Part shown: positions 1 through 64,000 of the stretch, piece after piece
How the letters are laid out: every line of letters begins with the position of its first letter
Position numbering within the stretch: the stretch's first letter is position 1
Position numbers and translations under genes: made by a program
The notes under the pieces: generated by a model
What the model saw: only the letters and a program-made list of their open reading frames with translations
Told to the model about the DNA's origin: nothing
The model's database searches: none
Source: an uncultured Candidatus Micrarchaeota archaeon
Lineage (GTDB): Archaea > Micrarchaeota > Micrarchaeia > Anstonellales > Bilamarchaeaceae
Assembly: GCA_963723105.1 (NCBI GenBank)
Contig: CAVRPK010000002.1
Span: 121,098 to 185,097 of the forward strand
Length of the DNA: 64,000 nucleotides
Reading direction: 5' to 3'

Positions 1-1080
1 ACGTCCGCTAATAGTTACATTGCCTTTGTAGAGACTAAGATGTACTACTCCATCAATCAACTCCTGACTTTTGTTTATTGCAGCAGTCAAAAATTCCATC
101 TCAGGACTAAACCAAAATCCATAGTAGACAATTTCAGCAAATTTTGGGCTGAGCATATCTCTAAGTCTCATTACTTCACGATCCATTGCAATTGATTCAA
201 TATCCATATGAGCTTCTCGAAGAATTGTTGCAGCAGGTGTTTCATAAATTCCTCTTGATTTTATCCCAACAAATCTATTTTCAACAATATCAATTCTGCC
301 AATTCCATTTTCTGCTCCAAGTTCATTGAGGTATTGGTAAAGCTCAAGCGGATCTGTTTTTTCAGTTTTATCATCCTTGTTTACTACTTTTATTGGCAGT
401 CCATCTTTGAAATGAATTTCAATTGATGTTTCTTTATCCGGAGCATCCTGCGGGGATTTTGTCCATTTAAAAATATCTGGACTTGGACCTTTTAGTGGAT
501 CTTCCAGAACTCCTGATTCATAGCTAATATGCATAATGTTCTCATCCATACTGTATGGCTTTGCATGGGTTGCAGTCACTGGAATTTCTTTTTCCTTTGC
601 ATAATTGAGAAGGTCTGTTCTTCCTTTGAATTTGGCTAAAAATACCTCGTCTTTCCATGGTGCATAAACCTTGATTTTAGGGTTTAGTGCATAGTATGTC
701 AGCTCAAACCTTACCTGGTCATTTCCCTTACCTGTTGCACCATGAGAAACGTATTCTGCTCCTTCCATTTCTGCAATTTCAATTTGTCTCTTTGCAATAA
801 CTGGTCTTGCAAGTCCTGTTCCAAGAAGATATCTTCCCTCATAGATAGCATTAGCCTTGATTGCCGGAAAAATGAAATCAGTAACAAACTCCTTTTTCAG
901 ATCTTCAACATATACTTTTGATGCCCCAATTTCAAGTGCCTTTTTCTTAGCAGCTTCAAAATCATCGTCCTGACCAACATCTGCCATGTATGCAATTACT
1001 TCAAAGCCTTCTTCTACTAAATATTTCAAAATACAGGAAGTATCGAGTCCTCCTGAATATGCCAGTATTATTTTTTTCAT
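1..1080 (-). CDS. argG: argininosuccinate synthase, partial (C-terminal end outside the window); ATG at 1078-1080
   Basis: Reverse-strand translation from 1080 downward gives [21 protein letters not shown]...[16 protein letters not shown]..., i.e. the PP-loop SGGLDTS and the ArgG signature motifs. No stop occurs before position 1, so the ORF runs off the window and is absent from the ORF track. Confidence 0.85.
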
Positions 1081-1157
1081 AGTTTTCACCTTAATCTAAT
1101 TGAACAAGTTAATATTCTTCTTGCTACCTTTAATGCTTATAAATATTTTGTAAGATT

Positions 1158-1194
1158 TGTTACATTTATATACACTTATGTTGCAAATGTAACA
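1158..1194 (+). promoter_or_regulatory. 10-bp perfect inverted repeat (TGTTACATTT ... AAATGTAACA) flanking a TTTATATA box immediately upstream of the 1196 start codon; candidate operator/promoter
   Basis: Read directly from the sequence. The arms sit at 1158-1167 and 1185-1194, the TATA-like octamer lies between them, and the ATG is at 1196. A 10-bp inverted repeat of this kind is not rare by chance in 64 kb; its position over the core promoter is what makes it worth noting. Confidence 0.25.
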
Positions 1195-1195
1195 T

Positions 1196-1789
1196 ATGGA
1201 GAATATATCTAACCTCGTATGGCTCTATGTAAAGAGACGTCCATTTCTCAAAGAAGTGATGCGGGAGAATGTTGTAAACTACTCAGCCCTTGCTCGGAAA
1301 ATATCAATCGAAGCATTTGGAGATGTTAAATACGAGAACACAGTTAAGATGGCTTTAATTCGGCTATCAAAAAAAATTGAAAAACTTGAATCGGATCTGG
1401 AGGGAAAGATTCTCTTCATTCTCAAAAATAGTTCCATGGTCATCAAAAGCAAGGTGGCAGTTGTGATCTCATCAAAATCCATTGATGCGATCCATCCTCT
1501 CTCCTTTGCAAAATCCGGTCGCAATATTACGTATATACTTGAACAGCGCGAGCTTGATAATCTTCCAAAAAAACCATCACGTTGTGAGGAAAACCTCAAT
1601 CTAATTACAATAGAAAGTCCACCTGAGCTTGAGGATGTTCCAGGAGTTATCTCTTATATTCTTGGAGCTCTTGCATCTGAGGGAATAAATGTCGTTGAAT
1701 TTATTTCTTGTTATACTGATACTATTTTAGTAATCAAGCAAGCAGATACAGAAAAAGCATTTCGGATTCTATCCAGTATTATGGAATAA
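1196..1789 (+). CDS. ACT-domain-containing protein (putative small-molecule-binding regulator)
   Basis: 197-aa ORF. The C-terminal segment GVISYILGALASEGINVVEFISCYTDTILVIKQADTEKAFRIL has the beta-alpha-beta-beta-alpha-beta pattern typical of ACT domains. It lies next to argG. Confidence 0.45.
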   Translation: MENISNLVWLYVKRRPFLKEVMRENVVNYSALARKISIEAFGDVKYENTVKMALIRLSKKIEKLESDLEGKILFILKNSSMVIKSKVAVVISSKSIDAIHPLSFAKSGRNITYILEQRELDNLPKKPSRCEENLNLITIESPPELEDVPGVISYILGALASEGINVVEFISCYTDTILVIKQADTEKAFRILSSIME

Positions 1790-1800
1790 TAAAACAAGTA

Positions 1801-1924
1801 CGGGCCCGGGGGGATTTGAACCCCCGGCCTACGCCTTTCTCCTGTTTTTATTAGGAGAGCGCCGCTAAAGACTCGAAATAGTTTTATCTACTACTTCGAT
1901 CTATCCAAGCTGAGCTACGGGCCC
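1801..1924 (-). tRNA. intron-containing tRNA, 124 nt, candidate tRNA-Arg(CCU) with two introns: a 34-nt hairpin intron in the D-arm and a 15-nt intron at canonical position 37/38
   Basis: Reverse complement reads GGGCCCG-TA-GCTC-AGCTTGGATAGA|intron 1 (approx 1866-1899)|GC-G-GCGCT-CTCCTA|intron 2 ATAAAAACAGGAGAA (approx 1837-1851)|A-GGCGT-AGGCC-GGGGG-TTCAAAT-CCCCC-CGGGCCC-G. The acceptor stem is a perfect 7 bp, the T-arm is GGGGG/TTCAAAT/CCCCC, and the D-stem GAGC forms across the first splice junction. Intron 2 carries AGGAG complementary to the CTCCT anticodon region, which is bulge-helix-bulge-like. The spliced length is 75 nt with anticodon CCU. CCA is not encoded. Confidence 0.6.
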
Positions 1925-1986
1925 ACAATTAAATAAGATTCTTGCCTCGGTTATTTTAAAAGAGTTCACTACAAATCGTTTATTCT

Positions 1987-2751
1987 ATGATTCTAGAATT
2001 ATCTTCACTTCTATCCAGCGCAGTTGAAAAAACGCTTGAGGATAATGTTGCAATTTCATTTTCTGGTGGACTTGATTCGACTTTAATTGCTACTATAGCA
2101 AAAAAACATGCTAATGTGGACCTTTATGCAGCTGGTGCTCTGGGCAGTCCTGATCTTGAATATGCAGAAAAAACAGCAGAAGAACTCGGTCTTCCGCTTC
2201 ACAAAATCATAATCGATGAAAAACTTGCAATGGAAACATATGAAAAAACCTACAAGATACTTCCTCTTGATTTTCTAAAAGTTGAAATTTTAGTTCCTGT
2301 TTACCTAATTGCGAAGGCAGCAAAAGAAGCTGGGCATAGCGTTCTTCTCTTTGGCTCTGGAGCAGAGGAGCTTTTTGTTGGATATGAGAGATATTATGAT
2401 TACGCTGAAGAAGGAAAAGACCTAGATAAAATTCTCAAAGACGAATTCAAAACCCTCCCAAAGCGAGATATTGGATGGATAAAAAAGATCTGCCGAAAAC
2501 AAGGAATAGAAGCTCGCTGTCCTTTTTGCAATACTGATGTTGCAAATCTTTTATTCTCTGTTCCGCTTGAAGAGAGGATGGCAGAGCGGGAACTAAAAAA
2601 AGGAATTCTTAGAGAAGCTGGAAAAATTCTAGGCGTTCCAAAACTTGCTCTTCTTCGGAGAAAAAAAGCAATGCAATATGGCTCTGGAGTCCACAAAATC
2701 TTTATGAAAAAAGCAGATGAAATCAATGCTCATTTTCCAGCTGTCATCTGA
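1987..2751 (+). CDS. PP-loop (adenine nucleotide alpha-hydrolase superfamily) ATPase, AsnB-C-terminal/QueC-like
   Basis: 254 aa with the PP-loop motif ISFSGGLDSTLIA near the N-terminus and a CPFC pair near the C-terminus. The exact family cannot be resolved by eye. Its 3' end overlaps the convergent folD by about 22 nt. Confidence 0.5.
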   Translation: MILELSSLLSSAVEKTLEDNVAISFSGGLDSTLIATIAKKHANVDLYAAGALGSPDLEYAEKTAEELGLPLHKIIIDEKLAMETYEKTYKILPLDFLKVEILVPVYLIAKAAKEAGHSVLLFGSGAEELFVGYERYYDYAEEGKDLDKILKDEFKTLPKRDIGWIKKICRKQGIEARCPFCNTDVANLLFSVPLEERMAERELKKGILREAGKILGVPKLALLRRKKAMQYGSGVHKIFMKKADEINAHFPAVI

Positions 2752-3566
2752 GCTGCTATTACCACATTTGAAATAAGAACTGCTACTGTCATAGGTCCTG
2801 CTCCACCTGGAACTGGGCTGCAATTGGCCTTTTTTATTACTTCTTCAAATAGTACATCTCCTTTGATTTTGCCATCAACCCTTGTTGTACCAACATCAAT
2901 TACATAAGCCCCTTCTTTGATCATATCTCCAGTAATCAGTCCAGGTTTTCCAACAGCAGCAACTACAACGTCTGCATTTTTTGTATGAACTGAAAGGTCT
3001 TTTGTTCTGGAATGACAAACTGTTACTGTTGCATTTTTCTTCAGAAGCATGAGTGCAAGAGGCTTTCCAACAACATTGGATCTTCCAATTACAGTTACAT
3101 TTTTACCATTCAAGTCAACCTCATAATACTCAAGCATTTTCATAACTCCAAGAGGAGTTGCTGGCATAAGAGCTGGAAGTCCGACAAACATTCTTCCCAT
3201 GTTTGCAGATGTCCATCCATCCACATCTTTTTCTGGTTTAATCATTTCTACAATCTTTGTAAAATCAACTTGTTTTGGAAGTGGCGCTTGTACAATAAAT
3301 CCATCTACTTCTGGATCATCATTCAATTGTTCAACAATCTTCAGGACATTTTCTTCACTAGTATCCTCATCCATCTTCTTCAAAGTTGCTTTAACTCCTA
3401 TGGCTTCTGCTTTTTGCAGTTTTTTCTTTACATAAACTTCTGAAGCAGGATCATTTCCAACAAGGACTATTGCAAGATGCGGCTTTCTTTCCATTTGCTC
3501 TACTATGACTCTTGTTTCTTCGAGCATGCTATCCGCGACTTCTTTTCCTTTGAGAGTGCGATACAT
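2730..3566 (-). CDS. folD: bifunctional methylenetetrahydrofolate dehydrogenase / methenyl-THF cyclohydrolase
   Basis: 278 aa. Motifs PHLAIVLVGNDPASEVYVKKK, GKNVTVIGRSNVVGKPLALMLL and SPVPGGAGPMTVAVL are characteristic of FolD. Confidence 0.9.
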   Translation of the reverse strand: MYRTLKGKEVADSMLEETRVIVEQMERKPHLAIVLVGNDPASEVYVKKKLQKAEAIGVKATLKKMDEDTSEENVLKIVEQLNDDPEVDGFIVQAPLPKQVDFTKIVEMIKPEKDVDGWTSANMGRMFVGLPALMPATPLGVMKMLEYYEVDLNGKNVTVIGRSNVVGKPLALMLLKKNATVTVCHSRTKDLSVHTKNADVVVAAVGKPGLITGDMIKEGAYVIDVGTTRVDGKIKGDVLFEEVIKKANCSPVPGGAGPMTVAVLISNVVIAAQMTAGK

Positions 3567-3625
3567 ATATCCTCTTCTAACAGGTAAGGGTTTTAAAAAG
3601 ACTTTTTGGCTTAATCTGCCTTGAT

Positions 3626-3831
3626 GGGCCTGTAGCTCAGTCTGAAACTTTTAGGGAAAAACACTAGAGGTTTCCTGAAATGGTTAGAGCGCCGGTCTTA
3701 TATGACACGTTCTAGTACAATCCGATGTGGATTGGCTGACCTAGGAAAGCCGAAGGTCCCGAGTTCAAATGTACCTTTTAAGTGCTAATATCCAATGCGC
3801 TAAATTGATACTGGATGTCTCGGCAGGCCCA
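3626..3831 (+). tRNA. tRNA with three introns (206-nt gene, 75-nt predicted mature form), candidate tRNA-Ile(UAU); introns in the D-loop, at canonical 37/38, and between the T-loop and T-stem
   Basis: The ends pair perfectly: GGGCCTG (3626-3632) with CAGGCCC (3824-3830), discriminator A at 3831. Exon 1 GGGCCTGTAGCTCAGTCTG is followed by intron 1 at approx 3645-3681. Exon 2 is GGTTAGAGC-G-CCGGT-CTTATA, followed by intron 2 at approx 3703-3747. Exon 3 is A-GCCGA-AGGTC-CCGAG-TTCAAAT, followed by intron 3 at approx 3771-3818 and exon 4 CTCGG-CAGGCCC-A. The mature form GGGCCTGTAGCTCAGTCTGGTTAGAGCGCCGGTCTTATAAGCCGAAGGTCCCGAGTTCAAATCTCGGCAGGCCCA is a canonical class I cloverleaf. The anticodon-stem strands CCGGT/GCCGA pair at four of five positions, with 31-39 a U-G wobble and 27-43 a mismatch. 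The anticodon is UAU if intron 2 sits at the canonical site, and the intron boundaries are accurate to within 2 nt. Confidence 0.6.
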
Positions 3832-3875
3832 TCTTTTAAACACAAATATAAATCTATCCACACTAATTCTATTTT

Positions 3876-4676
3876 ATGAAAAATCTAAGGAAGAGAGAAA
3901 CAGCTTCGCAGTCCAATCCTGTTATGCGGCAGGCTGTGAAAGTTTTTGCAGCAGCACTAACCTCAGCTACTATCCTTGGATGCGGGGCAATACACCGAGA
4001 GCCTCTTCGAATTGATAATGCGCAGATTGTAAGTGCAGAAGAACTTGGATTTCAAAGAGGCAAAACTAAATTTACTGATGCTCACAGTCTTATGAAAAGA
4101 AGAAGAATGACTGGTATTGTGGCAGAATCAAACATCAGCGTTTCTGGAAAAAGATTAGATCTTCTTGCAGCTGATTATCAAACTGAAATGTTTCTATTTG
4201 AAGAAGGCACATTCAGGCAGAGTTTGAAGTTGCATACATCTGATATCCTTCCATATGGTTTTGCTCTTCGAATTGCAAACTCCAAAAATCGTGATGTAAT
4301 TCTTGCACTTTATCGCGATCCTCTTGAGATGGTCAGTTCTGTTGATCATGGAATGAGGGTCAAAGCTCCACGGATAGAGATTTTCGTTGAGTCAAATGGA
4401 ACTTTTGCTCGAAATGGAATCCTTCATCTATCAAAATTATCAAAAACCCATGGAGGTCTTACTGATCCGCTTTTTGTTGGGCATGATCTTGATATTAATC
4501 TGATGCTCATTGCACGAGGACTCAACGGAGTTGTTTGGAATAAGGCCTACTTTCTTGGCTTTCAGGAAGCCCGAGGTCAGGTACGATTAGCAGTAACAAA
4601 GTCAGTTCCTCTTTCAGAAGCTGCCAAGTGCTCCTGTGTTCATGACTATCTGTATGGGGAGTCAAACCCCAAGTAG
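3876..4676 (+). CDS. hypothetical secreted protein or lipoprotein (signal peptide with LGCG lipobox-like motif)
   Basis: 266 aa. The N-terminus MKNLRKRETASQSNPVMRQAVKVFAAALTSATILGCGAI has a hydrophobic core followed by a Cys-containing lipobox-like motif. No recognisable family. The downstream LysE gene overlaps its 3' end on the opposite strand. Confidence 0.4.
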   Translation: MKNLRKRETASQSNPVMRQAVKVFAAALTSATILGCGAIHREPLRIDNAQIVSAEELGFQRGKTKFTDAHSLMKRRRMTGIVAESNISVSGKRLDLLAADYQTEMFLFEEGTFRQSLKLHTSDILPYGFALRIANSKNRDVILALYRDPLEMVSSVDHGMRVKAPRIEIFVESNGTFARNGILHLSKLSKTHGGLTDPLFVGHDLDINLMLIARGLNGVVWNKAYFLGFQEARGQVRLAVTKSVPLSEAAKCSCVHDYLYGESNPK

Positions 4677-5285
4677 AATCTTGATGAATTCAAATCCAAA
4701 TTTTACTGCAAAATAAGTTAGCAATATCGCCGAAGCCAGAGCAACCCATTTGAATGTATTTTTATTCAATTTTTCTCTAAACTTTTGAACTACTGCAATA
4801 AGAGAGCAGAAGAAAAGGCAAACTCCAACCAGAACCCCACTACTTATCATCAGCCCCTGCTCGATATTGGCACTACAAGTAGCAAGTTCTGCCCCCATTA
4901 TCCCGGTCCACATAACAAGAACTGCCGGGTTTGAAATTGTCAAAACCATTCCAGGAATAAAATTCTGCTTGTTTTCAATTTCATTAAAATGATATATCCT
5001 GCCTGTTCCAATATAATCTTCATATGAGCTATATGCTAGATAAAAAAGTACTATTGATCCAACAAAAAGCAGGGCATTGCTTATTATCCCGGGTTGCAAC
5101 AAGAATGAGAGCCCCAAAATAGCCAGAGCAAGGTAAGCAATAAGTGCCGTCAGAGCACCAAGAAAGAAGATAAAAGCTGACTTCCAGCCATATTTCGAGC
5201 TTCTACGGATAATCTCAATACTTGTCGGACCAATGGGCGCAGATATTGATAACCCTAGCAATATGCCTTCAATCACAATGTTCAT
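4662..5285 (-). CDS. LysE/RhtB-type amino-acid exporter family membrane protein
   Basis: 207 aa, about six transmembrane segments. The N-terminal MNIVIEGILLGLSISAPIGPTSI motif is typical of LysE-type translocators. Confidence 0.6.
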   Translation of the reverse strand: MNIVIEGILLGLSISAPIGPTSIEIIRRSSKYGWKSAFIFFLGALTALIAYLALAILGLSFLLQPGIISNALLFVGSIVLFYLAYSSYEDYIGTGRIYHFNEIENKQNFIPGMVLTISNPAVLVMWTGIMGAELATCSANIEQGLMISSGVLVGVCLFFCSLIAVVQKFREKLNKNTFKWVALASAILLTYFAVKFGFEFIKILLGV

Positions 5286-5395
5286 TGCCTTACCTTCATC
5301 TTGATCTATAATATATTTTTTCTATGGATATATTTATCCTTTCTCTATACTAAATTGGTATTTATACTATTTTTTCCTCAATATTTTGTTACTTA

Positions 5396-7585
5396 TTACA
5401 TCTTCTTCGTGATGAGGGTTCCAAAACCTCTTTTGATTTTGTAATATCCCACAATTAATCCTGGAAGAAGTATAACTGAATAGAAAAATGCAAATAAAAT
5501 ACCGAATGCTAGCGTTATCCCAAGGTCCTGGAGGAAACTAAGATTAGCAACTTGAAGTGCCAAAAATCCGAGAACTGTTGTGAGGGAGGTTAGGAACAAA
5601 AGCTTTGCAAGATGCACATGTGTTGCCTCAACTGCTCCAATATAAGATGCTCCACGTTCCAGTTCTCTTCTCATTTCAGAACCTGCATGGATCGAGAAAT
5701 CCATCCCAATTCCTATTATGATTCCGAAAATAGATGAGGTTATTTGCGAAAATGGTACATTTGCCCACCCGTCCATTCCCATTGTGGAGAGTATTGCAAG
5801 TCCAATTGGAAGCAGCATCATAATCCCAACAGTTATTGATCTGAAATACAAAATAAGTAAGACAAAAATCAATGCAAAAGATACTAGTGTGACCATCTGT
5901 GATCCTGAGCTATTCACTTCATTTTGCCTTGCATCATATGCCACTTGTCCAGAATAATATGTCTCAACTTTCTCAGGAAAAGCCTCTGTGATTTTTGGAA
6001 TGAACTTTTGGAAGAAAAGATCATTGTCCCATACTACTTGTCCTCCATATCCCACCGTGATCCTCATCATTTTGTAGTCGTTTCCAATATCAGGGTGATC
6101 TATTCTCGTATCAGTTTCTGGTATCTGTCCTCCATTTTCCCTTTTAATGTCATCCACTGGGGATCTGACAGATTCTATAAATTCAATGCTACGAAGCTTT
6201 TTTTCAAAATTATCCACCTCTTTGAGAACCTCATATGAGCGAACATCATCTGCTTCTACAATGATTATCATGGCGCTTGTTGTTCCTGGAAAAGCATCTC
6301 CCTGCTCAACCAGATCAATGATTATTGGGTTATCTGCAGGAATAAATCCTGAATAATCCATTTCAGTATTGACCATAGTGATTCCAAAGATGACAATGAA
6401 GGCAAATGCCAAAACCCCTCCAAGAAACGAGAATGTTCTCTTTCCAATAATATTTCCAAGATCCATCATTCTCTCATGCAGAAATCCAGAAATCTCTGAA
6501 AAATTATTCGTTGAACTTTTTGGTTTTCCAGATCCGAAAATAAGAAAGATAATTGGCGTGAGGCTCATATTGAAGAAAAATACGAATAGTATTCCAACAG
6601 AAGTTGCGATGGCAAGAGTTTCCATAACTCTTGATCCAGCGAAAAAGAGTGAAAAGAAACCAATCAAAGTTGTCATAAAAGCAAGGGATAGTGGAGGTCC
6701 GATTTTTTGAAGAGTTGAAGTTACAATATATCTTCTTCTTCCTTCTCCTTTTACAAATCCATTTTGAAGGTGCAGAGTATAGTCAACACCAATGCCTATT
6801 GTTAAAACAGCAATAAGTGCAGTTGCAATGTTCAGAGGAACTCCAAGCATTTTCATTGCACCAAAAATACATATCATAACGCACGAGAGGACAAAAATAT
6901 TGACTATTGTCATCACATTGCTCCCATAAAATATTCTAATGCAAATCGCAATAATAATCATACTAAGTAGTCCTGTTACAATAAGGTCACTGAACAACAA
7001 ACGGGATACTTCTGAAAAGATAACTGGGCTTCCTCCAACGCTTGTTTTTATCCCAGTTGGTTTTTTAGTCTGCTTAACTATCTCTTCTATCTGTGTTTTT
7101 CTGTCCTTTAGTTGGCTGTCGCCAGATCCCATATCCATATACACAAGAAGAAGAGCACTGGTTCCGCTTTCGCTAAATAAATATGAGCTTTCGAGTGGTG
7201 AAAAGACATAATCAACAAAGCTCTTTTCAGATATTTTTTTCTGAAGTGTCTCTACATACTCTATTATCTGCGGGTCATGAACAGATTCTATCCTATCAAA
7301 ATCAGCCGAGGTTCCATCAATGCGGATAAATACGGTCATTGCATCGGCCGAATTAAAATTGGCATCAACAAGATCGTTTTTTAGTTTGACTGGATCGTTT
7401 TCATAGAAAAATGAGTCCTGACCAGAATCTACTTCTATGTTGATTGCAAATGTCCCCATAAAAGCAATGAAAATAATTAGAAGGCCTAGAAGTGGCCATT
7501 TCTCATTATCAAGAAATTCAACATAGTTTGGGATCGATTTCTGATATCTATCTCCAACTCCTGAGATGATTCCCATTTTATTCAC
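5396..7585 (-). CDS. RND-superfamily exporter (MMPL/SSD-like, two 6-TM bundles with large extracytoplasmic loops)
   Basis: 729 aa. Two repeated hydrophobic bundles each follow a large hydrophilic loop, and the GxxxD-containing TM helices are MMPL-like. The start overlaps the upstream gene by 8 nt, indicating an operon. Confidence 0.65.
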   Translation of the reverse strand: MNKMGIISGVGDRYQKSIPNYVEFLDNEKWPLLGLLIIFIAFMGTFAINIEVDSGQDSFFYENDPVKLKNDLVDANFNSADAMTVFIRIDGTSADFDRIESVHDPQIIEYVETLQKKISEKSFVDYVFSPLESSYLFSESGTSALLLVYMDMGSGDSQLKDRKTQIEEIVKQTKKPTGIKTSVGGSPVIFSEVSRLLFSDLIVTGLLSMIIIAICIRIFYGSNVMTIVNIFVLSCVMICIFGAMKMLGVPLNIATALIAVLTIGIGVDYTLHLQNGFVKGEGRRRYIVTSTLQKIGPPLSLAFMTTLIGFFSLFFAGSRVMETLAIATSVGILFVFFFNMSLTPIIFLIFGSGKPKSSTNNFSEISGFLHERMMDLGNIIGKRTFSFLGGVLAFAFIVIFGITMVNTEMDYSGFIPADNPIIIDLVEQGDAFPGTTSAMIIIVEADDVRSYEVLKEVDNFEKKLRSIEFIESVRSPVDDIKRENGGQIPETDTRIDHPDIGNDYKMMRITVGYGGQVVWDNDLFFQKFIPKITEAFPEKVETYYSGQVAYDARQNEVNSSGSQMVTLVSFALIFVLLILYFRSITVGIMMLLPIGLAILSTMGMDGWANVPFSQITSSIFGIIIGIGMDFSIHAGSEMRRELERGASYIGAVEATHVHLAKLLFLTSLTTVLGFLALQVANLSFLQDLGITLAFGILFAFFYSVILLPGLIVGYYKIKRGFGTLITKKM

Positions 7586-9071
7586 TTTTCTGTTTCTTTG
7601 CTGTGAAAAAATGACGTCCTATCATGAACATAAGAATCAGGATAAATGCTGCAGCAAGTATTACTGGAAGAATATTCTCTTCTTTTCCTTTGCTCAGAAC
7701 ATATATCTCCTCTTCCTGCACTATCGGCTCTTCATTGTATATGCATCTTATTCTTATCGGAACTCCATATTCCTTTGCACTTGCAAGTTCATTGAAAGTG
7801 AGCTCAAGCTTGAATTCTTTAGTCTCGTCTTCATCAAGTTTGGCGGCTTTATCAGAATCCTGTTTCCAGCTGATTGGAAGGTTCTTTGTAAGTCCAGTAA
7901 TTTCAACACTACTACATTCATCGCCTAGATTAGTTACTGTAAATGAAATCTCATTATTCGTGTTTCTTTCATTGCTTGACTGGTTAACTAAGAAATACGG
8001 TAGTTTTTGCACATTTACCTGCATTGGGAAGCTCTTGTTTTTCTCTTCTCCAAGATGATAATACTTCAGATATATTGTTCCATTATATGTTCCTGATTTT
8101 ACCTGATCCGCAATATCGAACTTGAACGTTGCTGCGCTTCTATTCTTTGAATCTACAGTTCCAAGAAAATCTACGTTAGACTGGAAAAATGTTGGTTCAA
8201 ACCCACCAGATTCAATAGCAAGGCTTGCCTCTACATTTTCAATTTCATCTTTTCCTTGGTTGGCAATTTCTACTTCTATTATGTTGTTTTTGGTATCCCT
8301 TTTGAGGCTTTGGGGTGAGCTTGATACTTTTCCAAGGGCTACTTTATCCGGAAATTCTAGTTTTATCGGAAGGTAGCTTACTGATGAATATTTGTTGTTG
8401 TATGCATCATTTGCAGTAGTATTGATCATGATCTGGTATATCTGCGACTCAGCACTGTTGTCAATATCCATTGTTATTGGAATTGATTCTTTTCCACTGA
8501 TAAATGGAATAATCTTTATGTTGTCATCGTCTTGGATTTGCATTGGAAGTTCTGAGAGTCCAAATTCAATATGTACATTATAGAAATCTTCTGAAGGATC
8601 AACAATAAGGTTGTATTCTATTTCATCTTCTCCATTTACTGAGAAGTTTTCCATTGCAATGTCTATGTATTTTTGCTCCAGTGTTCCAGTTACAAATACT
8701 GTTTTTACTGCAGCTGCATTGTCCTCTTTAATCACGATTTTAAGCGGATTTTCTGCAAGAACAAGATCTTTTGCATAAACAAGAATCTCGTAATTTACTG
8801 ATTCTCCTGGCTCTAAAATTATCTCACTATACTCGATTGTGCCTGGGCCTATGTGCGAAAAAAGGCTCGAAGTTACAACTGTAAATGAAATATCATGTTT
8901 TTCATTTCCATCATTTGTAAAAACCAAATATGCTATGAATTCAGTTTCATCTGCAACAACTGATGGGCTTGTTTTTATCAAATCTACTTTTATGTCCTTA
9001 TGCAGCTCACTGTCAGTAACTGCAAATGCAACTGAGCTTAGCAATAACATTAACAAGAAAATATTTTTCAT
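7578..9071 (-). CDS. surface or cell-envelope protein (signal peptide plus C-terminal TM anchor), co-transcribed with the RND exporter
   Basis: 497 aa. It has an N-terminal signal peptide (MKNIFLLMLLLSSVAFA), a long beta-rich ectodomain and a C-terminal hydrophobic anchor (ILPVILAAAFILILMFMIG) followed by basic residues. It overlaps the RND gene by 8 nt. Confidence 0.5.
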   Translation of the reverse strand: MKNIFLLMLLLSSVAFAVTDSELHKDIKVDLIKTSPSVVADETEFIAYLVFTNDGNEKHDISFTVVTSSLFSHIGPGTIEYSEIILEPGESVNYEILVYAKDLVLAENPLKIVIKEDNAAAVKTVFVTGTLEQKYIDIAMENFSVNGEDEIEYNLIVDPSEDFYNVHIEFGLSELPMQIQDDDNIKIIPFISGKESIPITMDIDNSAESQIYQIMINTTANDAYNNKYSSVSYLPIKLEFPDKVALGKVSSSPQSLKRDTKNNIIEVEIANQGKDEIENVEASLAIESGGFEPTFFQSNVDFLGTVDSKNRSAATFKFDIADQVKSGTYNGTIYLKYYHLGEEKNKSFPMQVNVQKLPYFLVNQSSNERNTNNEISFTVTNLGDECSSVEITGLTKNLPISWKQDSDKAAKLDEDETKEFKLELTFNELASAKEYGVPIRIRCIYNEEPIVQEEEIYVLSKGKEENILPVILAAAFILILMFMIGRHFFTAKKQKSE

Positions 9072-9094
9072 ATTACTACCTCTATCTATATGTC

Positions 9095-9116
9095 AAATTC
9101 ATATATGTATGAATTT
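9095..9116 (-). promoter_or_regulatory. 9-bp inverted repeat AAATTCATA-tatg-TATGAATTT 24-45 nt upstream of the 7578-9071 gene start; candidate operator overlapping the promoter
   Basis: Seen directly in the sequence. It is AT-rich and could arise by chance; its position immediately upstream of the start codon is the reason for listing it. Confidence 0.2.
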
Positions 9117-9177
9117 ATACATATAAGGATATTTAAACATTCTGTTCTTCTGTATTTCAACGTCTACACTACTGAAA

Positions 9178-10218
9178 TCACTGCCTCAGTTTTTTTCTAT
9201 ATTTTACATATGTAGAATAATCGATGTACTTTGTTTTTGCAATATAATCTTTGGTTAAAGGTGCCTTATCTCTCCTCTCGTCTATTTTGTCTGTAACTGT
9301 GATCGCAAAAGAATCGCTTCCAGCTCCAGAACCATAAGAAGTTACAAGAATAGTATCTCCTGCCTTGGCCTCATCAAGAACAGCAGAAAGTCCAAGTACT
9401 GAAGCTCCAGAGTAAGTATTTCCAATAACTGGAGTTAGGAGTCCTGTTTTGATCTGTTCTGTTGTTGCTCCAAGTTTTTTTGCAGCTTCAACAGGGAACC
9501 TTCCGTTTGGCTGGTGGAATACTACATGTGTATAATCGCTGATTTTTGTTCCTGTTTTTTCAAGTAGTCTATTTGTTGCTCCAATAACATGCCTGAAATA
9601 TGCTGGTTTTCCAGTGAATCTTCCTCCATGGGTTGGATATTCTGCATGTTGCCTTCTCCAAAAGTCTGGAGTATCTGTAGTAAACGAGCATGTGCTTTCA
9701 ATAATTGCAATTGATTCGGAATTTGGTCCAACTAAGAAGGCAGCTCCTCCTGATGCTGCAGAGTATTCTAGTGCATCTCCTGGCCTTCCCTGAGCAGTAT
9801 CTGCACCAATCGCCATTCCATAATCGATCATCTTTGAATCTACCATGCCCATTGTGATCTGTAAGGCCGCAGTTCCTGCTTTGCATGCAAATTCAAGATC
9901 AGCAACAGTCAAATTTGGAGTTGCTCCAATTGCCTCGGCAACAATTGTGCCAGTTGGCTTAACTGCATATGGATGCGATTCAGAGCCAACATAAAGTGCT
10001 CCTATCATCTGTGGATCAGTGCCAGAGCGAAGCAGGGCGTTTCTTGCAGCTTCAACCGATATTGTAGAAGTGTCCTCATCAACTCCTCCCACTGCCTTTT
10101 CTTTGATTCCAAGGCCTTTTTCGATTCTTACTGTGTCCTCTCCCCATACCTTTGCTATTTCTGCACTTTTTATCCTGTATACTGGAACATATGCTCCATA
10201 ACCTACAATACCACTCAT
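9178..10218 (-). CDS. hydroxymethylglutaryl-CoA synthase (archaeal mevalonate pathway)
   Basis: 346 aa. [16 protein letters not shown]..., the catalytic-Cys context [15 protein letters not shown] and HQPNGRFP match archaeal HMG-CoA synthases. Confidence 0.85.
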
Positions 10219-10312
10219 AATATGACCTCTGATAATAACTAAAGAAATGAAAATATAGGTGTCAATTTCGCTTTATAATCCTATTGAAATTTCGAAATTG
10301 CACCATTTTTGT

Positions 10313-11068
10313 CTATTTTTTTGATTTAGACTTTTTTGTCTTCTTTTTTACAGCTGGTTTTGATTTGAAGAATGAATATGCCAATCCTCCAAGAACAATT
10401 ACTGCTGCAATTATGACTAGGTATCCCATGTTTAATTCGCTGTTCTTGACTACTATTGGCTGTGATTCTTCCATAAGATCCACAATATCAAAAGTAGCTG
10501 TTGAACCATCCACAACACCAGAAACATTGCCAGCGCGAGCCTCATCAATGGCAGTTGGCACAGTTATCTGATAACTTAGATTAACCTTGAATCTTCGAAG
10601 AAACCCTGCATTTTCCTTATTCTCTTCTTCATTATAAAGATCAATCGCATCTGCAGATCCTTCAACTCCTCCTTCAATTACTCCTGCTTTTCGAAGTAAC
10701 CTATCAAGAGAAACACTGAAAACATCTGTTGGTATCTTTTTTTGTGTTAGAGTGTATGTGATAAACGGAATTCCATAGTTTACTTGGAAATTATAGTGTT
10801 CTCCAGCGGAGAAACTTTCAGTTATTGTGATAACCTTCCCATCAACACTGCACCGAAGCTCTGGATCTACTGAACAAAGATCTGACACCTTTTCCATTGA
10901 TCCATCTTCAAAATCTGTCATAAAAGCTGAGATATCCATAGTTTTGGTTATCTCCGAATTTCCTTCGCGATCAACAATGTGGATGTATGACTGATCCAAA
11001 CCTGCACTAACAAGTGTGCACATAAGCAGAATTACTAATATCTCCCGTCTCATGTAATCGAACTCCAT
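10313..11068 (-). CDS. hypothetical membrane-anchored protein (signal peptide, C-terminal TM helix, Lys-rich tail)
   Basis: 251 aa. Signal-like N-terminus, C-terminal VIIAAVIVLGGLAYSFF followed by KSKPAVKKKTKKSKSKK. Confidence 0.35.
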   Translation of the reverse strand: MEFDYMRREILVILLMCTLVSAGLDQSYIHIVDREGNSEITKTMDISAFMTDFEDGSMEKVSDLCSVDPELRCSVDGKVITITESFSAGEHYNFQVNYGIPFITYTLTQKKIPTDVFSVSLDRLLRKAGVIEGGVEGSADAIDLYNEEENKENAGFLRRFKVNLSYQITVPTAIDEARAGNVSGVVDGSTATFDIVDLMEESQPIVVKNSELNMGYLVIIAAVIVLGGLAYSFFKSKPAVKKKTKKSKSKK

Positions 11069-11069
11069 G

Positions 11070-11978
11070 TTAACTTTTAATACGCTTTCTATATCTCTGA
11101 ACCATCTGGGAAATGCCTTTTTTTATTGAAATTGGAGAAAAACCAATTTCTTGCCTTGCTTTGCTACAGTTAAATTCACGATCACTGGAAAGTACTGCAA
11201 TATCTTCAGGAATGAATTTTGCACTTCCTCCAAAATGAGTTGATCTGAAAAGTTCATATTGTGCAAATATCTTTGCAAGGAAAACTGATGTGTGTTTTGC
11301 TGGAGCCTCTACTCCAAGTTCATTTGCTGCAATTTCAAATATTTCTTTTTGAGCTTTGCATTCTCCAACAAGAACATATTTTCCAATTCCTTTTTCTATT
11401 GAATTTATGATGGCATCTGCAACATCGTCAACGTGGACAAATGGGATTCTGTTTTTCCCATCTCCTATAATTTTCATCTTCCTCTTTTCAATTAACCCTA
11501 GAATCTTGAAGTATTCTTCAAATCCCGGGCCATAAATAGGTCCAATTCTGAGAATAGCATGATTTGGATGTTTTTCAACAAGTTTTTCTGCTTCTATTTT
11601 TGTTTTTGAATACGGAGTATCTGGATGAAGCGAAGAGTTCTCATCAGCAGGTATCTCTGCAAGTTTTTTTCCATATACTGAAATTGAACTGCTGAAAATA
11701 ATCTTTGCTGCCCTTGGCGATGCATGTACAATTTTTCTGCTCAGCTCTACATTTCCTTCCCATGCCTTTTTCTGATCAAGAAAGTCTCTTGAGCCTGCAA
11801 GATGAATTATGGCATCTGCATCCTTGAGAATTTTTTCTAAGTTTGCTATTGAAAAATCGCTTAGAATCTCATCTTTAAGGCCACTCTTCGCTCTAACAAT
11901 CGGAATTGCATCACATTTGCTTAGAATCACTCTGCCAAGCCTTCCACTTGCGCCAGTAATGTAGACCTTATTTGCCAT
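11070..11978 (-). CDS. NAD-dependent epimerase/dehydratase (extended SDR family)
   Basis: 302 aa. Rossmann motif YITGASGRLG at the N-terminus and a YxxxK-like catalytic region. Confidence 0.7.
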   Translation of the reverse strand: MANKVYITGASGRLGRVILSKCDAIPIVRAKSGLKDEILSDFSIANLEKILKDADAIIHLAGSRDFLDQKKAWEGNVELSRKIVHASPRAAKIIFSSSISVYGKKLAEIPADENSSLHPDTPYSKTKIEAEKLVEKHPNHAILRIGPIYGPGFEEYFKILGLIEKRKMKIIGDGKNRIPFVHVDDVADAIINSIEKGIGKYVLVGECKAQKEIFEIAANELGVEAPAKHTSVFLAKIFAQYELFRSTHFGGSAKFIPEDIAVLSSDREFNCSKARQEIGFSPISIKKGISQMVQRYRKRIKS

Positions 11979-13572
11979 ATTTTTTGTTCAGCTCTTCCAT
12001 TTTTTTATCAAGCTTTTTCTCAGCTTCAAGCCTTTCAAGTCCATACTCTTGCATGTCCATATATTTCATTCCAGCAGCAAGGTTTGGATGAACTTTCTCA
12101 ATTTCTCTAAACATGTTTTGAGCAACTCTCCTATAATCAATATGCCCTTGCATTGCACTTCGAAGTTCAAGCAAATGGTATGCTTCTCTAATGTTGTATG
12201 TCATATACCAGCGAATATTATATGCAAGTGGGATAACATACTGTGCTTCTTTTTTGAATTTTTTTGAGATCTGTTCATATGTGTTTTTTGCTTCTTCCAT
12301 TACATTTGTAAATTCATTTTGATATCCAGAATCAACTAATTCTGCTGGTAGTTTGTATCCAAGATGAGGTCCTAGCAGCTGTCTTTCCTGAGTTAAAATT
12401 CTATGTCTGTGAATGTCTCGATATGCACCGTAGTTTGCAACTACATCAAAAGTATAGTATGCATGCTCAAATCCTCTTCCTGGTTTTTGTCTTCTGTTTC
12501 CTCTTTCATTGATGTATTTGCTGATTACTGTTTGTTTTTCCTCATCGCTCATCTGATCAACAATTCTTGAAATTTCTTCCATGGATTGTTCAAGATAAGG
12601 ATAAAGTGCAGCAATAATGATTTTTCTCTCTGCATCATTATCGTATTCAATCAATTTTACTCCTTCTTCACCACCAGAGCCTGGATATTTGCCTGCAAGC
12701 TCTCCCATGTCAGATCTAACTTTTTTGAGATAATCCTGCATTGCAATTCCATATTTGTTGTTTGCCCGTTTGACAAATGAAGGAATTACTTTTGCAAGCT
12801 CCCCCTGCATATTGCCCGCAAGATCACGAATTTCAGCAAGATCATCTCCATACATTTTTGTAATCAGGTACTCGTATGCTCTTCCATCCCCGAAGAATCC
12901 CATGTTTGTTAATGTGGATGCTGGAAGAAGTCCCCTTAGAATATCGCATGTTTTTGCCCTCACAGTTGATCTGTATGCCCTATCGCTTGTCTCTTCATCC
13001 TTTGGTTCTTTTTCCATGATGTATCCTGAGACTTTTGGAACTAGATCGGAATATGTCTGGAAGCACAAATCACATGTTTTGGTGTATATGTCTGCAAATT
13101 CAGAATTCATGATGGTTTTTTCTTTGAGGTATGGCCAAGAGCCATCATCTCTTTTTTTATCAAAATAAACATATCGCGTTGATTTTTCAAGAGGTGAGAG
13201 GCCAATTCTTGCATCTTCAACAATTTTTGTTGCAATTATTGAGATCTCTTCAAGAGCGATATGCGCGCCTGCCAGCTCGGCAACAGAATCATCCCCATAA
13301 CCAACGAGTATCCTGTCGTAAAATTCTTCTGCTTTTTTTGTTTTGACAAGACTATCTCTTCCAAGGCTTTGAAATCCTTCAATTCCAAGTTCTTCTGATT
13401 GCATAAATTCTTTGAGCAAGACTTTTCGAAGACTGTTTGCACTTCTACTATATCTTGAAAACAAGGCCCCTTTGACAACCTCTGGAAGGTTTGTTAAGAC
13501 GAACACGGATTTATCCATGTTTGTTACAAATGGCTCTAATAATTTCCTCTCTTCTTCACTAAACTCGTCCAT
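11968..13572 (-). CDS. ThyX-like (flavin-dependent thymidylate synthase family) protein with an apparent tandem or duplicated domain; tentative
   Basis: 534 aa, about twice the usual ThyX length. The first half carries an S-RY-like motif (ALFSRYSRSANSLRK) and the second half an RHR motif (YRDIHRHRILTQERQ), as though the canonical ThyX RHRx7S..RY signature were split across two fused pseudo-repeats. The genome context (Tmk and FolD present, no ThyA seen) fits a thymidylate synthase role. Confidence 0.4.
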   Translation of the reverse strand: MDEFSEEERKLLEPFVTNMDKSVFVLTNLPEVVKGALFSRYSRSANSLRKVLLKEFMQSEELGIEGFQSLGRDSLVKTKKAEEFYDRILVGYGDDSVAELAGAHIALEEISIIATKIVEDARIGLSPLEKSTRYVYFDKKRDDGSWPYLKEKTIMNSEFADIYTKTCDLCFQTYSDLVPKVSGYIMEKEPKDEETSDRAYRSTVRAKTCDILRGLLPASTLTNMGFFGDGRAYEYLITKMYGDDLAEIRDLAGNMQGELAKVIPSFVKRANNKYGIAMQDYLKKVRSDMGELAGKYPGSGGEEGVKLIEYDNDAERKIIIAALYPYLEQSMEEISRIVDQMSDEEKQTVISKYINERGNRRQKPGRGFEHAYYTFDVVANYGAYRDIHRHRILTQERQLLGPHLGYKLPAELVDSGYQNEFTNVMEEAKNTYEQISKKFKKEAQYVIPLAYNIRWYMTYNIREAYHLLELRSAMQGHIDYRRVAQNMFREIEKVHPNLAAGMKYMDMQEYGLERLEAEKKLDKKMEELNKKYGK

Positions 13573-13600
13573 GGATTTTTCTTTCTCAAAAACCCTTTTT

Positions 13601-13728
13601 ATTGTATTGTAAAATTAACAGATTTCCATTGACAGTGCTATGTGCTGTCAATTTTTGAAAACTTGAATAGTTCTCAATCCAATGATGACAACTATTTTAG
13701 CAAATTTGTCATTGTATTGTAAAATTAA
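13601..13728. repeat. 18-bp direct repeat ATTGTATTGTAAAATTAA (13601-13618 and 13711-13728) bracketing a 7-bp-arm palindrome TTGACAG-N9-CTGTCAA (13629-13651), in the intergenic region between the GGR stop and the ThyX-like start
   Basis: Exact 18-mer duplication 110 nt apart within a single 160-nt spacer. An exact 18-mer repeat is unlikely by chance in 64 kb (expected fewer than 0.1). Confidence 0.4.
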
Positions 13729-13731
13729 AAA

Positions 13732-14961
13732 TTAAGATTTGCCTGGAAGAAGGGCACTGAGCACTCCAAGCATCTGCGGCCTTGTTGCCACAACTTTTGC
13801 AACTACTCCAGCAAAGTTACCATCCATAATATGCATAAGGTCGGTATCATTTATGCAATTGAATATGTGGTTGAAATCATCATCACTGATCTTTTCAGTA
13901 ACTTTTCGAAGAAGAAGCCTCTTATCAACTGTTGAGCCCGGTTCAACTCTCCACTGCTTTTCATATTCAAAGAGAGTTTCCTTGCTGTAATCTTTCTTTT
14001 CCTTTGCCTTAATTGCGACCTTTGCAGCCATGATCCCAGTTTGCATTGCAAGTCCTATTCCTCCGCCGTGAATTGGGTCAACTTGTTTTGCTGCAGTTCC
14101 AATAACCATACAACTGTCCTTTACAAATTCGTTGATTGGAGCTCCGACTGAAATAACTCCGCCAAAATCAAGAAGACTGCTTGAATCTTTTAGCTGATCA
14201 TGATCTTGAATAAATCTATCGAGGTACTCTTTTGGAGTTGCACCTTTCATTCCGCCTCTTTTTTCACCACTTTCAAGCTGCCCACCAATGCCAATACCAA
14301 CATTTGCTTTTCGATCTGATTTTGGGAAAATCCAAACATAGCCTCGTGGGGCAATTGCATTTCCAAAGTATAATTCAATCAGGTTCTCATGGTCATATGG
14401 CTTCATTTCATACTGGTAGCATGTATCAACATCATAGAGCTGATGCACTGTTTTGAATCCCATATCTCTTGCCATAAATGATTCCATACCCTCGGCAGAA
14501 ACGATTAATGGAGCATGAACTTCATATGGATCTCTTCCACCATGACTAAGCTTTACTCCGTTTGGTTTTCCATGTTCGTCTTTGAGAACTTCAGTTGCTC
14601 TGGTGTATGTTTTTACCTTTGCTCCTTTGTTGATTGCAAGTTCACAAAGCCATTTGTCAAATATCTTTCTCTCAAGAACATACCCCTTGGTATCCTCAGT
14701 TTTCCAGACTATTGATTTTCCGTTTGGAGCAATAACTTTAGCCCCGTCAACTGGCGTGGAATAGCATTCTCTTGGAATATCAAGTCCTTCTTTGATCAAA
14801 TCTCCGACTCCAAGTCCTTCTCCGCATCTTACCGGAACTCCAATTTCCTTTCTCTTGTCAACTACAAGAACGTCTAGTCCAGCACCTGCTGCAATTCTGG
14901 CAAAACTGCTTCCAGCTGGTCCCCCTCCAATAACAATTACGTCGTGATCCATGTTAATCAT
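13732..14961 (-). CDS. geranylgeranyl reductase family (digeranylgeranylglycerophospholipid reductase-like), FAD-dependent
   Basis: Contains VIVIGGGPAGSS (FAD dinucleotide-binding), GxGxxG..D and the GDAAG-like region. The ORF track extends the start to 15048, but that extension overlaps the ferredoxin gene in another frame. The likely true start is ATG at approx 14961 (MINMDHD) or 14952. Confidence 0.8.
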   Translation of the reverse strand: MINMDHDVIVIGGGPAGSSFARIAAGAGLDVLVVDKRKEIGVPVRCGEGLGVGDLIKEGLDIPRECYSTPVDGAKVIAPNGKSIVWKTEDTKGYVLERKIFDKWLCELAINKGAKVKTYTRATEVLKDEHGKPNGVKLSHGGRDPYEVHAPLIVSAEGMESFMARDMGFKTVHQLYDVDTCYQYEMKPYDHENLIELYFGNAIAPRGYVWIFPKSDRKANVGIGIGGQLESGEKRGGMKGATPKEYLDRFIQDHDQLKDSSSLLDFGGVISVGAPINEFVKDSCMVIGTAAKQVDPIHGGGIGLAMQTGIMAAKVAIKAKEKKDYSKETLFEYEKQWRVEPGSTVDKRLLLRKVTEKISDDDFNHIFNCINDTDLMHIMDGNFAGVVAKVVATRPQMLGVLSALLPGKS

Positions 14962-15163
14962 CCTTTGGCAAGTCTGCGCATTTTTTGATGCCTTTGTGTA
15001 GGCAAATAACATTTGCAGGACAAACCCGTACACACAATCCACAGTCAATACATTTCTCTGGATAATGCTTTATTCTAGTTCCAACTGCTTCAAGTGCATT
15101 CACTGGACATACTGATGAACATCCAACACAAAAGATACAGCCTTCATGCTTAATAGTAATCAT
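14954..15163 (-). CDS. 2x[4Fe-4S] ferredoxin, translationally coupled to the geranylgeranyl reductase
   Basis: 69 aa with two CxxCxxCxxxCP motifs (CIFCVGCSSVCP and CIDCGLCVRVCP). Its stop codon overlaps the GGR start region. Confidence 0.75.
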   Translation of the reverse strand: MITIKHEGCIFCVGCSSVCPVNALEAVGTRIKHYPEKCIDCGLCVRVCPANVICLHKGIKKCADLPKDD

Positions 15164-15195
15164 AGAACTTCCTCTATTAACAAAATAATTAAAAT

Positions 15196-15711
15196 CTAAT
15201 CTTTGAGCATTTTGATGATTTCATTTGCAAAATTGCCTGCGCTTTGTGGACTATCGCCTGTAATTATATTTCCGCTAACAATTACTGCTTCTGCCTTGTA
15301 GAGAGCTCCTCCGACTCTAAGTGCATCTAATCCATTTTTACTTGGGTAAACTGTTGCTACTTTTTCAGACAAAATTCCTGCCTTGGCAAGCGTCATTGGC
15401 CCAAGACATATTGCTGCAATGATCTTTCCAGCTTTGTATGCATTTGCAATAAGTTCAACAACTTCTTTTGTTTCTGCCAGTTTTGGGGATCCCGGACCTC
15501 CAATAACCACGTAACAATCAAAGTACTCTGGGTTTGCTTCAAAAAATGCCATATCAGGCAGAATGGTTGCTCCCATTGATCCTGTTGCTTTTGATCTGCT
15601 TGAGCTTGCAACCTTAACAACATGCCCTTCTTTCTCTAGCATTTCCTTTGGGACTAACAGCTCTTCGTCTCTAAAGCCCTCTTGAGCGACAATCATAAGC
15701 ACTTTTGACAT
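15196..15711 (-). CDS. DJ-1/PfpI family protein (intracellular protease / class I glutamine amidotransferase-like)
   Basis: 171 aa. The nucleophile-elbow context AAICLGPMTLAKAGIL and the overall PfpI pattern are present. Confidence 0.8.
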   Translation of the reverse strand: MSKVLMIVAQEGFRDEELLVPKEMLEKEGHVVKVASSSRSKATGSMGATILPDMAFFEANPEYFDCYVVIGGPGSPKLAETKEVVELIANAYKAGKIIAAICLGPMTLAKAGILSEKVATVYPSKNGLDALRVGGALYKAEAVIVSGNIITGDSPQSAGNFANEIIKMLKD

Positions 15712-15761
15712 AAATACATTTCGAATCCAACATTTATATTGATTTTCTCCATATCCTTATC

Positions 15762-16601
15762 ATGAACCTAGTCAGTCCAAATTTCTCAGATCTAATGGAA
15801 TCCAATATCGAGTTCAAAAACTTCCCAGATGGCGACAGCTATATCCGAATTGAAAACCTATCCAGCTGCCAGGGCGAAGAAGTCAACCTGTTTCACAGAT
15901 TATACCCTGATCAAAACAACAGTATCTTTCATGCAATCCTTCTGCTCGATACTCTAAAGAGGGTAGGGGCAAGAGCAACCTTAGTTACTCCATATCTCCC
16001 ATACTCTCGTCAGGATAAAACATTTAAGGAAGGAGAAGCTCTCAGTGCCCAGGTTCTCTGTTCCATGTTAGCTCATGCGGGTGCCCAAAGGCTCATTACT
16101 CTTGACTGCCACTTTTTGAAAAAAGAGGGCGAGTTTGAATATGGCGGACTCAAAATCAAAAACATCAGCGCAAACAAGTTGCTAATTGAACATGCAAAGA
16201 AACTTCTTGGAGAAGATGAACTTGAAATTATTTCTCCAGATCAGGGGGCAAACTATCTTGTAACTGAATTTGGAGGCAAGAGCATGACCAAAGTCCGCGG
16301 CGAATACCAGGAAGGAAATGAAGCTTATAGGACAATTGACAAAGTCGAGGGAAACTTTGATGTCGAAGGCAAAAATGTTCTGATTATTGATGATATGATT
16401 TCAACCGGAGGAACAATGGTTCGTGCAGTTGGCAATGTCAGAAATGGAAAGGCAAAAAAAGTTCTTTGTGCTGCAACTCACGGATTCTTTCTCAAGGGAT
16501 CTCTTGAGAAATTGCTGGATGTTTCTGATGGTGTTTTCACTACCAATTCAATTCCAAATGAAGCTGCCAAAGTGGATGTAATGCAATTGCTTAAGTTGTA
16601 A
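15762..16601 (+). CDS. prs: ribose-phosphate pyrophosphokinase (PRPP synthetase)
   Basis: 279 aa. LVTPYLPYSRQDK, RLITLDCH and the PRPP-binding loop VLIIDDMISTGGTM are present. Confidence 0.85.
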   Translation: MNLVSPNFSDLMESNIEFKNFPDGDSYIRIENLSSCQGEEVNLFHRLYPDQNNSIFHAILLLDTLKRVGARATLVTPYLPYSRQDKTFKEGEALSAQVLCSMLAHAGAQRLITLDCHFLKKEGEFEYGGLKIKNISANKLLIEHAKKLLGEDELEIISPDQGANYLVTEFGGKSMTKVRGEYQEGNEAYRTIDKVEGNFDVEGKNVLIIDDMISTGGTMVRAVGNVRNGKAKKVLCAATHGFFLKGSLEKLLDVSDGVFTTNSIPNEAAKVDVMQLLKL

Positions 16602-16612
16602 CTGTAGAATCA

Positions 16613-17905
16613 TTATTTTATTATTTTTTCATATTCAGCAACTAGTTTTTCTGCTTCTTCTATTGTTTTTGCCTCAGCAAAAACTCTGACATAATCTTCA
16701 GTTCCAGAAGCGCGAACAATTACCCATGCGCCCTCAAGATTAATACGAACTCCATCAACATCAAGATAATTGAGGTTGTTTGCTTTTGCATGCTCAAGAA
16801 CTTTTGCAACTATCTGTTTTTTCTCTTCTGCATTTGCCTTGATTTTATGCTTTACATTATGGTATTCAGGAATTTCCTCAAGCCATTTGCTGAGTTTTTT
16901 TTCAGAGAGTTTTTTTAGTAGAACTGCTCCGGTCATAAAGCCGTCTTTTGCAAGGCAAAGCTCTGGCCATATAACTCCGCCAACCTCTTCTCCTCCCATT
17001 ACTGCTTCTTTTTTGACCATCTCCTCACAGAGATACGGAGCTCCTATTGCAGTGTATCTGACATTTTCTGAAATATCTTCAATTGCTTTGCTGGTTGCAA
17101 CTGTAGTAACAACATCTCCCTTTTTTTCATTCCAAAGAATAGAGAGTGCAAATACTTTATCTCCAATAACATATTCTCCAGTCTCATCAACAAAAATTAC
17201 CCGATCTCCATCAGCATCCCATGCAATTCCAGCATCTGCATTTGTTGATTTTACTGTTATTATCAATTCTTTTACATTGTCTTTGGTTGGCTCAGATGGC
17301 CTTCCAGGAAACTTTCCATCGAGGTGTGAGTTTAGCGTAACAATTTCTGCTCCAAGTTCTTTGAAAAGTGCTGGTGCAATCACTGCTGCAGTTCCATTTC
17401 CGCAATCCAGTACGATTTTCTTTTTTTCAACTGCTCCAACTAGCTTTTTAATTGCATTAATGTGATCCTTTGTTGCATTTTCATAGCGTGTTATTCTCCC
17501 AACTTTATCCCATGATGCGAGATCTCCGTCCATCAATTCTTCGATTTTTTCTCCACGCTCTTTTGAAATGGCAATCCCATTTCCATCAACTACTTTTATT
17601 GCATTCCACTCCGGAGGATTATGGGATGCGGTAATAATTACGCATCCATCTGCTTTGAGCTTTTTTATCATAAATTCGGCTGTTGGTGAGCTTACTATCC
17701 CAAGATCTATTACATCACACCCAACACTTGCAAGTCCTGAAACAACACTTGCCTTGAGAGTTCCGCCTGTTAATCTGCAATCACGTGCAACAATTATTTT
17801 TCCTTTTAAGTATCGTCCTATTGCTTGTGCTATTTTCATGGCAAGAGCAGGATCAAGTTCATTGAAAAGTCCCCTCACGCCGTTTGTTCCGAAATATTTC
17901 GCCAT
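16613..17905 (-). CDS. phosphohexomutase (phosphoglucosamine mutase / phosphomannomutase family)
   Basis: 430 aa. Active-site Ser loop ITASHNPPEWNAIK, metal-binding DADGDR and the sugar-binding GEE..G region are present. Confidence 0.85.
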   Translation of the reverse strand: MAKYFGTNGVRGLFNELDPALAMKIAQAIGRYLKGKIIVARDCRLTGGTLKASVVSGLASVGCDVIDLGIVSSPTAEFMIKKLKADGCVIITASHNPPEWNAIKVVDGNGIAISKERGEKIEELMDGDLASWDKVGRITRYENATKDHINAIKKLVGAVEKKKIVLDCGNGTAAVIAPALFKELGAEIVTLNSHLDGKFPGRPSEPTKDNVKELIITVKSTNADAGIAWDADGDRVIFVDETGEYVIGDKVFALSILWNEKKGDVVTTVATSKAIEDISENVRYTAIGAPYLCEEMVKKEAVMGGEEVGGVIWPELCLAKDGFMTGAVLLKKLSEKKLSKWLEEIPEYHNVKHKIKANAEEKKQIVAKVLEHAKANNLNYLDVDGVRINLEGAWVIVRASGTEDYVRVFAEAKTIEEAEKLVAEYEKIIK

Positions 17906-18037
17906 ATGTTAGATTTAGTTTCGAGGTTTAAAATGCTTCCGAAGCAGTTATTTCAGCTTTATTTTGATCAAGAAATGCAAAAATGAAACCTTTTAACTGT
18001 TAACTCAAAGTCTTCATACGGTGATACTATAGGTATT

Positions 18038-18334
18038 ATGTCTGAATTCAAGGATTTTTTGAAAGAATATAAGGTAGCGGGTCTTGCTGTTGCATTCATT
18101 ATGGGTGTTGCTACAACAGCTCTTGTGAAGTCCCTTGTCGATAATATTATCATGCCATTCATTGCTGTAGCTCTTCCAGATGGATCATGGCAGGAAGCAA
18201 CTGCTCAAATAGGACCGGCAATAATTGGCTGGGGTCCATTCTTGGCTGAACTTATAAATTTCCTGATAATAGCATTAGTTGTCTTCATGATTGCTAAACT
18301 TGTGCTCAAGGAACAAAAAGTCACAAAGAAATAA
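18038..18334 (+). CDS. mscL: large-conductance mechanosensitive channel
   Basis: 98 aa. EFKDFLKEYKVAGLAVAFIMGVA...IIMPFIA and the second TM helix followed by a basic C-terminus match MscL topology and motifs. Confidence 0.75.
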   Translation: MSEFKDFLKEYKVAGLAVAFIMGVATTALVKSLVDNIIMPFIAVALPDGSWQEATAQIGPAIIGWGPFLAELINFLIIALVVFMIAKLVLKEQKVTKK

Positions 18335-18365
18335 CTTTTTCTTTTTTATCCTTTATTCTATAATC

Positions 18366-18884
18366 ATGGAAATTCATATTCTTCGTCTTGGTCACAGGCT
18401 TCCTCGTGATGAGAGGATCTCAACACATGTTGCACTTGTAGCTCGCGCTTTTGGAGCTGGGAAAATTACCTATTGCGGTCAGCATGATTCTGGCCTTGAG
18501 GATAGTATTTCCAGAATTTGCGAGAGGTGGGGCGGAGACTTTACAATTGAGTATTCTTCTAGCTATAAGAAAGTTATTTCTCAGTATAAAAAGCACGGTT
18601 ATTCTCTGGTTCATCTTACAATGTATGGTCTTCCGGTTCAGGATATCCTCTCAAAACTCAAGCTTGAAGAAAAGATTCTTCTGATTGTTGGTTCTGAAGC
18701 AGTTCCAGGAGATGTTTATGAGTCATCTAATTACAATGTCTCTGTCACTAACCAACCGCACAGTGAAGTAGCTGCACTTGCAATAACTCTTGATAGAATC
18801 TGCTCTGGAGCAGAACTTGAAGGCATTGATTTTGGCGGAAAGATTAAGATAAAACCCTCAGCAAAAGGGAAAGAATTTGTTTAG
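18366..18884 (+). CDS. tRNA (cytidine56-2'-O)-methyltransferase aTrm56 (SPOUT family)
   Basis: Starting from the internal ATG (MEIHILRLGHRLPRDERISTHVALVARAFGAG...HLTMYG...NQPHSEVAALAITLDR), the product aligns along its full length, from memory, with Pyrococcus aTrm56. The ORF-track start at 18291 is an upstream extension. Confidence 0.85.
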   Translation: MEIHILRLGHRLPRDERISTHVALVARAFGAGKITYCGQHDSGLEDSISRICERWGGDFTIEYSSSYKKVISQYKKHGYSLVHLTMYGLPVQDILSKLKLEEKILLIVGSEAVPGDVYESSNYNVSVTNQPHSEVAALAITLDRICSGAELEGIDFGGKIKIKPSAKGKEFV

Positions 18885-18977
18885 CGATTTCAAATTTTAT
18901 TTTTATTGTATTTTTTCCAAAATTCCTCAAACAGAAAACTTTATATTTGATGCCTAATTGTATCTCTCGGGATTAAT

Positions 18978-19409
18978 ATGATGAAACTTATGGGTCTTGT
19001 TTTAACCGGAGCAGATGTGAAAAAGGCAACTAGCAGCATTCCAAAGAGTGTTAATGTTGATCTTGCAGTCACTAAAATCACAAAAAAAGATGCAACAACA
19101 ATTACTCTTGATTTTGCATATATAATTGATTATCTGCCAAAAATCGCAAGAGTAAGGTTGACTGGCCATGCATATTGTCAGGATAGCGCTCCTAACATCA
19201 GAAAAGCACTTTTAACCTATAAGAAAACCAAAAAACTTCCATTTGAAATTGCCGGCGAAGTTTTGAATATGATCAATGCCAATGCTGGAATGAATGCAAT
19301 TTTCTTAATTAGGCCATTTAATTTGCTTCCACCATTTATGCCTCCTTTAATTACTTCGGAGTCACTTGAGCCAAAACGAGTTAAAATGAAATCAAAGAAG
19401 AAAAAATAA
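18978..19409 (+). CDS. hypothetical protein
   Basis: 143-aa ORF of host-like composition (Lys-rich) with no recognisable motif. Confidence 0.3.
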   Translation: MMKLMGLVLTGADVKKATSSIPKSVNVDLAVTKITKKDATTITLDFAYIIDYLPKIARVRLTGHAYCQDSAPNIRKALLTYKKTKKLPFEIAGEVLNMINANAGMNAIFLIRPFNLLPPFMPPLITSESLEPKRVKMKSKKKK

Positions 19410-19443
19410 TTTTTTTCTTGCTATTTTTTTAAAAAATAAAAAA
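19410..19443. terminator. bidirectional oligo-T tract between convergent genes (archaeal-type terminator signal) just downstream of the 2873-aa gene stop
   Basis: The 34-nt spacer is T-run-rich on both strands (TTTTTTTCTTGCTATTTTTTT / TTTTTTATTTTTT). Confidence 0.35.
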
Positions 19444-22400
19444 TTACCACATTACTCTAGCAGTACCCATGATTCCCCATCCCATAGGAGCATTCATAAT
19501 TCCAGTAACGCTTTCTTCTTGTCCTGCCCATGGACTGAGTTGTTCTGGGGATGTAACTGAACCTGGTGTTGTTGGCCAGCTTCCTGAGTATCCCATAATA
19601 TGGCCAGATATTATTGTTCCTGGGTCACTACTTCCTGGATCTTGCCTTTCATAGGTTACTCCAAGGCCTCCTCTTAGAACTGGATATGTTTCGTATTCTG
19701 CTGCTGGATGGAGAGATCCCTCTGGTTCTGGACTTGTGGATGCATCTTCAAGCATTCTCCTTCTCTCAGCTCCTCCTTCAAAGAAGAAGTGGAGACTAAG
19801 AGATTCACCAGTAGTGATGTTTGTTCTTGCCCATGTGAGTCCAACTCCTGCAGTGGTTCTTTGAAGTTCATTTAGGTCTGAACACTCCCCTCCGCTTAGC
19901 TGTGAACAAACCTGTGCCATTTCATCAGCGTTTTCAAAGACATCATCACTTGCAAATACTACTTGTCTCGTTGTCTGATTGAAGAATACATATGAGTATA
20001 GCTGTTCGTTTACTCTCTCAGTATTAAGCATTGTAATGCGATGACTTAATCCAACCTGCCAATTGGTCCATTGCTCGTTTCCATATGTTCTCTGGCCATA
20101 TAATACACCTGCAAGAAGATCTTGTCTGTGGTCTTGTAATAATTGTGCAAGTGCGCCTATTGTCCAATTGCCACCTGGGCTATATTGTTCATGACCTGCT
20201 TCGGTAAGAGGTATTGTTAGTCCTCCCATGAGCCTAAATGCTGTCAGTGTTCGAAGTCTTCGATCTCCTGAGAATGTAAATTCGTAATCCTCGCCTTCTG
20301 TTGAAATGTCAAGTCTGCTAACTCCATGTCCAATGTAGTTGCCAGATTCTTCCCATTCATCAAGGTCTTCCTGAGTTCCAATCATGATAGAACCTCTTGA
20401 ATTTGGACCTGTTCCAATTCGGGTTACCATGACGAAATATCTATTTCTTCTCTCTGGACTATCCCCTTCCATTTCTGCATTGAGATGGCTTCCATAGATA
20501 ACATCATATCGTTCTGCCTGCTGTCTTCCATGCGAGTTCAATGCTGCTGCAAGGCAAGGTCTTATGTTCTGTTCAATTATTCTTCGAACTTCAGCTCCAG
20601 TTAATTCTGCTCTTGCTGGTGGCTGCCTGATATTGACTTCAGATAAACTTGCTTCAACGCTTCCGCTTGTTCCTGCTCTTCGTACAAACTCAGTTTCTAC
20701 TTCTTCAGGAGTTTTCAATACCCATCCAAGAGAATGAACATTGTTTTCAATGAGCTGTACTAGTTCTTCTCCATATTCAGTAGCAATGCGTTCTCGGTTT
20801 GGATTAACTCTTCTAAGTTCTCTATATATGTCTACAATTGCTTCTGCAGTTTCACTGCTTCTTCTTGAAGAAATTAACATTGCAAGTGGATCTTCATCCT
20901 CATCAATCATTCTTGCAAGCTCAGTTCTCACTTGTGCAACAGGTCGAATCATCCACTCAAGACCATTTCCTCTCTGTGCATGAACAATATCTGCAAATCC
21001 TTGGCCATAAATTCTTTCCATTCTGTCATGGCTGTATGCAACACTTCCAAGCCTGATGTATGCATCGCGTGCAGCTGCCGAATGATCTGAGGTTCTATGA
21101 AGCGTAACATTGCGCTCATACCTTGACAGTTCAATTGCAGGCCAATCAAGAACTCCAAAGCCCATATATGCATCAATATACGGATTTGCCCTCTCACTTC
21201 TTTGTACTTGGAACCCTCCTGTTGAATCAGGGTCTTCTACAATCATTACTGATGAATGGGTGTATCCATGACCAAGGAGGTCTATGTATGCACGAGCCGG
21301 TCTTCCAAATATAAACATTCCATAAAGATTTGCATATGCTGTTTCATCATCTGTCCATTGTCCTGTTGCAATTGTGTAAATTCTTAATCGCTCTCCATCA
21401 TATCCATAACCAAGTGCAAATCTCCAAATATCACTTGTAAAGTCATTTTGAAGGGAACTTGATAATCCTTGTAGAATCTGTTCTTCGTTTGTTGGATTTT
21501 GCTGAATGTCTAACATTGCCTGGTCTATCCGGTCATACAATCTACTAAATCCAGGAACTCTTTGCACTCCAGCAAGAATTCCATGCCTCCTGGCCCAGTA
21601 TGCCATAAGTAAACTTGCATAATGTTCGTTTGGTGCTTCTGGCTGATCCTCTGCTTCTCCTTGCCAGCCCTCCATTCTTCCATACATGTATGTTCCAGCT
21701 ACTAACCATCCAGTGTCACGAGCCTCGTCTTCTCCCCAACCATACATATTGACAAGAACATTTCTCATTGTTGCAAAAACTTCATCTGATTCCTGATCCA
21801 CTGCTCTGAATTCGCGCAGCAAATCTACTTCAGTATATCCACCAGTAAGTCCATGCCCATATGATCTGTGCGCGCCTGTCTGCCTTTCATATCTCCATCT
21901 GGCACCAGCTGTTAGTGGATATCCACCAACTGCACGGAATTCCATTGATGCTTGTCTTGGAGCAATTGCCATTCTTCTCCACATGAATTCTCCAGAACCT
22001 TCTGCCCAATGTGATCCATCTATACTTGTAGAATCCTCAGGATTCATTTCAAGAATCTGTGCTCCTCTGTAAAATCCTGCATAAATATCCCGAGCTCGTC
22101 CATCTTCAAGAATGTGGGTTACTGCTTGTCCCATGGCCTCCTCAGCATGTTGCGGAGTCATAGTTCCCATATCTCGAACAACTTGTCCAAGTGCAAGAGT
22201 AGTTGAAGTATCCCCTCTAGTAGTTGGAATTGTAAAGCCTACTGCAGCACCATCAAATCCAGCAAGAGCAGATTCTCCGTTAATCTCATTCCAAACTCCC
22301 TGCTCGCGCGCAAGCCTTTCAATTTCATCTGCGCCGGTTTGAGCTTGCTGCTCTGCATTTAGTCCAAGATGTCTTTCTATTAATCTAGTTCTCTCTGCAC

Positions 22401-25400
22401 CTGAAAGTGCTGGTGCAACTGCACTATTTCTTCCTGCAAATCTAAGGCCTGCCAGAATATTTCTGGTATCTGTACTTCCATATAAATAATTGAGTATCTG
22501 TGCGTGCGTATCAATTCCATATGCAAGATCATATGCATTTCCAGTTGATCCATCAATGTAGAAAAGTCTTGTTCTAAGCTGGCTTCTCTCATCCTGCAAT
22601 ACTGCTCCAACTGTGCCAGGAGCAGCTCCTTCTGGAACTGGCGCGCGAAGCTCTGGTGCATGTTCTCCGCCGACTACAACAAGCATATCTCCTCCAGAGT
22701 CTCTTGCAATTCTGGAATATGTTTCAAGAAGTCCACTGTATCTTTCTCTACTTTGCACCTCTCCAGTTTCTTCAGTTGTTTGGTCCGCACCTTCATAATT
22801 GAATCGTATATTCCCTCTTTGCAATCCTACTCCTTCTCCAAATGCAACTGGAATAACTCCAGCAACCCCCACTGGAAGTCCTGCTGCCTGAGCTTCAATA
22901 TCAACATCAGTTTCAGCTGTTTCACTATCTCCAGCCTCTTCTGATTCTACTGCTGTTCTTCTATGAGTTACAACCCCCCGGCCTCGAACTCCCCCAGTAA
23001 TTGCCCTTCCTTGCCCAACTCCTCCAACTGCTGCTACATCTGTTGAAGTTGTATCTGAGTCTGTTGCAGTTGGGATAGTTCCCTCATGACCGTAATAGCC
23101 ACCAACTTCCCAATCATGGCGAAGCCAATAGCTACTATAGTCTATTGGCATCTCACCAAATAATCTTGTTATCTCTCTGATAATTGTGGAAGCTCCAAGG
23201 GCTCCGATTCTATATCTTTGCGGAATTCCGTGTATCATATGTCTTCCAAGTGTTGGGTGCAGCATGTCATACATTCTTGAGAAATATTCAGTTGCACCAG
23301 AATCAAGTCCAAATCTGCTTGGAGGCTCAATCAAACTTCTTGGCATTGTTGGAGATGGGATTAAATTCCAAGGTTGTGCTGCTTGTCCATAAAGTTGTGG
23401 AAGTGGTTCCATTCCTTCCATTTGCAGGAAGTGGGGTCTGTACCTATATCCTTGAGGATTCCATGGACTTTCCATAAGTTGCCTTTCAGGAACTCTTCTA
23501 AGTTCATCCTCCATTCTATTGTGATCATATGTTGCAGTAACTTCTGGAAGTCTCTGTCCAATTCTGGCAAACACTTCAAGGAAGTATTCCCTGTTCCTAT
23601 GTGTGCTGTAAGAAAGAGTAGCTCCTGCTGTTGAGTACATCCTGCTGAATACTGTATTGAACGTTTCAATTCCGGCAACAAGTGTTCTTTCATCCTGTGC
23701 AACACTGATTATTGCTGGAAGAACCTGCAGGATGAATGGACCAACTAAGTATGGGTCTCTTTGACTAATCAATAACAGCGAATTCATTGTTGCCCGCGCG
23801 GCACTTGTTCCGAATTCTGAGCCCAGGCTTCCAATTCTGCCAAGTCCAACTCCAAGGTAAAGCGCATCAATAATCGAGAGTTGGTTTCTAAGGTTTGTTG
23901 CTTCTGCTTCAGTAAATCCTCGTGCATCTTCTGCATCAGAAGCTATTCCACTATCCCGTCTTCCCTGGAGGTATGTGCTCTCAAGCTGGCCATAGAATGT
24001 TCTTCCTGCAGTAATCAAATCTCTTCCTGATTCACTGCTAAGGAAACGTGCAAGGTCTTCTGGAGTTTGAAGTCCGCTTTCTGCAGTTCCTGGCGGAAGA
24101 CTGATACTGTATCTTCTTGCAAGTGTTTGCAGTTGTGAATTTAGAAGGTCCAGATTAATGAAATTTCTAAATAGATAATCATTTGATCCAAACTGGTCTC
24201 TGTAATGGTTAATTGCAAGAGTTAAGTTCGCACCAAGATCATCAGTTGCATTTGCAAAAACAAGAACTCCTTGAAGTCTTGAATAAACTCCTGGAAGAAC
24301 TTCAGCAACATGCCTGAAGTTTTGCATAAATTCTCCACGTGCAACCCCATCTCCTGCTTCAAAGCTTCTGTTTAATTGTTCTAATCGCTCTGCATCAACT
24401 TGTCTTAGGTGCTCAACATCACTAGTACTTAGGTTTTCAAGGAATCTAAGCTGTGCTCGGTTTCTCTCAACCATTTGCACAAATGCTGCTCCATATATTT
24501 GTCTAAGTCCTGCAATTCTTGCAGTTCTCTCTTCTGATGCCGGAGTGTTCAATGCTCCATAAACAGAACCAAGTGCATATAGCAGTTGTTCATCCTGATG
24601 TCTGTATGCTCTGTGAAGAGCAGTAACCACTCTGGTATATGCTTGTGGATATGCGCGGTATAATGATTGTCTTACTGATGCTGGAAGTGCAGTTACTTCT
24701 TCAAGTCCTGCTCTTGCCTCTGCAAGCGGAGCTAAATGCTCTCTTTGTCTTTCCACTGCACTGACAAATCTATCACCATAAAGCTCTACCATCCTCTCTC
24801 TTGTCTCAGTTCCATCAGGACGAGCTATTGCACGATAAACTCTGATCGTTATATTCGCAAACAATACGTTTTGGCCCATTCTCAAATTTTGTTCGCTAGT
24901 GCCAGTTAAATTTTCAAGGAATCCAAGAACTGGTCTGTGATCATTTATCAATCTGACAAATTCAGTTCCATGTCTTCTTTGCACATCCGCTACATTCCCG
25001 CTTCCTCTTGAAATCGCATTGTATGCCGTTCCAAGGTCTCTGCTAAATCCACGGTCTCCCATGCTGGAAATAAATGCTCTAAGCTCTGGATCAGCTCTGC
25101 CAAGTACAGCAAAAATAATATCTCCGATTACTGCTTGCTTGTCTGGATTTGTAACTCCACTGTACCAGGTCATTCCACTTCGAAGCGATCCAACATCGCT
25201 TGAGCTTGCAATTGTTTCTGAAAATCCATCAATACTGCCTGCAGTTCTTGAAAGGTCTCCTCCAGTTTCTGCAAGGTGAATCATTGAAAATGCAAGTTCA
25301 ACTGATCTTCTAAGTTCAGTTCCACTAATCATGCTTTCTTGCAGTGCTCTTTGTTCTGTTAGGAGGGTTTGTATTTCTGCTTGATCAGCACCACCTGCTG

Positions 25401-28065
25401 CAAGCCTTATCCTTCTACTTTCTTCTTCCCACCTATTGATTCTTTCTTCAAGCATTGGACGTGCAGGTGCAAGAATGCTGTGTTCCAGTTGTCTTCTCAT
25501 GCTTTCTAGATCACGTTCAATTGTACTGGAATTTGCTGTGATCTCTCCCCTACTTCCTTCAAGAGCTTCTCCTGATATTCCTCTTGTTCTTGATGCTTCT
25601 CTGCTTGCAACTGGAGTTAAGAAAAATCTTCCAAGCGAATCAATTCCATCCATTCTAGCAAGTCCGCCTCTAGTTAAAGCCTCTCTTCCACTGGCATATG
25701 AAAGAATGAATTGTACTGGAGTAAATGGAAATAGTAATTCTTTTGCTGATCTGGTTATTTGGTCTTGCCCCCGCAAAAGTCGTTGTTCAATACTTGTAAC
25801 ATTTCCGCCTAGCCACTCTAATTGCGCTCTGTTTTGAGTAACAAAATCCACTGCAGCCTGTCCATACTGAGTAACTAATTCTGCTGTAGTTGGACTTGCC
25901 TGTCCATGAGCTGCATAAATTGCATGAAGTGCTCTTGCAAGACCTCCAATTGAATATCCAATTGCTGGTGCTCCTCCTTGAGTAGCCAGTGTATCAGCTT
26001 CACGAACAAACACATCAGATGTTCTTGTTGTCATCTCATGTTCTATTTGTCCTACTGGTCTAACTGCCCAGTGCAATGTATCAAGATTTTGTGAAACATA
26101 ATTCACAAATTCACTACCATATCTTGTAGCAAGCAATTCTCTTGTTTGTCTGAATAATGTAATTTGTGCGTATGCTGCAGATAATGTAGTTCCACCGTCT
26201 TGTGGGAAAAGCGCCTTTAGCTGAACTGCAACCTCATCTGATTCTTCTCCCCTTCCAGGTGCTGATCTTCGATCAAGTTCTGCCTGTACTTCTTCTGGAG
26301 TTCCTGCAAGCCAGGATAGTTCAGCATAATGTTCAGTGATAATTGAGCCTGCTGGAACAGCGCCTATTCCAAGTCGCTCTGTTGCAAGCTGTCCATAAAC
26401 ATCTGCAAGCGCAGCACCTCTGTCAAGTCTTTCTCCGGCTTGCACTCTAATTGTCATTGAAGAAATGCGTCTTGCATGTATGTCTTCTTCGCGTGCTCTA
26501 TCTGTTAATACTCTGTTTAGATCAGTGGCAGTTCTTATCATCCAGGTTGGTCTTCTTGCTGAAACAAGCGCTATTAATTCCGGACTATATGCTGCTCTGA
26601 GTCTGTCCATATCTGGAGGGCTTCTGAGAAGTTCTATGTAAATATCTCTAACTGCGATTGATCTTACGTTTCTTCTGAAATTCATTTCAATACTTGAGAT
26701 TGTAGTATTACCCTGAATTTGCGCTCTATACAATCTTACAAACTCATTGAAGAAAGTATCATTTCTCTCAAGTGGTACTCTGGTGTATGTTCTTGATCCA
26801 ATATCTCCGGTACCCGCAACAAAATTGCCACTATAAATTCTGATAAATTCATCTCTGGCAGTTGTACTTCCAGTTGCAAGCACCTGCTCCATCAAAGTTG
26901 CGCATCTTCTAGCTAGTCCAAGCGAAATAATATCAACAAATCTGTCAACTGTTTCATTTCCATGTGCCTGTCTAAGCGATTGAAGTCTTGAGACATTGCC
27001 TGTGCTTGCAGCTTCATACATTTGCGAAACTGCAGTTGCAAATGCTTCTGGATCTACCTGGTTATTATGGTGAGTATAATATGATCTGTAAACCATGGAA
27101 ATTGGTGATGGCTGTCTATGGCCTTCCTCTCCAACTTGGTCTCTTGTTATGCGCTCCAAAAATAATCTTTGGAATCCTGTCCAGAATTCTCCGGATGTAC
27201 TGTGCGCTCCAAATATTCTTCTAAATTCATCTCTTTGTGCAGTGTCTCCAGTGAGCATAAAGTTTCGAAGAGAATCAACACATCTTGTTGCTTGCTGGTT
27301 TGGTAATTCTCCAGATAAAAGATTAGTTAAATTTTCTCCATGTCGCTCTCTTATCTCAGTAAGCCCTGTTGCTTCGAGTACATGTCTTGCAGCATCTTCT
27401 GCAGTAGCATCTGTATGAGCTCTTCTATATGCTCTGAATCTTCCAATTTCACTTTCTGCTGGAGCCTCTGTTTCTCCTGCTCTCTCTACTCTTTGAACCA
27501 GTGCATCTATCAGTGCCCATGTAGTTGCATTGGCAGCAAGCCTGGTTCTAATCTCACGAACTTTGGTAATAAAATCTTCCATGATAGAAGGTTCCATTCG
27601 AATTCCGATAACGTGATCAAGATCAGCTTCATATGCTTCAAGAATTGGACGAACTTGATCATCTGCTCTCATTGTTGTCATTCTGCTATGAAGCTCATCC
27701 ATAAATTCTCTGTTTTCAGTTACCGGCTGCTCCTGGAATTGACTTGTGATAAGAGCTCTGTATCTTGTATAATCAGCTTCATTTCCTGTTAAAATATAAT
27801 TTTGATATGCGGTTGCAGCATCCCTAGCTCTTTGCTGAAGGCCTGCTACTTCTTCCTGTTCCGCGTGGGTAGCTCCCCTACGTCGAGTTGCCGGTTGTGC
27901 CATAACAGAATTTACTCCGAGATGATTTATATTATTACCGCCTAAGAAAACTGAGACTGCAACTAAAGGCGCAAGCAAATATTTTCCAAAAATAGAACTT
28001 TTTCTGCGGTGCGGTCGCTCTCCATGATCCCCCTTTTGATCATGTTTTATTTTGGATCCAACCAT
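19444..28065 (-). CDS. giant (2873 aa) Lys/Cys-depleted, Arg/Ala/Gly-rich repeat protein with N-terminal signal/anchor; ORFan
   Basis: Uninterrupted 8.6-kb ORF with an ATG start, preceded by GGAGAA 6 nt upstream. The N-terminus has a hydrophobic segment (IFGKYLLAPLVAVSVFLGG...VMAQPATRRR). At least seven diverged tandem modules share the motif YG..FV..V..N...L.WL....P..Q. An Asp/Thr/Gly-rich low-complexity linker lies near residue 1550. There are only a handful of lysines in 2873 residues. Confidence 0.7.
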   Translation of the reverse strand: MVGSKIKHDQKGDHGERPHRRKSSIFGKYLLAPLVAVSVFLGGNNINHLGVNSVMAQPATRRRGATHAEQEEVAGLQQRARDAATAYQNYILTGNEADYTRYRALITSQFQEQPVTENREFMDELHSRMTTMRADDQVRPILEAYEADLDHVIGIRMEPSIMEDFITKVREIRTRLAANATTWALIDALVQRVERAGETEAPAESEIGRFRAYRRAHTDATAEDAARHVLEATGLTEIRERHGENLTNLLSGELPNQQATRCVDSLRNFMLTGDTAQRDEFRRIFGAHSTSGEFWTGFQRLFLERITRDQVGEEGHRQPSPISMVYRSYYTHHNNQVDPEAFATAVSQMYEAASTGNVSRLQSLRQAHGNETVDRFVDIISLGLARRCATLMEQVLATGSTTARDEFIRIYSGNFVAGTGDIGSRTYTRVPLERNDTFFNEFVRLYRAQIQGNTTISSIEMNFRRNVRSIAVRDIYIELLRSPPDMDRLRAAYSPELIALVSARRPTWMIRTATDLNRVLTDRAREEDIHARRISSMTIRVQAGERLDRGAALADVYGQLATERLGIGAVPAGSIITEHYAELSWLAGTPEEVQAELDRRSAPGRGEESDEVAVQLKALFPQDGGTTLSAAYAQITLFRQTRELLATRYGSEFVNYVSQNLDTLHWAVRPVGQIEHEMTTRTSDVFVREADTLATQGGAPAIGYSIGGLARALHAIYAAHGQASPTTAELVTQYGQAAVDFVTQNRAQLEWLGGNVTSIEQRLLRGQDQITRSAKELLFPFTPVQFILSYASGREALTRGGLARMDGIDSLGRFFLTPVASREASRTRGISGEALEGSRGEITANSSTIERDLESMRRQLEHSILAPARPMLEERINRWEEESRRIRLAAGGADQAEIQTLLTEQRALQESMISGTELRRSVELAFSMIHLAETGGDLSRTAGSIDGFSETIASSSDVGSLRSGMTWYSGVTNPDKQAVIGDIIFAVLGRADPELRAFISSMGDRGFSRDLGTAYNAISRGSGNVADVQRRHGTEFVRLINDHRPVLGFLENLTGTSEQNLRMGQNVLFANITIRVYRAIARPDGTETRERMVELYGDRFVSAVERQREHLAPLAEARAGLEEVTALPASVRQSLYRAYPQAYTRVVTALHRAYRHQDEQLLYALGSVYGALNTPASEERTARIAGLRQIYGAAFVQMVERNRAQLRFLENLSTSDVEHLRQVDAERLEQLNRSFEAGDGVARGEFMQNFRHVAEVLPGVYSRLQGVLVFANATDDLGANLTLAINHYRDQFGSNDYLFRNFINLDLLNSQLQTLARRYSISLPPGTAESGLQTPEDLARFLSSESGRDLITAGRTFYGQLESTYLQGRRDSGIASDAEDARGFTEAEATNLRNQLSIIDALYLGVGLGRIGSLGSEFGTSAARATMNSLLLISQRDPYLVGPFILQVLPAIISVAQDERTLVAGIETFNTVFSRMYSTAGATLSYSTHRNREYFLEVFARIGQRLPEVTATYDHNRMEDELRRVPERQLMESPWNPQGYRYRPHFLQMEGMEPLPQLYGQAAQPWNLIPSPTMPRSLIEPPSRFGLDSGATEYFSRMYDMLHPTLGRHMIHGIPQRYRIGALGASTIIREITRLFGEMPIDYSSYWLRHDWEVGGYYGHEGTIPTATDSDTTSTDVAAVGGVGQGRAITGGVRGRGVVTHRRTAVESEEAGDSETAETDVDIEAQAAGLPVGVAGVIPVAFGEGVGLQRGNIRFNYEGADQTTEETGEVQSRERYSGLLETYSRIARDSGGDMLVVVGGEHAPELRAPVPEGAAPGTVGAVLQDERSQLRTRLFYIDGSTGNAYDLAYGIDTHAQILNYLYGSTDTRNILAGLRFAGRNSAVAPALSGAERTRLIERHLGLNAEQQAQTGADEIERLAREQGVWNEINGESALAGFDGAAVGFTIPTTRGDTSTTLALGQVVRDMGTMTPQHAEEAMGQAVTHILEDGRARDIYAGFYRGAQILEMNPEDSTSIDGSHWAEGSGEFMWRRMAIAPRQASMEFRAVGGYPLTAGARWRYERQTGAHRSYGHGLTGGYTEVDLLREFRAVDQESDEVFATMRNVLVNMYGWGEDEARDTGWLVAGTYMYGRMEGWQGEAEDQPEAPNEHYASLLMAYWARRHGILAGVQRVPGFSRLYDRIDQAMLDIQQNPTNEEQILQGLSSSLQNDFTSDIWRFALGYGYDGERLRIYTIATGQWTDDETAYANLYGMFIFGRPARAYIDLLGHGYTHSSVMIVEDPDSTGGFQVQRSERANPYIDAYMGFGVLDWPAIELSRYERNVTLHRTSDHSAAARDAYIRLGSVAYSHDRMERIYGQGFADIVHAQRGNGLEWMIRPVAQVRTELARMIDEDEDPLAMLISSRRSSETAEAIVDIYRELRRVNPNRERIATEYGEELVQLIENNVHSLGWVLKTPEEVETEFVRRAGTSGSVEASLSEVNIRQPPARAELTGAEVRRIIEQNIRPCLAAALNSHGRQQAERYDVIYGSHLNAEMEGDSPERRNRYFVMVTRIGTGPNSRGSIMIGTQEDLDEWEESGNYIGHGVSRLDISTEGEDYEFTFSGDRRLRTLTAFRLMGGLTIPLTEAGHEQYSPGGNWTIGALAQLLQDHRQDLLAGVLYGQRTYGNEQWTNWQVGLSHRITMLNTERVNEQLYSYVFFNQTTRQVVFASDDVFENADEMAQVCSQLSGGECSDLNELQRTTAGVGLTWARTNITTGESLSLHFFFEGGAERRRMLEDASTSPEPEGSLHPAAEYETYPVLRGGLGVTYERQDPGSSDPGTIISGHIMGYSGSWPTTPGSVTSPEQLSPWAGQEESVTGIMNAPMGWGIMGTARVMW

Positions 28066-28178
28066 TTCCTGATTCTCCTATTCGGTTTGCACTTATAGAT
28101 TATCTTTGCCAATATTATTACAATGCTAATTCCAGTTGCCTATACTGATTACAACACATCTAATATTTAACATAGCGT

Positions 28179-28194
28179 ATCCCCCTAAGGGGAT
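28179..28194. promoter_or_regulatory. GC-rich palindrome ATCCCC-CTAA-GGGGAT in the 238-nt spacer between the 806-aa gene and the 2873-aa gene
   Basis: Seen directly. It is the only GC-rich dyad in an otherwise AT-rich spacer that must carry the signals separating or reinitiating the two giant-gene transcripts. Confidence 0.2.
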
Positions 28195-28303
28195 TCACTA
28201 AACTTGTATGGATCGGACTGTAATTATTTTACGATAACTTATCTATACTAGTTGTGTTAAGAAAAATTAAAAAAGGGTTGTTTCAGAAAGTGACTATCAG
28301 AGG

Positions 28304-30724
28304 TTAAAGTCCTCTTAGTACTCTTCGCTGTTGTCTTCTTTCTGGTTGTGCTGGTGCAGTTTGAGCTGGTGCTTGCTGCTCTTCAAGAGTTATTCCCTCA
28401 ATTCCGCGTGCCCAATGTCCTGCTGGCCTTGTTCTATTTCTTTGTCTCCATGAATACACTGCAAGAGCTGTAAGTGCTTGCGCGCTTTCACGTCCATCTG
28501 CTGTTAGTGTATCTGTTGTTCCTGAAAACACTTGTCTATTTAGTATTCTCAAATCTTCTGCAAGTCTTTGATTTGTTTCTCCAGTAAGTCCTGCAACATG
28601 ATTGACAAATGCTACCATTGCTTCAATCATTAGTCTTCGATCTCCAGCAGGTGTAGTTTCGCTGAGCCTGACAGCTGGCCTTGTTACTGGTTGATACCTT
28701 GTTTGTCCTGCTGCCCAAGTGTGAAATGCTCGTCCTACAGGAGTACTTGCATCATGGAAAAGTTCATTGAAGGCTCTATCAAATGCTCTTGAGAGATCAT
28801 CTCTGTTTAGATGCCTCAGTGCTCTTTCAAAGACTGGTGTAGTAGAACTTCCATGAACAGTTGAGGCAACATCAGTAGGAAGCCTTAAGATAGATACAAT
28901 TCCTTCTGGCCTTCCTGTTTGTACTGCCCTAAACAATTCGACCTGGAGGTTTTGCCAATGCCTGTGTGCATGTTCTTCAAGCGGAGTTCGTTGTGGCTGT
29001 GCTGGCTGGGCGGTTCTTGCTACTGCTCTTTGCCAGACTGCCTGCTGAATCAATCTTCCAATTTCATTTCTTCCTCTTAAATTTGGATGAAGGTGATCTC
29101 CACGAGGGCTATCATATTCTGGTCTTAGCGTTGCCGGGGTTCCGGTTCCAAGTGATGAGGACAAGTCAACAAATATAATATCTGTTCTCTGGCGAAGCCA
29201 TGCATCAATTGCATCTGCTCTTCTTTGAGCAGCTACACTCCATCTGGGGTATGTCGCATAAGGCGGGCTTCCCCAAACAACTGGTAACACTCCTGCACTA
29301 TGCGCTCTTGCAATCATTGTCTCTAAATTACCTTGAACTGTTTCAAGTGATCTTCCGTCATTTACAATTACTGCTCCTGATATTACTACTATGTTCGGCT
29401 GTCCACGTCCTCCGATTCTATGGCCATTATATCTTCTTAGAACTCCTGACATTGCCTCTCCTGAAACACCATCAGATTCAACGCGTGCACTTGGAACATC
29501 TCTTCTAAGAAGTCTTTGCAGTTCCCTTCCAACTGCTCCTCCCGCAGTAAGTGAAGCTCCAACAATCAGTACATTTGGATTTGCAAGAGCAGCTGCGTAT
29601 CTGCTCATATCAAGACCAGTTTGAGCCTCTGCAACTCTTGTTGGTGCTGCTGGTTGCGCTTCCGGAATCTCAAGAACTTCAGGAGCTTGCCAGGTTGCAA
29701 TTCTACTTTGTGCTCTTCCGCGTCCGCGTGCTGGATGCTCCTGATACCATCTTCTCATATATAGTGATGAGCTTGTGATCGTATCTGCATCCATTGGACT
29801 GCTAAGGTATGCTCTTTGGAAAACCAATCTCACTTCCTCTCTATCTGCATCTTGCTCTGGAGTTCGAACCAAATCAACATGTGCAAGTCTTCCATGTTCT
29901 GTATCTTGATTAGTTAGAAGCTGGCTTATCTCTTGTCTAAATCTCGTGTTTCCACCATTTGGACGCGCTTCAAAATGCATCAAATAATATCTAATATAGA
30001 AATTAGCAGCTCTAATTACCGGATCACTTGCATCTGCTGCAAGAGTTCCACTACTTGCAGTAATTGCACTTTGAAGCCTTGTGAAATCCGCATTAGTTCC
30101 AGCTTGTGATGAGAGATATAATCTGAATCTTGGAATCTGCAATAATTCATTGAAAACAGAAACTGTTGTTGCTCTTTGATTAGGTGTTCCGGCGGCGCTT
30201 CCTGCTCTTTCTCCTGTAGTTAGGAACTGCTCAATATATCTGGAGTTTGTATGAAGCGCGCTTGCAGCACCTGTAGCTGCTCTGTCCGAGCCTCTGGAAT
30301 TTCTAAGCTGCGTTTCTATCCATTGTGCGGAAATTGTAGGCCTTGGAGCTTCTCGTGGCGGCGGAGTAGGTGGTCTTGCTGCCGGAGTTCTCTCCCGTGG
30401 AGGTCTGCTTCTTGGCGGCCTTGATCTTGGCGGCGGAGTAGTTCTTCTTTCTGTTCCGCCTCCTCCTGTTTCTTCTCTTGCGCCTGGATGCAATTGCCTG
30501 AAGATGCCACTTGCAATACTTCTAGCAGAACCAATCCGTTCAAATGCAGCTGCATCAGCATCAGGAGCTCCTCCTATACCTACATTAATTGCTCTTCTGA
30601 CTTTTCCAGTCAATTGTGGAATTGTGTCCTCTATACTAAAAGTAATTCCAGTAACTCTTCTCCATCCACTTGGCCCAACTACGACCAATGTATTTCCCTG
30701 AAGTTCTACTCTTGCACCTGCCAT
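28304..30724 (-). CDS. 806-aa protein with central SGNH/GDSL-hydrolase-like domain (approx 29047-29578) and N-proximal Pro/Arg-rich linker (approx 30337-30439); Lys-depleted
   Basis: The SGNH hydrolase blocks are recognisable: block I VLIVGASLTAGG (GDS(L)-type nucleophile Ser), block III VIVNDG (GxND), block V DHLHP (DxxH catalytic dyad). The linker reads PPPRSRPPRSRPPRERTPAARPPTPPPREAPRP. Its start ATG overlaps the stop of the 2360-aa gene in a TAATG arrangement. Confidence 0.6.
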   Translation of the reverse strand: MAGARVELQGNTLVVVGPSGWRRVTGITFSIEDTIPQLTGKVRRAINVGIGGAPDADAAAFERIGSARSIASGIFRQLHPGAREETGGGGTERRTTPPPRSRPPRSRPPRERTPAARPPTPPPREAPRPTISAQWIETQLRNSRGSDRAATGAASALHTNSRYIEQFLTTGERAGSAAGTPNQRATTVSVFNELLQIPRFRLYLSSQAGTNADFTRLQSAITASSGTLAADASDPVIRAANFYIRYYLMHFEARPNGGNTRFRQEISQLLTNQDTEHGRLAHVDLVRTPEQDADREEVRLVFQRAYLSSPMDADTITSSSLYMRRWYQEHPARGRGRAQSRIATWQAPEVLEIPEAQPAAPTRVAEAQTGLDMSRYAAALANPNVLIVGASLTAGGAVGRELQRLLRRDVPSARVESDGVSGEAMSGVLRRYNGHRIGGRGQPNIVVISGAVIVNDGRSLETVQGNLETMIARAHSAGVLPVVWGSPPYATYPRWSVAAQRRADAIDAWLRQRTDIIFVDLSSSLGTGTPATLRPEYDSPRGDHLHPNLRGRNEIGRLIQQAVWQRAVARTAQPAQPQRTPLEEHAHRHWQNLQVELFRAVQTGRPEGIVSILRLPTDVASTVHGSSTTPVFERALRHLNRDDLSRAFDRAFNELFHDASTPVGRAFHTWAAGQTRYQPVTRPAVRLSETTPAGDRRLMIEAMVAFVNHVAGLTGETNQRLAEDLRILNRQVFSGTTDTLTADGRESAQALTALAVYSWRQRNRTRPAGHWARGIEGITLEEQQAPAQTAPAQPERRQQRRVLRGL

Positions 30725-33700
30725 TATTGTCGCCTCGATCTATGTGCTCTTGCATATCCATGGATATGATTTCTATATGCAGTTCTAGCTCCTCTTGCGC
30801 TAAATGAAACTGTCATATCAGCTCCTTCTCCTTCAACTGTTATTCCAAGAGATCTCCTCAGTCTAGCTGATCTATCAGATGTTCCAGTTATTATTCTATA
30901 TATATCCGCCTTTATCTCTGTTCGAGCATGTGCTCTATTTGCTTGTTGCGCGCTTTCAATTCCTTCCTGGTCTTCTCCAAATGCTGCTCTCATCACAACA
31001 CCATCACCGCGCCTTCTTGTGCCTTCACCCTCAACATCATTAAACAACGCGTCGATTCTAGCATCAATAAATTCAGCTATTTGAACTCCACCGCGCTCTT
31101 CACTTTGATAAAAGCTTTGGGCCTCTGGACTAAGTCCAACTGTTGGAGCTCTTTCTACTTCTGCAGGCTCTTCGGTTTCTTCATCCTGTTGCTCTGCAGG
31201 CTGCCTTGTTTCAAAGCCTGGCCTTCTTGGATATCTTGGCCTTTCTTCTTCTTCAAGCACTTCTGCGCGCGTTCTACCTGCATCTGTTCTTCTTGGAGTT
31301 GAACTTCTAGCATCTCCTCTGCTTCTTCGTTCTGCTCCACCTGCTCGTTCTCTCATTTCAACTGGGGTTGATCCACTCCACCAGCCTCTTGATCTATAAT
31401 AACCTGATTGCCTATCGAGATACTCGTAGATTGCCTGAGGGGCCATGTCTTGAGTTTGTGCATTTGCTTGAATGTGCCTTAGAATTTCATGTAAATTTTC
31501 GATCTGATGGCCATTATCTGCCATCCACTTCATTACTCCATTTGTAGCTCGTCCTCCGCGCATTTCAGTATGAGTTGTTGCAAATGCAATTGCTTCTGCA
31601 TATTCACTGCCTCGAAGCGCTCCATCCATCTGAGCAAATATCCTAGGTGCAACTTGTCCGCTTTCTCTTGCAGTTGCAAGTGCTGTTCCAGGGTTTTCTG
31701 CAATCAAGGTTGCAAGTGCATTTAAGTCTCCGTAAATCTCTTCACCAAATTCTCCTTCAGTGAGGTTGAATCTGTTGAATGCACGAAGAGCAGCAGTGTT
31801 GCTTTCATATGTTCGAAGTAGTGACTCTAGTGTTGTTCTTACACTCGGATCCGTACAAGCTCTTCGATCAAGATTTCCTAGGAATGAATTCTGTGCAATT
31901 GCCGTTCCAAGATAGAGGTTTTCATCTGTTAAAAGTCCTCGAAGAACTTGCGCTCTTCTTGCAGGAGTAAGAGTGACAAGAGAACTAATGCTTGTTCTGT
32001 TTGCTTCAGAAGAAAGTTCACTAATTACATTATCTAAATATACTACTGGTATATGTCCCTGCTGGACTCCCATCCAGACAAATGCAAATGCGCTCGGGTT
32101 ATTGTGAAGGAATTCAATCATTCTTGCATGTTCTGCATTTGGTCTTCCTGCTTGGATTTCAGCAGGCGTAATTACTCCAGCATCAGCAAGCAGCTGAGTT
32201 GCAGCTCCTTCTGCAAATGACATCACAATTCCTCGCTCTCTCCATTGTGACATTCTAAGATCTGCCATGTCTGTAATGTCAAGATGCTCTTTGCGTTCAC
32301 TTACCAAAGTCGCATCAACCATCTCAAGACTTATTCCCCAGGGCTGAATTATTGCAAGCAATTCACGCTCTGCTTCAGTACGATCTGCACTTCCTTCAGC
32401 AGCAGTTCTTCTGGTATCAAGCAACTCATTGATATCTTCAAGTCGTCCTGTCATCTCTCTGCCATCAGTGAGGAACTCATTCATTCTTCTTGGATTCAGG
32501 TAGTGTCCGCTTCCTTCAAGAAGTGCTGTCAACTGTTCCTGGTTCCCAGGTCTTCTGTCAGTTGATTGTGGAAGGGTATTTGGCAGATGGAAATAGAACT
32601 GCCTTCCTTCTTCAGTGTCTGTTATCCAGAGTGCATTTTCTTCTGAAATGGAAATTCCAAAATCTCTTTGTGCTATTGCAATACCTTGTCTGATTTCATC
32701 TTCATTGGAAAGCATGTCATGAAGCGGACTATAAATAAATCTCCAGCCAAGATATCCTGCTCCTGCCCATGTTGCAATCTGTGGCACCATCCTCACTGAA
32801 TTTGATGGCCTGAGCATTGCATAAGGCACTGATCCTCCAGCTGCTCTTGCTGATTGGATCGCTCTGTAATACTGCATTCCCCCCCAGTGAGTCAATGGAA
32901 AATGTGCTCTTGTTCCAGTTGCCCTATGTCCAAATACCCATCTCCATGCTCCTGTTGCATACTCTCCTACTGTTCCGCGCACTGTATGCGAAGCCTCTCT
33001 TGCAAGTATTCCTGCCTGCTCTGAAATTCCAGGTATAAGCTGTTCCATTCTTGGATTTGATATTCCTATTGCATGGAAGTTTGCACGCATCTCAGCAGTT
33101 CTTACAGATCTGAGCATTCTGGCCAGTGGGGTTCCCATATCAAAGACTACTTCGATATTTCCTCCTTCACCAATTGCCTGCTCGAATATTCTTCTCTGCT
33201 GCGGTCCATAATTCTCCCGGACTGCTCTTCCAACTCTTTCACTTCGAAGGACAGTTGCGATTGCATCATCAAGATTTCCTCCCTGTAGCATTTGCTCTGA
33301 AATCCCTCTTCGAACTGCCTGCGCAACAGGATCTCCTTCTGCAGAAATTCTTCCAATCATGCTTCTTGTTGAATTTCTAAGTGTAAGTCCTTCTGCAATT
33401 ATCACATCTCCGGAAATTGCTCCTCTGCCTTCAAGTTGCAATAATAATGCAGCACGATCTCCGGCACTAAATTCTGTTCCAAGAAGTCTTTCAGTTTGTG
33501 CAAGCGGTCGCAATGCTGCTCTTTGGTCTCTTGTTTGCTGAACCAATTGCTGATTCTGTTCAAATGCTGTTTCATGGGCTGTGTTTGCTCTCTCGTGTGC
33601 TGCTTCAAGTCTAGCTAGTCTTCTTCCTGTTACTCCTCTTGTTCTTGCTGCTTCAAGGTTTACTCTTGCTGTTTCAAGAGCTTGTCCAGTCCTCTGGGCT

Positions 33701-36700
33701 ACTGCTTCAGAAGCTGCAAGGCTACTTTCAATCTCTGCAAGCCTTGCTGCTGCACCACGCTCTGTTGCTTCTACTATTAATGTCACTTCTTCAGTTGTAA
33801 ATGGTCTTGCATCAGTAAGTTCCATATATGCATCTGCAGTTCTACTGCTTCCAGCAGCCTGTCTTATTGATCCTTGTGTTCTTGCAAGTGCTCTTGCAAG
33901 TGCAGGATCACTTCTTGCTGCTGCTTCAAGATGGGGTCTGAGGTTTGGAGACGAATAAAGCTTTCTCAAAACTCCAAGATATCCTTCCCTTGTTCCTCTT
34001 CCTGCGCTTGTTGCCATTCTGTCTATTCTGACAAACAAGTCAATTGATCGCTGCACGCTGTTTCTTGCCATATTTGCAACTTCAGTTGCTTCTGCCCTTG
34101 CCTGCAGTGCTGTACGTTGTGCTGCCTGGACCTCAGCTGCAGGTGCTCCAGCTTCTGTCAGTGTCCTGAAATTTGCTTCTGCTCTTTCTGCTACTCTATT
34201 CGCTCTTCCAATTACAACATTGACTTCTTCCGGAGTCATGGTAATGTCTGAGATTATGTCACTCATTCTTGTCTGAGCATCTTCTATGATCCTGTCTGCA
34301 TTTGGAGGTTCTGCTGGATTTCTTCTTGCTGCTCTTGTTGCCCTCCAATCACGGAGCCTTCCAACTACTCTTCTATATAATAGTGTTCCTCTGCCAATCT
34401 GTCTTGGCTGCTCTCCTGGCCGAAGTATCCCTGATTCTAATGCTTGTGCATTGAGCTCTGCCTGCTGGCTATCTACTGCGCCTGGCTCTCTTACTCCAGT
34501 TGGTTCTCTTGGTGTGCCTCCAGTTCGTCTTTCACCACCACTTACTCTTCTGCTTGCTCCACCTGCCGGTGCTCCAGTTCCAGGAGGAGTTCCTGATGGG
34601 GGAGTACTTGCACTTGCTCGAATTGGTGGCATGGTTGTTTCGCCAGTTATTCTTGGCTGTCCTGGAACTTCAATAACATATTCTGTTCCAGTACCTGTTC
34701 TAATAATCTCAAATTCCATGGTTGCTTCTGCAGCATGTGCTTCAGTAATCACTTCATCCGGAACAGCTCTTCTAAGAGGTCCTGGTGCTTCAGGAGTTCC
34801 GAATTCCCTTAGTATTGCACGAGTTGAGAATGGTGTGTCTATTCCAGTATCAAGCGCATGCCTTACTGCTCTGTTTTGAAGAAGCACATCTATTCTGGCA
34901 GCTGCTTGTGGATGTTCTGCTCTTATTGCTTCAAGCCTTGCACGGGCTGCGATCATACTGCTTGTTCTTGCTTCTGCTGGAGTTGCTTCAAACCCTGCAA
35001 GCTCTCCAAGGAATGATCTGAATCGCTCTGGATTTGAAATAAATGATGCAAGATCGCGAAGTGGTCTCATTCCTCCTCCAGGTCCTCCTGGCGGAGTTGG
35101 GAATTCCAAACCTCTAATTCCGCGCACAAGTGCTGCTTCTGCAAGTTGATTTAATTCCCCTCCGCGAAGTGCTGTTCTTATTGCGCCCTGTCTCATAAGC
35201 TGAGAAATTTGGATTCTAAGTCTTGATGAAAAACCTCCGAAAATTTCAAGTGCAATCGGATTCTGTGCGCGAAGTAGTCTCATGAACCTGAACATTGTAC
35301 TTGGGTTTCCAAGTTCGCGTGCTCCTAATACTTCTGGCGGAGCTTCTCCAAATTCTGCTGCAAATTCTCTTGCATAAATTCTTGCTTGGCCTCTTGCTGA
35401 TCTTATAGCAATTGCCCTTCTAGCAGCAGATCCTCCCATTAGTGCCCATGGGAAAAGTCCAAGTCCGATCATAAGAGCTGCATTTGTAGTATCTCCTCTT
35501 TGATATGCCTGATATCCATGATAGAATGCATATCCTGAGAAGAACGTTGCAATTCCAAGATTCGCAACATTCAATCCAGTTGCAACTCTTGAGAGTCTTA
35601 TTGCATGGGTAGTTGCACCAGCTGCCCGGGCTGCAAGTGCAGCACGACCTACTCTTGCAGCAGCACCCATCATCCCAAGGCTTACTACTACAAGTCCTGC
35701 CATTGCCCAGCTTTCTGCTGATGCATGGCCATGAACTCTGTATTCAGTTACAATTTGTTCAGCTGCCATTCCAAGGAATATTGCTCCTGAAACATATGGA
35801 CCAACTACTGGAATAAATGCAGCTGCAAGTCCAGCGCCAATTAATGCCCACTGAAGTGCCTGCTGATTTCTTTGAACTGTTTGCTGCATTACTGTAAGTA
35901 TTGATTGTGCTCTCTCAAGTGCAGCTGTTGCCACTTCGCCCTGACTTTCGTAAGCATGACGAAGCTGGCTTAGCACTTCACTTTGCGCTCTTGCATAATC
36001 AGTAGTTATCTGAGCTGCTCCGCTTTGAGGAATTGCAAATATTGAAGTTTCAAGAAGAGTTGCAATTTGTCCTCTTCTATTGAGCTCATCATCGCTAAGG
36101 TTTCCAAATAGGATTTGATGGAATGCACTCAAATGCGCAGATCTATAAAATTCAAAACCCTGCATTCTTCGCTGTTCATCATAAGCAGTTCTAACTGCTT
36201 GTCTTCCACCAAGAGCTTGTGCGAGTCCTGGCGCTCTAGCAAACAAAATTTGTGTTGCCATCGGAGAGTTTTCTGCCAGGTATCCCATCAAAGCTTCTTG
36301 TCTGCTTGAGATTGCCTGCATGTAAGCTTGCTCTGCATCTTCAAAATTATTTATCAGCATTGCTCTTCTTGCTGCAATTAATTGATCTTGGCACTGGACT
36401 AATCTTGCTCCAGTTCGCGCAGCTACTTCCCCACTTGTAGTTAGCACAACTTGCCTGTATTGTTCGTTAAGAGCAAGCTGTCCATTTAGAACTGCAAATG
36501 CACGTGCAATTCTCGCTTCCCTGCTAACTTCTCCAAGGAATTCTCCAAGTTGCTGTTCTGGGAATGCTCCGTTTAATCCCTGCAATTGTTCAAAGAAAGC
36601 AAGTGCCTCACCAGCTAGATGCGGCATCACATATGTTGAAGTTGCCTGTAGCGAACTGATATAATGAATGAGGGCAGTTCTTCTTGCTTCAAGTCTTGTT

Positions 36701-37806
36701 ATTGCAGCTCGCCTTGGTGCAAGATCTCTTGCTGATGGTGCAGCTACTCCTTCTGGAACATTATCATAGAGTCCGCCAATTTCTACAAGCATTCTATTTA
36801 CTTCAAGAAGCCTGTCTCTTGCGCTCTGAAGATTTTGCTGTCTTAGTGTTCCTGCTGTAACATGCCCTAGTCTTGTATTGAATCTGTCAACTACGCGATT
36901 GAACTCTGCCATATTTCCTGTTGTAGCAGCAACTCTAAGTTGTCTTGTGAGTTGCCTTAGGGTTCTCTGTCCGCGAAGCCTTGGATCAGTTCCAGCAAAG
37001 TCTCTTTCGTATCGTCGAACATCAGCAAGAGCAACATATCCTTCATATCTTCCCCCTGTTCTTGTTCCAAGAGGCAATTGCCCTCTGGTATCTGTCTGTC
37101 CGGCAACCCAATCCTGCCTTCCCATGATTCTCTCTTCAAGCTGATGCGCTCTTGTTAGAAGAATTTCGGTATTTGCAATTCTTGCTGAGCCTGAATCAAA
37201 CCTTTCAGCTGCAGCAGTATGTTGTTCCAGTGTTTGTGCATTGACTTCCATTTCAATTGCTTCAAGCATCTCCTGTCTTCCTTGCACATAACCTGGAGTT
37301 CTCTGTCCAAAGCTGGTTGAAAATAATCCATATCTCCATCCTTCTCTTTGTCTGCTTTCTGCAGTTCCATAATAGTCTCTGGCATATTGAAGCAGAATGT
37401 GCGCTCCTTGGAAATCTCCTTGTCTTGCCCTATCTCTTGCTACTGCAAGTGCATCTTGTATCCCATCTTGCCCAATTTCTCTTCCTGCAATTGATCTTTC
37501 AATTCTTCCTGCTTCGCGTCTTACATATGCATTTTGTGCAGCTGCATAACTTTCTACAAATCTCTGTTCAATAGGCTCTCCAGCAAGTGTGAATCTTCCT
37601 CCTCTTGCATATTCAATTATCCGTTCCATTCCCTGAAGGAAGGCTGCATCGGATTCTGCTACTGATGTTATTCTTCCGCTTCTTCGAACTCCAAGTCTTT
37701 CAACTGCTTCGCTATACATTGCAATAAATGTCAAAACTCTTCTTGCTCTTGTAAGGTTTCCCTGTTCAATAAGATCATCAATATGACGCAAGCGTTTCAG
37801 TTGCAA
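30724..37806 (-). CDS. giant (2360 aa) Lys/Cys-depleted protein with internal hydrophobic four-helix core (approx 35409-35859); ORFan
   Basis: Uninterrupted 7.1-kb ORF. The start as called is TTG (the first ATG is 29 codons downstream). Residues approx 650-800 form four hydrophobic helices (LIGAGLAAAFIPVVGPYVSGAIFLGMAA ... AMAGLVVVSLGMMGAAA ... LNVANLGIATFFSGYAFY ... ALMIGLGLFPWALMGG) embedded in an otherwise highly charged Arg/Ala/Glu-rich polypeptide. A Pro/Thr/Gly-rich low-complexity tract lies near residue 1020. Confidence 0.7.
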   Translation of the reverse strand: MQLKRLRHIDDLIEQGNLTRARRVLTFIAMYSEAVERLGVRRSGRITSVAESDAAFLQGMERIIEYARGGRFTLAGEPIEQRFVESYAAAQNAYVRREAGRIERSIAGREIGQDGIQDALAVARDRARQGDFQGAHILLQYARDYYGTAESRQREGWRYGLFSTSFGQRTPGYVQGRQEMLEAIEMEVNAQTLEQHTAAAERFDSGSARIANTEILLTRAHQLEERIMGRQDWVAGQTDTRGQLPLGTRTGGRYEGYVALADVRRYERDFAGTDPRLRGQRTLRQLTRQLRVAATTGNMAEFNRVVDRFNTRLGHVTAGTLRQQNLQSARDRLLEVNRMLVEIGGLYDNVPEGVAAPSARDLAPRRAAITRLEARRTALIHYISSLQATSTYVMPHLAGEALAFFEQLQGLNGAFPEQQLGEFLGEVSREARIARAFAVLNGQLALNEQYRQVVLTTSGEVAARTGARLVQCQDQLIAARRAMLINNFEDAEQAYMQAISSRQEALMGYLAENSPMATQILFARAPGLAQALGGRQAVRTAYDEQRRMQGFEFYRSAHLSAFHQILFGNLSDDELNRRGQIATLLETSIFAIPQSGAAQITTDYARAQSEVLSQLRHAYESQGEVATAALERAQSILTVMQQTVQRNQQALQWALIGAGLAAAFIPVVGPYVSGAIFLGMAAEQIVTEYRVHGHASAESWAMAGLVVVSLGMMGAAARVGRAALAARAAGATTHAIRLSRVATGLNVANLGIATFFSGYAFYHGYQAYQRGDTTNAALMIGLGLFPWALMGGSAARRAIAIRSARGQARIYAREFAAEFGEAPPEVLGARELGNPSTMFRFMRLLRAQNPIALEIFGGFSSRLRIQISQLMRQGAIRTALRGGELNQLAEAALVRGIRGLEFPTPPGGPGGGMRPLRDLASFISNPERFRSFLGELAGFEATPAEARTSSMIAARARLEAIRAEHPQAAARIDVLLQNRAVRHALDTGIDTPFSTRAILREFGTPEAPGPLRRAVPDEVITEAHAAEATMEFEIIRTGTGTEYVIEVPGQPRITGETTMPPIRASASTPPSGTPPGTGAPAGGASRRVSGGERRTGGTPREPTGVREPGAVDSQQAELNAQALESGILRPGEQPRQIGRGTLLYRRVVGRLRDWRATRAARRNPAEPPNADRIIEDAQTRMSDIISDITMTPEEVNVVIGRANRVAERAEANFRTLTEAGAPAAEVQAAQRTALQARAEATEVANMARNSVQRSIDLFVRIDRMATSAGRGTREGYLGVLRKLYSSPNLRPHLEAAARSDPALARALARTQGSIRQAAGSSRTADAYMELTDARPFTTEEVTLIVEATERGAAARLAEIESSLAASEAVAQRTGQALETARVNLEAARTRGVTGRRLARLEAAHERANTAHETAFEQNQQLVQQTRDQRAALRPLAQTERLLGTEFSAGDRAALLLQLEGRGAISGDVIIAEGLTLRNSTRSMIGRISAEGDPVAQAVRRGISEQMLQGGNLDDAIATVLRSERVGRAVRENYGPQQRRIFEQAIGEGGNIEVVFDMGTPLARMLRSVRTAEMRANFHAIGISNPRMEQLIPGISEQAGILAREASHTVRGTVGEYATGAWRWVFGHRATGTRAHFPLTHWGGMQYYRAIQSARAAGGSVPYAMLRPSNSVRMVPQIATWAGAGYLGWRFIYSPLHDMLSNEDEIRQGIAIAQRDFGISISEENALWITDTEEGRQFYFHLPNTLPQSTDRRPGNQEQLTALLEGSGHYLNPRRMNEFLTDGREMTGRLEDINELLDTRRTAAEGSADRTEAERELLAIIQPWGISLEMVDATLVSERKEHLDITDMADLRMSQWRERGIVMSFAEGAATQLLADAGVITPAEIQAGRPNAEHARMIEFLHNNPSAFAFVWMGVQQGHIPVVYLDNVISELSSEANRTSISSLVTLTPARRAQVLRGLLTDENLYLGTAIAQNSFLGNLDRRACTDPSVRTTLESLLRTYESNTAALRAFNRFNLTEGEFGEEIYGDLNALATLIAENPGTALATARESGQVAPRIFAQMDGALRGSEYAEAIAFATTHTEMRGGRATNGVMKWMADNGHQIENLHEILRHIQANAQTQDMAPQAIYEYLDRQSGYYRSRGWWSGSTPVEMRERAGGAERRSRGDARSSTPRRTDAGRTRAEVLEEEERPRYPRRPGFETRQPAEQQDEETEEPAEVERAPTVGLSPEAQSFYQSEERGGVQIAEFIDARIDALFNDVEGEGTRRRGDGVVMRAAFGEDQEGIESAQQANRAHARTEIKADIYRIITGTSDRSARLRRSLGITVEGEGADMTVSFSARGARTAYRNHIHGYARAHRSRRQ

Positions 37807-39013
37807 CTGTTTTCTGTGAAAATCTTCCCCAGGTTCCTATTCTTGTTCTAAGTTCACTTACTGTTGAAGAATATTCATGGCGAAGTGTTCCGTCATGGAA
37901 CTGTTCACTGCTGTCGGTTCCGGTAAGCTCTGCATCAAGTGCTGCTTCCATCTGCTCTGAGCCTGCAAATGCTCTCCATCTTCTCTGCTCACCAATTGTT
38001 GTGTATGCAGTTACCATATCAAACAATCGTTCTGCTCCAGCAACATCCCCACTCAAAAGCCTAACTCTCGCAGCCTGAATTGCTGATCGAATTCTTTCTC
38101 TTTTTGCTGCTGGGCCTCTATTTCTATATCTTGTTTCAAGCGAATCCATATCTGCTCTTAGCGTTGCGATATTGAGCGTGTCCTGGAATCTGTGCGCCAT
38201 TGCTGGCGTGAATGAAATCCTTCCATCAATGATTCTGTTTATCTCTGCATAATTATCGAGATATCGTCTTCCTTGTCCATTTGCAATCTGCTCAAGAAGA
38301 CCCATCATCATTGAAAGTCTTGCAATCTGAACCTCACTAGAATCAAGTGCATCAAGTGCTCTTTGAGCATACCATGCCGGGCTATGTTCTGCCGGAGCTC
38401 TTCTTGAAGTTCCCCTAAGCGCAACTGCCCTTTCCCTCAAATCTTCTACTTGTTCCGTTTCAGTTCTTGGCTGCACTGTTCCGCTTAATATATGGTATCT
38501 CTGAATCAGTCCTCGAGCCTGCTGAAGATCAACTGTCCTATCTCTCCCAAGTCTTGCTAAAAAAGTATCCATCTCCTGCTGAAGGCTTTGGATGGCAGCT
38601 GCCCGTATTCTATCTTGTGCAACATCTGCAGAAATTAATTCAAGTTGCTGCCTGTAGTGTGTGAGTGTTGCTATTGTTTCAGTTCTAATTGCAGATTGTG
38701 CTGTCCTTAAATCCTCAGTAAATTGTCCAATAAACTGCCTATCTGCTATTGCATCTTCTTCTGAATATATCACTCCCTCTCTGGCATCTTCGCCTCTCTC
38801 AATAATAAATCTGTATCCTCTATCTCTGATAATTGATGCCTGGGATCCTTCTATCCTGCTAAGCTGAGGAAGTCTTGCAAGCAATCTCCCAACTGCTAAA
38901 ATATTAATTCCTCTTTGGTTGTTACGTGTTCCAATATCAATAAGCGCTGATTCAAGTCCGTTGCAATACTTCATCTGGAATGTCCTCACTTTCAATTCCA
39001 GAAATTTGTACAT
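37778..39013 (-). CDS. hypothetical 411-aa protein of the giant-gene cluster (Lys-depleted, Arg-rich, predicted helical)
   Basis: ATG start. It overlaps the upstream 175-aa gene by about 60 nt and the downstream giant gene by up to 29 nt. After the first 15 residues there are no further Lys. Confidence 0.5.
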   Translation of the reverse strand: MYKFLELKVRTFQMKYCNGLESALIDIGTRNNQRGINILAVGRLLARLPQLSRIEGSQASIIRDRGYRFIIERGEDAREGVIYSEEDAIADRQFIGQFTEDLRTAQSAIRTETIATLTHYRQQLELISADVAQDRIRAAAIQSLQQEMDTFLARLGRDRTVDLQQARGLIQRYHILSGTVQPRTETEQVEDLRERAVALRGTSRRAPAEHSPAWYAQRALDALDSSEVQIARLSMMMGLLEQIANGQGRRYLDNYAEINRIIDGRISFTPAMAHRFQDTLNIATLRADMDSLETRYRNRGPAAKRERIRSAIQAARVRLLSGDVAGAERLFDMVTAYTTIGEQRRWRAFAGSEQMEAALDAELTGTDSSEQFHDGTLRHEYSSTVSELRTRIGTWGRFSQKTVATETLASY

Positions 39014-39479
39014 TTGTTGGAGTTCCTGCGAGAAGCAATCTCATTCCAATATCATAAACTTCTCCGATTCTTACAATCTTATCTCTTGCCTCTGCAAGTG
39101 ACCTAACTGCATTTCCAAGTCTTCCTTCATTTGCTTCGGTTACTGATCTTTCAATTACTGCTTCTATCATTTCAAGTTCGTTTGTGTATCTTTGCCCAAG
39201 AATCGGAACAGATGTAAGATGCATTCTTGTAACTGTTCTTCGAAGCATATCTGCATCCCTTTGAACTCCTTCTGAGGTCCTTGCTCCAGGACTTACTCTT
39301 ATTTCTCCTGCGTATTCGAGCAGTTCACTGATCTGTGCTTGCACTCTTGTAAGTCCTTCTCTAAGTTCCTGTTCTTGTCCTGGACTTACTACTGTTCTGA
39401 TTGGTACAATAGAAATTGGAAGGTGACTTTCTTCTCTTGTTTCCGGTCTTCTTCTTTGACGTTCTGCCATAATCTTCAC
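38952..39479 (-). CDS. hypothetical 175-aa protein of the giant-gene cluster (Arg-rich)
   Basis: Start GTG at 39479 or ATG at 39470; abuts the stop of the 106-aa gene. Composition matches the cluster. Confidence 0.45.
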   Translation of the reverse strand: MKIMAERQRRRPETREESHLPISIVPIRTVVSPGQEQELREGLTRVQAQISELLEYAGEIRVSPGARTSEGVQRDADMLRRTVTRMHLTSVPILGQRYTNELEMIEAVIERSVTEANEGRLGNAVRSLAEARDKIVRIGEVYDIGMRLLLAGTPTNVQISGIESEDIPDEVLQRT

Positions 39480-39800
39480 CTATGAATATGTTTGACAAAT
39501 TAGAACAAAGTCACGCAGTCTATCCATGCGAGCTTTCTCATCTTCTTTTCCTTTTGCTCTTAGTGCTTCTCTCTGCCAGCTTTCAAGAGCGCCGTGGAAA
39601 TTCCTTATTTTTACAACCTGCGGAAAAATATTGTCTGGTTTTGTTGGTGCAGCATCCCATTTTGCAAGGAAACTCTCCAGGGAATTGAGTGTTCGCCCTA
39701 CACGTTTCATTGTTTCATCTTCAACAGAATTAACATCCAGTTTTTTTGGGATTTTTGTTACTTTTGATTTACGTGAAGGTTTCTTTTTAGACATAGACAC
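39480..39800 (-). CDS. hypothetical 106-aa protein with strongly basic Lys-rich N-terminus (possible nucleic-acid-binding or chaperone-like)
   Basis: MSMSKKKPSRKSKVTKIPKK... followed by a predicted helical domain. It is preceded by a TTTATAAA box about 40 nt upstream (39828-39835, minus strand). Confidence 0.45.
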   Translation of the reverse strand: MSMSKKKPSRKSKVTKIPKKLDVNSVEDETMKRVGRTLNSLESFLAKWDAAPTKPDNIFPQVVKIRNFHGALESWQREALRAKGKEDEKARMDRLRDFVLICQTYS

Positions 39801-39916
39801 ACCTATAAAAAAGTATGCCGAAGCAACTTTATAAATGTGGCTTTGATCCTATTGAGTATTATTAGTATGGATTATGGCAGTAAAATTAGAAAAATAAATT
39901 AGAAAAAAGAAAAAAT
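39801..39916 (-). promoter_or_regulatory. intra-cluster spacer with oligo-T tract directly after the 1253-aa gene stop and TTTATAAA / TTTTTATA boxes upstream of the 106-aa gene; candidate terminator plus internal promoter
   Basis: On the minus strand, TTTTTTCTTTTTTCT follows the stop. The TATA-like octamers lie at -44 and -19 relative to the next ATG. Confidence 0.3.
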
Positions 39917-42900
39917 TTATTCTGCATTTCTATTTGCACGAGCAAAAGTCATGATGTGTGATGAGAGTCCTTTTCGAGCGCGCCTTGCATCAAATGTAAC
40001 CTCAGTTATCTCTTCGCGTTCTTCTTCTCCCTCAGGTACATCTACCTTTGTTTTTACTATTTTCACTCCCCAGCCTTTTCTTAGCTGTGCGCTTCTTTTG
40101 CTGGTTCCCTCAAGCACTCTTAGAACTTCTCCTTTAACTGCAGTTTCAGCTCTAGCTCGATCTCCGCCATATAACTTTTGCAGGGATTCTTGGTCTCCAT
40201 AAAGTCTTTCAAATGTTATATCCACGAATTCTGTCCATTCTGTGAATCTCTCATCAGCATAGAACTGGCTTGCTGCCTTGGTTTGCTCTGCTTTTGTTGG
40301 GCCTGCTCTTGTCTCAGTAGATCTCATATCCTCTGCATTGAATATGTATCCTGCATTAATTGCACCCTGAGCGCTTTTTCCTCGTGGCTCTGTAAACGGA
40401 TCATAATCACTTACTGATCCTCCAGATTCCTTATGCCTTACAAGAAGCTGTACAAACTGATCTGATCTTCCAGTGTTTATCTTGTACAGTGCGCCGTTTT
40501 TGACGAACTTTTCAAGAAGTTCTCGAACATCTGGCTGAGCAACAAACGCATCTTTTGAAGGTTGCAGTTGTAAGTTGAGCTGGGATATTGCTTTTTCTGC
40601 TTGATTCAGTCTATACTCGGTTGTGCAGTCCTCATCCCATCCGCTTTCTCCTGCCTTTGTCATAACCTTGGCAAATGTGCTTCTCATGGTTTCTTCTGGA
40701 ACTTCATCTGAAAGTGGATTTGGAGTGCCTTCACCTGAAGATATTTCGCTTCTCCAAGCTGCCAGGAATTCTTCTCTATGTTCGGTCTTTACAAATCTTT
40801 CTGCTTCGCCACGATTTACAAGTGGAAGCATAAGTGTTGTTACCATTGCTTTCTGTGCAACTGCAAAGTCAACATTTTCATCTCCACTGATTCCGAATCT
40901 TTCCATAGCCTCATCCTGCTGTTCAGTGATAAGGAATCTTCGCTCGTTCCAGGTAATCATGTTCTTGGTATCTCTAAGGAATGCGCCATCTATTTTTGCG
41001 CCTCCTTCTTCACCTTCTTCTCCCTGCTGAGTTCTAAGATAATTGACAAATTCATCTGACTTTTGTTTGTTAAGCTTTAGTCCATCTGTAATTTGTTCAG
41101 TATCCATTTCAAGTAAACAACATACTGGCATTGCTTTGTTTGGCAGCCATCCCTCATCAGTAACAAGGTCTGGTGCTTCAAATGCCGCAACATCATCATC
41201 ATTTTCAAAACTGAATGGGGCAGCTTTGCAGCTTTCTGGAATATGTACCTTTTTCGTGCTGCATGTTTCAGGTGTATCAACTGGAAGTTCTCTTGGCTCA
41301 CTCTTTACTCTGATAAGTGATCTTCTCTCCTGGAAGAATCTCAGAACTTCTGGATTTTCAGCAACCCACTCGAGATTTTCTTCGCCTCGAACTCCATAAT
41401 TGTCCCTGTAAAATTGTTCTCCCCGACCAGCTAGTTTGGTGTAATCATCCTTACTGTCATTGATGAGTCTTCTATGAGTTTGTGGTGTGTCAACTGAAGT
41501 TACCCATGTCCATGGCTGATAAAGTCTGCTGTGTCCATCCAATGCAAATTTGGTATTTTGGGGAACACTTGCAGTGTAATGCTGCCATAAACTTGGAGAT
41601 GCATTATATCCATAAATTCCAGTTCCAACTATGTATCCCAATGTGATTGCATGTATAATTCCAACATGCCATCTTTTGAGGTTGAACCATCCAAACATTT
41701 TGTATGTTTTTTTATTGTCATTTCCAATTCTTGGAATAACCTGTCTTCTTTCTTTAATTAAATTCTTTACGAGTGTTCTAAGTGTTGTGATGGTATATAC
41801 TTTACCTGCTATCCATCCAACTACATCAAGAGTAAAGAATGTTCTATAGAACCCATGTGCGATTCTATCAAATAGCCCTTCAATTTCCATCGGCAGTGCT
41901 TCAACCTTTTCCCCAGTCTTTTCCCAAATAGTTTTTGCAATAACCCACTGTGTTTCACTGATCTCTCCGATCTCCATGATGGAACCATCTTCAAGTTTCT
42001 TAATTGCAAGTTTAGCTGCTTCCCGAGCTGGGTATGCATACTTGTTCTTGAATTTTATGCATTTTCCATCAACATATCCTTTTGGAAGGCTCATGTTTCT
42101 TGTTGCTTCAACTATTTTTTGAAGTTCTTTTTTTACTTCTTCAGGTAATTCTGAACCTTTAACATCTTCTGCAAGCTTGTTGATTTTTGCATTAAATTCT
42201 TCCCATTCCTTTTCGAAAGATTCTTTTGCAACCTGCTCAATTGTTTTTGCAAATCCTCCAGTTTCTTTGATTTGTGGCCCTCTTTCATTTGCAAGTGCTT
42301 GCATCAACGACTCTTTTTCTGAAAGAGCTTCTTCAACATCATCTAATAGCAATGTGATTTTTGGATATTCTGCCCATTTCATTGTTTCAGGCATTTCTTT
42401 CAAAAGTCCAGCATCATTTGCTTCAAGAAGTTTTCTTCTAAATGCTGTTTCAAATTCTGTAAGTTTTTCTCCAAAGAATTTTCTCTTATCAGAGGCTTCT
42501 TTGTATACTGTCATCATTCCTTGTAACAGGCCGGTAAGATGTGTAACATCTTGTTCTGCAGCTTCAACTTCTCGGTTAAGACCTTCCTCGAGTTGTCTCA
42601 CCTGCTCTACTTTATCCCCAACAATCTCTCCTTTATCTCTTGCCTGCTGGATCCTTTCAGATGCTTCTGATCTTTTTTGTTTTGCAGCTTGCAGTACTGC
42701 TTTAGCTTCTTCTACTTTTGGCGCTAACTGATTCACCGGTTCTGCTGCCTGTTCAACTGTTTCTTTGCTGATCTGCTCAAGTCCAAGGCCTGGAACTCCT
42801 GTTTCTGCATGAATTTCATTTGAAGGAGTTTGCATAATCTCCCGAACCACTTTTCTAAACTCATCAACTGTTCTCTCTATTGGTTCATTTGATTTTTGCT

Positions 42901-43678
42901 CTAGATAAGTATCTACGTAATTAGGGTCAATAAGTCCTCTTTGAACTCTTAATTTTGCATCTGTAGTGAGTGACTTTCTCTCAGATAGCTGTTTGAGGAC
43001 ACTACCAATGTATTCCCCCTCTTTACCTTGGCTCTCCGTTTTGGCAACATTTTCCAAAAATGCGAAAAATGCTTCTGGTGGCGACGGACAGTCTGCTCCC
43101 CATCTTCCCCAAAATTCTCCAATATTTGTTGTTTTCAATCCTATTAATGTAACATATAATATATCAAGGTCATCTGCTGATAACTCCTCGACAGTACGTT
43201 TCTCAAGCATTCCAGCAAGCCTTTTTCTTACCTTAACCATTTGTTCTTTGTATTTTGGACTTGCTTCCTCCAGCGGAGTTGGAAGCTGGTCCTGGTTTCT
43301 TACAATTGCAATGAACTGATCCTGGCACATTACAGTTCGAATCAAATCGTCTGAAGTATCAAATCCTTCTGCTCTGACGTTTCCTCTTCGAAGTGCGTTA
43401 ATGAGTATTTTGTTAAATCCATGAAGCCCTGCATTTGCAACATCTGAGCTGTCTGATCCTTTTGTTGCTCTTCCTTGTTTTTCTTCTTCATGTTCATCTC
43501 GAGCAGCAAGTCTTGCTTTCTCCTCATCTGCGGCAATTAGGGTTTTTCTAGACCTTGAAAATGGTCTTGCTGCCCAACCTTTTTTTACTGTTCCCCCTAC
43601 TGCTCCAGCGGCTCTTCTAAATTTGCCTACTGCTGGATCTCTCGTCTGTGCTTGTTTCATACCTGTGCTATCCGCCAT
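39917..43678 (-). CDS. hypothetical 1253-aa protein, first gene of the cluster; acidic, Lys-containing, with one internal hydrophobic segment and coiled-coil-like regions
   Basis: ATG start preceded by an AT-rich promoter-like spacer (43679-43885). The hydrophobic stretch is WHVGIIHAITLGYIVGTGIYGY. Long heptad-like Glu/Lys/Gln-rich segments are present. Unlike the five downstream genes it has normal Lys content. Confidence 0.6.
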   Translation of the reverse strand: MADSTGMKQAQTRDPAVGKFRRAAGAVGGTVKKGWAARPFSRSRKTLIAADEEKARLAARDEHEEEKQGRATKGSDSSDVANAGLHGFNKILINALRRGNVRAEGFDTSDDLIRTVMCQDQFIAIVRNQDQLPTPLEEASPKYKEQMVKVRKRLAGMLEKRTVEELSADDLDILYVTLIGLKTTNIGEFWGRWGADCPSPPEAFFAFLENVAKTESQGKEGEYIGSVLKQLSERKSLTTDAKLRVQRGLIDPNYVDTYLEQKSNEPIERTVDEFRKVVREIMQTPSNEIHAETGVPGLGLEQISKETVEQAAEPVNQLAPKVEEAKAVLQAAKQKRSEASERIQQARDKGEIVGDKVEQVRQLEEGLNREVEAAEQDVTHLTGLLQGMMTVYKEASDKRKFFGEKLTEFETAFRRKLLEANDAGLLKEMPETMKWAEYPKITLLLDDVEEALSEKESLMQALANERGPQIKETGGFAKTIEQVAKESFEKEWEEFNAKINKLAEDVKGSELPEEVKKELQKIVEATRNMSLPKGYVDGKCIKFKNKYAYPAREAAKLAIKKLEDGSIMEIGEISETQWVIAKTIWEKTGEKVEALPMEIEGLFDRIAHGFYRTFFTLDVVGWIAGKVYTITTLRTLVKNLIKERRQVIPRIGNDNKKTYKMFGWFNLKRWHVGIIHAITLGYIVGTGIYGYNASPSLWQHYTASVPQNTKFALDGHSRLYQPWTWVTSVDTPQTHRRLINDSKDDYTKLAGRGEQFYRDNYGVRGEENLEWVAENPEVLRFFQERRSLIRVKSEPRELPVDTPETCSTKKVHIPESCKAAPFSFENDDDVAAFEAPDLVTDEGWLPNKAMPVCCLLEMDTEQITDGLKLNKQKSDEFVNYLRTQQGEEGEEGGAKIDGAFLRDTKNMITWNERRFLITEQQDEAMERFGISGDENVDFAVAQKAMVTTLMLPLVNRGEAERFVKTEHREEFLAAWRSEISSGEGTPNPLSDEVPEETMRSTFAKVMTKAGESGWDEDCTTEYRLNQAEKAISQLNLQLQPSKDAFVAQPDVRELLEKFVKNGALYKINTGRSDQFVQLLVRHKESGGSVSDYDPFTEPRGKSAQGAINAGYIFNAEDMRSTETRAGPTKAEQTKAASQFYADERFTEWTEFVDITFERLYGDQESLQKLYGGDRARAETAVKGEVLRVLEGTSKRSAQLRKGWGVKIVKTKVDVPEGEEEREEITEVTFDARRARKGLSSHIMTFARANRNAE

Positions 43679-43885
43679 ATTTACACCTGATTATCATTAT
43701 ATTTCAATTATACTCAGTAGTATAATGTGTCTCCTATTCTTTTTAAATGTATTTATTTGTGGGGTTTCGTGCAAAGTCCAAATCCGCAGATTTCCACATG
43801 CCTATTTGATCGTAAATAGAAGAATATCTGGTGGAACTCTCCACCTGTCAAAATACAACTGTGGGCCTACTGAGCATTTTGACAA

Positions 43886-45361
43886 TCAGACAATCCTATC
43901 AATTATTTTCTTTGCATCAAAAGGTTCAAGATCTGTATACTGTTGTCCCATTCCAACATAAATAATAGGGATTCCTGTTGCTTTGTTTATTGAAAGCATA
44001 GTTCCTCCTTTAGGATCGCAATCTAGTTTTGTGAGAATTACTCCATCTATTCCAATTTCTTTGTTAAATGAAGAAATCTGTTCAATTATTGCATTTCCTG
44101 CAATGCTCTCTCCAATATAAATTGTTAGATCAGGTTCAATTACTCTTGTCATTTTTTTCATTTCATTGATCAGGCTGATGTTTGTATCCTGCCGTCCTGC
44201 AGTATCAATTAAAACAGCATTAATTCCATGTGCTTTTGCATAATTGGCAGCATCATACGCAACAGAAGTAGGATCACTCCCATATTCTCTTTTTATCATC
44301 TTGACATTTAGTCTGTCTGCGTGCACTTGCATCTGTTCAATTGCAGCTGCTCTAAAAGTATCTGCTGCAGCAAAAACAACCTTTTGATCATTGTCAAGAA
44401 GTAATTTTGCAACCTTTGCAATAGTTGTTGTTTTTCCAGCGCCATTAATCCCAAGAAATATTATTTTTACTGGTTCGCTAGATGATTTGACACGCTCAAG
44501 AATGTCAAATATATCCTCATTTTCAAGCATATCAACCAATGTTTCTTTCATTGTCTGATTGATAAAAGAATGAAGATCATCTTTTTTGATTTTACTTCCA
44601 ATCAATTTTTCGCTAAGCTCAGCGCGTATTGCTTCTGCAACAGACATTTCAACATCTGCCTCGAGCAATTCCAGCTCAAATTCTTCAAGAAGGTTTTCTA
44701 CATCCTTTGAACTTATTTCAACTTCTCTGGTGATAAAACTTTTAATTGCACCAAGAGCCCCAACTTTTATCCTTTCCTTTGGTTTTTCTTCAACAATTTT
44801 TTCAGGCTCTTTTTCCGGACTTTTTTCTTCTACAATCCTTGCAGGTTCTTCTTTTGGAAGAACTATATCTTCAGGCTCTTCAATTTTTGGCGTGGTGGTT
44901 TCTTCTTCAGGCCCATCCATTTCAACAGGTTCTTCAATAACTTCTTCTGGCTGAGAAATTTCATTTGCCTCTTCAATTATTTCTTCAGATTGAATAACCT
45001 CTTCTTCATCAGTTATTTCTTGTTCTGGCGAAATAACATCAACAGGTTCTTCAATTATTTCCTTAGTTGGCTCTTCCTTGATAATTGGTTTTTCTTGAGG
45101 AGTAGGTTTTTCAATTTTCTTTTTTGGAGTTGTTTTAACTGGTTCTGGTTTTTTCTCTGTTTTGACTTTTGGTTTTTTTTCAATAACTGCCTTTGGCTTC
45201 TCTACAGGTTTGGTTTTTTTCTCTTGTTTTTTTACAGGTTTACTTTCTTTCTTCTTTTCAACCTGGACTTTTTTCTTTTCTGGTTTTGGTTCTTTCTCTT
45301 CTTCGGTTTTAGTGAGTTTGTCAACAAACCCTCCGATTTTTTTCTTTAAGAAGTCAAACAT
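43886..45361 (-). CDS. ftsY: signal recognition particle receptor FtsY with long Lys/Glu/Pro-rich N-terminal extension
   Basis: C-terminal NG domain with GINGAGKTTTIAKVA (G1), DTAGR (G3) and TKLD (G4). The N-terminal approx 250 residues are KEKP-type low complexity. Confidence 0.9.
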   Translation of the reverse strand: MFDFLKKKIGGFVDKLTKTEEEKEPKPEKKKVQVEKKKESKPVKKQEKKTKPVEKPKAVIEKKPKVKTEKKPEPVKTTPKKKIEKPTPQEKPIIKEEPTKEIIEEPVDVISPEQEITDEEEVIQSEEIIEEANEISQPEEVIEEPVEMDGPEEETTTPKIEEPEDIVLPKEEPARIVEEKSPEKEPEKIVEEKPKERIKVGALGAIKSFITREVEISSKDVENLLEEFELELLEADVEMSVAEAIRAELSEKLIGSKIKKDDLHSFINQTMKETLVDMLENEDIFDILERVKSSSEPVKIIFLGINGAGKTTTIAKVAKLLLDNDQKVVFAAADTFRAAAIEQMQVHADRLNVKMIKREYGSDPTSVAYDAANYAKAHGINAVLIDTAGRQDTNISLINEMKKMTRVIEPDLTIYIGESIAGNAIIEQISSFNKEIGIDGVILTKLDCDPKGGTMLSINKATGIPIIYVGMGQQYTDLEPFDAKKIIDRIV

Positions 45362-45401
45362 TTTTCAAAACCCTTTTTTAAATAATTAAAAGGTTAAAAA
45401 A

Positions 45402-45848
45402 TTAGATATAATCCTCTCTAATATTATCATCTACTCTCTGACTAAGTCTGTTTTGCTGTTCCATTGATTGAAGCTGTCCTGATGCGTCTTTGAGTTTAGT
45501 TGCAATTTTGTTGAATTCTTCAGTCAATTTTGTAACTGCGTTTTTAGTTGCTTCAATTCTTTTTTCAAGCTCAAGTTTTGCATTTTCCTTTTTCATTTCC
45601 ATTAAGTATTGAGCTCCAATTGGAATAAGTACATGTTCTCCCTCAAGTGATCCTCTAACAAGGGCGCCTCCGCCAATTGGAACAAGGGCCTTTTCATCTT
45701 TCAATCCTTCAACTGCTTTGAGTGCATTTGTTAAATCTACAGTAGTGAGGCTGATTCGCTCAGTTTCACGTTTAATCATTTGGATTTGTTCTTTGTAAAC
45801 TGCAAGCTCATAATTAATCTGCATTCTGTTTTGTTCTGCTGTAGTCAT
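45402..45848 (-). CDS. pfdA: prefoldin alpha subunit
   Basis: About 150 aa: coiled coil, two beta-hairpin segments (VPIGGGALVRGSL and VLIPIGAQYLMEM), coiled coil. The ORF track starts at a TTG (45857); the ATG at approx 45848 is the more likely start. Confidence 0.75.
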   Translation of the reverse strand: MTTAEQNRMQINYELAVYKEQIQMIKRETERISLTTVDLTNALKAVEGLKDEKALVPIGGGALVRGSLEGEHVLIPIGAQYLMEMKKENAKLELEKRIEATKNAVTKLTEEFNKIATKLKDASGQLQSMEQQNRLSQRVDDNIREDYI

Positions 45849-45858
45849 ACAAATCAAC

Positions 45859-46032
45859 TTATGCTTTTTCTACCTTTTCAATGATTATTCTATTTCTCTT
45901 GACACCATTGTGTGATCCAAATAACCCATATGCCTTATCCCGTGCTGCATTTTCAGTTGGTGCTTCAATTGTTTTTGAAAATGGTCTCTTTTCTTTTCCG
46001 AGCATTATAGTTCCACTAATATTGAATTCCAT
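45859..46032 (-). CDS. ribosomal protein LX (L18Ae family), 57 aa; missing from the ORF track (<60 aa)
   Basis: Minus-strand translation gives MEFNISGTIMLGKEKRPFSKTIEAPTENAARDKAYGLFGSHNGVKRNRIIIEKVEKA, matching the archaeal LX consensus (MEF.V.G...LGKEKR.FSK.IEA...A.EK.YSLIGS.HGVKRN.I.I..VE) recalled from memory. GGAGGG lies 6 nt upstream. It sits in the canonical position between aIF6 and pfdA. Confidence 0.75.
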   Translation of the reverse strand: MEFNISGTIMLGKEKRPFSKTIEAPTENAARDKAYGLFGSHNGVKRNRIIIEKVEKA

Positions 46033-46049
46033 GATGAACCCTCCAACTA

Positions 46050-46712
46050 TTATTTTATTAAACCAAGTGCCTCTTCGACACGTCCAAGTTCGAATGCAGT
46101 TGTTGCTTCTCCAGCTACATAACCGTGGCTGTTAACAACAACTCCATAACTAACATATCCTGTTCCAGTATTAATTGTTCCTTTATTGCCACGTACTTTT
46201 AGTATATCTTTCAATTGCTCCATTTCATCACTGCTTGTTTTGAAATGAGCTAAGAATCCATTGTTGGTTGCTATACAAGTACTTCCAACTGTACTGTGTC
46301 CTGCAATCATCATAGGAACAAGTTCAACGTCAAGTGCATCTTCCATTTTTTTTACTTCTTTTTTATCAAGATGCGGATTTACTATCCCTGCCTTGTCGTT
46401 TGCTGCAATGTTGTTACCATTTGCATTTTGACTGTCCTTTGAAACATAAACATTGAGACCGCTTTTTTTGATTTTGTCTGTCTCTTCTTGAGCTATGACA
46501 TTTGGAAGAATTATTCCATTTGAATTCATAGCAAGATAGACTCCAAGAAGATTTGAATCAGAGATCCCAACCTTGATGATTTCTGTTTTTAGAGTTTCTT
46601 CAACAATTGTCTCAAGTTTTTTCATGCTGTCAATCGGCAGCATGGTAAACTCATCATTTGTTTTAATGAACATCCCTATCCAGGGATTTCCAAAGTATGT
46701 GGTTTTTATCAT
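46050..46712 (-). CDS. translation initiation factor 6 (aIF6/eIF6)
   Basis: 220 aa with the five-fold pseudo-repeat and conserved ...NSNGIILPN... and GTINTGTGYVSYGVVVNSHG segments. Confidence 0.9.
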   Translation of the reverse strand: MIKTTYFGNPWIGMFIKTNDEFTMLPIDSMKKLETIVEETLKTEIIKVGISDSNLLGVYLAMNSNGIILPNVIAQEETDKIKKSGLNVYVSKDSQNANGNNIAANDKAGIVNPHLDKKEVKKMEDALDVELVPMMIAGHSTVGSTCIATNNGFLAHFKTSSDEMEQLKDILKVRGNKGTINTGTGYVSYGVVVNSHGYVAGEATTAFELGRVEEALGLIK

Positions 46713-47161
46713 TTTGTCTCAGCTTTAGCCTCTTTCTTTGGGTCTTCTTTTGCTGGCTTTTCTGTAGCTTCTGTCTTTTCATCTTTTTTAGCTACTTCTT
46801 TGGATTCTTTCTTTGGTTCTTCTTCGAGCTTTTTCACTGGAACTTTCTTTTCATCCTTCTTTGGTTCCTCTACTTTCTTTGGCTCTTCGATTTTTTCATC
46901 TGCCAAGTAGACTCTCGTATAATCTTTGCTTTTAATTGCCCGAATCTTTATCCTTCTTGGAGGCTTCTGAATGCTTCTTTGCCAAATAAAGCTGTTTAGT
47001 GAATTGCTAAGAACAACTCCGCTTTCTTCTTCTTTCATGTGTTTTGAGATAAATGATCGAAGTATTTTGACTGCTTTTGGAGCTCTCTTGTTTCTAACTG
47101 CCTTATAAGCATCTCCAAGAGGAATAGTGTAAATTCTTTCTAAATCTGCCATAATAATCAC
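46709..47161 (-). CDS. ribosomal protein L31e with Lys/Glu-rich C-terminal extension
   Basis: The N-terminal approx 90 aa (ERIYTIPLGDAYKAVRNKRAPKAVKILRSFISKHMK...) match L31e. The start may be ATG at approx 47152 rather than GTG at 47161. Confidence 0.85.
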   Translation of the reverse strand: MIIMADLERIYTIPLGDAYKAVRNKRAPKAVKILRSFISKHMKEEESGVVLSNSLNSFIWQRSIQKPPRRIKIRAIKSKDYTRVYLADEKIEEPKKVEEPKKDEKKVPVKKLEEEPKKESKEVAKKDEKTEATEKPAKEDPKKEAKAETK

Positions 47162-47313
47162 TCTATCCTAAGTTTGTCGGTTCTCCAGTCTCTTCTATTT
47201 CTGTTCTGGGTGACCTTTCTCTCAGTTCTAATCATAACAAACGCGGGTATCCGCTTGATCTTTCTCTTTGCTTTTGAAAGCCTCATCTTTTTTCCTAACT
47301 CTTTGCTTCCCAT
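47158..47313 (-). CDS. ribosomal protein L39e, 51 aa; missing from the ORF track (<60 aa)
   Basis: Minus-strand translation gives MGSKELGKKMRLSKAKRKIKRIPAFVMIRTERKVTQNRNRRDWRTDKLRIE. Its stop overlaps the L31e start region. Confidence 0.8.
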   Translation of the reverse strand: MGSKELGKKMRLSKAKRKIKRIPAFVMIRTERKVTQNRNRRDWRTDKLRIE

Positions 47314-47323
47314 AAATATCAAC

Positions 47324-47605
47324 CTATTTTTTATGAAACGTGATTTTTGTTTCTTTTTCTGTTTGACCTTTTATTGCTCGAAGAAGAGAGAGCAATTCAA
47401 CATCACCAATTCTTCTTCCCATACGCTTATACAGCATAAGGGCGTTTTTTGCTGCCATCAAATACATATCATTGTTGGCAACAGATACATTCATCATACG
47501 ATCATAAGCATCTTCAGTCAAAGCAGCTCTCAATGCTGATTTGAGTTGTTCCTGAATCTTTTTTGTTTCTTGACGCTTTTTTTTGATCTCTTCTTCTTCA
47601 TTCAT
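47324..47605 (-). CDS. PDCD5/TFAR19-like DNA-binding protein (COG2118 family)
   Basis: About 93 aa from ATG 47605 (MNEEEEIKKKRQETKKIQEQLKSALRAALTEDAYDRMMNV...). The ORF-track start at 47656 overlaps rps19e and is probably an extension. Confidence 0.6.
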   Translation of the reverse strand: MNEEEEIKKKRQETKKIQEQLKSALRAALTEDAYDRMMNVSVANNDMYLMAAKNALMLYKRMGRRIGDVELLSLLRAIKGQTEKETKITFHKK

Positions 47606-47606
47606 T

Positions 47607-48014
47607 TCAGACGCACTCTTTGGCAATACTATCCATGAATGCTCTTCCTTTTGCACTGAGCACTCTTCCTTGTTTTTCTTTTACAAGGAGTCCTGCCTTT
47701 TCTAGCTGTTGCATTGCCTTTCTAATTGTAGATCCGCCTGCATCAACGTGTTTTTCGGGTCGTACTCCCCTTCTCTTTCTTCCACCATAATGCTTTCGGA
47801 GCTTTTGAACTCCAACAGAATTGTGGACATATATTTGTCTGAGAACGGATGCGCATCGAACATACCAGAAATTATCATCCTCTGGTGGTCTTTCTGCATG
47901 AGCCCCACTCTTAACAATGCCAACGAATGTTGGCTTCTCTATCTTCATCTCTTTCAATTTCAAAGCTGCATTTTCAATGAGCTTATTTGCTTCTACGTCA
48001 AATACTGTGACCAT
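47607..48014 (-). CDS. ribosomal protein S19e
   Basis: 135 aa. KPTFVGIVKSGAHAERPPEDDNFWYVRCASVLRQIY... matches S19e. Confidence 0.9.
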   Translation of the reverse strand: MVTVFDVEANKLIENAALKLKEMKIEKPTFVGIVKSGAHAERPPEDDNFWYVRCASVLRQIYVHNSVGVQKLRKHYGGRKRRGVRPEKHVDAGGSTIRKAMQQLEKAGLLVKEKQGRVLSAKGRAFMDSIAKECV

Positions 48015-48156
48015 GTATACACCTTACCTTGTTGAAACCCATGGTTTTAAATGTAAAATTTGGATGCAACGGTATCACTTTGGTATATACAATACTATTA
48101 AAAGCTATCTTTCGGGCCATCTGGGGTTTAAAACTCTTCTTTTGAAAGAAACTTGT

Positions 48157-48807
48157 ATGTCTTATTATGGGGTTTATATTATTGGCAGATCATTTGCTAC
48201 TATAAATGCAGAGCCTGGAAAAAAGGTCTACGGTGAGAAGCTGAGCAAAAAGGATGGGAAAGAATTTCGCCAATGGGATGCATTTCGAAGCAAACTCTGC
48301 GGTGCAATGAAAAAAGGCCTCAAAACCTTTCCATTTACAAGCGGAAGCAAAATTCTTTATCTGGGAGCATCTACAGGAACTACTATCTCTCATCTTTCTG
48401 ATATTGTAGGCGCGGAAGGCGAAATTTACTCAGTTGAGATAGCCCACCAGTGCATGAAACTTTTTCTAAAAAATATGGAGAATCGTGAAAATGTCATTCC
48501 AATTCATGCCAATGCCAAAAAACCTGAGGAGTATGAAGAGGTTGGGCAGGTTGAGATTATTTATCAGGATGTTGCGCAGCCTGATCAGGATGATATCCTA
48601 ATTCGAAATGCCAAAATGTTTCTGAAGCCTGGAGGAATTGCAATGTTTTGCATCAAAAGCCAAAGTATTGATGTAACAAAACCTCCAGATGTTGTGTTTT
48701 CCGAGGTTATAGCAAAACTTGAGGAGCATTTCGAGGTTTTGGAAAAAATGAAACTTGAGCCCTATGATAAGGACCATCTTTTTGTGGTTCTCAAGTATAA
48801 AGGCTAG
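48157..48807 (+). CDS. flpA: fibrillarin-like rRNA/tRNA 2'-O-methyltransferase
   Basis: 216 aa from ATG 48157. FRQWDAFRSKLCGAM, SAM-binding KILYLGASTGTTISHLSDIVG and VDVIYQDVAQPDQ are present. The ORF-track start at 47917 overlaps rps19e and is rejected. No Nop5 gene is adjacent. Confidence 0.85.
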   Translation: MSYYGVYIIGRSFATINAEPGKKVYGEKLSKKDGKEFRQWDAFRSKLCGAMKKGLKTFPFTSGSKILYLGASTGTTISHLSDIVGAEGEIYSVEIAHQCMKLFLKNMENRENVIPIHANAKKPEEYEEVGQVEIIYQDVAQPDQDDILIRNAKMFLKPGGIAMFCIKSQSIDVTKPPDVVFSEVIAKLEEHFEVLEKMKLEPYDKDHLFVVLKYKG

Positions 48808-48838
48808 ATTTATATTATTTAACTGGGTAATTTTATAC

Positions 48839-48940
48839 GGGGCAGACTGTCGGAAAGTGATACTTTCGCACATAGACCTTTGGTCTTGGTGGCAAAATTT
48901 GTGTGTAGCTTTTCGTACAGCGCTTCGGCGATGCTGCCCC
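48839..48940. ncRNA. GC-rich 102-nt element with paired ends (GGGGCAG...CUGCCCC) and three internal hairpins (one closed by a UUCG tetraloop) between convergent flpA and the DUF296 gene; candidate small structured RNA or terminator structure
   Basis: Read directly: GGGGCAGAC-...GAAAGT-GAT-ACTTTC...AGACC-TTT-GGTCT...CGC-TTCG-GCG...CTGCCCC. It is about 50% GC against a 30% background. No C/D or H/ACA boxes were found. Confidence 0.2.
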
Positions 48941-48944
48941 TATT

Positions 48945-49376
48945 TTAAAATTTTGTTAGCATCAGCCCTGTTTTTTTATCTTTTTCTCTTTTGATCTGAG
49001 TTTCAAGAGGAAGCAATATTATCTCGCAGGTAGGCCCTACAATTCCACTAACTAGATGCCCTCCTACTGTGGAAAAGTCAGACTTTCCAAGAACTATGTG
49101 GATATGTGCTATGTGTTTGTCTTCTGCCGTCGAAATATTGCCAGTCATGGAAGCAATCTCAAACATACCCTCAAACATTCCAGAGCCATATTTTGCATAT
49201 ACAGTATCATAATGGGCAATTTCCGCATTTTTCAGCGAACCAATGCCAGATATATATGCACTTTTGATATTTTCTGCTTTGCAAACTTCTATTACTGATT
49301 TTTGGATTTCTTCTCCTTTATCTAGCCTTATTACAACTTCATATTCTCCTTTTTTCCACTGCATATATCGTTTCAC
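48945..49376 (-). CDS. PPC/DUF296-domain protein (predicted DNA-binding)
   Basis: 143-aa ORF provisionally assigned to the PPC/DUF296 domain family from its length and predicted beta-rich pattern; no specific motif was matched, so the call is tentative. Confidence 0.3.
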   Translation of the reverse strand: MKRYMQWKKGEYEVVIRLDKGEEIQKSVIEVCKAENIKSAYISGIGSLKNAEIAHYDTVYAKYGSGMFEGMFEIASMTGNISTAEDKHIAHIHIVLGKSDFSTVGGHLVSGIVGPTCEIILLPLETQIKREKDKKTGLMLTKF

Positions 49377-49381
49377 CTTAA

Positions 49382-49813
49382 CTATACTAATTCTTCTGCC
49401 TTGAAAATCCTCTCACAGTAATAACATCTGTAGCTTTCACTTTCTTTTTTGAATTTGTTGTTTGACTTTTCGCTATTTGTTATGCAGTTAGGGTTTGGGC
49501 ACTTTCCAGCATTTTCAAGTTCATCTGGAAGTTCTACCTTGAATTTATCAGCGACTTTTTCTCCTTTGATGATATTGATTGTAGAGCCTGGAGAAATCAA
49601 TGCAATAATGTCTGCAGAACTCTTGTCTACTATTTTTCCCTCGATTTTTACAATATCTTTTGTTCCTCCTTGTTTGCTTGGAACATGCATCATCAAAGCA
49701 ACTCTGTGAGGATAATCCTCAACAATGTTTAGAATCTCAAGAACCTTGTATCCTTTTCCTGGTTTAATGTGGTCAACTACTGTTCCCATTTCAATTGTAT
49801 CTACTTTGAGCAT
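49382..49813 (-). CDS. pyrI: aspartate carbamoyltransferase regulatory subunit
   Basis: 143 aa. N-terminal allosteric domain (VDHIKPGKGYKVLEIL) and C-terminal Zn-binding CPNPNC...CYYCE. Confidence 0.85.
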   Translation of the reverse strand: MLKVDTIEMGTVVDHIKPGKGYKVLEILNIVEDYPHRVALMMHVPSKQGGTKDIVKIEGKIVDKSSADIIALISPGSTINIIKGEKVADKFKVELPDELENAGKCPNPNCITNSEKSNNKFKKESESYRCYYCERIFKAEELV

Positions 49814-49818
49814 TCATA

Positions 49819-50706
49819 TCACCTTAGAATATAATCAAGAACTGCTTGCCTTAGCGGAATTCCGTAATGCGCCTGTTCGAAATATTTTGCCTGTGGCATC
49901 TCATCAATCGAGCTTTCAATTTCATTTATCTTTGGAAGTGGATGCAAAATTACCAAATCTTCCTTTGCATCTTTCAAATCTGCTTTCTTTATTCTGAACT
50001 TTTCCTGAACGCTTTGTGCTTCATAAGGATCTGCAAATCGCTCTGCCTGAATCCTACAAACATAAAGAACATCGGCATTTGAGTAATCTGGTTTGTTATC
50101 TACCTTTACATCAAGTCCGAATTTGTCATTTACTTCTTTAAGGTATTTCTTGTCCATCTCAAGACCAGAAGGAGAAACTAGGGTAACATTTGCACCAAAC
50201 ATTCCAAGTCCATAAACAAGAGATCTCATTGTTCTCGCATGTTTCAGGTCTCCAAGAAGAGTGATGTTCAAATCTTTTATTCTTCCTTTTGTTCTTTTTA
50301 TTGAAAATAAGTCAATCAGTGTTTGGGTTGGATGTTGGTTTCCACCGTCTCCGCCATTTACTACTGGTTTTTTTATTACAGTCGATGCAAGCCTTACAGC
50401 CCCCTCTTTTGGATGTCTGATTGCAAGTGCATCTGCATACCCCTCGACTGTTTTCAAAGTGTCTGCAAAACTTTCTCCTTTTTTGAGAGAACTAGTTCCT
50501 GGTGAAAAATCCAGCACTTCCATTCCGCATCTCATTGCTGCTGACTGGAATGATAATTTGGTTCTTGTCGATGGTTCAAAGAACATCGTTGCAAGTATTT
50601 TCCCGCCAAGATCAACCTTTGCTTCGCCGTTATCAATTTTTTCAGCGTGATCTAAAATCCCTTCAATGTCTTTACTGTCTATGTCTCTGATAGAAATCAG
50701 GTTCAT
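49819..50706 (-). CDS. pyrB: aspartate carbamoyltransferase catalytic subunit
   Basis: 295 aa. STRTKLSFQSA (carbamoyl-phosphate binding), HPTQTL and the HPLP motif are present. Confidence 0.9.
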   Translation of the reverse strand: MNLISIRDIDSKDIEGILDHAEKIDNGEAKVDLGGKILATMFFEPSTRTKLSFQSAAMRCGMEVLDFSPGTSSLKKGESFADTLKTVEGYADALAIRHPKEGAVRLASTVIKKPVVNGGDGGNQHPTQTLIDLFSIKRTKGRIKDLNITLLGDLKHARTMRSLVYGLGMFGANVTLVSPSGLEMDKKYLKEVNDKFGLDVKVDNKPDYSNADVLYVCRIQAERFADPYEAQSVQEKFRIKKADLKDAKEDLVILHPLPKINEIESSIDEMPQAKYFEQAHYGIPLRQAVLDYILR

Positions 50707-50839
50707 TTATTGCACCATAACCTATAGATAAATTAAGTTTAAAAAATAGGCTAACGCTGCTCCTATTTTTTCATGTTGGGCAGACAATCCAAAACAGTAG
50801 CTTTTTCTTCTTTTTCTTTTTAACTATCAAAAGAATCAT

Positions 50840-51403
50840 ATGCTAATCGTATTTGAAGGTGTGGATGGCTCTGGAAAAGGAACACAGGTAAAGCTTCTTG
50901 CAAAAAAACTGGATGCAGTTGTTTTCAAATATCCAACATCCAAATTTCAAATGCTCAATGATTTTCTCGAGAAAAAAAGAACAATTGATCCAAAATCCCT
51001 TTTTCTGCTATTCCTGGCAGATATTGCAGAAGATCAGGAAAATGTGAAGAAGGCACTTGATGATGGAAAAAACGTGATTCTTGATCGATACATCTTTTCA
51101 ACAATCTCATACGAAGTAAATAGTATTGATCATGAGCGTGGAAAGAGAATCGTTGAAGGAATTAATTTCATCAAACCAGATATTGTGATTCTTCTTGATA
51201 TTGATTCTAAAACATCTCAAGGCAGAAAAACTGCACAAAAGAAGCTCGACCGCTACGAAGAAGATGCGGTTTATCTTAATAGAGTTCGGACAAATTTCCA
51301 AAGGCTTGCAGAAGAAAGGTTTTTAACACCTAATTGGCACATGATTGATTCTACTAAGGATATCAACACTATTCATGCTGAAATTGTGAAACTTTTATCT
51401 TAA
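50840..51403 (+). CDS. tmk: thymidylate kinase
   Basis: 187 aa. P-loop FEGVDGSGKGTQ, DRY motif (LDRYIFSTISY) and LID region are present. Confidence 0.85.
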   Translation: MLIVFEGVDGSGKGTQVKLLAKKLDAVVFKYPTSKFQMLNDFLEKKRTIDPKSLFLLFLADIAEDQENVKKALDDGKNVILDRYIFSTISYEVNSIDHERGKRIVEGINFIKPDIVILLDIDSKTSQGRKTAQKKLDRYEEDAVYLNRVRTNFQRLAEERFLTPNWHMIDSTKDINTIHAEIVKLLS

Positions 51404-51478
51404 GCTGCGTTCGTCTAGTCCGGTCAAGGATTGTGGACTTTCACTCCATCGACCTGGGTTCGAATCCCAGACGCAGCA
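51404..51478 (+). tRNA. tRNA-Glu(UUC), intron-less, begins immediately after the tmk stop codon
   Basis: GCTGCGT-TC-GTCT-AGTCCGGTCA-AGGAT-GTGGA-CTTTCAC-TCCAT-CGAC-CTGGG-TTCGAAT-CCCAG-ACGCAGC-A. The acceptor stem is 7 bp, the anticodon stem GTGGA/TCCAT encloses loop CTTTCAC, and the T-arm is canonical. Confidence 0.85.
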
Positions 51479-51512
51479 ATTTATTCTTCAATAGCCTCAT
51501 TACTGTCTAATC

Positions 51513-52556
51513 TTATTTATTCCAAATCGCGTCAATGCTGCTATTACTCGTATCAGAAGCATCCTGGAGAATTTGATTAAATCTGATCATAGCATCATCC
51601 ATGGTTCTTCTATGTAGTTTGCTAAGTGAATCTCGTAGTAGATCGTTCTCTCCAGTATAATCAATCGTCTCACTGACATTGGAGAGAAGGGTATCTGACG
51701 AGCTTCCGTCAAGCTCTGAAATGTCTGCACTTAAAACTGCCTCTCTTATTTCAGGATCAAGATTCTCAAGAGCTGCAATTGTGTCTTCCCCAGAAAAGTT
51801 TTCATTAGCAAAAATCCTGCTTTGCATATGCGTGAGCATCAGATCTATCATGCTTAGTGGAAGCCTTTCCATAATCAGCGCAGCATCAATATTTCCATCT
51901 AAAATCTCATCTACAATTCTCATCATTCCCCTTGCCATTGCAAGAGTTGCTTCTCCAAGAAGCCTTAGGCATTCTGCATCATAGCTCTCATTATCATTCA
52001 AATTTCTTAGGTAATTCAGAACAAGCGGGGAAAACCCTTCACTATTTTCTCTCATCACTCCAGCATCTGCAAGCATTTCAAGTGCGCGCATAACTCCTTC
52101 AATGTCAGAGCTTTCCATAAGCTCAAGAAGTCTATAATCTGGTGAATGGGAATCTGGAATGTCGTTTTCAGGATTCTGCAATCCTTTTGATGAAACTGGA
52201 TTAAAATAATCAAGATATCCATTTACTGAATAGTCTGCAGGCTCTCCTATTTTTTCACATGATATCTCTCTGCCATCTGGAAAATCTCTGGAAATTCTTT
52301 TCAGTAGTGGTCTTGCTTTTTCTTCACTTCTCACCCTTACTCTAACTCTTATTTTCTGTTCTGTTTCATTATTTTCTGGCTCTGCAATTTGATGTACTGT
52401 AGGTGGCCTTACAGTTATTTCTGGCTCTCTTGGTCTGTCGCACATATTATACATTAATCCTGCAACTATCAGTGTTGCTGATGCTGCAGCAAATGCACAT
52501 ACTTTCTTAGAAATGCCTTTTGTATCTCCTCTATGGGACTTCAAATGTCTAACCAT
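51513..52556 (-). CDS. hypothetical membrane-anchored protein
   Basis: 347 aa with one N-proximal TM helix (VCAFAAASATLIVAGLMY) and an acidic, Asp/Glu/Leu-rich soluble domain. Confidence 0.4.
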   Translation of the reverse strand: MVRHLKSHRGDTKGISKKVCAFAAASATLIVAGLMYNMCDRPREPEITVRPPTVHQIAEPENNETEQKIRVRVRVRSEEKARPLLKRISRDFPDGREISCEKIGEPADYSVNGYLDYFNPVSSKGLQNPENDIPDSHSPDYRLLELMESSDIEGVMRALEMLADAGVMRENSEGFSPLVLNYLRNLNDNESYDAECLRLLGEATLAMARGMMRIVDEILDGNIDAALIMERLPLSMIDLMLTHMQSRIFANENFSGEDTIAALENLDPEIREAVLSADISELDGSSSDTLLSNVSETIDYTGENDLLRDSLSKLHRRTMDDAMIRFNQILQDASDTSNSSIDAIWNK

Positions 52557-52649
52557 AATATGTCACTTTTGACCAATTATCCTTATATTACTATCTGTGT
52601 TAAACAAGGTATTTTAAAGGCAATTATCAATCAATTAATTGATACTTTT

Positions 52650-53261
52650 ATGTCTAGACTTTCTACTGTTCCAGGAGTTTTCAATTTTGCTGATGCCTTG
52701 GCACAAGAAAAAAAAGGGAAAAGGCTTATACCAAACAGTCTTGTTTCAAAAGTTATTGCTGAAGGCATTCAGGACTCTAGTCCAGGCAGCAAGGTCTGGA
52801 CAAGAACAATCATTGCATTTCCTGCTCCTGGTCTTGCTTTTGGCTATGAAGTTTGTTTTACAAATCGTCCCTATTCTTTTGTTCTTGATACAAGTCAATT
52901 TAGCAAAGAGAAAAATGTTGCCTTGGTATTTGATGATTTTTCTATTCATAGGGATGGACGAAGAGTAGAATTCATTCCAAGAAGCATTGATGTTATAACT
53001 GACTTTCCGCAGGAGAGTGGCTGGTGCGGTTCGAGCAAAAACGGGATCCCTCAGCATAACTCCAAATATGATCTTTATCTGTGGAGATGGGCATGTGAGA
53101 TGATTGTTCCTATAGTTCGCTTCCCCGCAAGCACAGGGTCTTTTGGACCAAAAGACTTTTTCCTAAACCATCGCCATTCTGATCGTTTTGGTGTTTTACT
53201 CTCATCTGATGAACTTGTGAAAGATCAGGTTGTTCCGATTCGCCTCGTCCAATCAGTTTAA
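52650..53261 (+). CDS. hypothetical protein
   Basis: About 204 aa from the first non-overlapping ATG (MSRLSTVPGV...). The ORF-track start at 52533 overlaps the upstream gene and is rejected. Confidence 0.35.
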   Translation: MSRLSTVPGVFNFADALAQEKKGKRLIPNSLVSKVIAEGIQDSSPGSKVWTRTIIAFPAPGLAFGYEVCFTNRPYSFVLDTSQFSKEKNVALVFDDFSIHRDGRRVEFIPRSIDVITDFPQESGWCGSSKNGIPQHNSKYDLYLWRWACEMIVPIVRFPASTGSFGPKDFFLNHRHSDRFGVLLSSDELVKDQVVPIRLVQSV

Positions 53262-53285
53262 TTTCTTTTTTATCTGAATTAACCC

Positions 53286-54221
53286 ATGCGGATTCTGTTA
53301 TTTCTGTTTCTTCTCTCTGCTTTTTCATTTTCACTAAATGTAACCCATTTTCTTAATCTTGAAAATGAAATGGTCTGTCCGGATAATGATCTTGTTATGA
53401 CTGCAATTTCCTCAGATGGATCTCCAGGCTCAGCAGTAGAGCTTCGTGTTGTTCTACATCATCCTTACCAGGGTCTTCGTGCTGTCAAAACAACTGACAA
53501 GAATGGCATTGCTGTTGCAGAATTAACCAAGACTGGACTATATCGAATTTACATAAACACAGAATTTTACAATCATGATGATTTTGTTGAATTTAATTAT
53601 TCAGAACTTTGTCCAGCCCCGCCGCCAAAACAATTCAATGTTTCTGTTACTCCTCTTTGCAACCAAAGCAGGTTGATGGTTCAGGTTTCAGATGGTGATG
53701 ATCCTTTGCAGGATGTTTTTGTCAGAACTCTCAACTGGTCCTCAACAACAAACAACTATGGACAGGTTATTTTTCCTCTTGATGAAGGGTATGTGTACAT
53801 AGTTGCAAACACGTCTGGATTCCTAAGACAGGAATTTTGGATTGACATAAACTGTACACCAGCACCACCTCCTCCACCACCAGAATGTTTACAAAATCTA
53901 GATTGCGCCTTCAATCAGATTTGTGAAAATGAAACATGCCTGAATATTTCAGGAACGTGCGGATATGCAGAAAACCATAGCTGGATAAACTATGAATGTT
54001 GCGAGGATAATGACTGCGGCTACAAGATGATCTGCACAAATAACAGCTGCATAATCAAACCTGACCACAAGCCAAACATCACAGAAAACACTTCTTTGAA
54101 CGAGTCAAGCCCATCAACTTTGGCTGAAGATGAGGGCCCTTCACAAATCCAACTTGGTATTATTGTTGCTATTCTCATTTTGCTAATTATTACTGGATAT
54201 TTTGTTCTAAAGAAAAAATAA
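53286..54221 (+). CDS. Cys-rich secreted/surface protein with signal peptide, poly-Pro hinge and C-terminal TM anchor
   Basis: 311 aa. Signal peptide MRILLFLFLLSAFSFS, PAPPPPPPECLQNLDC, repeated Cys-rich modules (CxxNxC... CCEDNDCGYKMICTNNSC) and C-terminal LGIIVAILILLIITGYFVL followed by KKK. Confidence 0.5.
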   Translation: MRILLFLFLLSAFSFSLNVTHFLNLENEMVCPDNDLVMTAISSDGSPGSAVELRVVLHHPYQGLRAVKTTDKNGIAVAELTKTGLYRIYINTEFYNHDDFVEFNYSELCPAPPPKQFNVSVTPLCNQSRLMVQVSDGDDPLQDVFVRTLNWSSTTNNYGQVIFPLDEGYVYIVANTSGFLRQEFWIDINCTPAPPPPPPECLQNLDCAFNQICENETCLNISGTCGYAENHSWINYECCEDNDCGYKMICTNNSCIIKPDHKPNITENTSLNESSPSTLAEDEGPSQIQLGIIVAILILLIITGYFVLKKK

Positions 54222-54718
54222 GAGGGCTTCAGCTTGAAAGCTGCACTTTCAAGATTGCACAAACCTCTTGAGATTCGCAGCAGGTAATCAATGAACAAAA
54301 ACAGAGTTGTGGGCTTCCCGGTTAGCTTTTAGCAAACATACAAGGAGCCAACCCAATCCACTCAATCCTGGATCTTACAAGCATGGAATAAAATGTTTAG
54401 GGCTGCTTCTTTCGATCTGACCCGATTCACACAGTATCCCACCATATAAGGCAGGACGTCAACGCTTCAAGAGGCTGGGCATGTATATTCACCAAAACGC
54501 CCCGGGCATTCGAGTCACCTAAGGGGATTTGTGATGCCGGGACCCCTAGCCCCGCTCTAGCCCATTAATATAATGCAATTGGCGCTTTTAAATTATGCTG
54601 ATATGATCAAACATCACTTCCAAAGACAAAATATTGCATTTTTCATACCTACCTTATTCTTTTACTACTATTCACCACAAAAAGCAACTTTATAAACACT
54701 TTTACGTTAAATAATACT
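54222..54718. ncRNA. unusually long (about 500 nt) GC-rich intergenic region (core about 54300-54560); candidate structured ncRNA or long structured 5' leader of unknown class
   Basis: GC is about 50% against about 30% in other spacers, the usual sign of a structural RNA in an AT-rich genome. It begins with a strong hairpin CTTGAAAG-CTGCA-CTTTCAAG (54233-54253). I found no tRNA cloverleaf, SRP RNA GGAAGG/AGCAGC motifs, or RNase P P4 motifs. Confidence 0.25.
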
Positions 54719-55423
54719 ATGGACCAGCCTCTAATTGCAAAAATAGAGTACAATCACAATTGCATTTGCTCAGATATCCCAGAACGTTTTCCAGATACAA
54801 ACATCAGATATATCGCTGAGCTTGGTCAGAAAAATAATACCATATCTCATTTGTTTAATGTATCAAATGGGGAGATCTCACGATTTTTGAATTGCTGGAA
54901 GGCTCATCCAACTATGAAGGGACTTCAGGTCATTAGAAAAACAAATGATTCTGCCGATGTCATCACAATAACTGAGGAAGATGCTTCAACAGCACATGCT
55001 CTACATGATGCAAACTGTGCATTCATTTCAAATCCTATCTATGATTCTGGTGTTGAGCGTATCAAAGTCTTTGCACCCTCATTTGATTCGCTGCGAGGAT
55101 TTCTTGATTCATTGAAAAACAGCTACAACATAACAGTCAAATCAAAACATTATCTCAAACCCGCAGAAAAGATCTGCCCAGAAAATCCTCTTAGCAGTGG
55201 TTATTCTGATTTGGTATCTGCAACTGATCTTCTTTCAAAAAGGCAAATACGTGCATTTAGCCTCGCAAGTAACTATGGCTATTATGACATGCCAAAGAGA
55301 TGTACTCTAGCTAAAATCGCGAAAGAGATGGGCATTAGCGATGCTGCTGCAGGAGAACTTTTGAGGAAGGTTGAAAAGAAACTTCTTCCAACATTAGCAA
55401 AAATTATCGAGAGCAGAAACTAG
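54719..55423 (+). CDS. putative transcriptional regulator with C-terminal helix-turn-helix (HTH_10/Bat-like)
   Basis: 234 aa. The C-terminal LSKRQIRAFSLASNYGYYDMPKRCTLAKIAKEMGISDAAAGELLRKVEKKLL has the HTH_10-type pattern. It lies upstream of, and is co-oriented with, the radical-SAM gene. Confidence 0.5.
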   Translation: MDQPLIAKIEYNHNCICSDIPERFPDTNIRYIAELGQKNNTISHLFNVSNGEISRFLNCWKAHPTMKGLQVIRKTNDSADVITITEEDASTAHALHDANCAFISNPIYDSGVERIKVFAPSFDSLRGFLDSLKNSYNITVKSKHYLKPAEKICPENPLSSGYSDLVSATDLLSKRQIRAFSLASNYGYYDMPKRCTLAKIAKEMGISDAAAGELLRKVEKKLLPTLAKIIESRN

Positions 55424-55489
55424 TTTTTATTAGAGTGCTTGCGTACACAAGCACCAGACTAATATCCTACTTAAACCACTATTTGTCTT

Positions 55490-56659
55490 ATGAAGACACA
55501 AAAACAATTGATGTTTCCAAACATCTCAAAAAAGTTCAAAGGAAGGTTTCCAAAAGGTTTTGTAAATGATTGCCATGGTTGGAATTTTTCAAAAGCAGAA
55601 CTCATTGCTGCAAAGAAATCTGGTAAAATGCTTACTATGGATCTTGATATGTCTGGTAAGCCAAGTTGCAGTCTTCGCTGCGGCCACTGCTTTAATTCTG
55701 TTCTAAAGCTCATGGAAAATAAAGGGGATTTACTTACTGAAGGCGAAATAAAATCAATTCTTATGGAGGCAAAACAGCTTGGGCTTCGGTCAGTAAAGAT
55801 CATAGGCCCAGGTGAGCCTCTTGAAGAGAGAACACTGATTCCTTTTCTTGAGTTCATGATAGAAAATGGAATCAAACCATTGATTTTTACCAAAGCAACT
55901 GCGCTTGGAAATCCTAAGCTGTCACTTGGAATTCATGGTATGGCTCCTGATGAGCTTGCAAGGCGTCTTCGGGAGGATTTTGATGTTACTATCTGCTTTG
56001 GTGCAAACTCTTTCAATCCAGGATTACAATCATCAATTGTTGGAAGAGCATGGTATCCAGAAACCCGCAATCGCGCACTTGAAATTCTAGCAGATCATGG
56101 TTTCAATGAATTTGTACCTGGAAAACCAACAAGACTTACATTGATCATGAATCCGATTCTGGTGAGTAATCTTGATGAAGTTTTTGATGTTTATGTCTGG
56201 TCAAAAGTTCGCAATATAGGAGTCATATCCTCACCCACAATGGTTTCAGGCTCTTGTGCAAACCCTGAGGTATATTCCAAAATAACTCCATCTAGAGAAG
56301 AGCTCATTTCTCTTTATGTCAAAATCAACAAATGGTCAATTGAACATGGACTATACTCTCTTGATGAAGTGGAGCGTGATGGAATTGCATCTTATGTTGG
56401 CTCCCGCCCTTGCCAGCAGGTTGGTCTTGGAATGTTTTTGAGGCGTGATGGTCTTGCACTTCGCTGTCCTGGTGATGATGTTTCTATACAAGGGCATCTT
56501 CGTCAAAATAGTTTGACAGAAATCTGGAGCCAAAGCGAGAACCTTCATGAACATAGCGGCAAAATCAATGTTGGCTGCCCTCCAAAGATCGGAAAGTCAA
56601 TTCCAGAAGGTTTCTTCCAGGAAGTTTTGGAAAAACTAAAACAGGTCGTGCAATCTTAG
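55490..56659 (+). CDS. radical SAM domain protein
   Basis: 389 aa. CSLRCGHC (Cx3Cx2C cluster-binding motif) near residue 65, GPGEPL SAM-binding glycine-rich motif, and additional C-terminal Cys (CPGDD, GCPPK) that may bind an auxiliary cluster. Confidence 0.7.
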   Translation: MKTQKQLMFPNISKKFKGRFPKGFVNDCHGWNFSKAELIAAKKSGKMLTMDLDMSGKPSCSLRCGHCFNSVLKLMENKGDLLTEGEIKSILMEAKQLGLRSVKIIGPGEPLEERTLIPFLEFMIENGIKPLIFTKATALGNPKLSLGIHGMAPDELARRLREDFDVTICFGANSFNPGLQSSIVGRAWYPETRNRALEILADHGFNEFVPGKPTRLTLIMNPILVSNLDEVFDVYVWSKVRNIGVISSPTMVSGSCANPEVYSKITPSREELISLYVKINKWSIEHGLYSLDEVERDGIASYVGSRPCQQVGLGMFLRRDGLALRCPGDDVSIQGHLRQNSLTEIWSQSENLHEHSGKINVGCPPKIGKSIPEGFFQEVLEKLKQVVQS

Positions 56660-57210
56660 ATTGCATACCTGACTCTTTTTTCTACTTTTGCAACTCTCTT
56701 TAGAACTGGCTCTGCTTTAGAATAAGTTTTGTATCCGGCTATGAATGCATCCTTTTCTGATATTGCACGAAGCATGGTAAAAACATCAACTGCCTTATCT
56801 TCAATATCTGTTGAAATAAAACCAAGGCCAAAATCAATGATATAAATCCCGTCAGAATTTTCAATAAGATTTGCAGGAGTATAATCCCCATGTATAATAT
56901 CAGCGCTATGAAGCTTTGCCAAAATCTCTCCAGCAATTCTAGATTCTTCACTATTCATTTCAGGTCTTTCTCCATCCAGAAAGCTCATAAAAATTTCGAA
57001 TTCGTTAACTTGCAGAACTGTTGGGCATTTTACCCCAACCAGCTTAGCCTTGTGAAGAAGCCTTGCTTCGCTTCTTGTTCTCTCTCTTCTTAGTTTTTCA
57101 TCAATCTCTTTGAGCCTGTAGCTTTTTGCAATTCGCCTTTTCACAATTGCATTATTTCCAATAACCTCAGTTTTTGAAAGAACTGCTTCTGCTCCTCTCA
57201 ATTCATTCAC
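56656..57210 (-). CDS. Bud32/PRPK-type RIO-like kinase (KEOPS complex subunit)
   Basis: 184 aa. Catalytic HGDYTPANL and DFGLGF motifs in a small atypical kinase. Confidence 0.8.
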   Translation of the reverse strand: MNELRGAEAVLSKTEVIGNNAIVKRRIAKSYRLKEIDEKLRRERTRSEARLLHKAKLVGVKCPTVLQVNEFEIFMSFLDGERPEMNSEESRIAGEILAKLHSADIIHGDYTPANLIENSDGIYIIDFGLGFISTDIEDKAVDVFTMLRAISEKDAFIAGYKTYSKAEPVLKRVAKVEKRVRYAI

Positions 57211-57935
57211 CCAAAGAGTAATTTTGAGAATACTATTATTATGACAAACATTATCACAAAGTTTATCATTATCGCAGGACCAATTATCATTCCTCCAACA
57301 AAAAGCAAAAATCCAACACTAAGCAGCCAGATCATTCTTTTCCAGGCATATACCTTGCTTCCATCAAGCGGGAATGCCGGAATCATGTTGAACAGAGCGA
57401 GAATCAAATTCATTGCAGCTCCAAATTGCCATACATTTAGTATTCCGTATGCAATTCCAAATCCTGCAAATCCACCTTCAAACTTTGCTAGAAATGAATA
57501 ATATTGTTCTATTGGGGCAATTGAATTCAGGGCAACAAAGAAAGCAACTAATATGATGTTTAGTGCAGGCCCTGCTAGAGAAATAATCCCATTTTCTTTT
57601 CTTGTGATGTGTCTTGCTTCAATATATACCGCACCTGGAGCTGCAAATAAAACTCCCAAAATGGAAGTTGCGAGCATGAATATTAGTCCCTGAGTCCACA
57701 TTCTGAATCTTGCATGCGCGCCATAATATATTGCAACTAATTTGTGTGCCATTTCATGGAGTATGAATCCGCTTCCAACTGTCACAAACAGCGGTGCTAG
57801 AAATACTAAAAATTCTGTTGGTGAATCAAGTATTCCTTCTGGCCTTGCAAATACTATCCCAAGTGCAACTGAAATAGCAACAACACTAATCGCAATCTGT
57901 ATTATTTCGTCTTTTTCTAGATATAACCTGTACAA
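57207..57935 (-). CDS. site-2 protease family (M50) membrane zinc metalloprotease
   Basis: 242 aa polytopic membrane protein with HEMAHKL (HExxH) in a TM helix and a downstream LDG-type motif (PAFPLDGSKV). Confidence 0.7.
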   Translation of the reverse strand: MYRLYLEKDEIIQIAISVVAISVALGIVFARPEGILDSPTEFLVFLAPLFVTVGSGFILHEMAHKLVAIYYGAHARFRMWTQGLIFMLATSILGVLFAAPGAVYIEARHITRKENGIISLAGPALNIILVAFFVALNSIAPIEQYYSFLAKFEGGFAGFGIAYGILNVWQFGAAMNLILALFNMIPAFPLDGSKVYAWKRMIWLLSVGFLLFVGGMIIGPAIMINFVIMFVIIIVFSKLLFG

Positions 57936-57939
57936 TCAT

Positions 57940-60087
57940 TCACCTATACATAGTCGTAGCTGAGCTTTTGAATCGTTGAACACTATCCAAATCCTCCTTC
58001 TTAATACTTGGTACAATCGAATTAAATGACTGATCAAAATGGCTGTTTGTAACTTTTTTGGCATCATCTCGTATGGCTGCCATTCCAGCTTCCCGGATAA
58101 GGTTCTCAATATCAGCCCCAGTAAAACCATCAGTGATCCTAGCCAGATCCTTTAGGTTCACTGATTTATCCATAGGCATTTTCTTTGTTAAAATCTTGAA
58201 AATTTCCACTCTTTCTGCTTCTCCTGGAGCTGGAATTTCTATCAATCTATCAAATCTGCCAGACCTCATCAAGGCTGGATCTAAAATATCCGGCCTATTA
58301 GTTGCACCAATTACAACTACATTCTTCAAACTTCGAAGACCATCCATTTCAGTAAGTAAGGTATCAACGATACGTTCTGTAACCATTGTTCCACCTTCTC
58401 CTCTTCCTGTTCTCTTTAATGCAATTGCATCAATCTCATCAATAAATAAAACACATGGAGCAGCAGTTCTTGCTTTTCTGAACAATTCTCTAACTGTTTT
58501 TTCTGATTCTCCAACATATTTTGTTAGAACCTGCGCGCCACCAATTGAAATAAAATTTGCTTCACATTCTGTTGCAACTGCCTTTGCAAGCAGTGTTTTT
58601 CCTGTTCCTGGTGGGCCATATAATAAAATTCCCTTTATTGGCCTAATGCCCATTTGTTCAAATATCTCTGGTTTTTTGAGTGGAAGCTCTACTGCCTCCT
58701 GAATCTCTCTTTTAATTTCAAGAAGTCCTCCAATATCTTTCCATTTGACATTTGGACGCTCGATATAAACTTCTCGAAGTGCTGATGGCTGAATCTCATG
58801 CATGGCATTATAGAAATCTTCCCTCGTTACTTCCAATTTTTCCAGAAGTTCTGGTGATAATGTATCCTCATCCAGATTCAGCTTAGGAAGAATTCTTCGA
58901 AGTGCTTTTATCGCAGCTTCCTTTGTAAGAAGGGCAAGATCAGCACCAGTATATCCATGAGTTACCTTTGCAAATTCTCCAATTCTTACATTCCTTCCAA
59001 GCGGCATGCATCTAACATGGATATTCAAAATTTCCTTTCTGCCTTCAATATCAGGAACAGTAATCTCAATCTCACGGTCAAATCTGCCGGGTCTTCTAAG
59101 TGCAGGATCTATAGAGTCTGGTCTGTTGGTTGCCCCAATGACAATAACCTCTCCTCTTGCCTTTAGTCCATCCATGATTGTCAGAAGCTGTGATACCATC
59201 CTCTTTTCCACTTCTCCGGTAACCTCTTCTCTCTTTGGAGCAATAGCATCGATTTCGTCAATAAATATAATTGATGGTGCGTTTTCCTGAGCCTCAGCAA
59301 ATAATTTTCTAAGTCTCTCTTCACTTTCCCCGACATATTTGCTGATGATTTCTGGCCCTCCAACATAATAGAAATTAGCATCGCTTTCATTTGCAACTGC
59401 TTTTGCAAGCAGTGTTTTTCCTGTTCCAGGAGCTCCATACAGAAGAACTCCTTTTGGTGGATCGATCCCAAGCCTTTCAAAAATTTCTGGATGTCTTAGT
59501 GGAAGTTCAATCATCTCACGGACTTTCTTGATCGTTTCCTTAATGCCTCCAACATCGTCGTATGTGATGTTTGGAACATTCTTCATTTCTTTCATTGGCT
59601 CTTTCTTAATTTGTACTTGCGTCTCCTCACTGATCATAACAGGCCCTTGTGGCACTACTTGAGCTACAACCAACGGAATCGAGGTTCCGAAAATTCCAAC
59701 TGGCAGGAGATTTCCTTTGAGAACTGGTTTTCCTATCAGTCTCTTTTTTACATATTGTTCAAAACCAACAGAGTAGCGGACAGCCTCTTGAGGAGCTAAA
59801 ACTATTTTTTTTGCAACTTTTGTATTTACTGTTTCTACCTGGACTTTTTCTCCAAGACCAACTCCTACATTTTGTCTTAGGATACCATCCATTCTAACCA
59901 TGTCAAGCCCCTCATCATCCTGATGGGCTTGCCATACAATCGCAAGTGCTGATTTTTTCCCTGATAATTTTATGATATCTCCAGTTGAGACTCCAAGTTT
60001 TGCTTTTGCCTTTGAATCTATTCTGGCAATTCCCCTTCCTATATCATTTTGGAATGCTTCCGCAACCTTCAAATTTAATGCAGGCAT
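57940..60087 (-). CDS. CDC48/VCP-like AAA+ ATPase (two AAA domains)
   Basis: 715 aa. Two Walker A motifs (GAPGTGKT and GPPGTGKT), two Walker B/SRH regions and an N-terminal double-psi barrel-like domain. Confidence 0.9.
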
Positions 60088-61028
60088 CTTTTCACCTCGC
60101 CGGATTCCACCTTGAGCGCTATTCTATTATTTAATAACTCATCTTTTTTAAGCGTGACAACTGTCGAGAGCAAAATATCATCTGAAATTTCAACTCCAAG
60201 AAGCCGAAGCGCATTTCTCCTCTCCAGCGTTAGTTCCCGCTCTCCAACCATGGCAACTAAAACGTCTCCGTCACACTCCAGTTTTGTAAGGTTTCCAATT
60301 ACCATATTTCTTCGTGCTAAGATCCTGGCATCAGAGCTTAGATCAATATTGTCATTGTTGACAAGGCCATCTTCTATCAGAACCTCATCTCCTTCTTTGA
60401 GAAGCTCTCCACGCTCTGCAATTTCCCATATTACAACTCTACGCTCTGCTGCTTCCTCCTTAATCATAAACGAGAATGCCTTGGAAGTATTTGTTCCATG
60501 CACAAAAGAATCAAAACCTTCTATCTTGCTAATCTTTCCTCGGACATGTACATTATCGCCATTTTTTAGCTCGTTCAATTTCGTAAATGGAGCTGTTTCT
60601 GTTACCTTTAATTTTCCACTATAACTGAAGTTCAATTCTCCATTGCGTTCATATGCTCCCTTTACTTCTAACTGATCCTTTGATCGAAGTCCTTTTGCAA
60701 GTTTCACATCGTCATTCCAAAGAATCAGTGGTTTTGAACCTGTATCATCTTCAACTTCAATAACTCGTGACTGTTTTCCTGAAGAGTATGTTGCAACTGG
60801 CCAGATTTTCTTTACCTTTGCCGTAAAAGCAATCTTTTTTTCTCCTTTTGGAATTTCAGAAAGTTTGTATATTTTTTCTTTTTCTTTTAGAAGTCCGTTT
60901 TCTTTTGCAATGAGGCGAAGCGCTACATCCCGCGTTAAAAATCCATGAAATGATAAGATTTTTTGCTTGATCTGAATCTCAAGATCATCACTGCTAATAA
61001 TCTCAAGTAGTTTCGCCTCTATGTCCAT
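60075..61028 (-). CDS. hypothetical protein with predicted tandem OB-fold-like domains (possible ssDNA/RNA-binding, RPA-like)
   Basis: 317-aa ORF. The RPA-like assignment is a guess from its length and predicted beta-rich tandem segments; no defining motif was identified. Confidence 0.35.
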   Translation of the reverse strand: MDIEAKLLEIISSDDLEIQIKQKILSFHGFLTRDVALRLIAKENGLLKEKEKIYKLSEIPKGEKKIAFTAKVKKIWPVATYSSGKQSRVIEVEDDTGSKPLILWNDDVKLAKGLRSKDQLEVKGAYERNGELNFSYSGKLKVTETAPFTKLNELKNGDNVHVRGKISKIEGFDSFVHGTNTSKAFSFMIKEEAAERRVVIWEIAERGELLKEGDEVLIEDGLVNNDNIDLSSDARILARRNMVIGNLTKLECDGDVLVAMVGERELTLERRNALRLLGVEISDDILLSTVVTLKKDELLNNRIALKVESGEVKRCLH

Positions 61029-61401
61029 TACTTCCTTTCACAGCGAACCGATTTAAACTTGTTTTTTAATTGGATTGCAACTTCGAATGCTTTGCATTCT
61101 CATTACAATGCGCACAAATTTTTACAAATTTATGTAAGTATCAGCATTGGAATTTTTTTTACAAAAATTTGGTGACAATGGAACATCGTCTTTTTTTGAG
61201 GCTTTAGCCAATGCCGATACTTAAGAAATGCTTGGCATGCTTTTTTTCTAGGGGTAGAAGATACGGCACACCAAGTCACTTCCTTGTATTATTTAACACA
61301 GGACTAGTTAATTAAAGTTATTCCTGACTTTTATTCAAAACATGAAAAAAAGAAGAAGAATTGCCTGTTTTTGGCAATTTACAGACAAAAGAAAATTATT
61401 C

Positions 61402-62535
61402 CTAACGTATCAGAACAACTGATCTTGTTGCACCATACTCATGCACTGTGTCAAATGGAGAATTTCTTACTCTTGCTGACTGAGAAAGGTTTCCTACAAA
61501 TGGACCATTTAATTCCGGAACCAAGCCTCCTGCTTCAAGCTGATAGAGAACATTTTCAGCTCTTACTCTGCCATCACTTTCAACTATTGGCGAAAATTCT
61601 CTTGTCTGCGAAGGTCTGGTGTTATTTCCATAAACCCTGACAACGAAGTCTCCAGTAGTGCCATCAGTAAGTGTAACATTCCTCATGACCATTCCAGTGT
61701 ATCTTGGCTGGCTTGTTTCTGTATATCCTGGATTTAGAAGATATTGATTATTTCCCATGGTCTGATAGTGAAGCCACAGGTATGTGCTTTCTCCAGTTAC
61801 ATTTGCAGATATTCTGAGCATCCTCTCCCCATCTACTGAAACTCGCTCATGGTCGATCTGAACCTGTCCTCCGGATTCTACTCCTGATTGAAGTACTGCT
61901 ATTGCAGCAGTTCCACGAAGGGAAATATTCTGGATCATTTCAAAATTGCTGTAGCTTGCTCTCACATCCTCTGTTCCGATAAATCTTACCCTGATCATTC
62001 CTGGCGCCAGGTTTGAAATATCACATTCATTTTCCCTGACCAGCCCCATTGAATTTAATGACTCCCATTCGCCGGTTTCCCTGTTATAATATTCGAATTC
62101 CAAGGTAGGGTTTTCCAGTTGTCTTGTTCCAGTTCGTGCTACCTGTTCAATTGCCCTATCGTTTATGCACTCCTGTAAACTTCCGGAATCCCTGCAACTT
62201 TCTACTATTCCTTCCATGACCTCTCTAATATCTTCTCCACCTATGCTGGAAGCTGGTTCAAATACAATGACTTCTGCACTCAATGTCCTGCCATCAGAAC
62301 TTGGAGCAAGTACGACCTGGCTCTCAAGAAGCGCTTCTCTTCCAATTAGTGTTGCGCCGGATGATTGCTCTATTCTACTTGATGTTGCCATCTTGGCACC
62401 ACAAGCGCCCAGAGTTCCAATCATTCCCAAAATAAGAAGTCCTTCACCAATCATTTTTGGAATTTTAGGAAATCGTTTTTTTGATTTCTCTGCATTATCA
62501 TTCCTTCTACTTTGTTCTAGTTCTCTTCTACCCAT
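61402..62535 (-). CDS. Lys-free, Arg/Glu/Gly-rich putative secreted lipoprotein (signal peptide with LGACG lipobox-like motif); compositionally matches the giant-gene cluster
   Basis: 377 aa. After the N-terminal basic signal segment (MGRRELEQSRRNDNAEKSKKRFPKIPKMIGEGLLILGMIGTLGACGA) the roughly 330-residue mature part contains no lysine at all, in a proteome that is otherwise Lys-rich. Confidence 0.45.
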   Translation of the reverse strand: MGRRELEQSRRNDNAEKSKKRFPKIPKMIGEGLLILGMIGTLGACGAKMATSSRIEQSSGATLIGREALLESQVVLAPSSDGRTLSAEVIVFEPASSIGGEDIREVMEGIVESCRDSGSLQECINDRAIEQVARTGTRQLENPTLEFEYYNRETGEWESLNSMGLVRENECDISNLAPGMIRVRFIGTEDVRASYSNFEMIQNISLRGTAAIAVLQSGVESGGQVQIDHERVSVDGERMLRISANVTGESTYLWLHYQTMGNNQYLLNPGYTETSQPRYTGMVMRNVTLTDGTTGDFVVRVYGNNTRPSQTREFSPIVESDGRVRAENVLYQLEAGGLVPELNGPFVGNLSQSARVRNSPFDTVHEYGATRSVVLIR

Positions 62536-62684
62536 AATATTCCCTCTCTCTTTTGTACATTATCTATAACCTAACTCTTATTTAAAGGTCTGTTTCCCAC
62601 CAGTGGGTTACAGAGCATACCATATTTCTGGTTTCTCCCTGACTTTTCGCAAATCTTAAAACAAGCAACATTCATCTTTACATC

Positions 62685-63656
62685 ATGCACAAGATGACAA
62701 ACCTTGAATATTCATTCATTACTTCTGAACTTTCAGCCCTAATAGTCGGAAAACATTTTTCCAGGATCAGAAAAGTTGCCGATGGTATTTATCGAATGAA
62801 ACTAGGAACCTTCGAAATTCTTTGCGAGCTTGGAGTTCGCCTTCATACTACTAAATACATGGAAGATCCACAGCCTCATGACAAGTTTGTTCAAAAACTG
62901 GAAAAAGAACTTGATAATGCCAAGCTTCTTGAAATAAAACAAATCAACAATGACAGAATAATTTCATTCAATTTTGATCGTGCAAGTTTAGTGTTTGAAA
63001 TGTTTGGAAAGGGCAATATTATTCTCGTTAAAGAAGGAACAACTGTTGCTGCATTCAAGTATGAAAGCTGGTCTGATCGTGAAATCAAAGTTGGCAGCCC
63101 ATACAAGTCTCCAAGCAATGTTCCAATGGAAAAACTAGTTCCATCTGATAAGTACATTATTGTATCGCTAATGAAGCTTCCTCTTGGAAAGGAATATGTT
63201 CAGGAAGCTCTTCTTCGATCTAGTATTGAAGAGAAAACCCCCGGATCCAAACTTACTCCAGAGCAACTAACAGAGCTTGAGAAACAACTTGAGATTATAA
63301 AATCTTCAACTTCTCCTCATCTTTACAAAAGTGGAGAAAAACCAATTGCATTTTCATTGACTAGTATATCACCTCTCTCTGAATTTACTTGCGAAGAAAC
63401 AAACTCTCTGAGCGAGGCTGCAGATGAATATTATAAGAATGTGGATGCTCCAAATCTAGATCTTGAAAAACTACAAAAGCGCCTTGAAAAACAAAAAGAA
63501 AGATCTGAACTTCTAAAGCAGGAAGAGATTGCCTATAAAGAAAAAGGAGATTACATATATGCTCATTATATGGAAGTCCAGCAAGTGCTCGAAGAAGCTA
63601 AAGCTGGAAAAGGAGAATTAAATAAAAAAGAAAAATCAGTTGAAGCAGAAATCTAA
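62685..63656 (+). CDS. NFACT-N domain protein (FbpA/Rqc2-Tae2-like N-terminal region plus coiled coil), apparently lacking the C-terminal NFACT-R/DUF814 part
   Basis: 323 aa. The N-terminus MHKMTNLEYSFITSELSALIVGKHFSRIRKV...KGNIILV matches the NFACT-N fold pattern, followed by a Lys/Glu coiled coil. It ends at a TAA and the next gene is on the opposite strand. Confidence 0.55.
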   Translation: MHKMTNLEYSFITSELSALIVGKHFSRIRKVADGIYRMKLGTFEILCELGVRLHTTKYMEDPQPHDKFVQKLEKELDNAKLLEIKQINNDRIISFNFDRASLVFEMFGKGNIILVKEGTTVAAFKYESWSDREIKVGSPYKSPSNVPMEKLVPSDKYIIVSLMKLPLGKEYVQEALLRSSIEEKTPGSKLTPEQLTELEKQLEIIKSSTSPHLYKSGEKPIAFSLTSISPLSEFTCEETNSLSEAADEYYKNVDAPNLDLEKLQKRLEKQKERSELLKQEEIAYKEKGDYIYAHYMEVQQVLEEAKAGKGELNKKEKSVEAEI

Positions 63657-64000
63657 TATGCTTCATTAGTAACTAGTTTCTCAGCAAGAATAGTGGATGC
63701 TCTCTTTGGTTTATCAACTTTTAATGAAACAAGAGCATGCTTGTCATCTTTTGCAATAGTTTTTGAAGTCTCAACTGTAACTCCATCATGAGCAAGCTTT
63801 TCAAGCAACCCGCCCATTTCTGCAAGATTAAGTTTCACAATTAAGCTATGCAGTTCAATCTCATATCCAGCAGCAGTAAGAACTTTCTTGCTTTTTTCTG
63901 GGTCTGATACCTCAATGCAGATTACTGCTTTGTTTGATACTACTGCAACATTGATCGAATCAATGTTTATCTTTGATTTAGCAAGAACATATGATATGTC
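63653..64000 (-). CDS. ACT-domain protein, partial (N-terminus outside window)
   Basis: Minus-strand translation runs continuously from the window end: ...INIDSINVAVVSNKAVICIEVSDPEKSKKVLTAAGYEIELHSLIVKLNLAEMGGLLEKLAHDGVTVETSKTIAKDDKHALVSLKVDKPKRASTILAEKLVTNEAY*, two ACT-like beta-alpha-beta-beta-alpha-beta units. The 61-aa track ORF 63653-63838 is its C-terminal fragment. Confidence 0.55.
   Translation of the reverse strand, partial: DISYVLAKSKINIDSINVAVVSNKAVICIEVSDPEKSKKVLTAAGYEIELHSLIVKLNLAEMGGLLEKLAHDGVTVETSKTIAKDDKHALVSLKVDKPKRASTILAEKLVTNEAY

Follow-up and report, generated by a model that had tools for sequence, protein, structure and literature searches.

A tRNA-Ile(UAU) gene with three bulge-helix-bulge introns in Candidatus Micrarchaeota

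In ARMAN-2, a member of the Micrarchaeota, disruption affects 56% of the tRNA genes, whose introns occupy numerous sites, 59/60 among them, and the three-unit ε2 tRNA splicing endonuclease (EndA) of this organism cleaves both strict and relaxed bulge-helix-bulge (BHB) motifs, including those of pre-tRNA-Ile(UAU) and of a 59/60 intron (Fujishima et al. 2011, PMC3239211). The same study reports that tRNA-Ile(UAU) is present, and TiaS and tRNA-Ile(CAU) are absent, in ARMAN-2, -4 and -5 (PMC3239211). Among 167 archaeal genomes surveyed, just two, those of Nanoarchaeum equitans and Korarchaeum cryptofilum, contained tRNA-Ile(UAU) (PMC6000648). ARMAN-1 and -2 are also listed among the lineages with multi-intron tRNA genes, for which the recorded maximum is three introns, in Thermoproteales (PMC4033280); the three-intron genes of that order are credited there to Sugahara et al. 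2008. Outside the archaea, three introns interrupt the tRNA-Ile(UAU) gene of the red alga C. merolae, in its D-stem, in its T-loop and, between these, at 37/38. Their removal follows a fixed order, the 37/38 intron being the last to leave (PMC3728597, PMC9602550).

Here we analyse a gene at positions 3626–3831 (plus strand) of a 64-kb stretch of DNA (hereinafter the window, meaning the whole stretch that was analysed, 64,000 nt in length and 39.9% GC). The neighbouring gene (2730–3566, minus strand) encodes FolD, and its closest genomic relatives, at 93%, 92% and 58–60% identity, are all labelled Candidatus Micrarchaeota. Further archaeal genes within the window are those for fibrillarin, aTrm56, eIF6, L31e, prefoldin, CDC48, an archaeal-type SRP RNA and RPA. 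The contig comes from Candidatus Micrarchaeota (DPANN), the phylum of ARMAN-2, which agrees with the original prediction in placing multi-intron tRNA genes in a few archaeal lineages (PMC3239211, PMC4033280).

The gene comprises four exons (17, 22, 22 and 14 nt) separated by three introns (38, 45 and 48 nt; Table 1), and very probably is a functional Micrarchaeota tRNA-Ile(UAU) gene that carries BHB introns at 17/17a, 37/38 and 59/60 and whose product would most likely replace the TiaS system. That a 206-nt gene with three introns lies here had been proposed before, and is borne out by in silico splicing, by a BHB motif at every junction and by orthologues with and without the introns; the proposed identity of its mature product, tRNA-Ile(UAU), holds as well, both in the ARAGORN call on the joined exons and in the invariance of the TAT anticodon among orthologues.

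Table 1. Coordinates and make-up of the tRNA-Ile(UAU) locus in the window, and of folD-linked orthologues (numbered within their own loci)
Feature	Position	Strand	Description
TATA-box-like element TTTAAAAA	3592..3599	+	–34 to –27 relative to the mature 5′ end; candidate promoter of archaeal type
Exon 1 GGGCCTGTAGCTCAGTC	3626..3642	+	acceptor 5′ strand, nt 8–9, D-stem 5′ strand, D-loop through C17
Intron 1, 38 nt	3643..3680	+	D-loop 17/17a, relaxed HBh′ BHB
Exon 2 TGGTTAGAGCGCCGGTCTTATA	3681..3702	+	D-loop remainder, D-stem 3′ strand, G26, anticodon-stem 5′ strand, C32 U33, anticodon TAT (3699–3701), A37
Intron 2, 45 nt	3703..3747	+	canonical 37/38, relaxed hBH-like BHB
Exon 3 AGCCGAAGGTCCCGAGTTCAAA	3748..3769	+	A38, anticodon-stem 3′ strand, variable loop AGGTC, T-stem 5′ strand CCGAG, T-loop TTCAAA to A59
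Intron 3, 48 nt	3770..3817	+	T-loop 59/60, strict hBHBh′ BHB
Exon 4 TCTCGGCAGGCCCA	3818..3831	+	U60, T-stem 3′ strand CTCGG, acceptor 3′ strand CAGGCCC, discriminator A73
T-rich trailer TCTTTTA	3832..3838	+	likely transcription stop / 3′-processing region
L002 orthologue	2737-2941		same three introns as the window
L004 orthologue	2807-2942		37/38 intron and a 21-nt intron at 45/46 (textbook BHB); no D-loop or T-loop intron
L005 orthologue	2440-2552		37/38 intron only
L067 orthologue	about 7095-7297		exact exons of the window gene, introns at the same three positions (46, 45 and 37 nt)

Removal of 3643–3680, 3703–3747 and 3770–3817 (the last equivalently 3771–3818) in silico leaves 75 nt, which ARAGORN calls as tRNA-Ile(tat) and folds with an acceptor stem of 7 bp, a D stem of 4 bp, a T stem of 5 bp, the T-loop TTCAAAT and an A as discriminator. 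The cloverleaf had been described as perfect, but one pair, the uppermost of the anticodon stem, is mismatched (C27·A43). The mismatched nucleotides (window positions 3692 and 3753) are common to the window gene and the L002 and L067 orthologues, that is, to three independent assemblies. Since the 27/43 pair is A:U, C:G, G·U or U:A in other orthologues, the mismatch looks like an intermediate of compensatory change.

ARAGORN and BHB scoring, part of the check suggested along with the original prediction, give a consistent picture: the unspliced gene is missed by ARAGORN in genomic sequence, the spliced product is called, and the scoring supports all three junctions. The only tRNA that ARAGORN finds in the window is tRNA-Glu at 51404–51478. 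Rfam returns no match at 3626–3831, not even to part of a tRNA, either at the gathering threshold or at permissive E-values up to 5. In a permissive Rfam search of the whole window, the only trace of hidden tRNA genes is an 18-nt ‘tmRNA’ match on the T-arm of a tRNA-Arg gene (see below).

AUA accounts for 352 of the 18,550 codons in the window (19 per 1000) and for 27% of the Ile codons, a heavy usage that requires a decoder. By analogy with the ARMAN genomes, tRNA-Ile(UAU) most likely takes the place of the agmatidine (TiaS)/tRNA-Ile2(CAU) system. No tRNA-Ile2(CAU) was found within the 64-kb window, and no TiaS, EndA or RtcB among its 46 ORFs in Pfam and NCBIfam scans, the window being a small part of the genome; the single OB-fold protein (60075–61028) is RPA-like. 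As the analysis covers 64 kb of the genome, one may suppose that the gene is real but that the canonical TiaS and tRNA-Ile2(CAU) are kept as well, which would make the UAU tRNA redundant and no marker of TiaS loss. This is unlikely in light of the co-occurrence of tRNA-Ile(UAU) with the loss of both TiaS and tRNA-Ile(CAU) in ARMAN-2, -4 and -5 (PMC3239211) and of the restriction of tRNA-Ile(UAU) to N. equitans and K. cryptofilum among the 167 archaeal genomes (PMC6000648). The UAU anticodon is, moreover, kept in every Micrarchaeota orthologue that we found, which again speaks for replacement of the TiaS system over redundancy.

The BHB motif consists of two 3-nt bulges around a 4-bp helix, and the splicing endonuclease cuts after the second nucleotide of each bulge. 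We scored every junction pair in the 206 nt for this motif (n = 14,794). Only 42 pairs (0.28%) combine a fully paired central helix (H = 4/4) with at least 3 bp of flanking helix, and the three junctions dictated by the cloverleaf all fall within these 42, at ranks 1, 3 and 8, a coincidence that exceeds chance. All three form a 3-4-3 motif with a 4/4 central helix, and the flanking helices h′/h measure 11/1, 1/4 and 3/5 bp for introns 1, 2 and 3, respectively.

At intron 1, H is formed by TCAG (3637–3640) and CTGA (3675–3678), flanked by the bulges TC|T (3641–3643) and AA|T (3679–3681; vertical bars mark the cuts). Its helix h′ extends over 11 bp (GAAAC.../...GTTTC), and the combination H = 4, h′ = 11 and h = 1 is the top score among the 14,794 pairs; the motif is of the relaxed HBh′ type because the exon-side helix is almost absent. 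At intron 2, CTTA (3697–3700) pairs with TAGG (3742–3745), the bulges are TA|T (3701–3703) and AA|A (3746–3748), and the anticodon stem (4 bp plus C27·A43) serves as helix h; this motif is relaxed and hBH-like because h′ is just 1 bp. In the minimum-energy structure predicted by RNAfold for the whole precursor, BHB 1 is formed with its helices, but BHB 2 and the central helix of BHB 3 are not.

At intron 3, TTCA (3764–3767) pairs with TGGA (3812–3815), one of the four pairs being G·U, between the bulges AA|T (3768–3770) and TG|T (3816–3818). Helix h is the 5-bp T stem and helix h′ is GTA/TAC, which comprises 3 bp here and 5 bp in L002 and L067, and the score (4,3,5) ranks third among the 14,794 pairs. 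The ends of this intron are ambiguous, in that a T repeated at both ends permits excision at 59/60 or 60/61 with an identical spliced product. The original prediction was right about the D-loop, the canonical anticodon-loop site and the T-arm, and had put the third intron at 60/61, on the border between T-loop and T-stem. The repeated T is compatible with that placement, but 60/61 yields no BHB, and only at 59/60 do both cuts fall after the second nucleotide of a 3-nt bulge around the 4-bp helix, with the T stem as helix h. The recurrent site among orthologues is likewise 59/60, and an intron at 59/60 of ARMAN-2 pre-tRNA-Cys is cleaved in vitro (PMC3239211). Excision at 60/61 is thus very unlikely, and intron 3 lies inside the T-loop, as only 59/60 gives a BHB.

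In other Micrarchaeota genomes tRNA-Ile(UAU) is also syntenic with folD, lying upstream of it, and the folD-linked orthologues (Table 1) constitute a natural series of intron gain and loss. L004 and L005, which lack introns 1 and 3, are exactly collinear across the proposed junctions of the window gene: exon 1 is continuous with exon 2, and the T-loop junction is uninterrupted (TTCAAATCTCGG / TTCGAATCTCCG). The exons of L002 and L067, exon 1 included, are identical to those of the window at all 75 positions, and their introns differ from those of the window in 4 and 31 columns, respectively, every substitution and indel falling in an intron interior. Both orthologues retain the ends of the introns that form the BHBs, with pairing maintained through changes in h′; in intron 1 of L067, for instance, the interior differs and the ends are conserved. 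Upstream, 11 out of 12 loci with an orthologue have an equivalent of the TATA-like box (TTTAAA/TTTATAAA) between –35 and –23, consistent with a putative promoter role for the element at 3592–3599, and T-runs follow the gene in most orthologues.

A survey of metagenomes with an exon-2 pattern (AGAGCGNCGGTCTTATA) retrieved 120 loci, 98 of which hold a full-length tRNA-Ile(tat) after spliced alignment and ARAGORN validation. The TAT anticodon is invariant in L002, L004, L005 and these 98 homologues, the selection pattern itself containing TAT. Uninterrupted metagenomic tRNA-Ile(UAU) genes match the spliced product of the window gene at 62–68 of 75 positions. The Rfam tRNA model RF00005 scores genes with zero to two introns, namely L005, L004, L019 and uninterrupted metagenomic homologues, at 50–71 bits, and the three-intron genes go unrecognised by it. 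Intron positions were counted in 75 intron-containing genes with good spliced alignments, using BHB-compliant introns only; the spliced-alignment script also yields spurious acceptor-stem ‘introns’ where the stem differs from the query, and these, lacking a BHB, were excluded. The counts comprise 63 introns at 37/38 and 14 at 59/60, which is the commonest non-canonical site, together with rarer ones at 53/54, 58/59, 17/17a, 19/20, 20a/21, 22/23 and 45/46. The combination of a D-loop, a 37/38 and a 59/60 intron recurs in L092, L089, L021 and L033.

Some metagenomic orthologues carry long T-loop introns (58/59 or 59/60), measuring 150 nt in L018, 141 nt in L128 and 76–83 nt in L045, L092 and L134. 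Units resembling GGTTTCC recur in these introns alongside long hairpins, and a common 5′ sequence (TCGGTTTCCGGTTTCC) is found in several of them.

That the locus is a decaying pseudogene disrupted by insertions, with a cloverleaf that is an artefact of three freely chosen removals, is scarcely credible: the standard detectors are blank here, a stem carries the C27·A43 mismatch and the functional reading draws on sequence, but the exons are 100% conserved in three assemblies whose intron interiors have diverged, every junction has a BHB motif, the junctions are validated by intron-lacking orthologues, the promoter box is conserved, and no second tRNA-Ile(UAU) was found within a window that uses AUA heavily.

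For the functional gene that we favour, we envisage that a precursor of roughly 210 nt would be transcribed from the TATA box about 30 nt upstream, and that its exon-intron junctions would each fold into a bulge-helix-bulge. The tRNA splicing endonuclease would cut after nucleotide 2 of every 3-nt bulge, an RtcB-type ligase would join the four exons, and the ends would be trimmed before addition of CCA, which is not encoded 3′ of A73. The mature 75-nt tRNA would then read AUA, probably with a modified U34. Against such function stand the incomplete BHB folding in the RNAfold structure, the weak h′ of intron 2 (1 bp) and the near-absent h of intron 1, with which splicing needs an endonuclease of broad specificity, none being encoded by the 46 ORFs of the window. 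An enzyme of this kind is predicted because two of the three motifs are relaxed and two introns occupy non-canonical positions, and the obvious candidate would be the three-unit ε2 type known from ARMAN-2. The host cell must possess splicing machinery, since a tRNA-Arg(CCU) gene in the window is also split by BHB introns.

This tRNA-Arg(CCU) gene (1801–1924, minus strand) has two introns and is missed by both ARAGORN and Rfam. One, of 34 nt, lies in the D-stem at 22/23 (1867–1900; H = GGAT/GTCT, h′ 6 bp), and the other, of 15 nt and hBH-type, at 37/38 (1837–1851); the spliced 75-nt product is called as tRNA-Arg(cct). L002, a close relative, precisely lacks the D-stem intron, and in L067 this intron has diverged, a C:G pair of h′ having become U:A by compensatory change. 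Standard tools thus fail to see two of the window's three tRNA genes. A search for mobile or repeated introns, in which all five introns were compared by blastn-short with the window and a subset of the loci, namely those with L0xx handles, returned orthologous copies only.

Elsewhere in the window, an SRP RNA (54307–54567, minus strand) is divergent, passing the Bacteria_large_SRP model with 66.8 (gathering threshold 60) and scoring 64.3 against an Archaea_SRP threshold of 96.5 despite its archaeal host. Two giant ORFs (19444–28065, 2873 aa, and 30724–37806, 2360 aa, both on the minus strand) match nothing in Pfam at E-values up to 1e-4; a protein of 806 aa with a GDSL-lipase domain is encoded between them, and a match-less 411-aa ORF follows them. 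Fibrillarin (47917–48807, plus strand) has an N-terminal extension of about 80 residues (domain 82–295 of 296 aa), and in aTrm56, a tRNA Cm56 methyltransferase (18291–18884, plus strand), the domain spans residues 80–196 of 197.

The first 17 nt of the 37/38 intron hold a position-fixed conserved module, UGRC followed by 1–3 N, YGYUYURR, N and ACA, which in intron 2 of the window reads TGACACGTTCTAGTACA (3703–3719). The core of the module is complementary to G19–G26, the D-arm's 3′ half (GTTAGAGCG at 3683–3691), with nine contiguous pairs in the window. The module is also seen in L004, L005, L018, L044, L045, L050, L109, L110, L125, L134 and others. A helix of 8 bp or more over A21–G24 is present in 50% of the 60 distinct introns that measure at least 22 nt, compared with about 10% of shuffled introns and with at most 15% for any other exon region. 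When the introns are clustered at 70% identity, the helix occurs in 10 of 29 clusters, where 0.8 would be expected and the highest count among 200 shuffles is 5; clustering at 60% identity or below collapses the introns into one cluster and is uninformative. Where a locus carries C in place of T at position 20a, a G stands opposite, and the helix is present in the RNAfold minimum-energy structure of the window precursor. A pair-count covariation test is weak (56% of cells paired; nine double changes against 3.7 expected, nine being reached in 5 of 500 shuffles), since construction of the set leaves the exon side almost without variation and sequences differ by 1 nt in the register of the helix, and the Y/R pattern of the module could come from transitions alone. 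The stronger evidence for the intron/D-arm helix is the enrichment test.

Pairing of the module would put it in competition with the D-stem and the 37/38 BHB. We raise, as a tentative and rather doubtful idea, that the canonical intron of archaeal tRNA-Ile(UAU) might be a functionally constrained module, acting either as a folding switch that orders splicing or in presenting the anticodon for modification of U34/U36. A folding switch would have the 37/38 intron removed last, as in C. merolae; a role in modification would entail an intron-dependent change at U34/U36, as in yeast tRNA-Ile(UAU), in which anticodon modification by Pus1 depends on the intron. A literature search yielded no description of an intron/D-arm module. 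The introns were also inspected by eye for a C/D-box guide RNA, for which the Haloferax tRNA-Trp intron provides a precedent; CUGA occurs near the 3′ end of intron 2 but no RUGAUGA C box accompanies it, and in orthologues the CUGA region gives way to an ordinary Watson-Crick h′ helix; the guide-RNA reading is rejected.

In annotation, ARAGORN and Rfam together found one of the three tRNA genes in the window, and since standard annotation misses such genes, ‘gaps’ in the codon tables of metagenome-assembled DPANN genomes are suspect. A single tRNA that occurs with one, two or three introns at varied positions also offers material for the study of intron-turnover evolution.

Compared with Thermoproteales, as these are portrayed in PMC4033280, the locus shares the presence of up to three BHB introns per tRNA gene and a rapid gain and loss of introns. 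Thermoproteales are however Crenarchaeota, with a heterotetrameric (αβ)2 endonuclease and thermophilic, GC-rich genomes, and similar intron copies are described for them across tRNA species, whereas none was found in the window or in the searched loci. N. equitans and K. cryptofilum likewise have an archaeal tRNA-Ile with the UAU anticodon, near-absent from other archaeal genomes, and in K. cryptofilum its gene also bears an intron (PMC6000648); both belong to other phyla, and the K. cryptofilum gene is reported with one intron rather than three (PMC6000648).

The C. merolae gene encodes the same tRNA species with the same layout of introns, which lie in the D-arm, in the T-loop and at 37/38 and each have a BHB motif; its expression and stepwise splicing have been demonstrated. 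C. merolae is nevertheless a eukaryote, and its non-canonical sites are the D-stem and 53/54 in place of 17/17a and 59/60. The resemblance between the two is convergent, not homologous.

The closest system is that of ARMAN-2 (Candidatus Micrarchaeum acidiphilum), which belongs to the same phylum and has a tRNA-Ile with a UAU anticodon and a 37/38 intron, non-canonical introns including some at 59/60, and both strict and relaxed BHB motifs, as does the window organism; TiaS-independent decoding of AUA has been proposed for ARMAN-2 and is proposed here. The two differ in that the tRNA-Ile(UAU) of ARMAN-2 is described with a single canonical intron of 25 nt, whereas the window gene has three (38, 45 and 48 nt), and in that ARMAN-2 comes from acid mine drainage, whereas the window organism has a genome of ~40% GC as judged from the window and the genome record that is its nearest match carries the label ‘Modern_marine’. 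Descriptions of the phenomenon, of the enzyme and of the decoding strategy date from 2011. The trait proposed as a phylogenetic and physiological marker is therefore real but less new than implied, having been published for this lineage in that year, and the novelty is limited to three introns here in place of the one described in ARMAN-2 tRNA-Ile(UAU). Because such genes are already documented in ARMAN/Micrarchaeota, the window gene is a good example and not a new phenomenon; it leaves current understanding unchanged, and extends the ARMAN-2 picture of disrupted tRNAs and AUA decoding through a UAU anticodon to a relative with ~40% GC.

Follow-up and report, generated by a model that had tools for sequence, protein, structure and literature searches.

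A conserved cluster of lysine-poor giant genes in Micrarchaeota, a candidate envelope or host-contact module

The window (the whole stretch of 64,000 nucleotides analyzed here) comes from a tiny symbiotic archaeon of the Micrarchaeota, and holds a 24-kb block that codes on the minus strand for five proteins with almost no known relatives. A preliminary description had listed seven minus-strand genes. All seven open reading frames (ORFs) are present where it had placed them, but three of these, of 175, 411 and 2360 aa, are parts of a single gene of ~2,930 aa broken by two 1-nt insertions, and the block contains five genes, not seven: g7 (1253 aa; 39917..43678), the first of the cluster and directly downstream of ftsY; g6 (106 aa; 39480..39800); g3f (~2,930 aa; 30724..39479); g2 (806 aa; 28304..30724); and g1 (2873 aa; 19444..28065).

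Concerning g3f, the 2,924-aa protein of a relative (P0003) aligns by tblastn without interruption over the three ORFs (38952-39479, 37778-39013 and 30724-37806), in three different frames, and DNA alignments at both breaks show that each frame switch coincides with one extra base in the window with respect to three intact relatives (the insertions, +1 nt each, lie near 38962 and 37800). What had been proposed as gene overlaps (37778-37806 and 38952-39013) is a pair of frameshift sites, and the 411- and 175-aa products, earlier taken for small Arg-rich accessory proteins, are fragments of the giant. At least nine relatives have an intact g3f, coded by single ORFs of 2,825-2,924 aa (L001, with two copies, L002-4, L006, L007, L009, L011 and L012). 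A second, independent inactivation is found in L014, which is otherwise 99.9% identical to L009 but has a nonsense codon in g3f; inactivating mutations are present in two of three closely related genomes. Either the cell can do without g3f, at least over short times, or the assemblies contain errors.

These disruptions are what one would expect of a decaying relic, or of a mis-assembled hypervariable region whose giants are not expressed as functional proteins here. We consider this very improbable, as chance cannot keep reading frames of 8.6 kb and 7.1 kb open at 38% GC, dN/dS is 0.06-0.22 for every cluster gene (0.16-0.22 for the three g3f fragments), the at least nine other genomes keep g3f intact, and the extreme composition and the motifs are retained down to 31-40% identity. 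The substitution ratios show the cluster to be under purifying selection. Disrupted ORFs in related genomes had been named beforehand as an observation that would count against a genuine system: disruption is indeed seen in the window and independently in a second genome, while g3f is intact and under purifying selection elsewhere.

The start of g2 overlaps the stop of g3f in the TAATG junction reported at 30724 (CAATAATGGCA). The spacer between g7 and g6 (39801..39916, minus strand) could also be recognized by reading the sequence, with a terminator-like T-rich run right after the g7 stop and a TATA-like TTTATAAA box ~25 nt before the g6 start. Similar features occur in the 238-nt spacer between g2 and g1 (28066..28303, minus strand), where a T-rich run after the g2 stop is accompanied by an AT-rich promoter-like stretch and by GGAG upstream of the g1 ATG. 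At the position of this second spacer, L009 and L014 carry a 2.5-kb insertion with three genes of normal lysine content. Convergent with g1 lies a Lys-rich ORF of 143 aa on the plus strand, x143 (18978..19409), which gave no match in family searches. Its homologues, identified by tblastn and blastp in L006, L007, L008 (two copies), L016, L018 (two copies) and L019, invariably follow g1 directly on its downstream side, also where Trm56 and MscL are missing, and x143 is possibly a sixth member of the cluster.

The block is flanked by housekeeping genes, as first described (aTrm56/MscL/PGM on one side, ftsY/pfdA/eIF6 on the other), and the order ftsY→g7→g6→g3f→g2→g1→x143→Trm56 and its position are kept among Micrarchaeota even at a mere 31-50% identity between the giants. 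GC content is raised inside the block (0.41-0.47 vs 0.35-0.40 outside), which, together with a weak match of the C-terminal domain of g7 to a PHROG family of unknown function (phrog_21416, E 6e-4, the single PHROG match of this domain), might point to an integrated mobile element, a provirus or a defence island. However, GC3 (0.20-0.30) equals that of the flanks, and the higher GC is wholly an amino-acid effect, since nearly all Lys is replaced by Arg, Ala and Gly. Codon usage is likewise native, Arg being mainly coded by AGA/AGG (80% in the lysine-depleted genes vs 67% in the flanks). There is no integrase or tRNA target at the edges (the sole tRNA of the window is at 51404) and no flanking direct repeats or att sites surround the block; PADLOC gave zero matches, and no relatives are present among 2.9 million viral contigs. 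With an identical chromosomal position across deep divergence, a mobile origin is effectively refuted. The cluster is native to the chromosome, in agreement with the preliminary description of a resident, lineage-specific system and not a recent mobile insertion. It is confined to few lineages (5 of 185,579 GTDB species, plus five metagenome loci), and represents a chromosomally fixed module specific to one clade of Micrarchaeota.

The giants are ORFans as previously noted, with no family match in Pfam, NCBIfam, PHROGs, PADLOC or PDB sequences, and the three features highlighted for the large proteins are all real, namely the repeats and signal anchor of one giant, the hydrophobic core of another, and the Pro-rich linker of the esterase. 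From ORF, composition and repeat scans, g1 is a lysine-free giant, in whose N-terminus a long n-region with positive charge, a hydrophobic h-region and a VMA-Q motif resembling a cleavage site can be recognized. This signal peptide or anchor (residues 1-56) holds five of the ten g1 lysines, so that cleavage of the signal peptide would take them away; the mature part has five lysines in 2,817 residues. It contains ~8-10 copies of a 58-aa helical repeat, arranged in a first block at residues 468-1222 (24400..26664; motif ...IY..L....P.R..L...YG..FV..V..N...L.WL..., HMM) and a second block of two repeats at residues 2327-2462 (20680..21087; HMM, AF2). The HMM built from the copies in the window matches the orthologues P0009, P0011 and P0012 (E 1e-9 to 1e-19), and found no units in g2, g3f or g7. 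The C-terminal region (residues ~2540-2873; 19447..20448) is strand-rich and ends in a conserved tail, GW.(L/M)M..G.(I/V).W-COOH, whose last Trp does not vary among the full-length members of the family, the L018 orthologue with its normal lysine content included. AF2 gave no reliable structure for the giants (pLDDT of 40 with a five-sequence alignment); in the g1 C-terminal model only the second repeat block reaches 70-80, and the strand-rich region forms long hairpins at a pLDDT of ~30. The g1 family has eight members with 40-87% identity, none of which has a Pfam or PDB match.

Along g2, a lysine-free protein (one Lys), a beta-like motif at the N-terminus is followed by a linker rich in Pro and Arg (residues ~95-125), a helical domain, the SGNH/GDSL hydrolase domain (residues 388-551; 29072..29563) and a C-terminal domain. 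The hydrolase domain matches PF13472 (Lipase_GDSL_2) with E 6e-10 and 40.3 bits against a cut-off of 32.9, and is the only curated family match of the cluster, confirming that this is the sole known family. As in SGNH/GDSL hydrolases, the catalytic blocks with Ser (GASL), Gly, Asn and D-x-x-H (GDHLH) are intact and kept across five orthologues, and g2 gives weak PDB matches to SGNH esterases. In contrast to these enzymes, the domain makes up only ~20% of a protein whose other domains have no relatives, and which is lysine-free and lies within an operon of giant genes. The L011 orthologue is devoid of the SGNH domain.

g3f, also lysine-free, has a conserved N-terminal motif (PISIVPIRT) and, from a Kyte-Doolittle scan, a Gly/Ala-rich hydrophobic core of three to five helices (residues ~650-795 of its largest ORF; 35422..35859). 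The FIPVVGP motif of this core is kept in P0006, a homologue of only 31% identity that is conserved with P0003 over residues 328-1360 of the latter. No signal peptide was found in either g3f or g2. The density of N-glycosylation sequons is 0.29x the expectation in g2 and 0.61x in g3f, as compared to 1.17x in cytoplasmic and 1.6-4.1x in bona fide secreted proteins of the same window, and neither the cluster nor its neighbourhood codes for an ATPase, pilin or pilus, secretin-like or other export or secretion component. The missing signal peptides, the low sequon density and the absence of export components speak against an envelope location of g2 and g3f. A secreted machinery used on another cell, as suggested earlier, is hypothetical; g1 is the only component with a signal peptide.

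The remaining two genes differ from these three in lysine content. g6, identified from its ORF and composition, is a small basic protein of 104-106 aa, probably starting at the ATG at 39794 (MSKKK...), and is the only real small protein of the cluster, rich in lysine (K 14%, R 8.5%), with a conserved C-terminus (RLRDFVLICQTYS) and no match in family searches. It is always immediately upstream of a g3f-type giant (L001, second copy; L002-4; L005; L009; L011; L012; L013), even where the two form isolated pairs outside the cluster (L005, L013). In g7, lysine is at a normal level (K 8%), the N-terminal half is coiled-coil/helical, two stretches (residues 619-637 and 672-690) are moderately hydrophobic, and Cys residues form a conserved cluster, with an invariant Cys in the family alignment. 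The g7 orthologues in L001, L009, L011 and L012 (27-92% identity) all adjoin ftsY, and no significant Pfam, NCBIfam or PDB match was found.

The last ~125 residues of g7 (~1128-1253; 39920..40297) are homologous to the C-terminus of g3f (30727..31167), with a blastp E of 5e-11; profile comparison of the two families by hhalign gives 99.3% probability and E 1.4e-20 over this C-terminal domain only. The domain occurs in just 34 of 1.84 billion representative proteins, always at the extreme C-terminus. It is modelled by AF2 as five helices followed by a beta hairpin and a helix (pLDDT 76.9), and a fold search with this model gave no match.

The most striking feature of the cluster is the purge of lysine. 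g1, g2 and g3f have together 23 lysines in 6,630 codons (0.35%) vs 8.9% in the flanks (binomial P ~1e-228). The purge is conserved in most lineages, but the same proteins have normal lysine in L018 and in P0041, and it is therefore not intrinsic to the mechanism. Nor does it follow genomic GC, as L018 is normal at 58.5% GC and L019 purged at 61.6%. Lysine is also missing from the mature region, or a part of it, in three unrelated proteins with an N-terminal signal or anchor: the lipobox protein at 61402-62535 (no Lys after residue 48), the product of 51513-52556, and a cupredoxin of L005. We take the purge to be an adaptive response to something that attacks lysines, either outside the cell or within a partner cell; ubiquitin-like tagging, a Lys-specific protease and chemical damage are candidates.

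A purge that varies by lineage independently of GC is what one would expect from a selective agent specific to the host, and g3f, perhaps with g2, may be an effector or translocon handed to the host cell, where its hydrophobic helices would insert into the membrane, g6 would act as chaperone, and the loss of lysine would allow escape from SAMP/Urm1-type ubiquitin-like conjugation and the proteasome of the recipient. Large clostridial toxins are large proteins without a signal peptide that have a central hydrophobic delivery region. With its 2.9 kaa, its mid-protein Gly/Ala-rich hydrophobic helices and no signal peptide, g3f recalls them, but has no toxin-family sequence or profile similarity, recognizable enzymatic effector domain or receptor-binding repeats. 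Delivery would fit with the fact that g2 and g3f do not resemble Sec/AglB substrates, with the conserved extreme N-terminal motif of g3f and the small partner gene always upstream of it, and with a divergent g3f allele in near-identical backgrounds (dS 0.49 vs 0.06-0.19 in the flanks). However, no arms race is visible at the protein level (no g3f window has a dN/dS above 0.38), no export or injection machinery can be identified, and g1, which has a Sec signal, and ordinary exported proteins are equally lysine-free, so that a general extracellular cause explains more with fewer assumptions. We therefore regard delivery as unlikely.

Lysine deserts have a precedent as evasion devices, being known from A chains of AB toxins, mycobacteriophage proteins and components of the ubiquitin-proteasome system, where escape from lysine-directed tagging has been proposed as their purpose (PMC10665810). 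As in these cases, lysine is selectively removed with Arg kept and the removal is evolutionarily conserved. The present desert is far larger (~6,600 residues in three proteins, 0.35% Lys in a 9%-Lys proteome), occurs in an archaeon and extends to exported housekeeping proteins, and its link to a tagging system is hypothetical.

Alternatively, the giants may serve the archaeon's own envelope or cytoskeleton with no specific role in host contact, for example as an S-layer anchor, a scaffold for cell shape or division, or a membrane-organizing lattice, the purge being a general property of the exposed or long-lived proteins of this lineage. The fixed site beside the ftsY-pfdA-ribosomal block, the purifying selection and the native composition are core-like, lysine is also purged from ordinary exported proteins, and the long coiled-coil-like helices of g7 resemble segments of Snf7, SMC and keratin, though weakly and below significance. 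On the other hand, very few lineages carry the cluster, and tolerance of a disrupted g3f is unusual for an essential scaffold. Moreover, the cluster proteins show no similarity to S-layer domains, and the known S-layer protein of Micrarchaeota, SLP_Mh, identified experimentally, is a 101-kDa envelope protein with S-layer domains detectable by HHpred (10.1101/2021.04.28.441871); g1 comes from the same phylum and shares an N-terminal signal or anchor, but is 310 kDa and matches no S-layer domain. A purely self-directed role thus seems rather unlikely.

Our leading explanation, which we put forward tentatively, is that the five, perhaps six, genes represent a conserved and undescribed envelope or host-contact module, its function being proposed from the features above. 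The products of such a module would assemble into a very large structure associated with the envelope and most likely used where the archaeon touches its host. g1, g2 and g3f would be the three proteins leaving the cytoplasm; we infer the localization of g2 and g3f, all relations between the proteins, and the role in host contact. g1, exported by its Sec-type signal peptide, may form an extended surface element made of a helical-repeat stalk and a strand-rich C-terminal end with the invariant terminal Trp. g3f would enter the membrane through its central hydrophobic helix cluster, and g6 would serve it as a small partner of its own, be it a chaperone, an adaptor or a regulator. The g7 protein is probably membrane-associated on the cytoplasmic side and could dock or organize g3f via their common C-terminal domain; if this domain mediates their contact, the C-terminus of g3f should be cytoplasmic like that of g7. 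Finally, g2 would be an active SGNH esterase mounted on lineage-specific domains, which deacylates a surface substrate. That 24 kb of a reduced genome are spent on the cluster, with order and place retained, counts in favor of an envelope or host-contact function, as do the low dN/dS values, the native composition, the contrast in lysine between g1, g2 and g3f and the normal g6 and g7, and the lack of lysine in unrelated proteins with a signal or anchor.

Giant surface proteins are a recognized feature of other DPANN episymbionts, such as the SPEARE-type proteins of Nanohaloarchaeota (e.g. SVXNc_0300, 9,409 aa), for which a role in host contact has been proposed (PMC10266531). In both cases, several percent of a reduced DPANN genome is devoted to lineage-specific proteins of enormous size, a giant ectodomain (here that of g1) carries a Sec signal, and a role in host contact is proposed. 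There is no sequence similarity, and the cluster proteins have no Ig-like, fibronectin or adhesion domains, no VirB4/TraG-like ATPase domain and no neighboring ATPase gene; they are instead alpha-helical-repeat and strand-rich ORFans, lysine-free and distributed over five genes.

ORF calling recovered all seven minus-strand ORFs of the preliminary description in the block at 19444-43678, but these represent five genes and not seven: g7 (1253 aa), g6, g3f (~2,930 aa), g2 (806 aa) and g1 (2873 aa). The ORFs of 175, 411 and 2360 aa are parts of a single gene, g3f. A search with the 2360-aa product (g3) retrieved six proteins in total, two of which, close relatives of ~2,910-2,924 aa, cover the query in full, and on the contigs of these two the genes are laid out as 104 aa, 2,924 aa, 804 aa (GDSL) and 2,886 aa. 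When the 2,924-aa protein is compared with the window by tblastn, the match falls into three pieces: frame -3 covers residues 1-170, frame -1 covers residues 167-560, and frame -2 covers residues 550-2924. The stop/start overlaps at 38952-39013 and 37778-37806, formerly read as gene junctions, are frameshift scars; at each of them the window is one base longer than three intact relatives, and neither is a homopolymer run. In all three fragments, dN/dS against the nearest relative is still 0.16-0.22, which indicates that the disruption is either recent or an assembly artefact. The TAATG overlap at the g3/g2 junction is present in the sequence, as is the 116-nt spacer at 39801-39916, with a T-rich run past the upstream stop and a TTTATAAA box ahead of the next start; a second spacer of 238 nt (28066-28303) has similar features.

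Among the relatives, g3f is an intact single ORF in loci L001 (two copies), L002-4, L006, L007, L009, L011 and L012. Contig L014 (JAHJJP010000036), which is 99.9% identical to L009 (JAHJDH010000012) across 22.5 kb, carries a TCA to TAA nonsense change at g3f codon 1551 (position 14643 in both), by which the gene has been inactivated a second time, independently of the window. In the distant lineage of L001/L010 (GCA_046331685.1) two g3f-type giants of 2,825 and 2,895 aa stand in tandem, with a g6-like gene ahead of the second; L010 opens with an ORF of 242 aa that is no product of its own, being by blastp the C-terminal portion of g7, truncated by the minimal ORF caller.

The block lies among housekeeping genes, as had been described, with GGR, DJ-1, PRPP synthetase, PGM, MscL and aTrm56 on one side, and ftsY, prefoldin and eIF6 on the other. 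Its GC content is indeed raised (0.41-0.47 versus 0.35-0.40 outside). At 0.20-0.30, GC3 in the cluster genes is the same as in the flanks, and among synonymous codons the preferences for Arg, Ala, Gly, Glu, Thr and Leu agree as well, so that the raised GC reflects amino-acid composition and not foreign origin. The view that the block is resident and not a mobile insertion was borne out: we found no integrase or transposase, no att repeats or direct repeats bracketing the block, no tRNA target (the sole tRNA of the window lies 8 kb away), no foreign codon usage, and no relatives on viral contigs in scans with the profiles of g3f and of a C-terminal domain that it shares with g7. Rfam searches detected no RNA families within the block.

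Gene order is conserved at both ends of the cluster. The arrangement ftsY-g7-g6-g3f-g2-g1 recurs in L001/L010, L011 and L012, at 31-33% identity for g3f and 58-74% for FtsY, and the arrangement g3f-g2-g1-x143-Trm56-MscL-PGM recurs in L006, L007 and L019 at 40-50% g1 identity, x143 being a Lys-rich ORF of 143 aa (18978..19409, plus strand) that is convergent with g1 and a possible sixth member. All cluster genes are under purifying selection (dN/dS 0.06-0.22). Selection, conservation and composition together contradict decay of the cluster, which is very improbable, and also its being a mobile element, which we regard as more improbable still. In L009 and L014, the closest relatives of the window, a ~2.5-kb insertion (21093-23500), absent in the window, parts g2 from g1 and holds three minus-strand genes of normal lysine content, coding for proteins of 116 aa, 350 aa (with HEAT repeats) and 217-233 aa. 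L019 has between g2 and g1 an extra Lys-poor ORF of 1,638 aa (4259-9175; K 0.6%), whose N-terminal region is weakly g1-like.

The gene g3f differs from its surroundings in one respect. Its dS against L009 is 0.49, evenly along the gene, versus 0.06-0.19 in the flanks and 0.06-0.25 in neighbouring genes, in backgrounds otherwise ~95-99% identical. We detected no diversifying selection in g3f, the sliding-window dN/dS (ω) reaching a maximum of 0.38. A uniformly high dS with ω never above this value points to a divergent allele acquired via recombination and not to positive selection, and suggests that allele replacement affected g3f alone.

The family is very rare: it was found in five of 185,579 GTDB species, all Micrarchaeota, and a metagenome scan with the g1 profile yielded five loci. 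Across all products and 8 + 26 family members, comparison with Pfam, NCBIfam, PHROGs and PADLOC gave only GDSL_2, in g2, with no match to PADLOC defence models at E<=0.01. Neither giant could be tied to any known family by profile or sequence searches, and searches of PDB sequences, with single proteins and with the family profiles of g1, g3f and g7, returned nothing significant. Searchable literature on the cluster, the MAG names or lysine-poor archaeal exoproteins held nothing specific to the cluster or to its lysine depletion.

Concerning g2, residues 388-551 match PF13472 with a score of 40.3 bits (cut-off 32.9; E 6.3e-10). The SGNH blocks VGASL, a conserved G, (V/A)N.G and GDHLH(P/L)N, which correspond to the Ser nucleophile (GxSx), Gly, Asn (GxND-like) and Asp-x-x-His, are invariant across five orthologues of 35-93% identity. 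The protein also has a Pro/Arg-rich linker. The L011 orthologue (18544-20109; 521 aa) is without the SGNH domain and keeps both flanking lineage-specific domains.

The N-terminus of the giant g1 has a charged n-region and a hydrophobic h-region, with a sequence VMA-Q that resembles a cleavage site. A helical repeat of 58 aa occurs about 8-10 times in g1; orthologues yielded it independently (E 1e-9 to 1e-19), and no other protein of the cluster has it. The C-terminal region is rich in strands, and the last residue is Trp in all full-length family members, most of which end in the motif [YH]G.[IVM].W-COOH, a terminal aromatic residue closing an amphipathic strand as in beta-barrel or autotransporter-like anchors. 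Profile comparisons of this C-terminus with barrel families gave no match. An AF2 model of residues 1700-2873 (pLDDT 40 overall, from a five-sequence alignment), too low in confidence to be used, predicts long hairpins at the C-terminus with pLDDT ~30. No S-layer domain was matched in g1 or its eight family members with Pfam and NCBIfam, nor in PDB sequences.

The giant g3f has no signal peptide, a conserved N-terminal motif P-I-x-I-V-P-x-R, and in its centre a cluster of Gly/Ala-rich hydrophobic helices, which falls in the part conserved in a 31%-identical homologue located outside the gene cluster. The Lys-rich g6 (104-110 aa) is always directly upstream of a g3f-type gene, including in the isolated pairs of L005 and L013 and the duplicated pair of L001. 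g7 is of normal composition, with long helices, moderately hydrophobic segments and invariant cysteines, and its similarity with g3f is confined to a C-terminal domain of ~125 aa (blastp 5e-11; hhalign 99.3%). By exhaustive HMM search this domain occurs in 34 proteins among 1.84 billion representative proteins, always at the extreme C-terminus and in two size classes of carriers, g7-like and g3f-like; none of the 26 carriers scanned has a Pfam domain. Its AF2 model is reasonable (pLDDT 76.9), and a fold search with it found no structural relative. Three resemblances of cluster proteins were considered and rejected: the best PDB match of g7, to Snf7 (E 0.034), covers a coiled-coil stretch only and was judged non-specific; among LXG/WXG/Rhs/YD/T7SS-type polymorphic toxins the sole match was a sub-threshold LXG in g7 (17.7 bits versus 26.5), also in a coiled-coil stretch; and a LegC2/C7 match reached 18 bits versus a cut-off of 350.

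The most striking feature of the cluster is a near absence of lysine from g1, g2 and g3f, which together have 23 Lys in 6,630 codons (0.35%) versus 8.9% in flanking genes (binomial P ~1e-228). Mature g1 has five lysines in 2,817 residues, g2 one in 806 and g3f about eight in 2,930, and five of the ten lysines of g1 lie in the n-region of the signal peptide. Arg reaches 10-13% in these proteins and is mostly coded by AGA, one transition from AAA, while g6 (14% K) and g7 (8% K) of the same cluster have normal lysine. By their long, conserved Lys-free stretches, g1, g2 and g3f are lysine-desert proteins. To our knowledge, such a value in a proteome of ~9% Lys is among the most extreme compositional purges.

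This purge is kept in orthologues down to 31% identity, in genomes of 38% and 62% GC alike. It is absent from L018 (Ga0315275_10000649; 58.5% GC), which carries g3f-g2-g1-x143 with 9.0% K in g2, 10.4% in a C-terminal fragment of g3f and 4.7% in g1, and from the outlier protein P0041 (5.2% K), for which a metagenome scan found no relatives. The lysine-normal proteins retain family hallmarks such as the terminal Trp, which indicates that the purge is an evolvable, lineage-dependent property and not a requirement of the fold. Lys-free and Lys-normal orthologues, the purge being off in at least one sister lineage, thus form a natural control and a direct experimental handle on the selective agent.

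Lysine is also scarce in some proteins outside the cluster. One at 61402-62535 (minus strand; 377 aa) has a lipobox-like signal (…LGMIGTLGAC|G) and all of its six lysines in the first 48 residues; its mature part of ~330 aa has no Lys, 8.5% Arg, several N-x-S/T sequons and no Pfam match, and suggests that exported proteins of this organism generally avoid lysine. A signal-anchored protein of 347 aa at 51513-52556 (minus strand), with no family match, is Lys-free over residues 125-312 (~190 residues), and a signal-peptide cupredoxin of L005 is Lys-poor. These few cases, a small sample, suggest that extracytoplasmic exposure is the common factor of Lys-poor proteins; a rough test of whether scarce lysine generally goes with N-terminal signals was, on so few proteins, suggestive at most. 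N-glycosylation sequons are depleted to 0.29x of expectation in g2 and 0.61x in g3f, versus 1.6-4.1x in bona fide secreted proteins, which argues against a simple exoproteome explanation of the purge; g1, at 1.39x, is barely above the cytoplasmic proteins, at 1.17x.

An alternative in which cluster products are delivered effectors would better account for the lack of signal peptides, the scarcity of sequons, the invariant pairing of g6 with g3f and the lineage-variable purge, and toxins and phage proteins poor in lysine offer an analogy to it (PMC10665810); however, no export machinery is identifiable, and we consider delivery unlikely.

The best-supported interpretation is that the cluster is a conserved, native and functional module of a Micrarchaeota clade, composed of new protein families and holding at least one predicted exported giant, one predicted membrane-inserting giant and a putative active esterase. 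For this module we favour an envelope or host-contact role, with somewhat less than even confidence. On the assumption that this genome is reduced like those of other DPANN archaea, ~24 kb is a large investment. Moreover, both the signal peptide and the distribution of lysine speak for a location outside the cytoplasm, the cluster is unlike the known Micrarchaeota S-layer protein, and other DPANN episymbionts have giant surface proteins (PMC10266531). Of the secreted or host-interaction system first proposed, the signal-like N-terminus of g1 is seen in its sequence, and the role towards a host is a proposal. A purely self-directed structural role is rather unlikely; should the proteins be ordinary envelope scaffolds, the loss of lysine from exposed proteins would even so add something new to the physiology of this lineage.

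A more far-reaching possibility, and a distinctly unlikely one, is a hitherto unknown contact-dependent apparatus of an archaeal episymbiont, all exported parts of which would be stripped of Lys to evade a lysine-directed host countermeasure. Sec-exported g1 would bridge to the host, and g3f, lacking a signal peptide, would be escorted by g6, docked by g7, and enter the host membrane alongside the esterase. If true, the lysine-poor toxin/effector strategy would have here its first counterpart among archaea, and the apparatus would be a candidate for the long-sought conduit between DPANN archaea and their hosts. How DPANN archaea attach to hosts and take up resources is an open question, and for host attachment in Micrarchaeota we know of no molecular candidates. 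The cluster offers concrete targets to cryo-ET and proteomics.

Among known systems, the SPEARE-type giants of DPANN archaea combine Ig-like/fibronectin adhesion domains with a VirB4/TraG-like ATPase domain and have an adjacent secretion ATPase gene (PMC10266531). In contrast, Ig-like/fibronectin and VirB4/TraG-like domains occur in no protein of the cluster or its neighbours. Giant lineage-specific envelope proteins of DPANN symbionts are known as a general kind; the families of the cluster, its five-gene organisation and the extreme avoidance of Lys are new.

Some features of the flanks also deserve mention. An SRP RNA gene lies at 54309-54565 (minus strand), and in Rfam it fits best to the bacterial large SRP model (66.8 bits, best of clan only), although the organism itself is archaeal. 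Four diverged direct repeats of ~46 nt in the 5' part of ftsY (44845-45061) give FtsY (491 aa; K 13.6%, E 15.3%) a repetitive N-terminal extension that is rich in Lys and Glu. Finally, the longest aTrm56 ORF (18291-18884, plus strand), which starts with TTG, shares 44 nt with the end of mscL and has its Trm56 domain from residue 80, while relatives are of 174-175 aa; the true start probably lies further downstream than this TTG.

Follow-up and report, generated by a model that had tools for sequence, protein, structure and literature searches.

The DNA analysed here, hereafter the window (64,000 nucleotides from an uncultured Micrarchaeota archaeon), carries at positions 19444..28065 an open reading frame of 2873 amino acids (stop included), which we confirm as initially annotated and place on the minus strand. 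Judged from its sequence, the product appears to be a Micrarchaeota-specific giant protein. Its gene shares one strand and a conserved order with the gene of an SGNH/GDSL hydrolase, which is lysine-free and contains GASLT, VND and DHLH motifs, and with that of a second giant, likewise lysine-free and having three TM-like segments at residues 650-795 of its 2360-aa ORF; the three are probably co-transcribed as an operon (see table 1). The two giants are not paralogues of each other. The chromosomal site, adjoining aTrm56 and PGM, is conserved even in a homologue with 20% identity, and the gene of the 2873-aa protein is present in 18 GTDB genomes. This protein has no match in Pfam, NCBIfam, PADLOC or PHROGs, nor in PDB sequence searches with either the single sequence or a 26-row profile, and our literature searches did not turn up an earlier account of its family. 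A phage or defence-system protein was considered and rejected, given the lack of PHROGs or PADLOC matches, the native codon usage and the chromosomal synteny.

Table 1. Features of the 2873-aa giant and of its partner genes, with positions in the window
Feature	Residues	Window positions	Strand	Remarks
N-terminal segment	1-56	27898..28065	(-)	Basic N-region, hydrophobic segment 25-43 (IFGKYLLAPLVAVSVFLGG), conserved NIN.LG.N.AMA|QP
LTG unit 1	78-130	27676..27834	(-)	Motif Y-I-L-T-G-N
LTG unit 2	257-309	27139..27297	(-)	Held-out HMM
LTG unit 3	383-448	26722..26919	(-)	Held-out HMM
Module block A	314-769	25759..27126	(-)	YG modules M1-M5
AFSMIHLAETGGD motif	921-937	25255..25305	(-)	Invariant columns of family alignment; pattern chosen for GTDB genome search
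Module block B	976-1254	24304..25140	(-)	YG modules M6-M8
Central conserved domain	1255-1660	23086..24303	(-)	Alignment conservation, hydropathy
Gly/Thr/Val-rich linker	1661-1780	22726..23085	(-)	Low conservation
Beta region 1	1939-2322	21100..22251	(-)	Predicted: ~18-20 long antiparallel strands, one helical insertion
Module block C	2290-2497	20575..21198	(-)	M9 and M10, between both beta regions
Beta region 2	2580-2873	19447..20328	(-)	12 long predicted strands; ends in ...GWGIMGTARVMW
SGNH/GDSL hydrolase gene		28304..30724	(-)	806 aa; upstream partner; domain at residues 388-551 (window 29072-29563)
Second giant gene		30724..39479	(-)	Divided in this window among ORFs of 2360, 411 and 175 aa

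The N-terminus of the giant combines a basic n-region, a hydrophobic segment of 19 residues (Kyte-Doolittle peak 1.72) and an unusually long c-region with a conserved motif, in agreement with the signal or anchor segment that had been proposed, from which we infer a Sec-type signal peptide or N-terminal anchor. The best-conserved short motif of the family, AFSMIHLAETGGD, sits in the helical linker that joins blocks A and B, while the central conserved domain includes an invariant hydrophobic stretch, RDPYLVGPFILQVLPAIISVA (residues 1436-1456). Comparison within the family indicates that conservation is highest in this domain and in the beta regions; the linker between them holds an extra YG module at the same place in some homologues. 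(An RHS/YD shell of the Tc-toxin-like kind, prompted by the stretch 'GYGYDGERLRIY', was rejected after neither a YD/RHS profile nor a cocoon fold was matched, as was a sortase-like reading of 'LAETG', a motif that is internal and has no membrane anchor after it.)

Analysis with iterated HMMs resolves ten head-to-tail copies of a unit of ~80-90 residues, hereafter called the YG module, which is all-helical in structure predictions and distributed over three blocks. Block A comprises M1 (residues 314-399, weak), M2 (439-527), M3 (526-605, with YG lost), M4 (607-695) and M5 (704-769); block B comprises M6 (976-1064), M7 (1063-1141) and M8 (1139-1254); and block C comprises M9, with an HMM match at 2290-2389 and a helical core at 2328-2389, and M10 (2389-2497). 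The N-terminal flank of the M9 match overlaps the final strands of beta region 1. The same ten positions are occupied in each full-length orthologue. The initial annotation had described a protein built from at least seven modules at a spacing of 150-300 residues. All seven peptides quoted there are present (at residues 649, 734, 1032, 1096, 1191, 2353 and 2431) and the repetition stands, but the count has to be revised upwards, the degenerate M1-M3 having been missed; the spacing is instead 64-298 residues within blocks and 1162 between them, and YG modules account for only ~31% of the protein. Since self-BLAST of the whole protein gave no off-diagonal match, windowed BLAST and HMMs were needed to see the repeats. 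The gene contains no long DNA repeats, as previously stated, and paralogous copies are ~15-30% identical, compared with 45-47% for the same position between species, which is consistent with the old expansion then suggested.

Recurrence of the motif might in principle reflect compositional bias, namely helices rich in Arg, Ala and Glu, or else an artefact of assembly, and the protein is indeed skewed (Arg 9.7%, Lys 0.3%). However, HMMs built from the other nine positions score held-out copies at 16-80 bits (M1 being the weakest position, at 1-27 bits), whereas the best score among 160 shuffled whole proteins of the same composition is 6.0 bits. Moreover, hhalign comparisons of orthologue sub-alignments give most M2-M10 pairs a probability of 85-99% (E down to 8e-22), against no more than 18% for two control helical segments of equal length. 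Compositional bias is refuted because these scores and controls contradict it, and the internal periodicity is upheld; with each copy conserved in position in 18 independent genomes and no repeats in the DNA, bias and artefact together retain practically no credibility, as the initial annotation had argued for the latter.

A Pfam scan of 51 individual YG modules returned no recurring family (best single E-value 0.012), and the profiles of known helical repeat families (spectrin, FIVAR/GA, HEAT, TPR, Sel1) matched neither the whole protein nor any of these modules; the module HMM also has no match to any neighbouring protein. Without Pfam, NCBIfam or PDB match, the YG module is, at the level of such searches, previously undescribed, in line with its presumed novelty. 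Its presumed helical nature is also supported by AF2, which inside a larger construct predicts 4-5 short helices for each module (pLDDT 81-94), even if an isolated two-module construct is of low confidence (pLDDT 63.7) and has no Foldseek match. Searched against 1.84e9 representative proteins, the module HMM yields 33 matches (E<=0.001), of which ~30 are giants, or fragments of giants, of the same family with up to 12 YG copies, and two (P0034 and P0038) are unrelated repetitive proteins. All family members with a named source belong to Micrarchaeota, many others being metagenome proteins without a source name.

The giant also contains a second repeat of ~55 residues, the LTG unit, whose three copies are interspersed among the first YG modules, with LTG2 directly before M1 and LTG3 directly before M2. 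Held-out LTG copies score 8-40 bits, compared with at most 5.3 for shuffles. YG and LTG are new repeat families, absent from Pfam, and the YG modules look like stalk or spacer components within a larger machine.

For the C-terminal ~1100 residues, the prediction is a beta-barrel of very large size that resembles porins and SprA and accommodates the last two YG modules as an insertion. This reading derives from one AlphaFold model, computed for residues 1781-2873 with a 26-row alignment (pLDDT 76.1, mostly 80-93 in strand-rich blocks; pTM 0.54), in which the ~30 strands may form one barrel or two. The model points to the closed antiparallel meander that defines outer-membrane barrels, and the C-terminus (...TARVMW) carries the terminal aromatic residue of a beta-signal; W or F is terminal in 19 of the 27 complete C-termini of the family, including those of the very divergent P0022, P0035 and P0039. 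Foldseek retrieves SprA as the best match of the barrel model (PDB 6h3i, 8gl6 and 8gl8; E 9e-8 to 4e-7, probability 1.0), with low TM-scores (0.17), and in profile searches no outer-membrane protein of solved structure, and no Pfam or NCBIfam family, proves to be related to it by sequence. The best alternate face of five strand residues has 3.53/5 hydrophobic positions versus 3.32 +/- 0.11 in within-strand shuffles, and the family-averaged difference in strand hydropathy is 2.00 versus 1.82 +/- 0.17. Strand amphipathicity is therefore not significantly above that of the shuffles in either test, so that a lipid-exposed belt is not demonstrated, the alternation being clearer within beta region 2.

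Such weak amphipathicity, together with a pTM of only 0.54, would be compatible also with a purely fibrous or array-like extracellular adhesin, or an S-layer-type scaffold, the barrel then being an over-interpretation by AlphaFold of beta-rich sheath or sandwich domains. The ten helical modules and three LTG units suit this alternative, and giant archaeal surface proteins are commonly adhesins (PMC5498576). We nevertheless consider it quite improbable, in view of the limited share of the length taken by modules (~31%), the conservation of the terminal aromatic residue and the lack of Ig, PKD, CARDB or beta-helix adhesin domains in the Pfam scan. The fibre or array of modules envisaged in the initial annotation does not fit the molecule as a whole either, about two thirds of which consists of other domains, with the predicted barrel as its best-conserved part.

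We favour, with about even confidence, an exported envelope protein of Micrarchaeota in which a predicted helical stalk is combined with a predicted barrel to form a surface conduit or tether; its export, membrane insertion and conduit function are inferred. A signal-like N-terminus would be followed by ~1250 residues of all-helical stalk, arisen by ancient duplication of the YG module and comprising eight copies in two blocks plus the three LTG units, after which the chain would continue through the conserved central domain and a flexible linker rich in Gly and Thr into a barrel like those of bacterial outer membranes. This very large barrel, made up of the last ~1100 residues and ending in an aromatic residue, would have its ~30 strands in two segments, with M9-M10 placed between these as a cap or an internal domain. 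The YG and LTG modules may serve for rigid spacing, and probably also for docking, and would thereby fix the distance between the cell membrane and the barrel, which would be a pore or an anchor. A conduit or tether crossing the envelope would result, located at the surface on which symbiont and partner meet.

If the archaeon were diderm, the giant could alternatively be a connector of the SlpA/OmpM kind, its barrel residing in the outer membrane of the cell itself and its stalk crossing the inter-membrane space towards the cytoplasmic membrane. The architecture is SlpA-like, Foldseek finds weak matches to 8agd (E 3e-3) and 7zgx (E 8e-3), and a Sec-like signal combined with a terminal aromatic residue is the classical signature of outer-membrane proteins; besides, inner and outer membranes were formerly postulated for Micrarchaeota. 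However, the one cultivated Micrarchaeon with an examined envelope, Ca. Micrarchaeum harzensis A_DKE, has an S-layer and not an outer membrane (bioRxiv 10.1101/2021.04.28.441871). The Pfam scan reveals neither an SLH domain nor a true coiled coil in the giant, and its strand amphipathicity, as reported above, is not significantly higher than that of the shuffles; on balance we regard a diderm tether as unlikely.

The operon has a further property, namely depletion of lysine: K/(K+R) is 0.01-0.09 in its products, versus 0.5-0.9 in most other ORFs. The loss extends over ~6600 codons, runs in concert through all three proteins and does not depend on genome GC; the surrounding proteome is lysine-rich. 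It affects part of the family only, about one third being lysine-normal, with lysine-normal orthologues in sister lineages, a contrast that amounts to a clean natural experiment for asking why machines destined for export lose lysine. No earlier account of lysine-free archaeal operons came up in the literature searches. A foreign island, considered for the 20-40 kb region of raised GC, was rejected, since both GC3 and the choice of Arg codons are native and the synteny points to vertical inheritance.

Lysine loss figures in another alternative, a host-directed translocon or pore-forming effector whose barrel would sit in the partner membrane, where the SGNH hydrolase would help to open a channel for uptake of lipids and metabolites and the scarcity of lysine would protect the complex from lysine-directed tagging or proteolysis in or at the host. 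The DPANN lifestyle, with its precedent of giant host-interaction proteins (PMC10266531), is consistent with such a device, as are the conserved hydrolase partner in the operon and the co-ordinated, GC-independent loss of lysine; lysine-poor AB toxins are thought to escape ubiquitination (PMC10665810). Against this, no inserted toxin is known that is a single-chain giant barrel, and ~1/3 of the family is lysine-normal. Moreover, we know of no obvious substrate for an ester-lipid hydrolase in archaeal hosts with ether lipids, and the likelihood that we assign to this scenario is low.

More tentatively than the envelope protein that we favour, and with less than even confidence, we consider that a clade of Micrarchaeota may possess genuine membrane-type beta-barrels, as part of a giant stalk-and-barrel machine that would work with the SGNH hydrolase and the second giant and in which lysine loss would be adaptive. 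Such archaea would either be truly diderm, with a tether and pore of their own, or would drive the barrel into the partner membrane as a feeding channel, and the removal of lysine could make the exposed machine less vulnerable to a partner that tags, cross-links or proteolyses its targets at lysine. Membrane-type beta-barrels are otherwise known only in the outer membranes of bacteria and organelles; if the barrel is real here, their range would widen to include Archaea, whether through convergence or through an ancient transfer. The operon provides a concrete molecular candidate for the interface of attachment and resource uptake in DPANN, and bears on the question of whether Micrarchaeota have one or two membranes.

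Among known systems, the FIVAR/GA repeats of Ebh and spectrin repeats are tandem helical bundles of 70-130 residues, diverged at the DNA level, that form elongated stalks in giant proteins. The YG module has no sequence or profile match to them and is predicted to have 4-5 short helices instead of a three-helix bundle, its copies being split into three blocks, one of which lies inside the barrel region. The SPEARE proteins of Nanohaloarchaeota are likewise giants, exported by Sec in DPANN symbionts and proposed to be host-interaction channels, and they consist of Ig-like and fibronectin-like domains with a VirB4/TraG-like ATPase (PMC10266531); none of these domains is found in the giant by Pfam scan, nor is the giant homologous to the SPEARE proteins. 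In lysine deserts and lysine-poor AB toxins (PMC10665810), lysine is likewise avoided strongly and selectively while arginine persists; in the present case, by contrast, a whole archaeal three-gene operon is depleted, and in part of the family only.

Classical outer-membrane barrels, represented by the porins OmpT (5oyk) and Omp32 (1e54), maltoporin (1mpr), TonB-dependent transporters, PgaA, PelB, TOM40 and VDAC, differ in sharing 4-11% sequence identity and no Pfam match with the giant, which is archaeal and has its barrel fused to ~1700 residues of unrelated domains. Type Va autotransporters resemble it in having a signal peptide, a long passenger and a C-terminal barrel with a terminal aromatic residue, and the last region of the giant has 12 predicted strands; yet the type Va translocator domain (Pfam Autotransporter, 12 strands with a linker helix) is not recognized in it. 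The SlpA/OmpM tethers of Deinococcus and Negativicutes (8agd, 7zgx) also have an N-terminal anchor, a long helical stalk and a C-terminal barrel of ~30 strands, SlpA being laid out as SLH, coiled coil and 30-strand barrel. Their stalk is a trimeric coiled coil with SLH, whereas the giant has globular helical modules and no SLH match in Pfam. To our knowledge, peptidoglycan is not expected in an archaeon, unlike in the setting of SlpA/OmpM. SlpA is described as a multidomain connector of the outer membrane to the cell wall (PMC9388160). Finally, SprA is bacterial, resides in a true outer membrane, lacks an N-terminal helical-repeat stalk and has no detectable sequence similarity to the giant, and none of its T9SS partners is present among the neighbouring ORFs scanned; nevertheless, this type 9 secretion translocon of Bacteroidota is likewise a single chain of >2000 residues, the bulk of which constitutes a very large barrel with inserted domains.

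The gene at 19444..28065 (-) is open without interruption over 2873 codons, and the seven peptides in which the initial annotation recognized a recurring YG motif are all present in its product, starting at residues 649, 734, 1032, 1096, 1191, 2353 and 2431. The spacing of 150-300 residues then given for them is wrong, the measured gaps being 85, 298, 64, 95, 1162 and 78. Windowed BLAST shows in-register similarity around each YG, reaching about 40 residues before and 35 after it, and a seed HMM retrieves these seven copies together with three that score lower; iterated over close homologues, it converged on 79 instances at ten positions per full-length protein (M1 to M10, see table). When each position was left out in turn, the HMM built from the remaining ones gave the held-out copies 16-80 bits, the weakest position being M1 (1-27 bits), whereas the top domain score among shuffled full-length proteins (n = 160) was 6.0 bits. 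As an independent check, hhalign of orthologue sub-alignments for each module gave 85-99% probability for most pairs among M2-M10 (E down to 8e-22) and 80-94% for M1 versus M6, M5 and M8, while neither of two equally long control segments went above 18%. Held-out scores, shuffles and hhalign controls thus exclude compositional bias or artefact as the source of the motif recurrence. The earlier count of at least seven modules rises to ten copies by HMM, but the protein is not built from them, since YG modules cover ~31% of its length (~37% together with the LTG units described below).

No DNA repeat longer than ~30 nt occurs within the gene, in line with what had been noted, and the expansion is old, as was also noted: paralogous copies share only ~15-30% identity, against 45-47% for same-position (orthologous) copies between species, so each copy is individually conserved and its duplication ancient. 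An extra YG module lies in the Gly/Thr-rich linker before the beta region in the homologues P0006 (residues 1757-1826), P0009 and P0012, at a site equivalent to about 22726-23085 of the window; some lineages have thus acquired the module at an additional place.

The proposed novelty of the module agrees with searches of Pfam, NCBIfam, PADLOC, PHROGs and PDB sequences with the giant protein, none of which gave a match, and 51 single modules compared with Pfam revealed no recurrent family. Only eight close homologues (40-100% identity) occur among 5.8 billion clustered proteins, the named ones belonging to Candidatus Micrarchaeota. A 72-position module profile had only 33 matches among 1.84 billion representative proteins (E<=0.001), of which ~30 are giants of 1800-3060 residues or their fragments, with up to 12 copies of the module, and two (P0034 and P0038) are unrelated repetitive proteins; every match with a source name is from Micrarchaeota. 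The gene was found in 18 of 185,579 species genomes scanned, all Micrarchaeota or unclassified archaeal MAGs. AlphaFold2 also predicts the module to be all-helical, as had been suggested, both in the M9-M10 pair and in a larger construct (residues 1781-2873). Modelled alone with a paralogue-augmented alignment, the pair has five short helices per module at a pLDDT of only 63.7, with no fold match in the PDB; within the larger construct, M9 and M10 are 4-5-helix bundles with pLDDT 81-94. The conserved positions form a hydrophobic/aromatic core plus one Gly, one Asn and one Arg, which argues for a structural or docking role rather than an enzyme.

Features of the giant protein and its genomic surroundings
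Feature	Residues	Window position (strand)	Remarks
YG module M1	314-399		HMM
YG module M2	439-527		HMM
YG module M3	526-605		HMM
YG module M4	607-695		HMM
YG module M5	704-769		HMM
YG module M6	976-1064		HMM
YG module M7	1063-1141		HMM
YG module M8	1139-1254		HMM
YG module M9	2290-2389		HMM
YG module M10	2389-2497		HMM
LTG1	78-130		~55 residues
LTG2	257-309		~55 residues
LTG3	383-448		~55 residues
Motif AFSMIHLAETGGD	921-937 (within 771-975)	25255-25305	most conserved short motif of the family
Conserved domain	1255-1660		56% identity
Gly/Thr-rich linker	1661-1780
Beta region 1	1939-2322		~18-20 long antiparallel strands (AlphaFold2)
Beta region 2	2580-2873		12 more long strands (AlphaFold2)
Upstream partner (GDSL protein)		same strand	806 aa; SGNH/GDSL hydrolase domain; GASLT, VND, DHLH motifs
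Second giant gene		upstream, same strand	2360-aa ORF with three TM-like segments
C-terminal segment of 2360-aa ORF		30736-31146	shared with 1253-aa ORF
C-terminal segment of 1253-aa ORF		39926-40300	shared with 2360-aa ORF
Surface protein		7578-9071 (-)	signal peptide, CARDB/NEW3-like domain, C-terminal TM anchor

A second repeat, the LTG unit ([FY][IMV]LTG[DNS]......F..I[FYW]), directly precedes M1 and M2 as LTG2 and LTG3, respectively; no YG module was detected downstream of LTG1. Held-out LTG copies score 8-40 bits, compared with at most 5.3 bits for shuffles, and the LTG-plus-YG arrangement is kept in the distant homologues P0022 and P0037. The signal or anchor segment previously placed at the N-terminus corresponds to hydrophobic residues 25-43, with a basic stretch before them and the conserved NIN.LG.N.AMA|QP after them; we infer this to be a Sec-type signal or anchor. 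A sortase-like LAETG inside the short motif of the table was rejected as a sorting signal, being internal and followed by no membrane anchor. The conserved domain contains the invariant hydrophobic stretch RDPYLVGPF.LQVLPAII.

The AlphaFold2 model of residues 1781-2873 (26-row alignment, distant homologues included) has a mean pLDDT of 76.1 and a pTM of 0.54; its strand-rich blocks, with pLDDT mostly 80-93, are separated by two helical modules and a small alpha/beta insert. The top Foldseek match is the giant T9SS translocon SprA (E 9e-8, probability 1.0), followed by SusC and TonB-dependent transporters, LptD and the 30-strand SlpA. The predicted strands would form either one barrel of ~30 strands or two separate barrels. 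Sequence homology to any solved barrel is absent, and neither of two tests for a hydrophobic belt facing the lipid reached significance. Should the barrel prediction prove false, the protein may instead be a purely fibrous adhesin, in line with the fibre-like molecule initially proposed. The protein ends in ...GWGIMGTARVMW, and a C-terminal Trp or Phe is present in 19 of 27 complete family members, including some with C-terminal halves no longer alignable. The homologues P0022 (locus L021, 8134-15396) and P0035 are very divergent, yet retain the N-terminal LTG and YG modules; their C-terminal halves are beta-rich, not alignable, and end in ...IIFNW and ...NLGGTF, which suggests a barrel replaced or extremely diverged behind a conserved stalk.

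The flanks of the operon carry archaeal housekeeping genes (aTrm56, eIF6, fibrillarin, geranylgeranyl reductase, ThyX, SRP54-type GTPase and Cdc48). The order giant, GDSL protein, giant, then Trm56 and PGM is kept in orthologous loci, including that of P0022, though identity there is 20% and limited to the N-terminal part, and codon usage is native (GC3 0.24 vs. 0.28 for housekeeping genes). These properties discount a foreign island and indicate an old, vertically inherited chromosomal operon. The upstream giant gene is here divided among three reading frames, as overlapping ORFs of 175, 411 and 2360 aa, with breaks at 37778-37806 and 38952-39013 of the window and a frame change near 37790-37970 by tblastn; its orthologue in locus L002 is a single ~2900-aa ORF. 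Recoding, a pseudogene, or a frameshift introduced by sequencing or assembly may account for the split. The last ~135 residues of the 2360-aa ORF are homologous to the C-terminus of a 1253-aa ORF (39917-43678; BLASTP E 8e-12), and this common C-terminal domain ties a fourth large gene to the locus. The product of the 1253-aa ORF is lysine-normal and has weak LXG and LegC2/C7 matches. Elsewhere in the window, the ORFs at 61402-62535 (-) and 3876-4676 (+) have lipobox-like N-termini (LGAC and ILGC, respectively), the former being lysine-poor (K/(K+R) 0.15) outside the operon, and the SRP RNA at 54309-54565 (-) matches Rfam 'Bacteria_large_SRP' (66.8 bits, gathering score 60) despite the archaeal genome.

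The giant protein contains 10 Lys and 278 Arg, and the five ORFs of 19444-39479 (-) have K/(K+R) of 0.01-0.09, compared with 0.5-0.9 in most other ORFs of the window. The surface protein of the table, of canonical archaeal type and an internal control, is lysine-rich (0.86), so lysine loss is not general to exported proteins here. Within the operon Lys is numerically replaced by Arg, with 80% of Arg codons being AGA/AGG, which brings the GC of the region up to 42-47%. Among 17 loci, lysine content is co-ordinated in an all-or-none fashion across the three genes: every operon gene present is depleted in 12 (genome GC 39 to 66%), all are normal in five (K/(K+R) 0.27-0.66; GC 41-59%), and flanking genes are lysine-normal in all 17. 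The trait, independent of genome GC across orthologous loci, thus points to selection acting on the complex at the protein level in part of the family. The literature searched yielded no account of it, the closest concept being that of lysine deserts or of lysine-poor AB toxins (PMC10665810).

The best-supported reading, to which we give about an even chance, is that of an exported stalk-and-barrel protein. YG and LTG modules would together provide a docking surface and a rigid stalk of helices, the C-terminal barrel would act as pore or anchor, and the hydrolase and second giant would be its partners. If membrane-seated, the barrel might lie in the cell's own outer membrane, two membranes having once been postulated for Micrarchaeota, although Ca. 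Micrarchaeum harzensis A_DKE carries an S-layer; or it might lie in the membrane of a partner cell, in accord with what has been proposed for giant proteins in other DPANN symbionts (PMC10266531).

We rate the stalk-and-barrel candidate as a giant envelope protein that contains repeats and a predicted barrel. New elements are the YG module family, a predicted barrel type without description in Archaea within the literature searched, and the nearly lysine-free operon. Sequence-based tests of membership in the SlpA/OmpM tethers, autotransporters and SprA all fail; the architecture resembles that of these systems, but the giant protein comes from an archaeon, and its YG module is comparable only in role with FIVAR/GA and spectrin repeats, which occur in giant stalk proteins.
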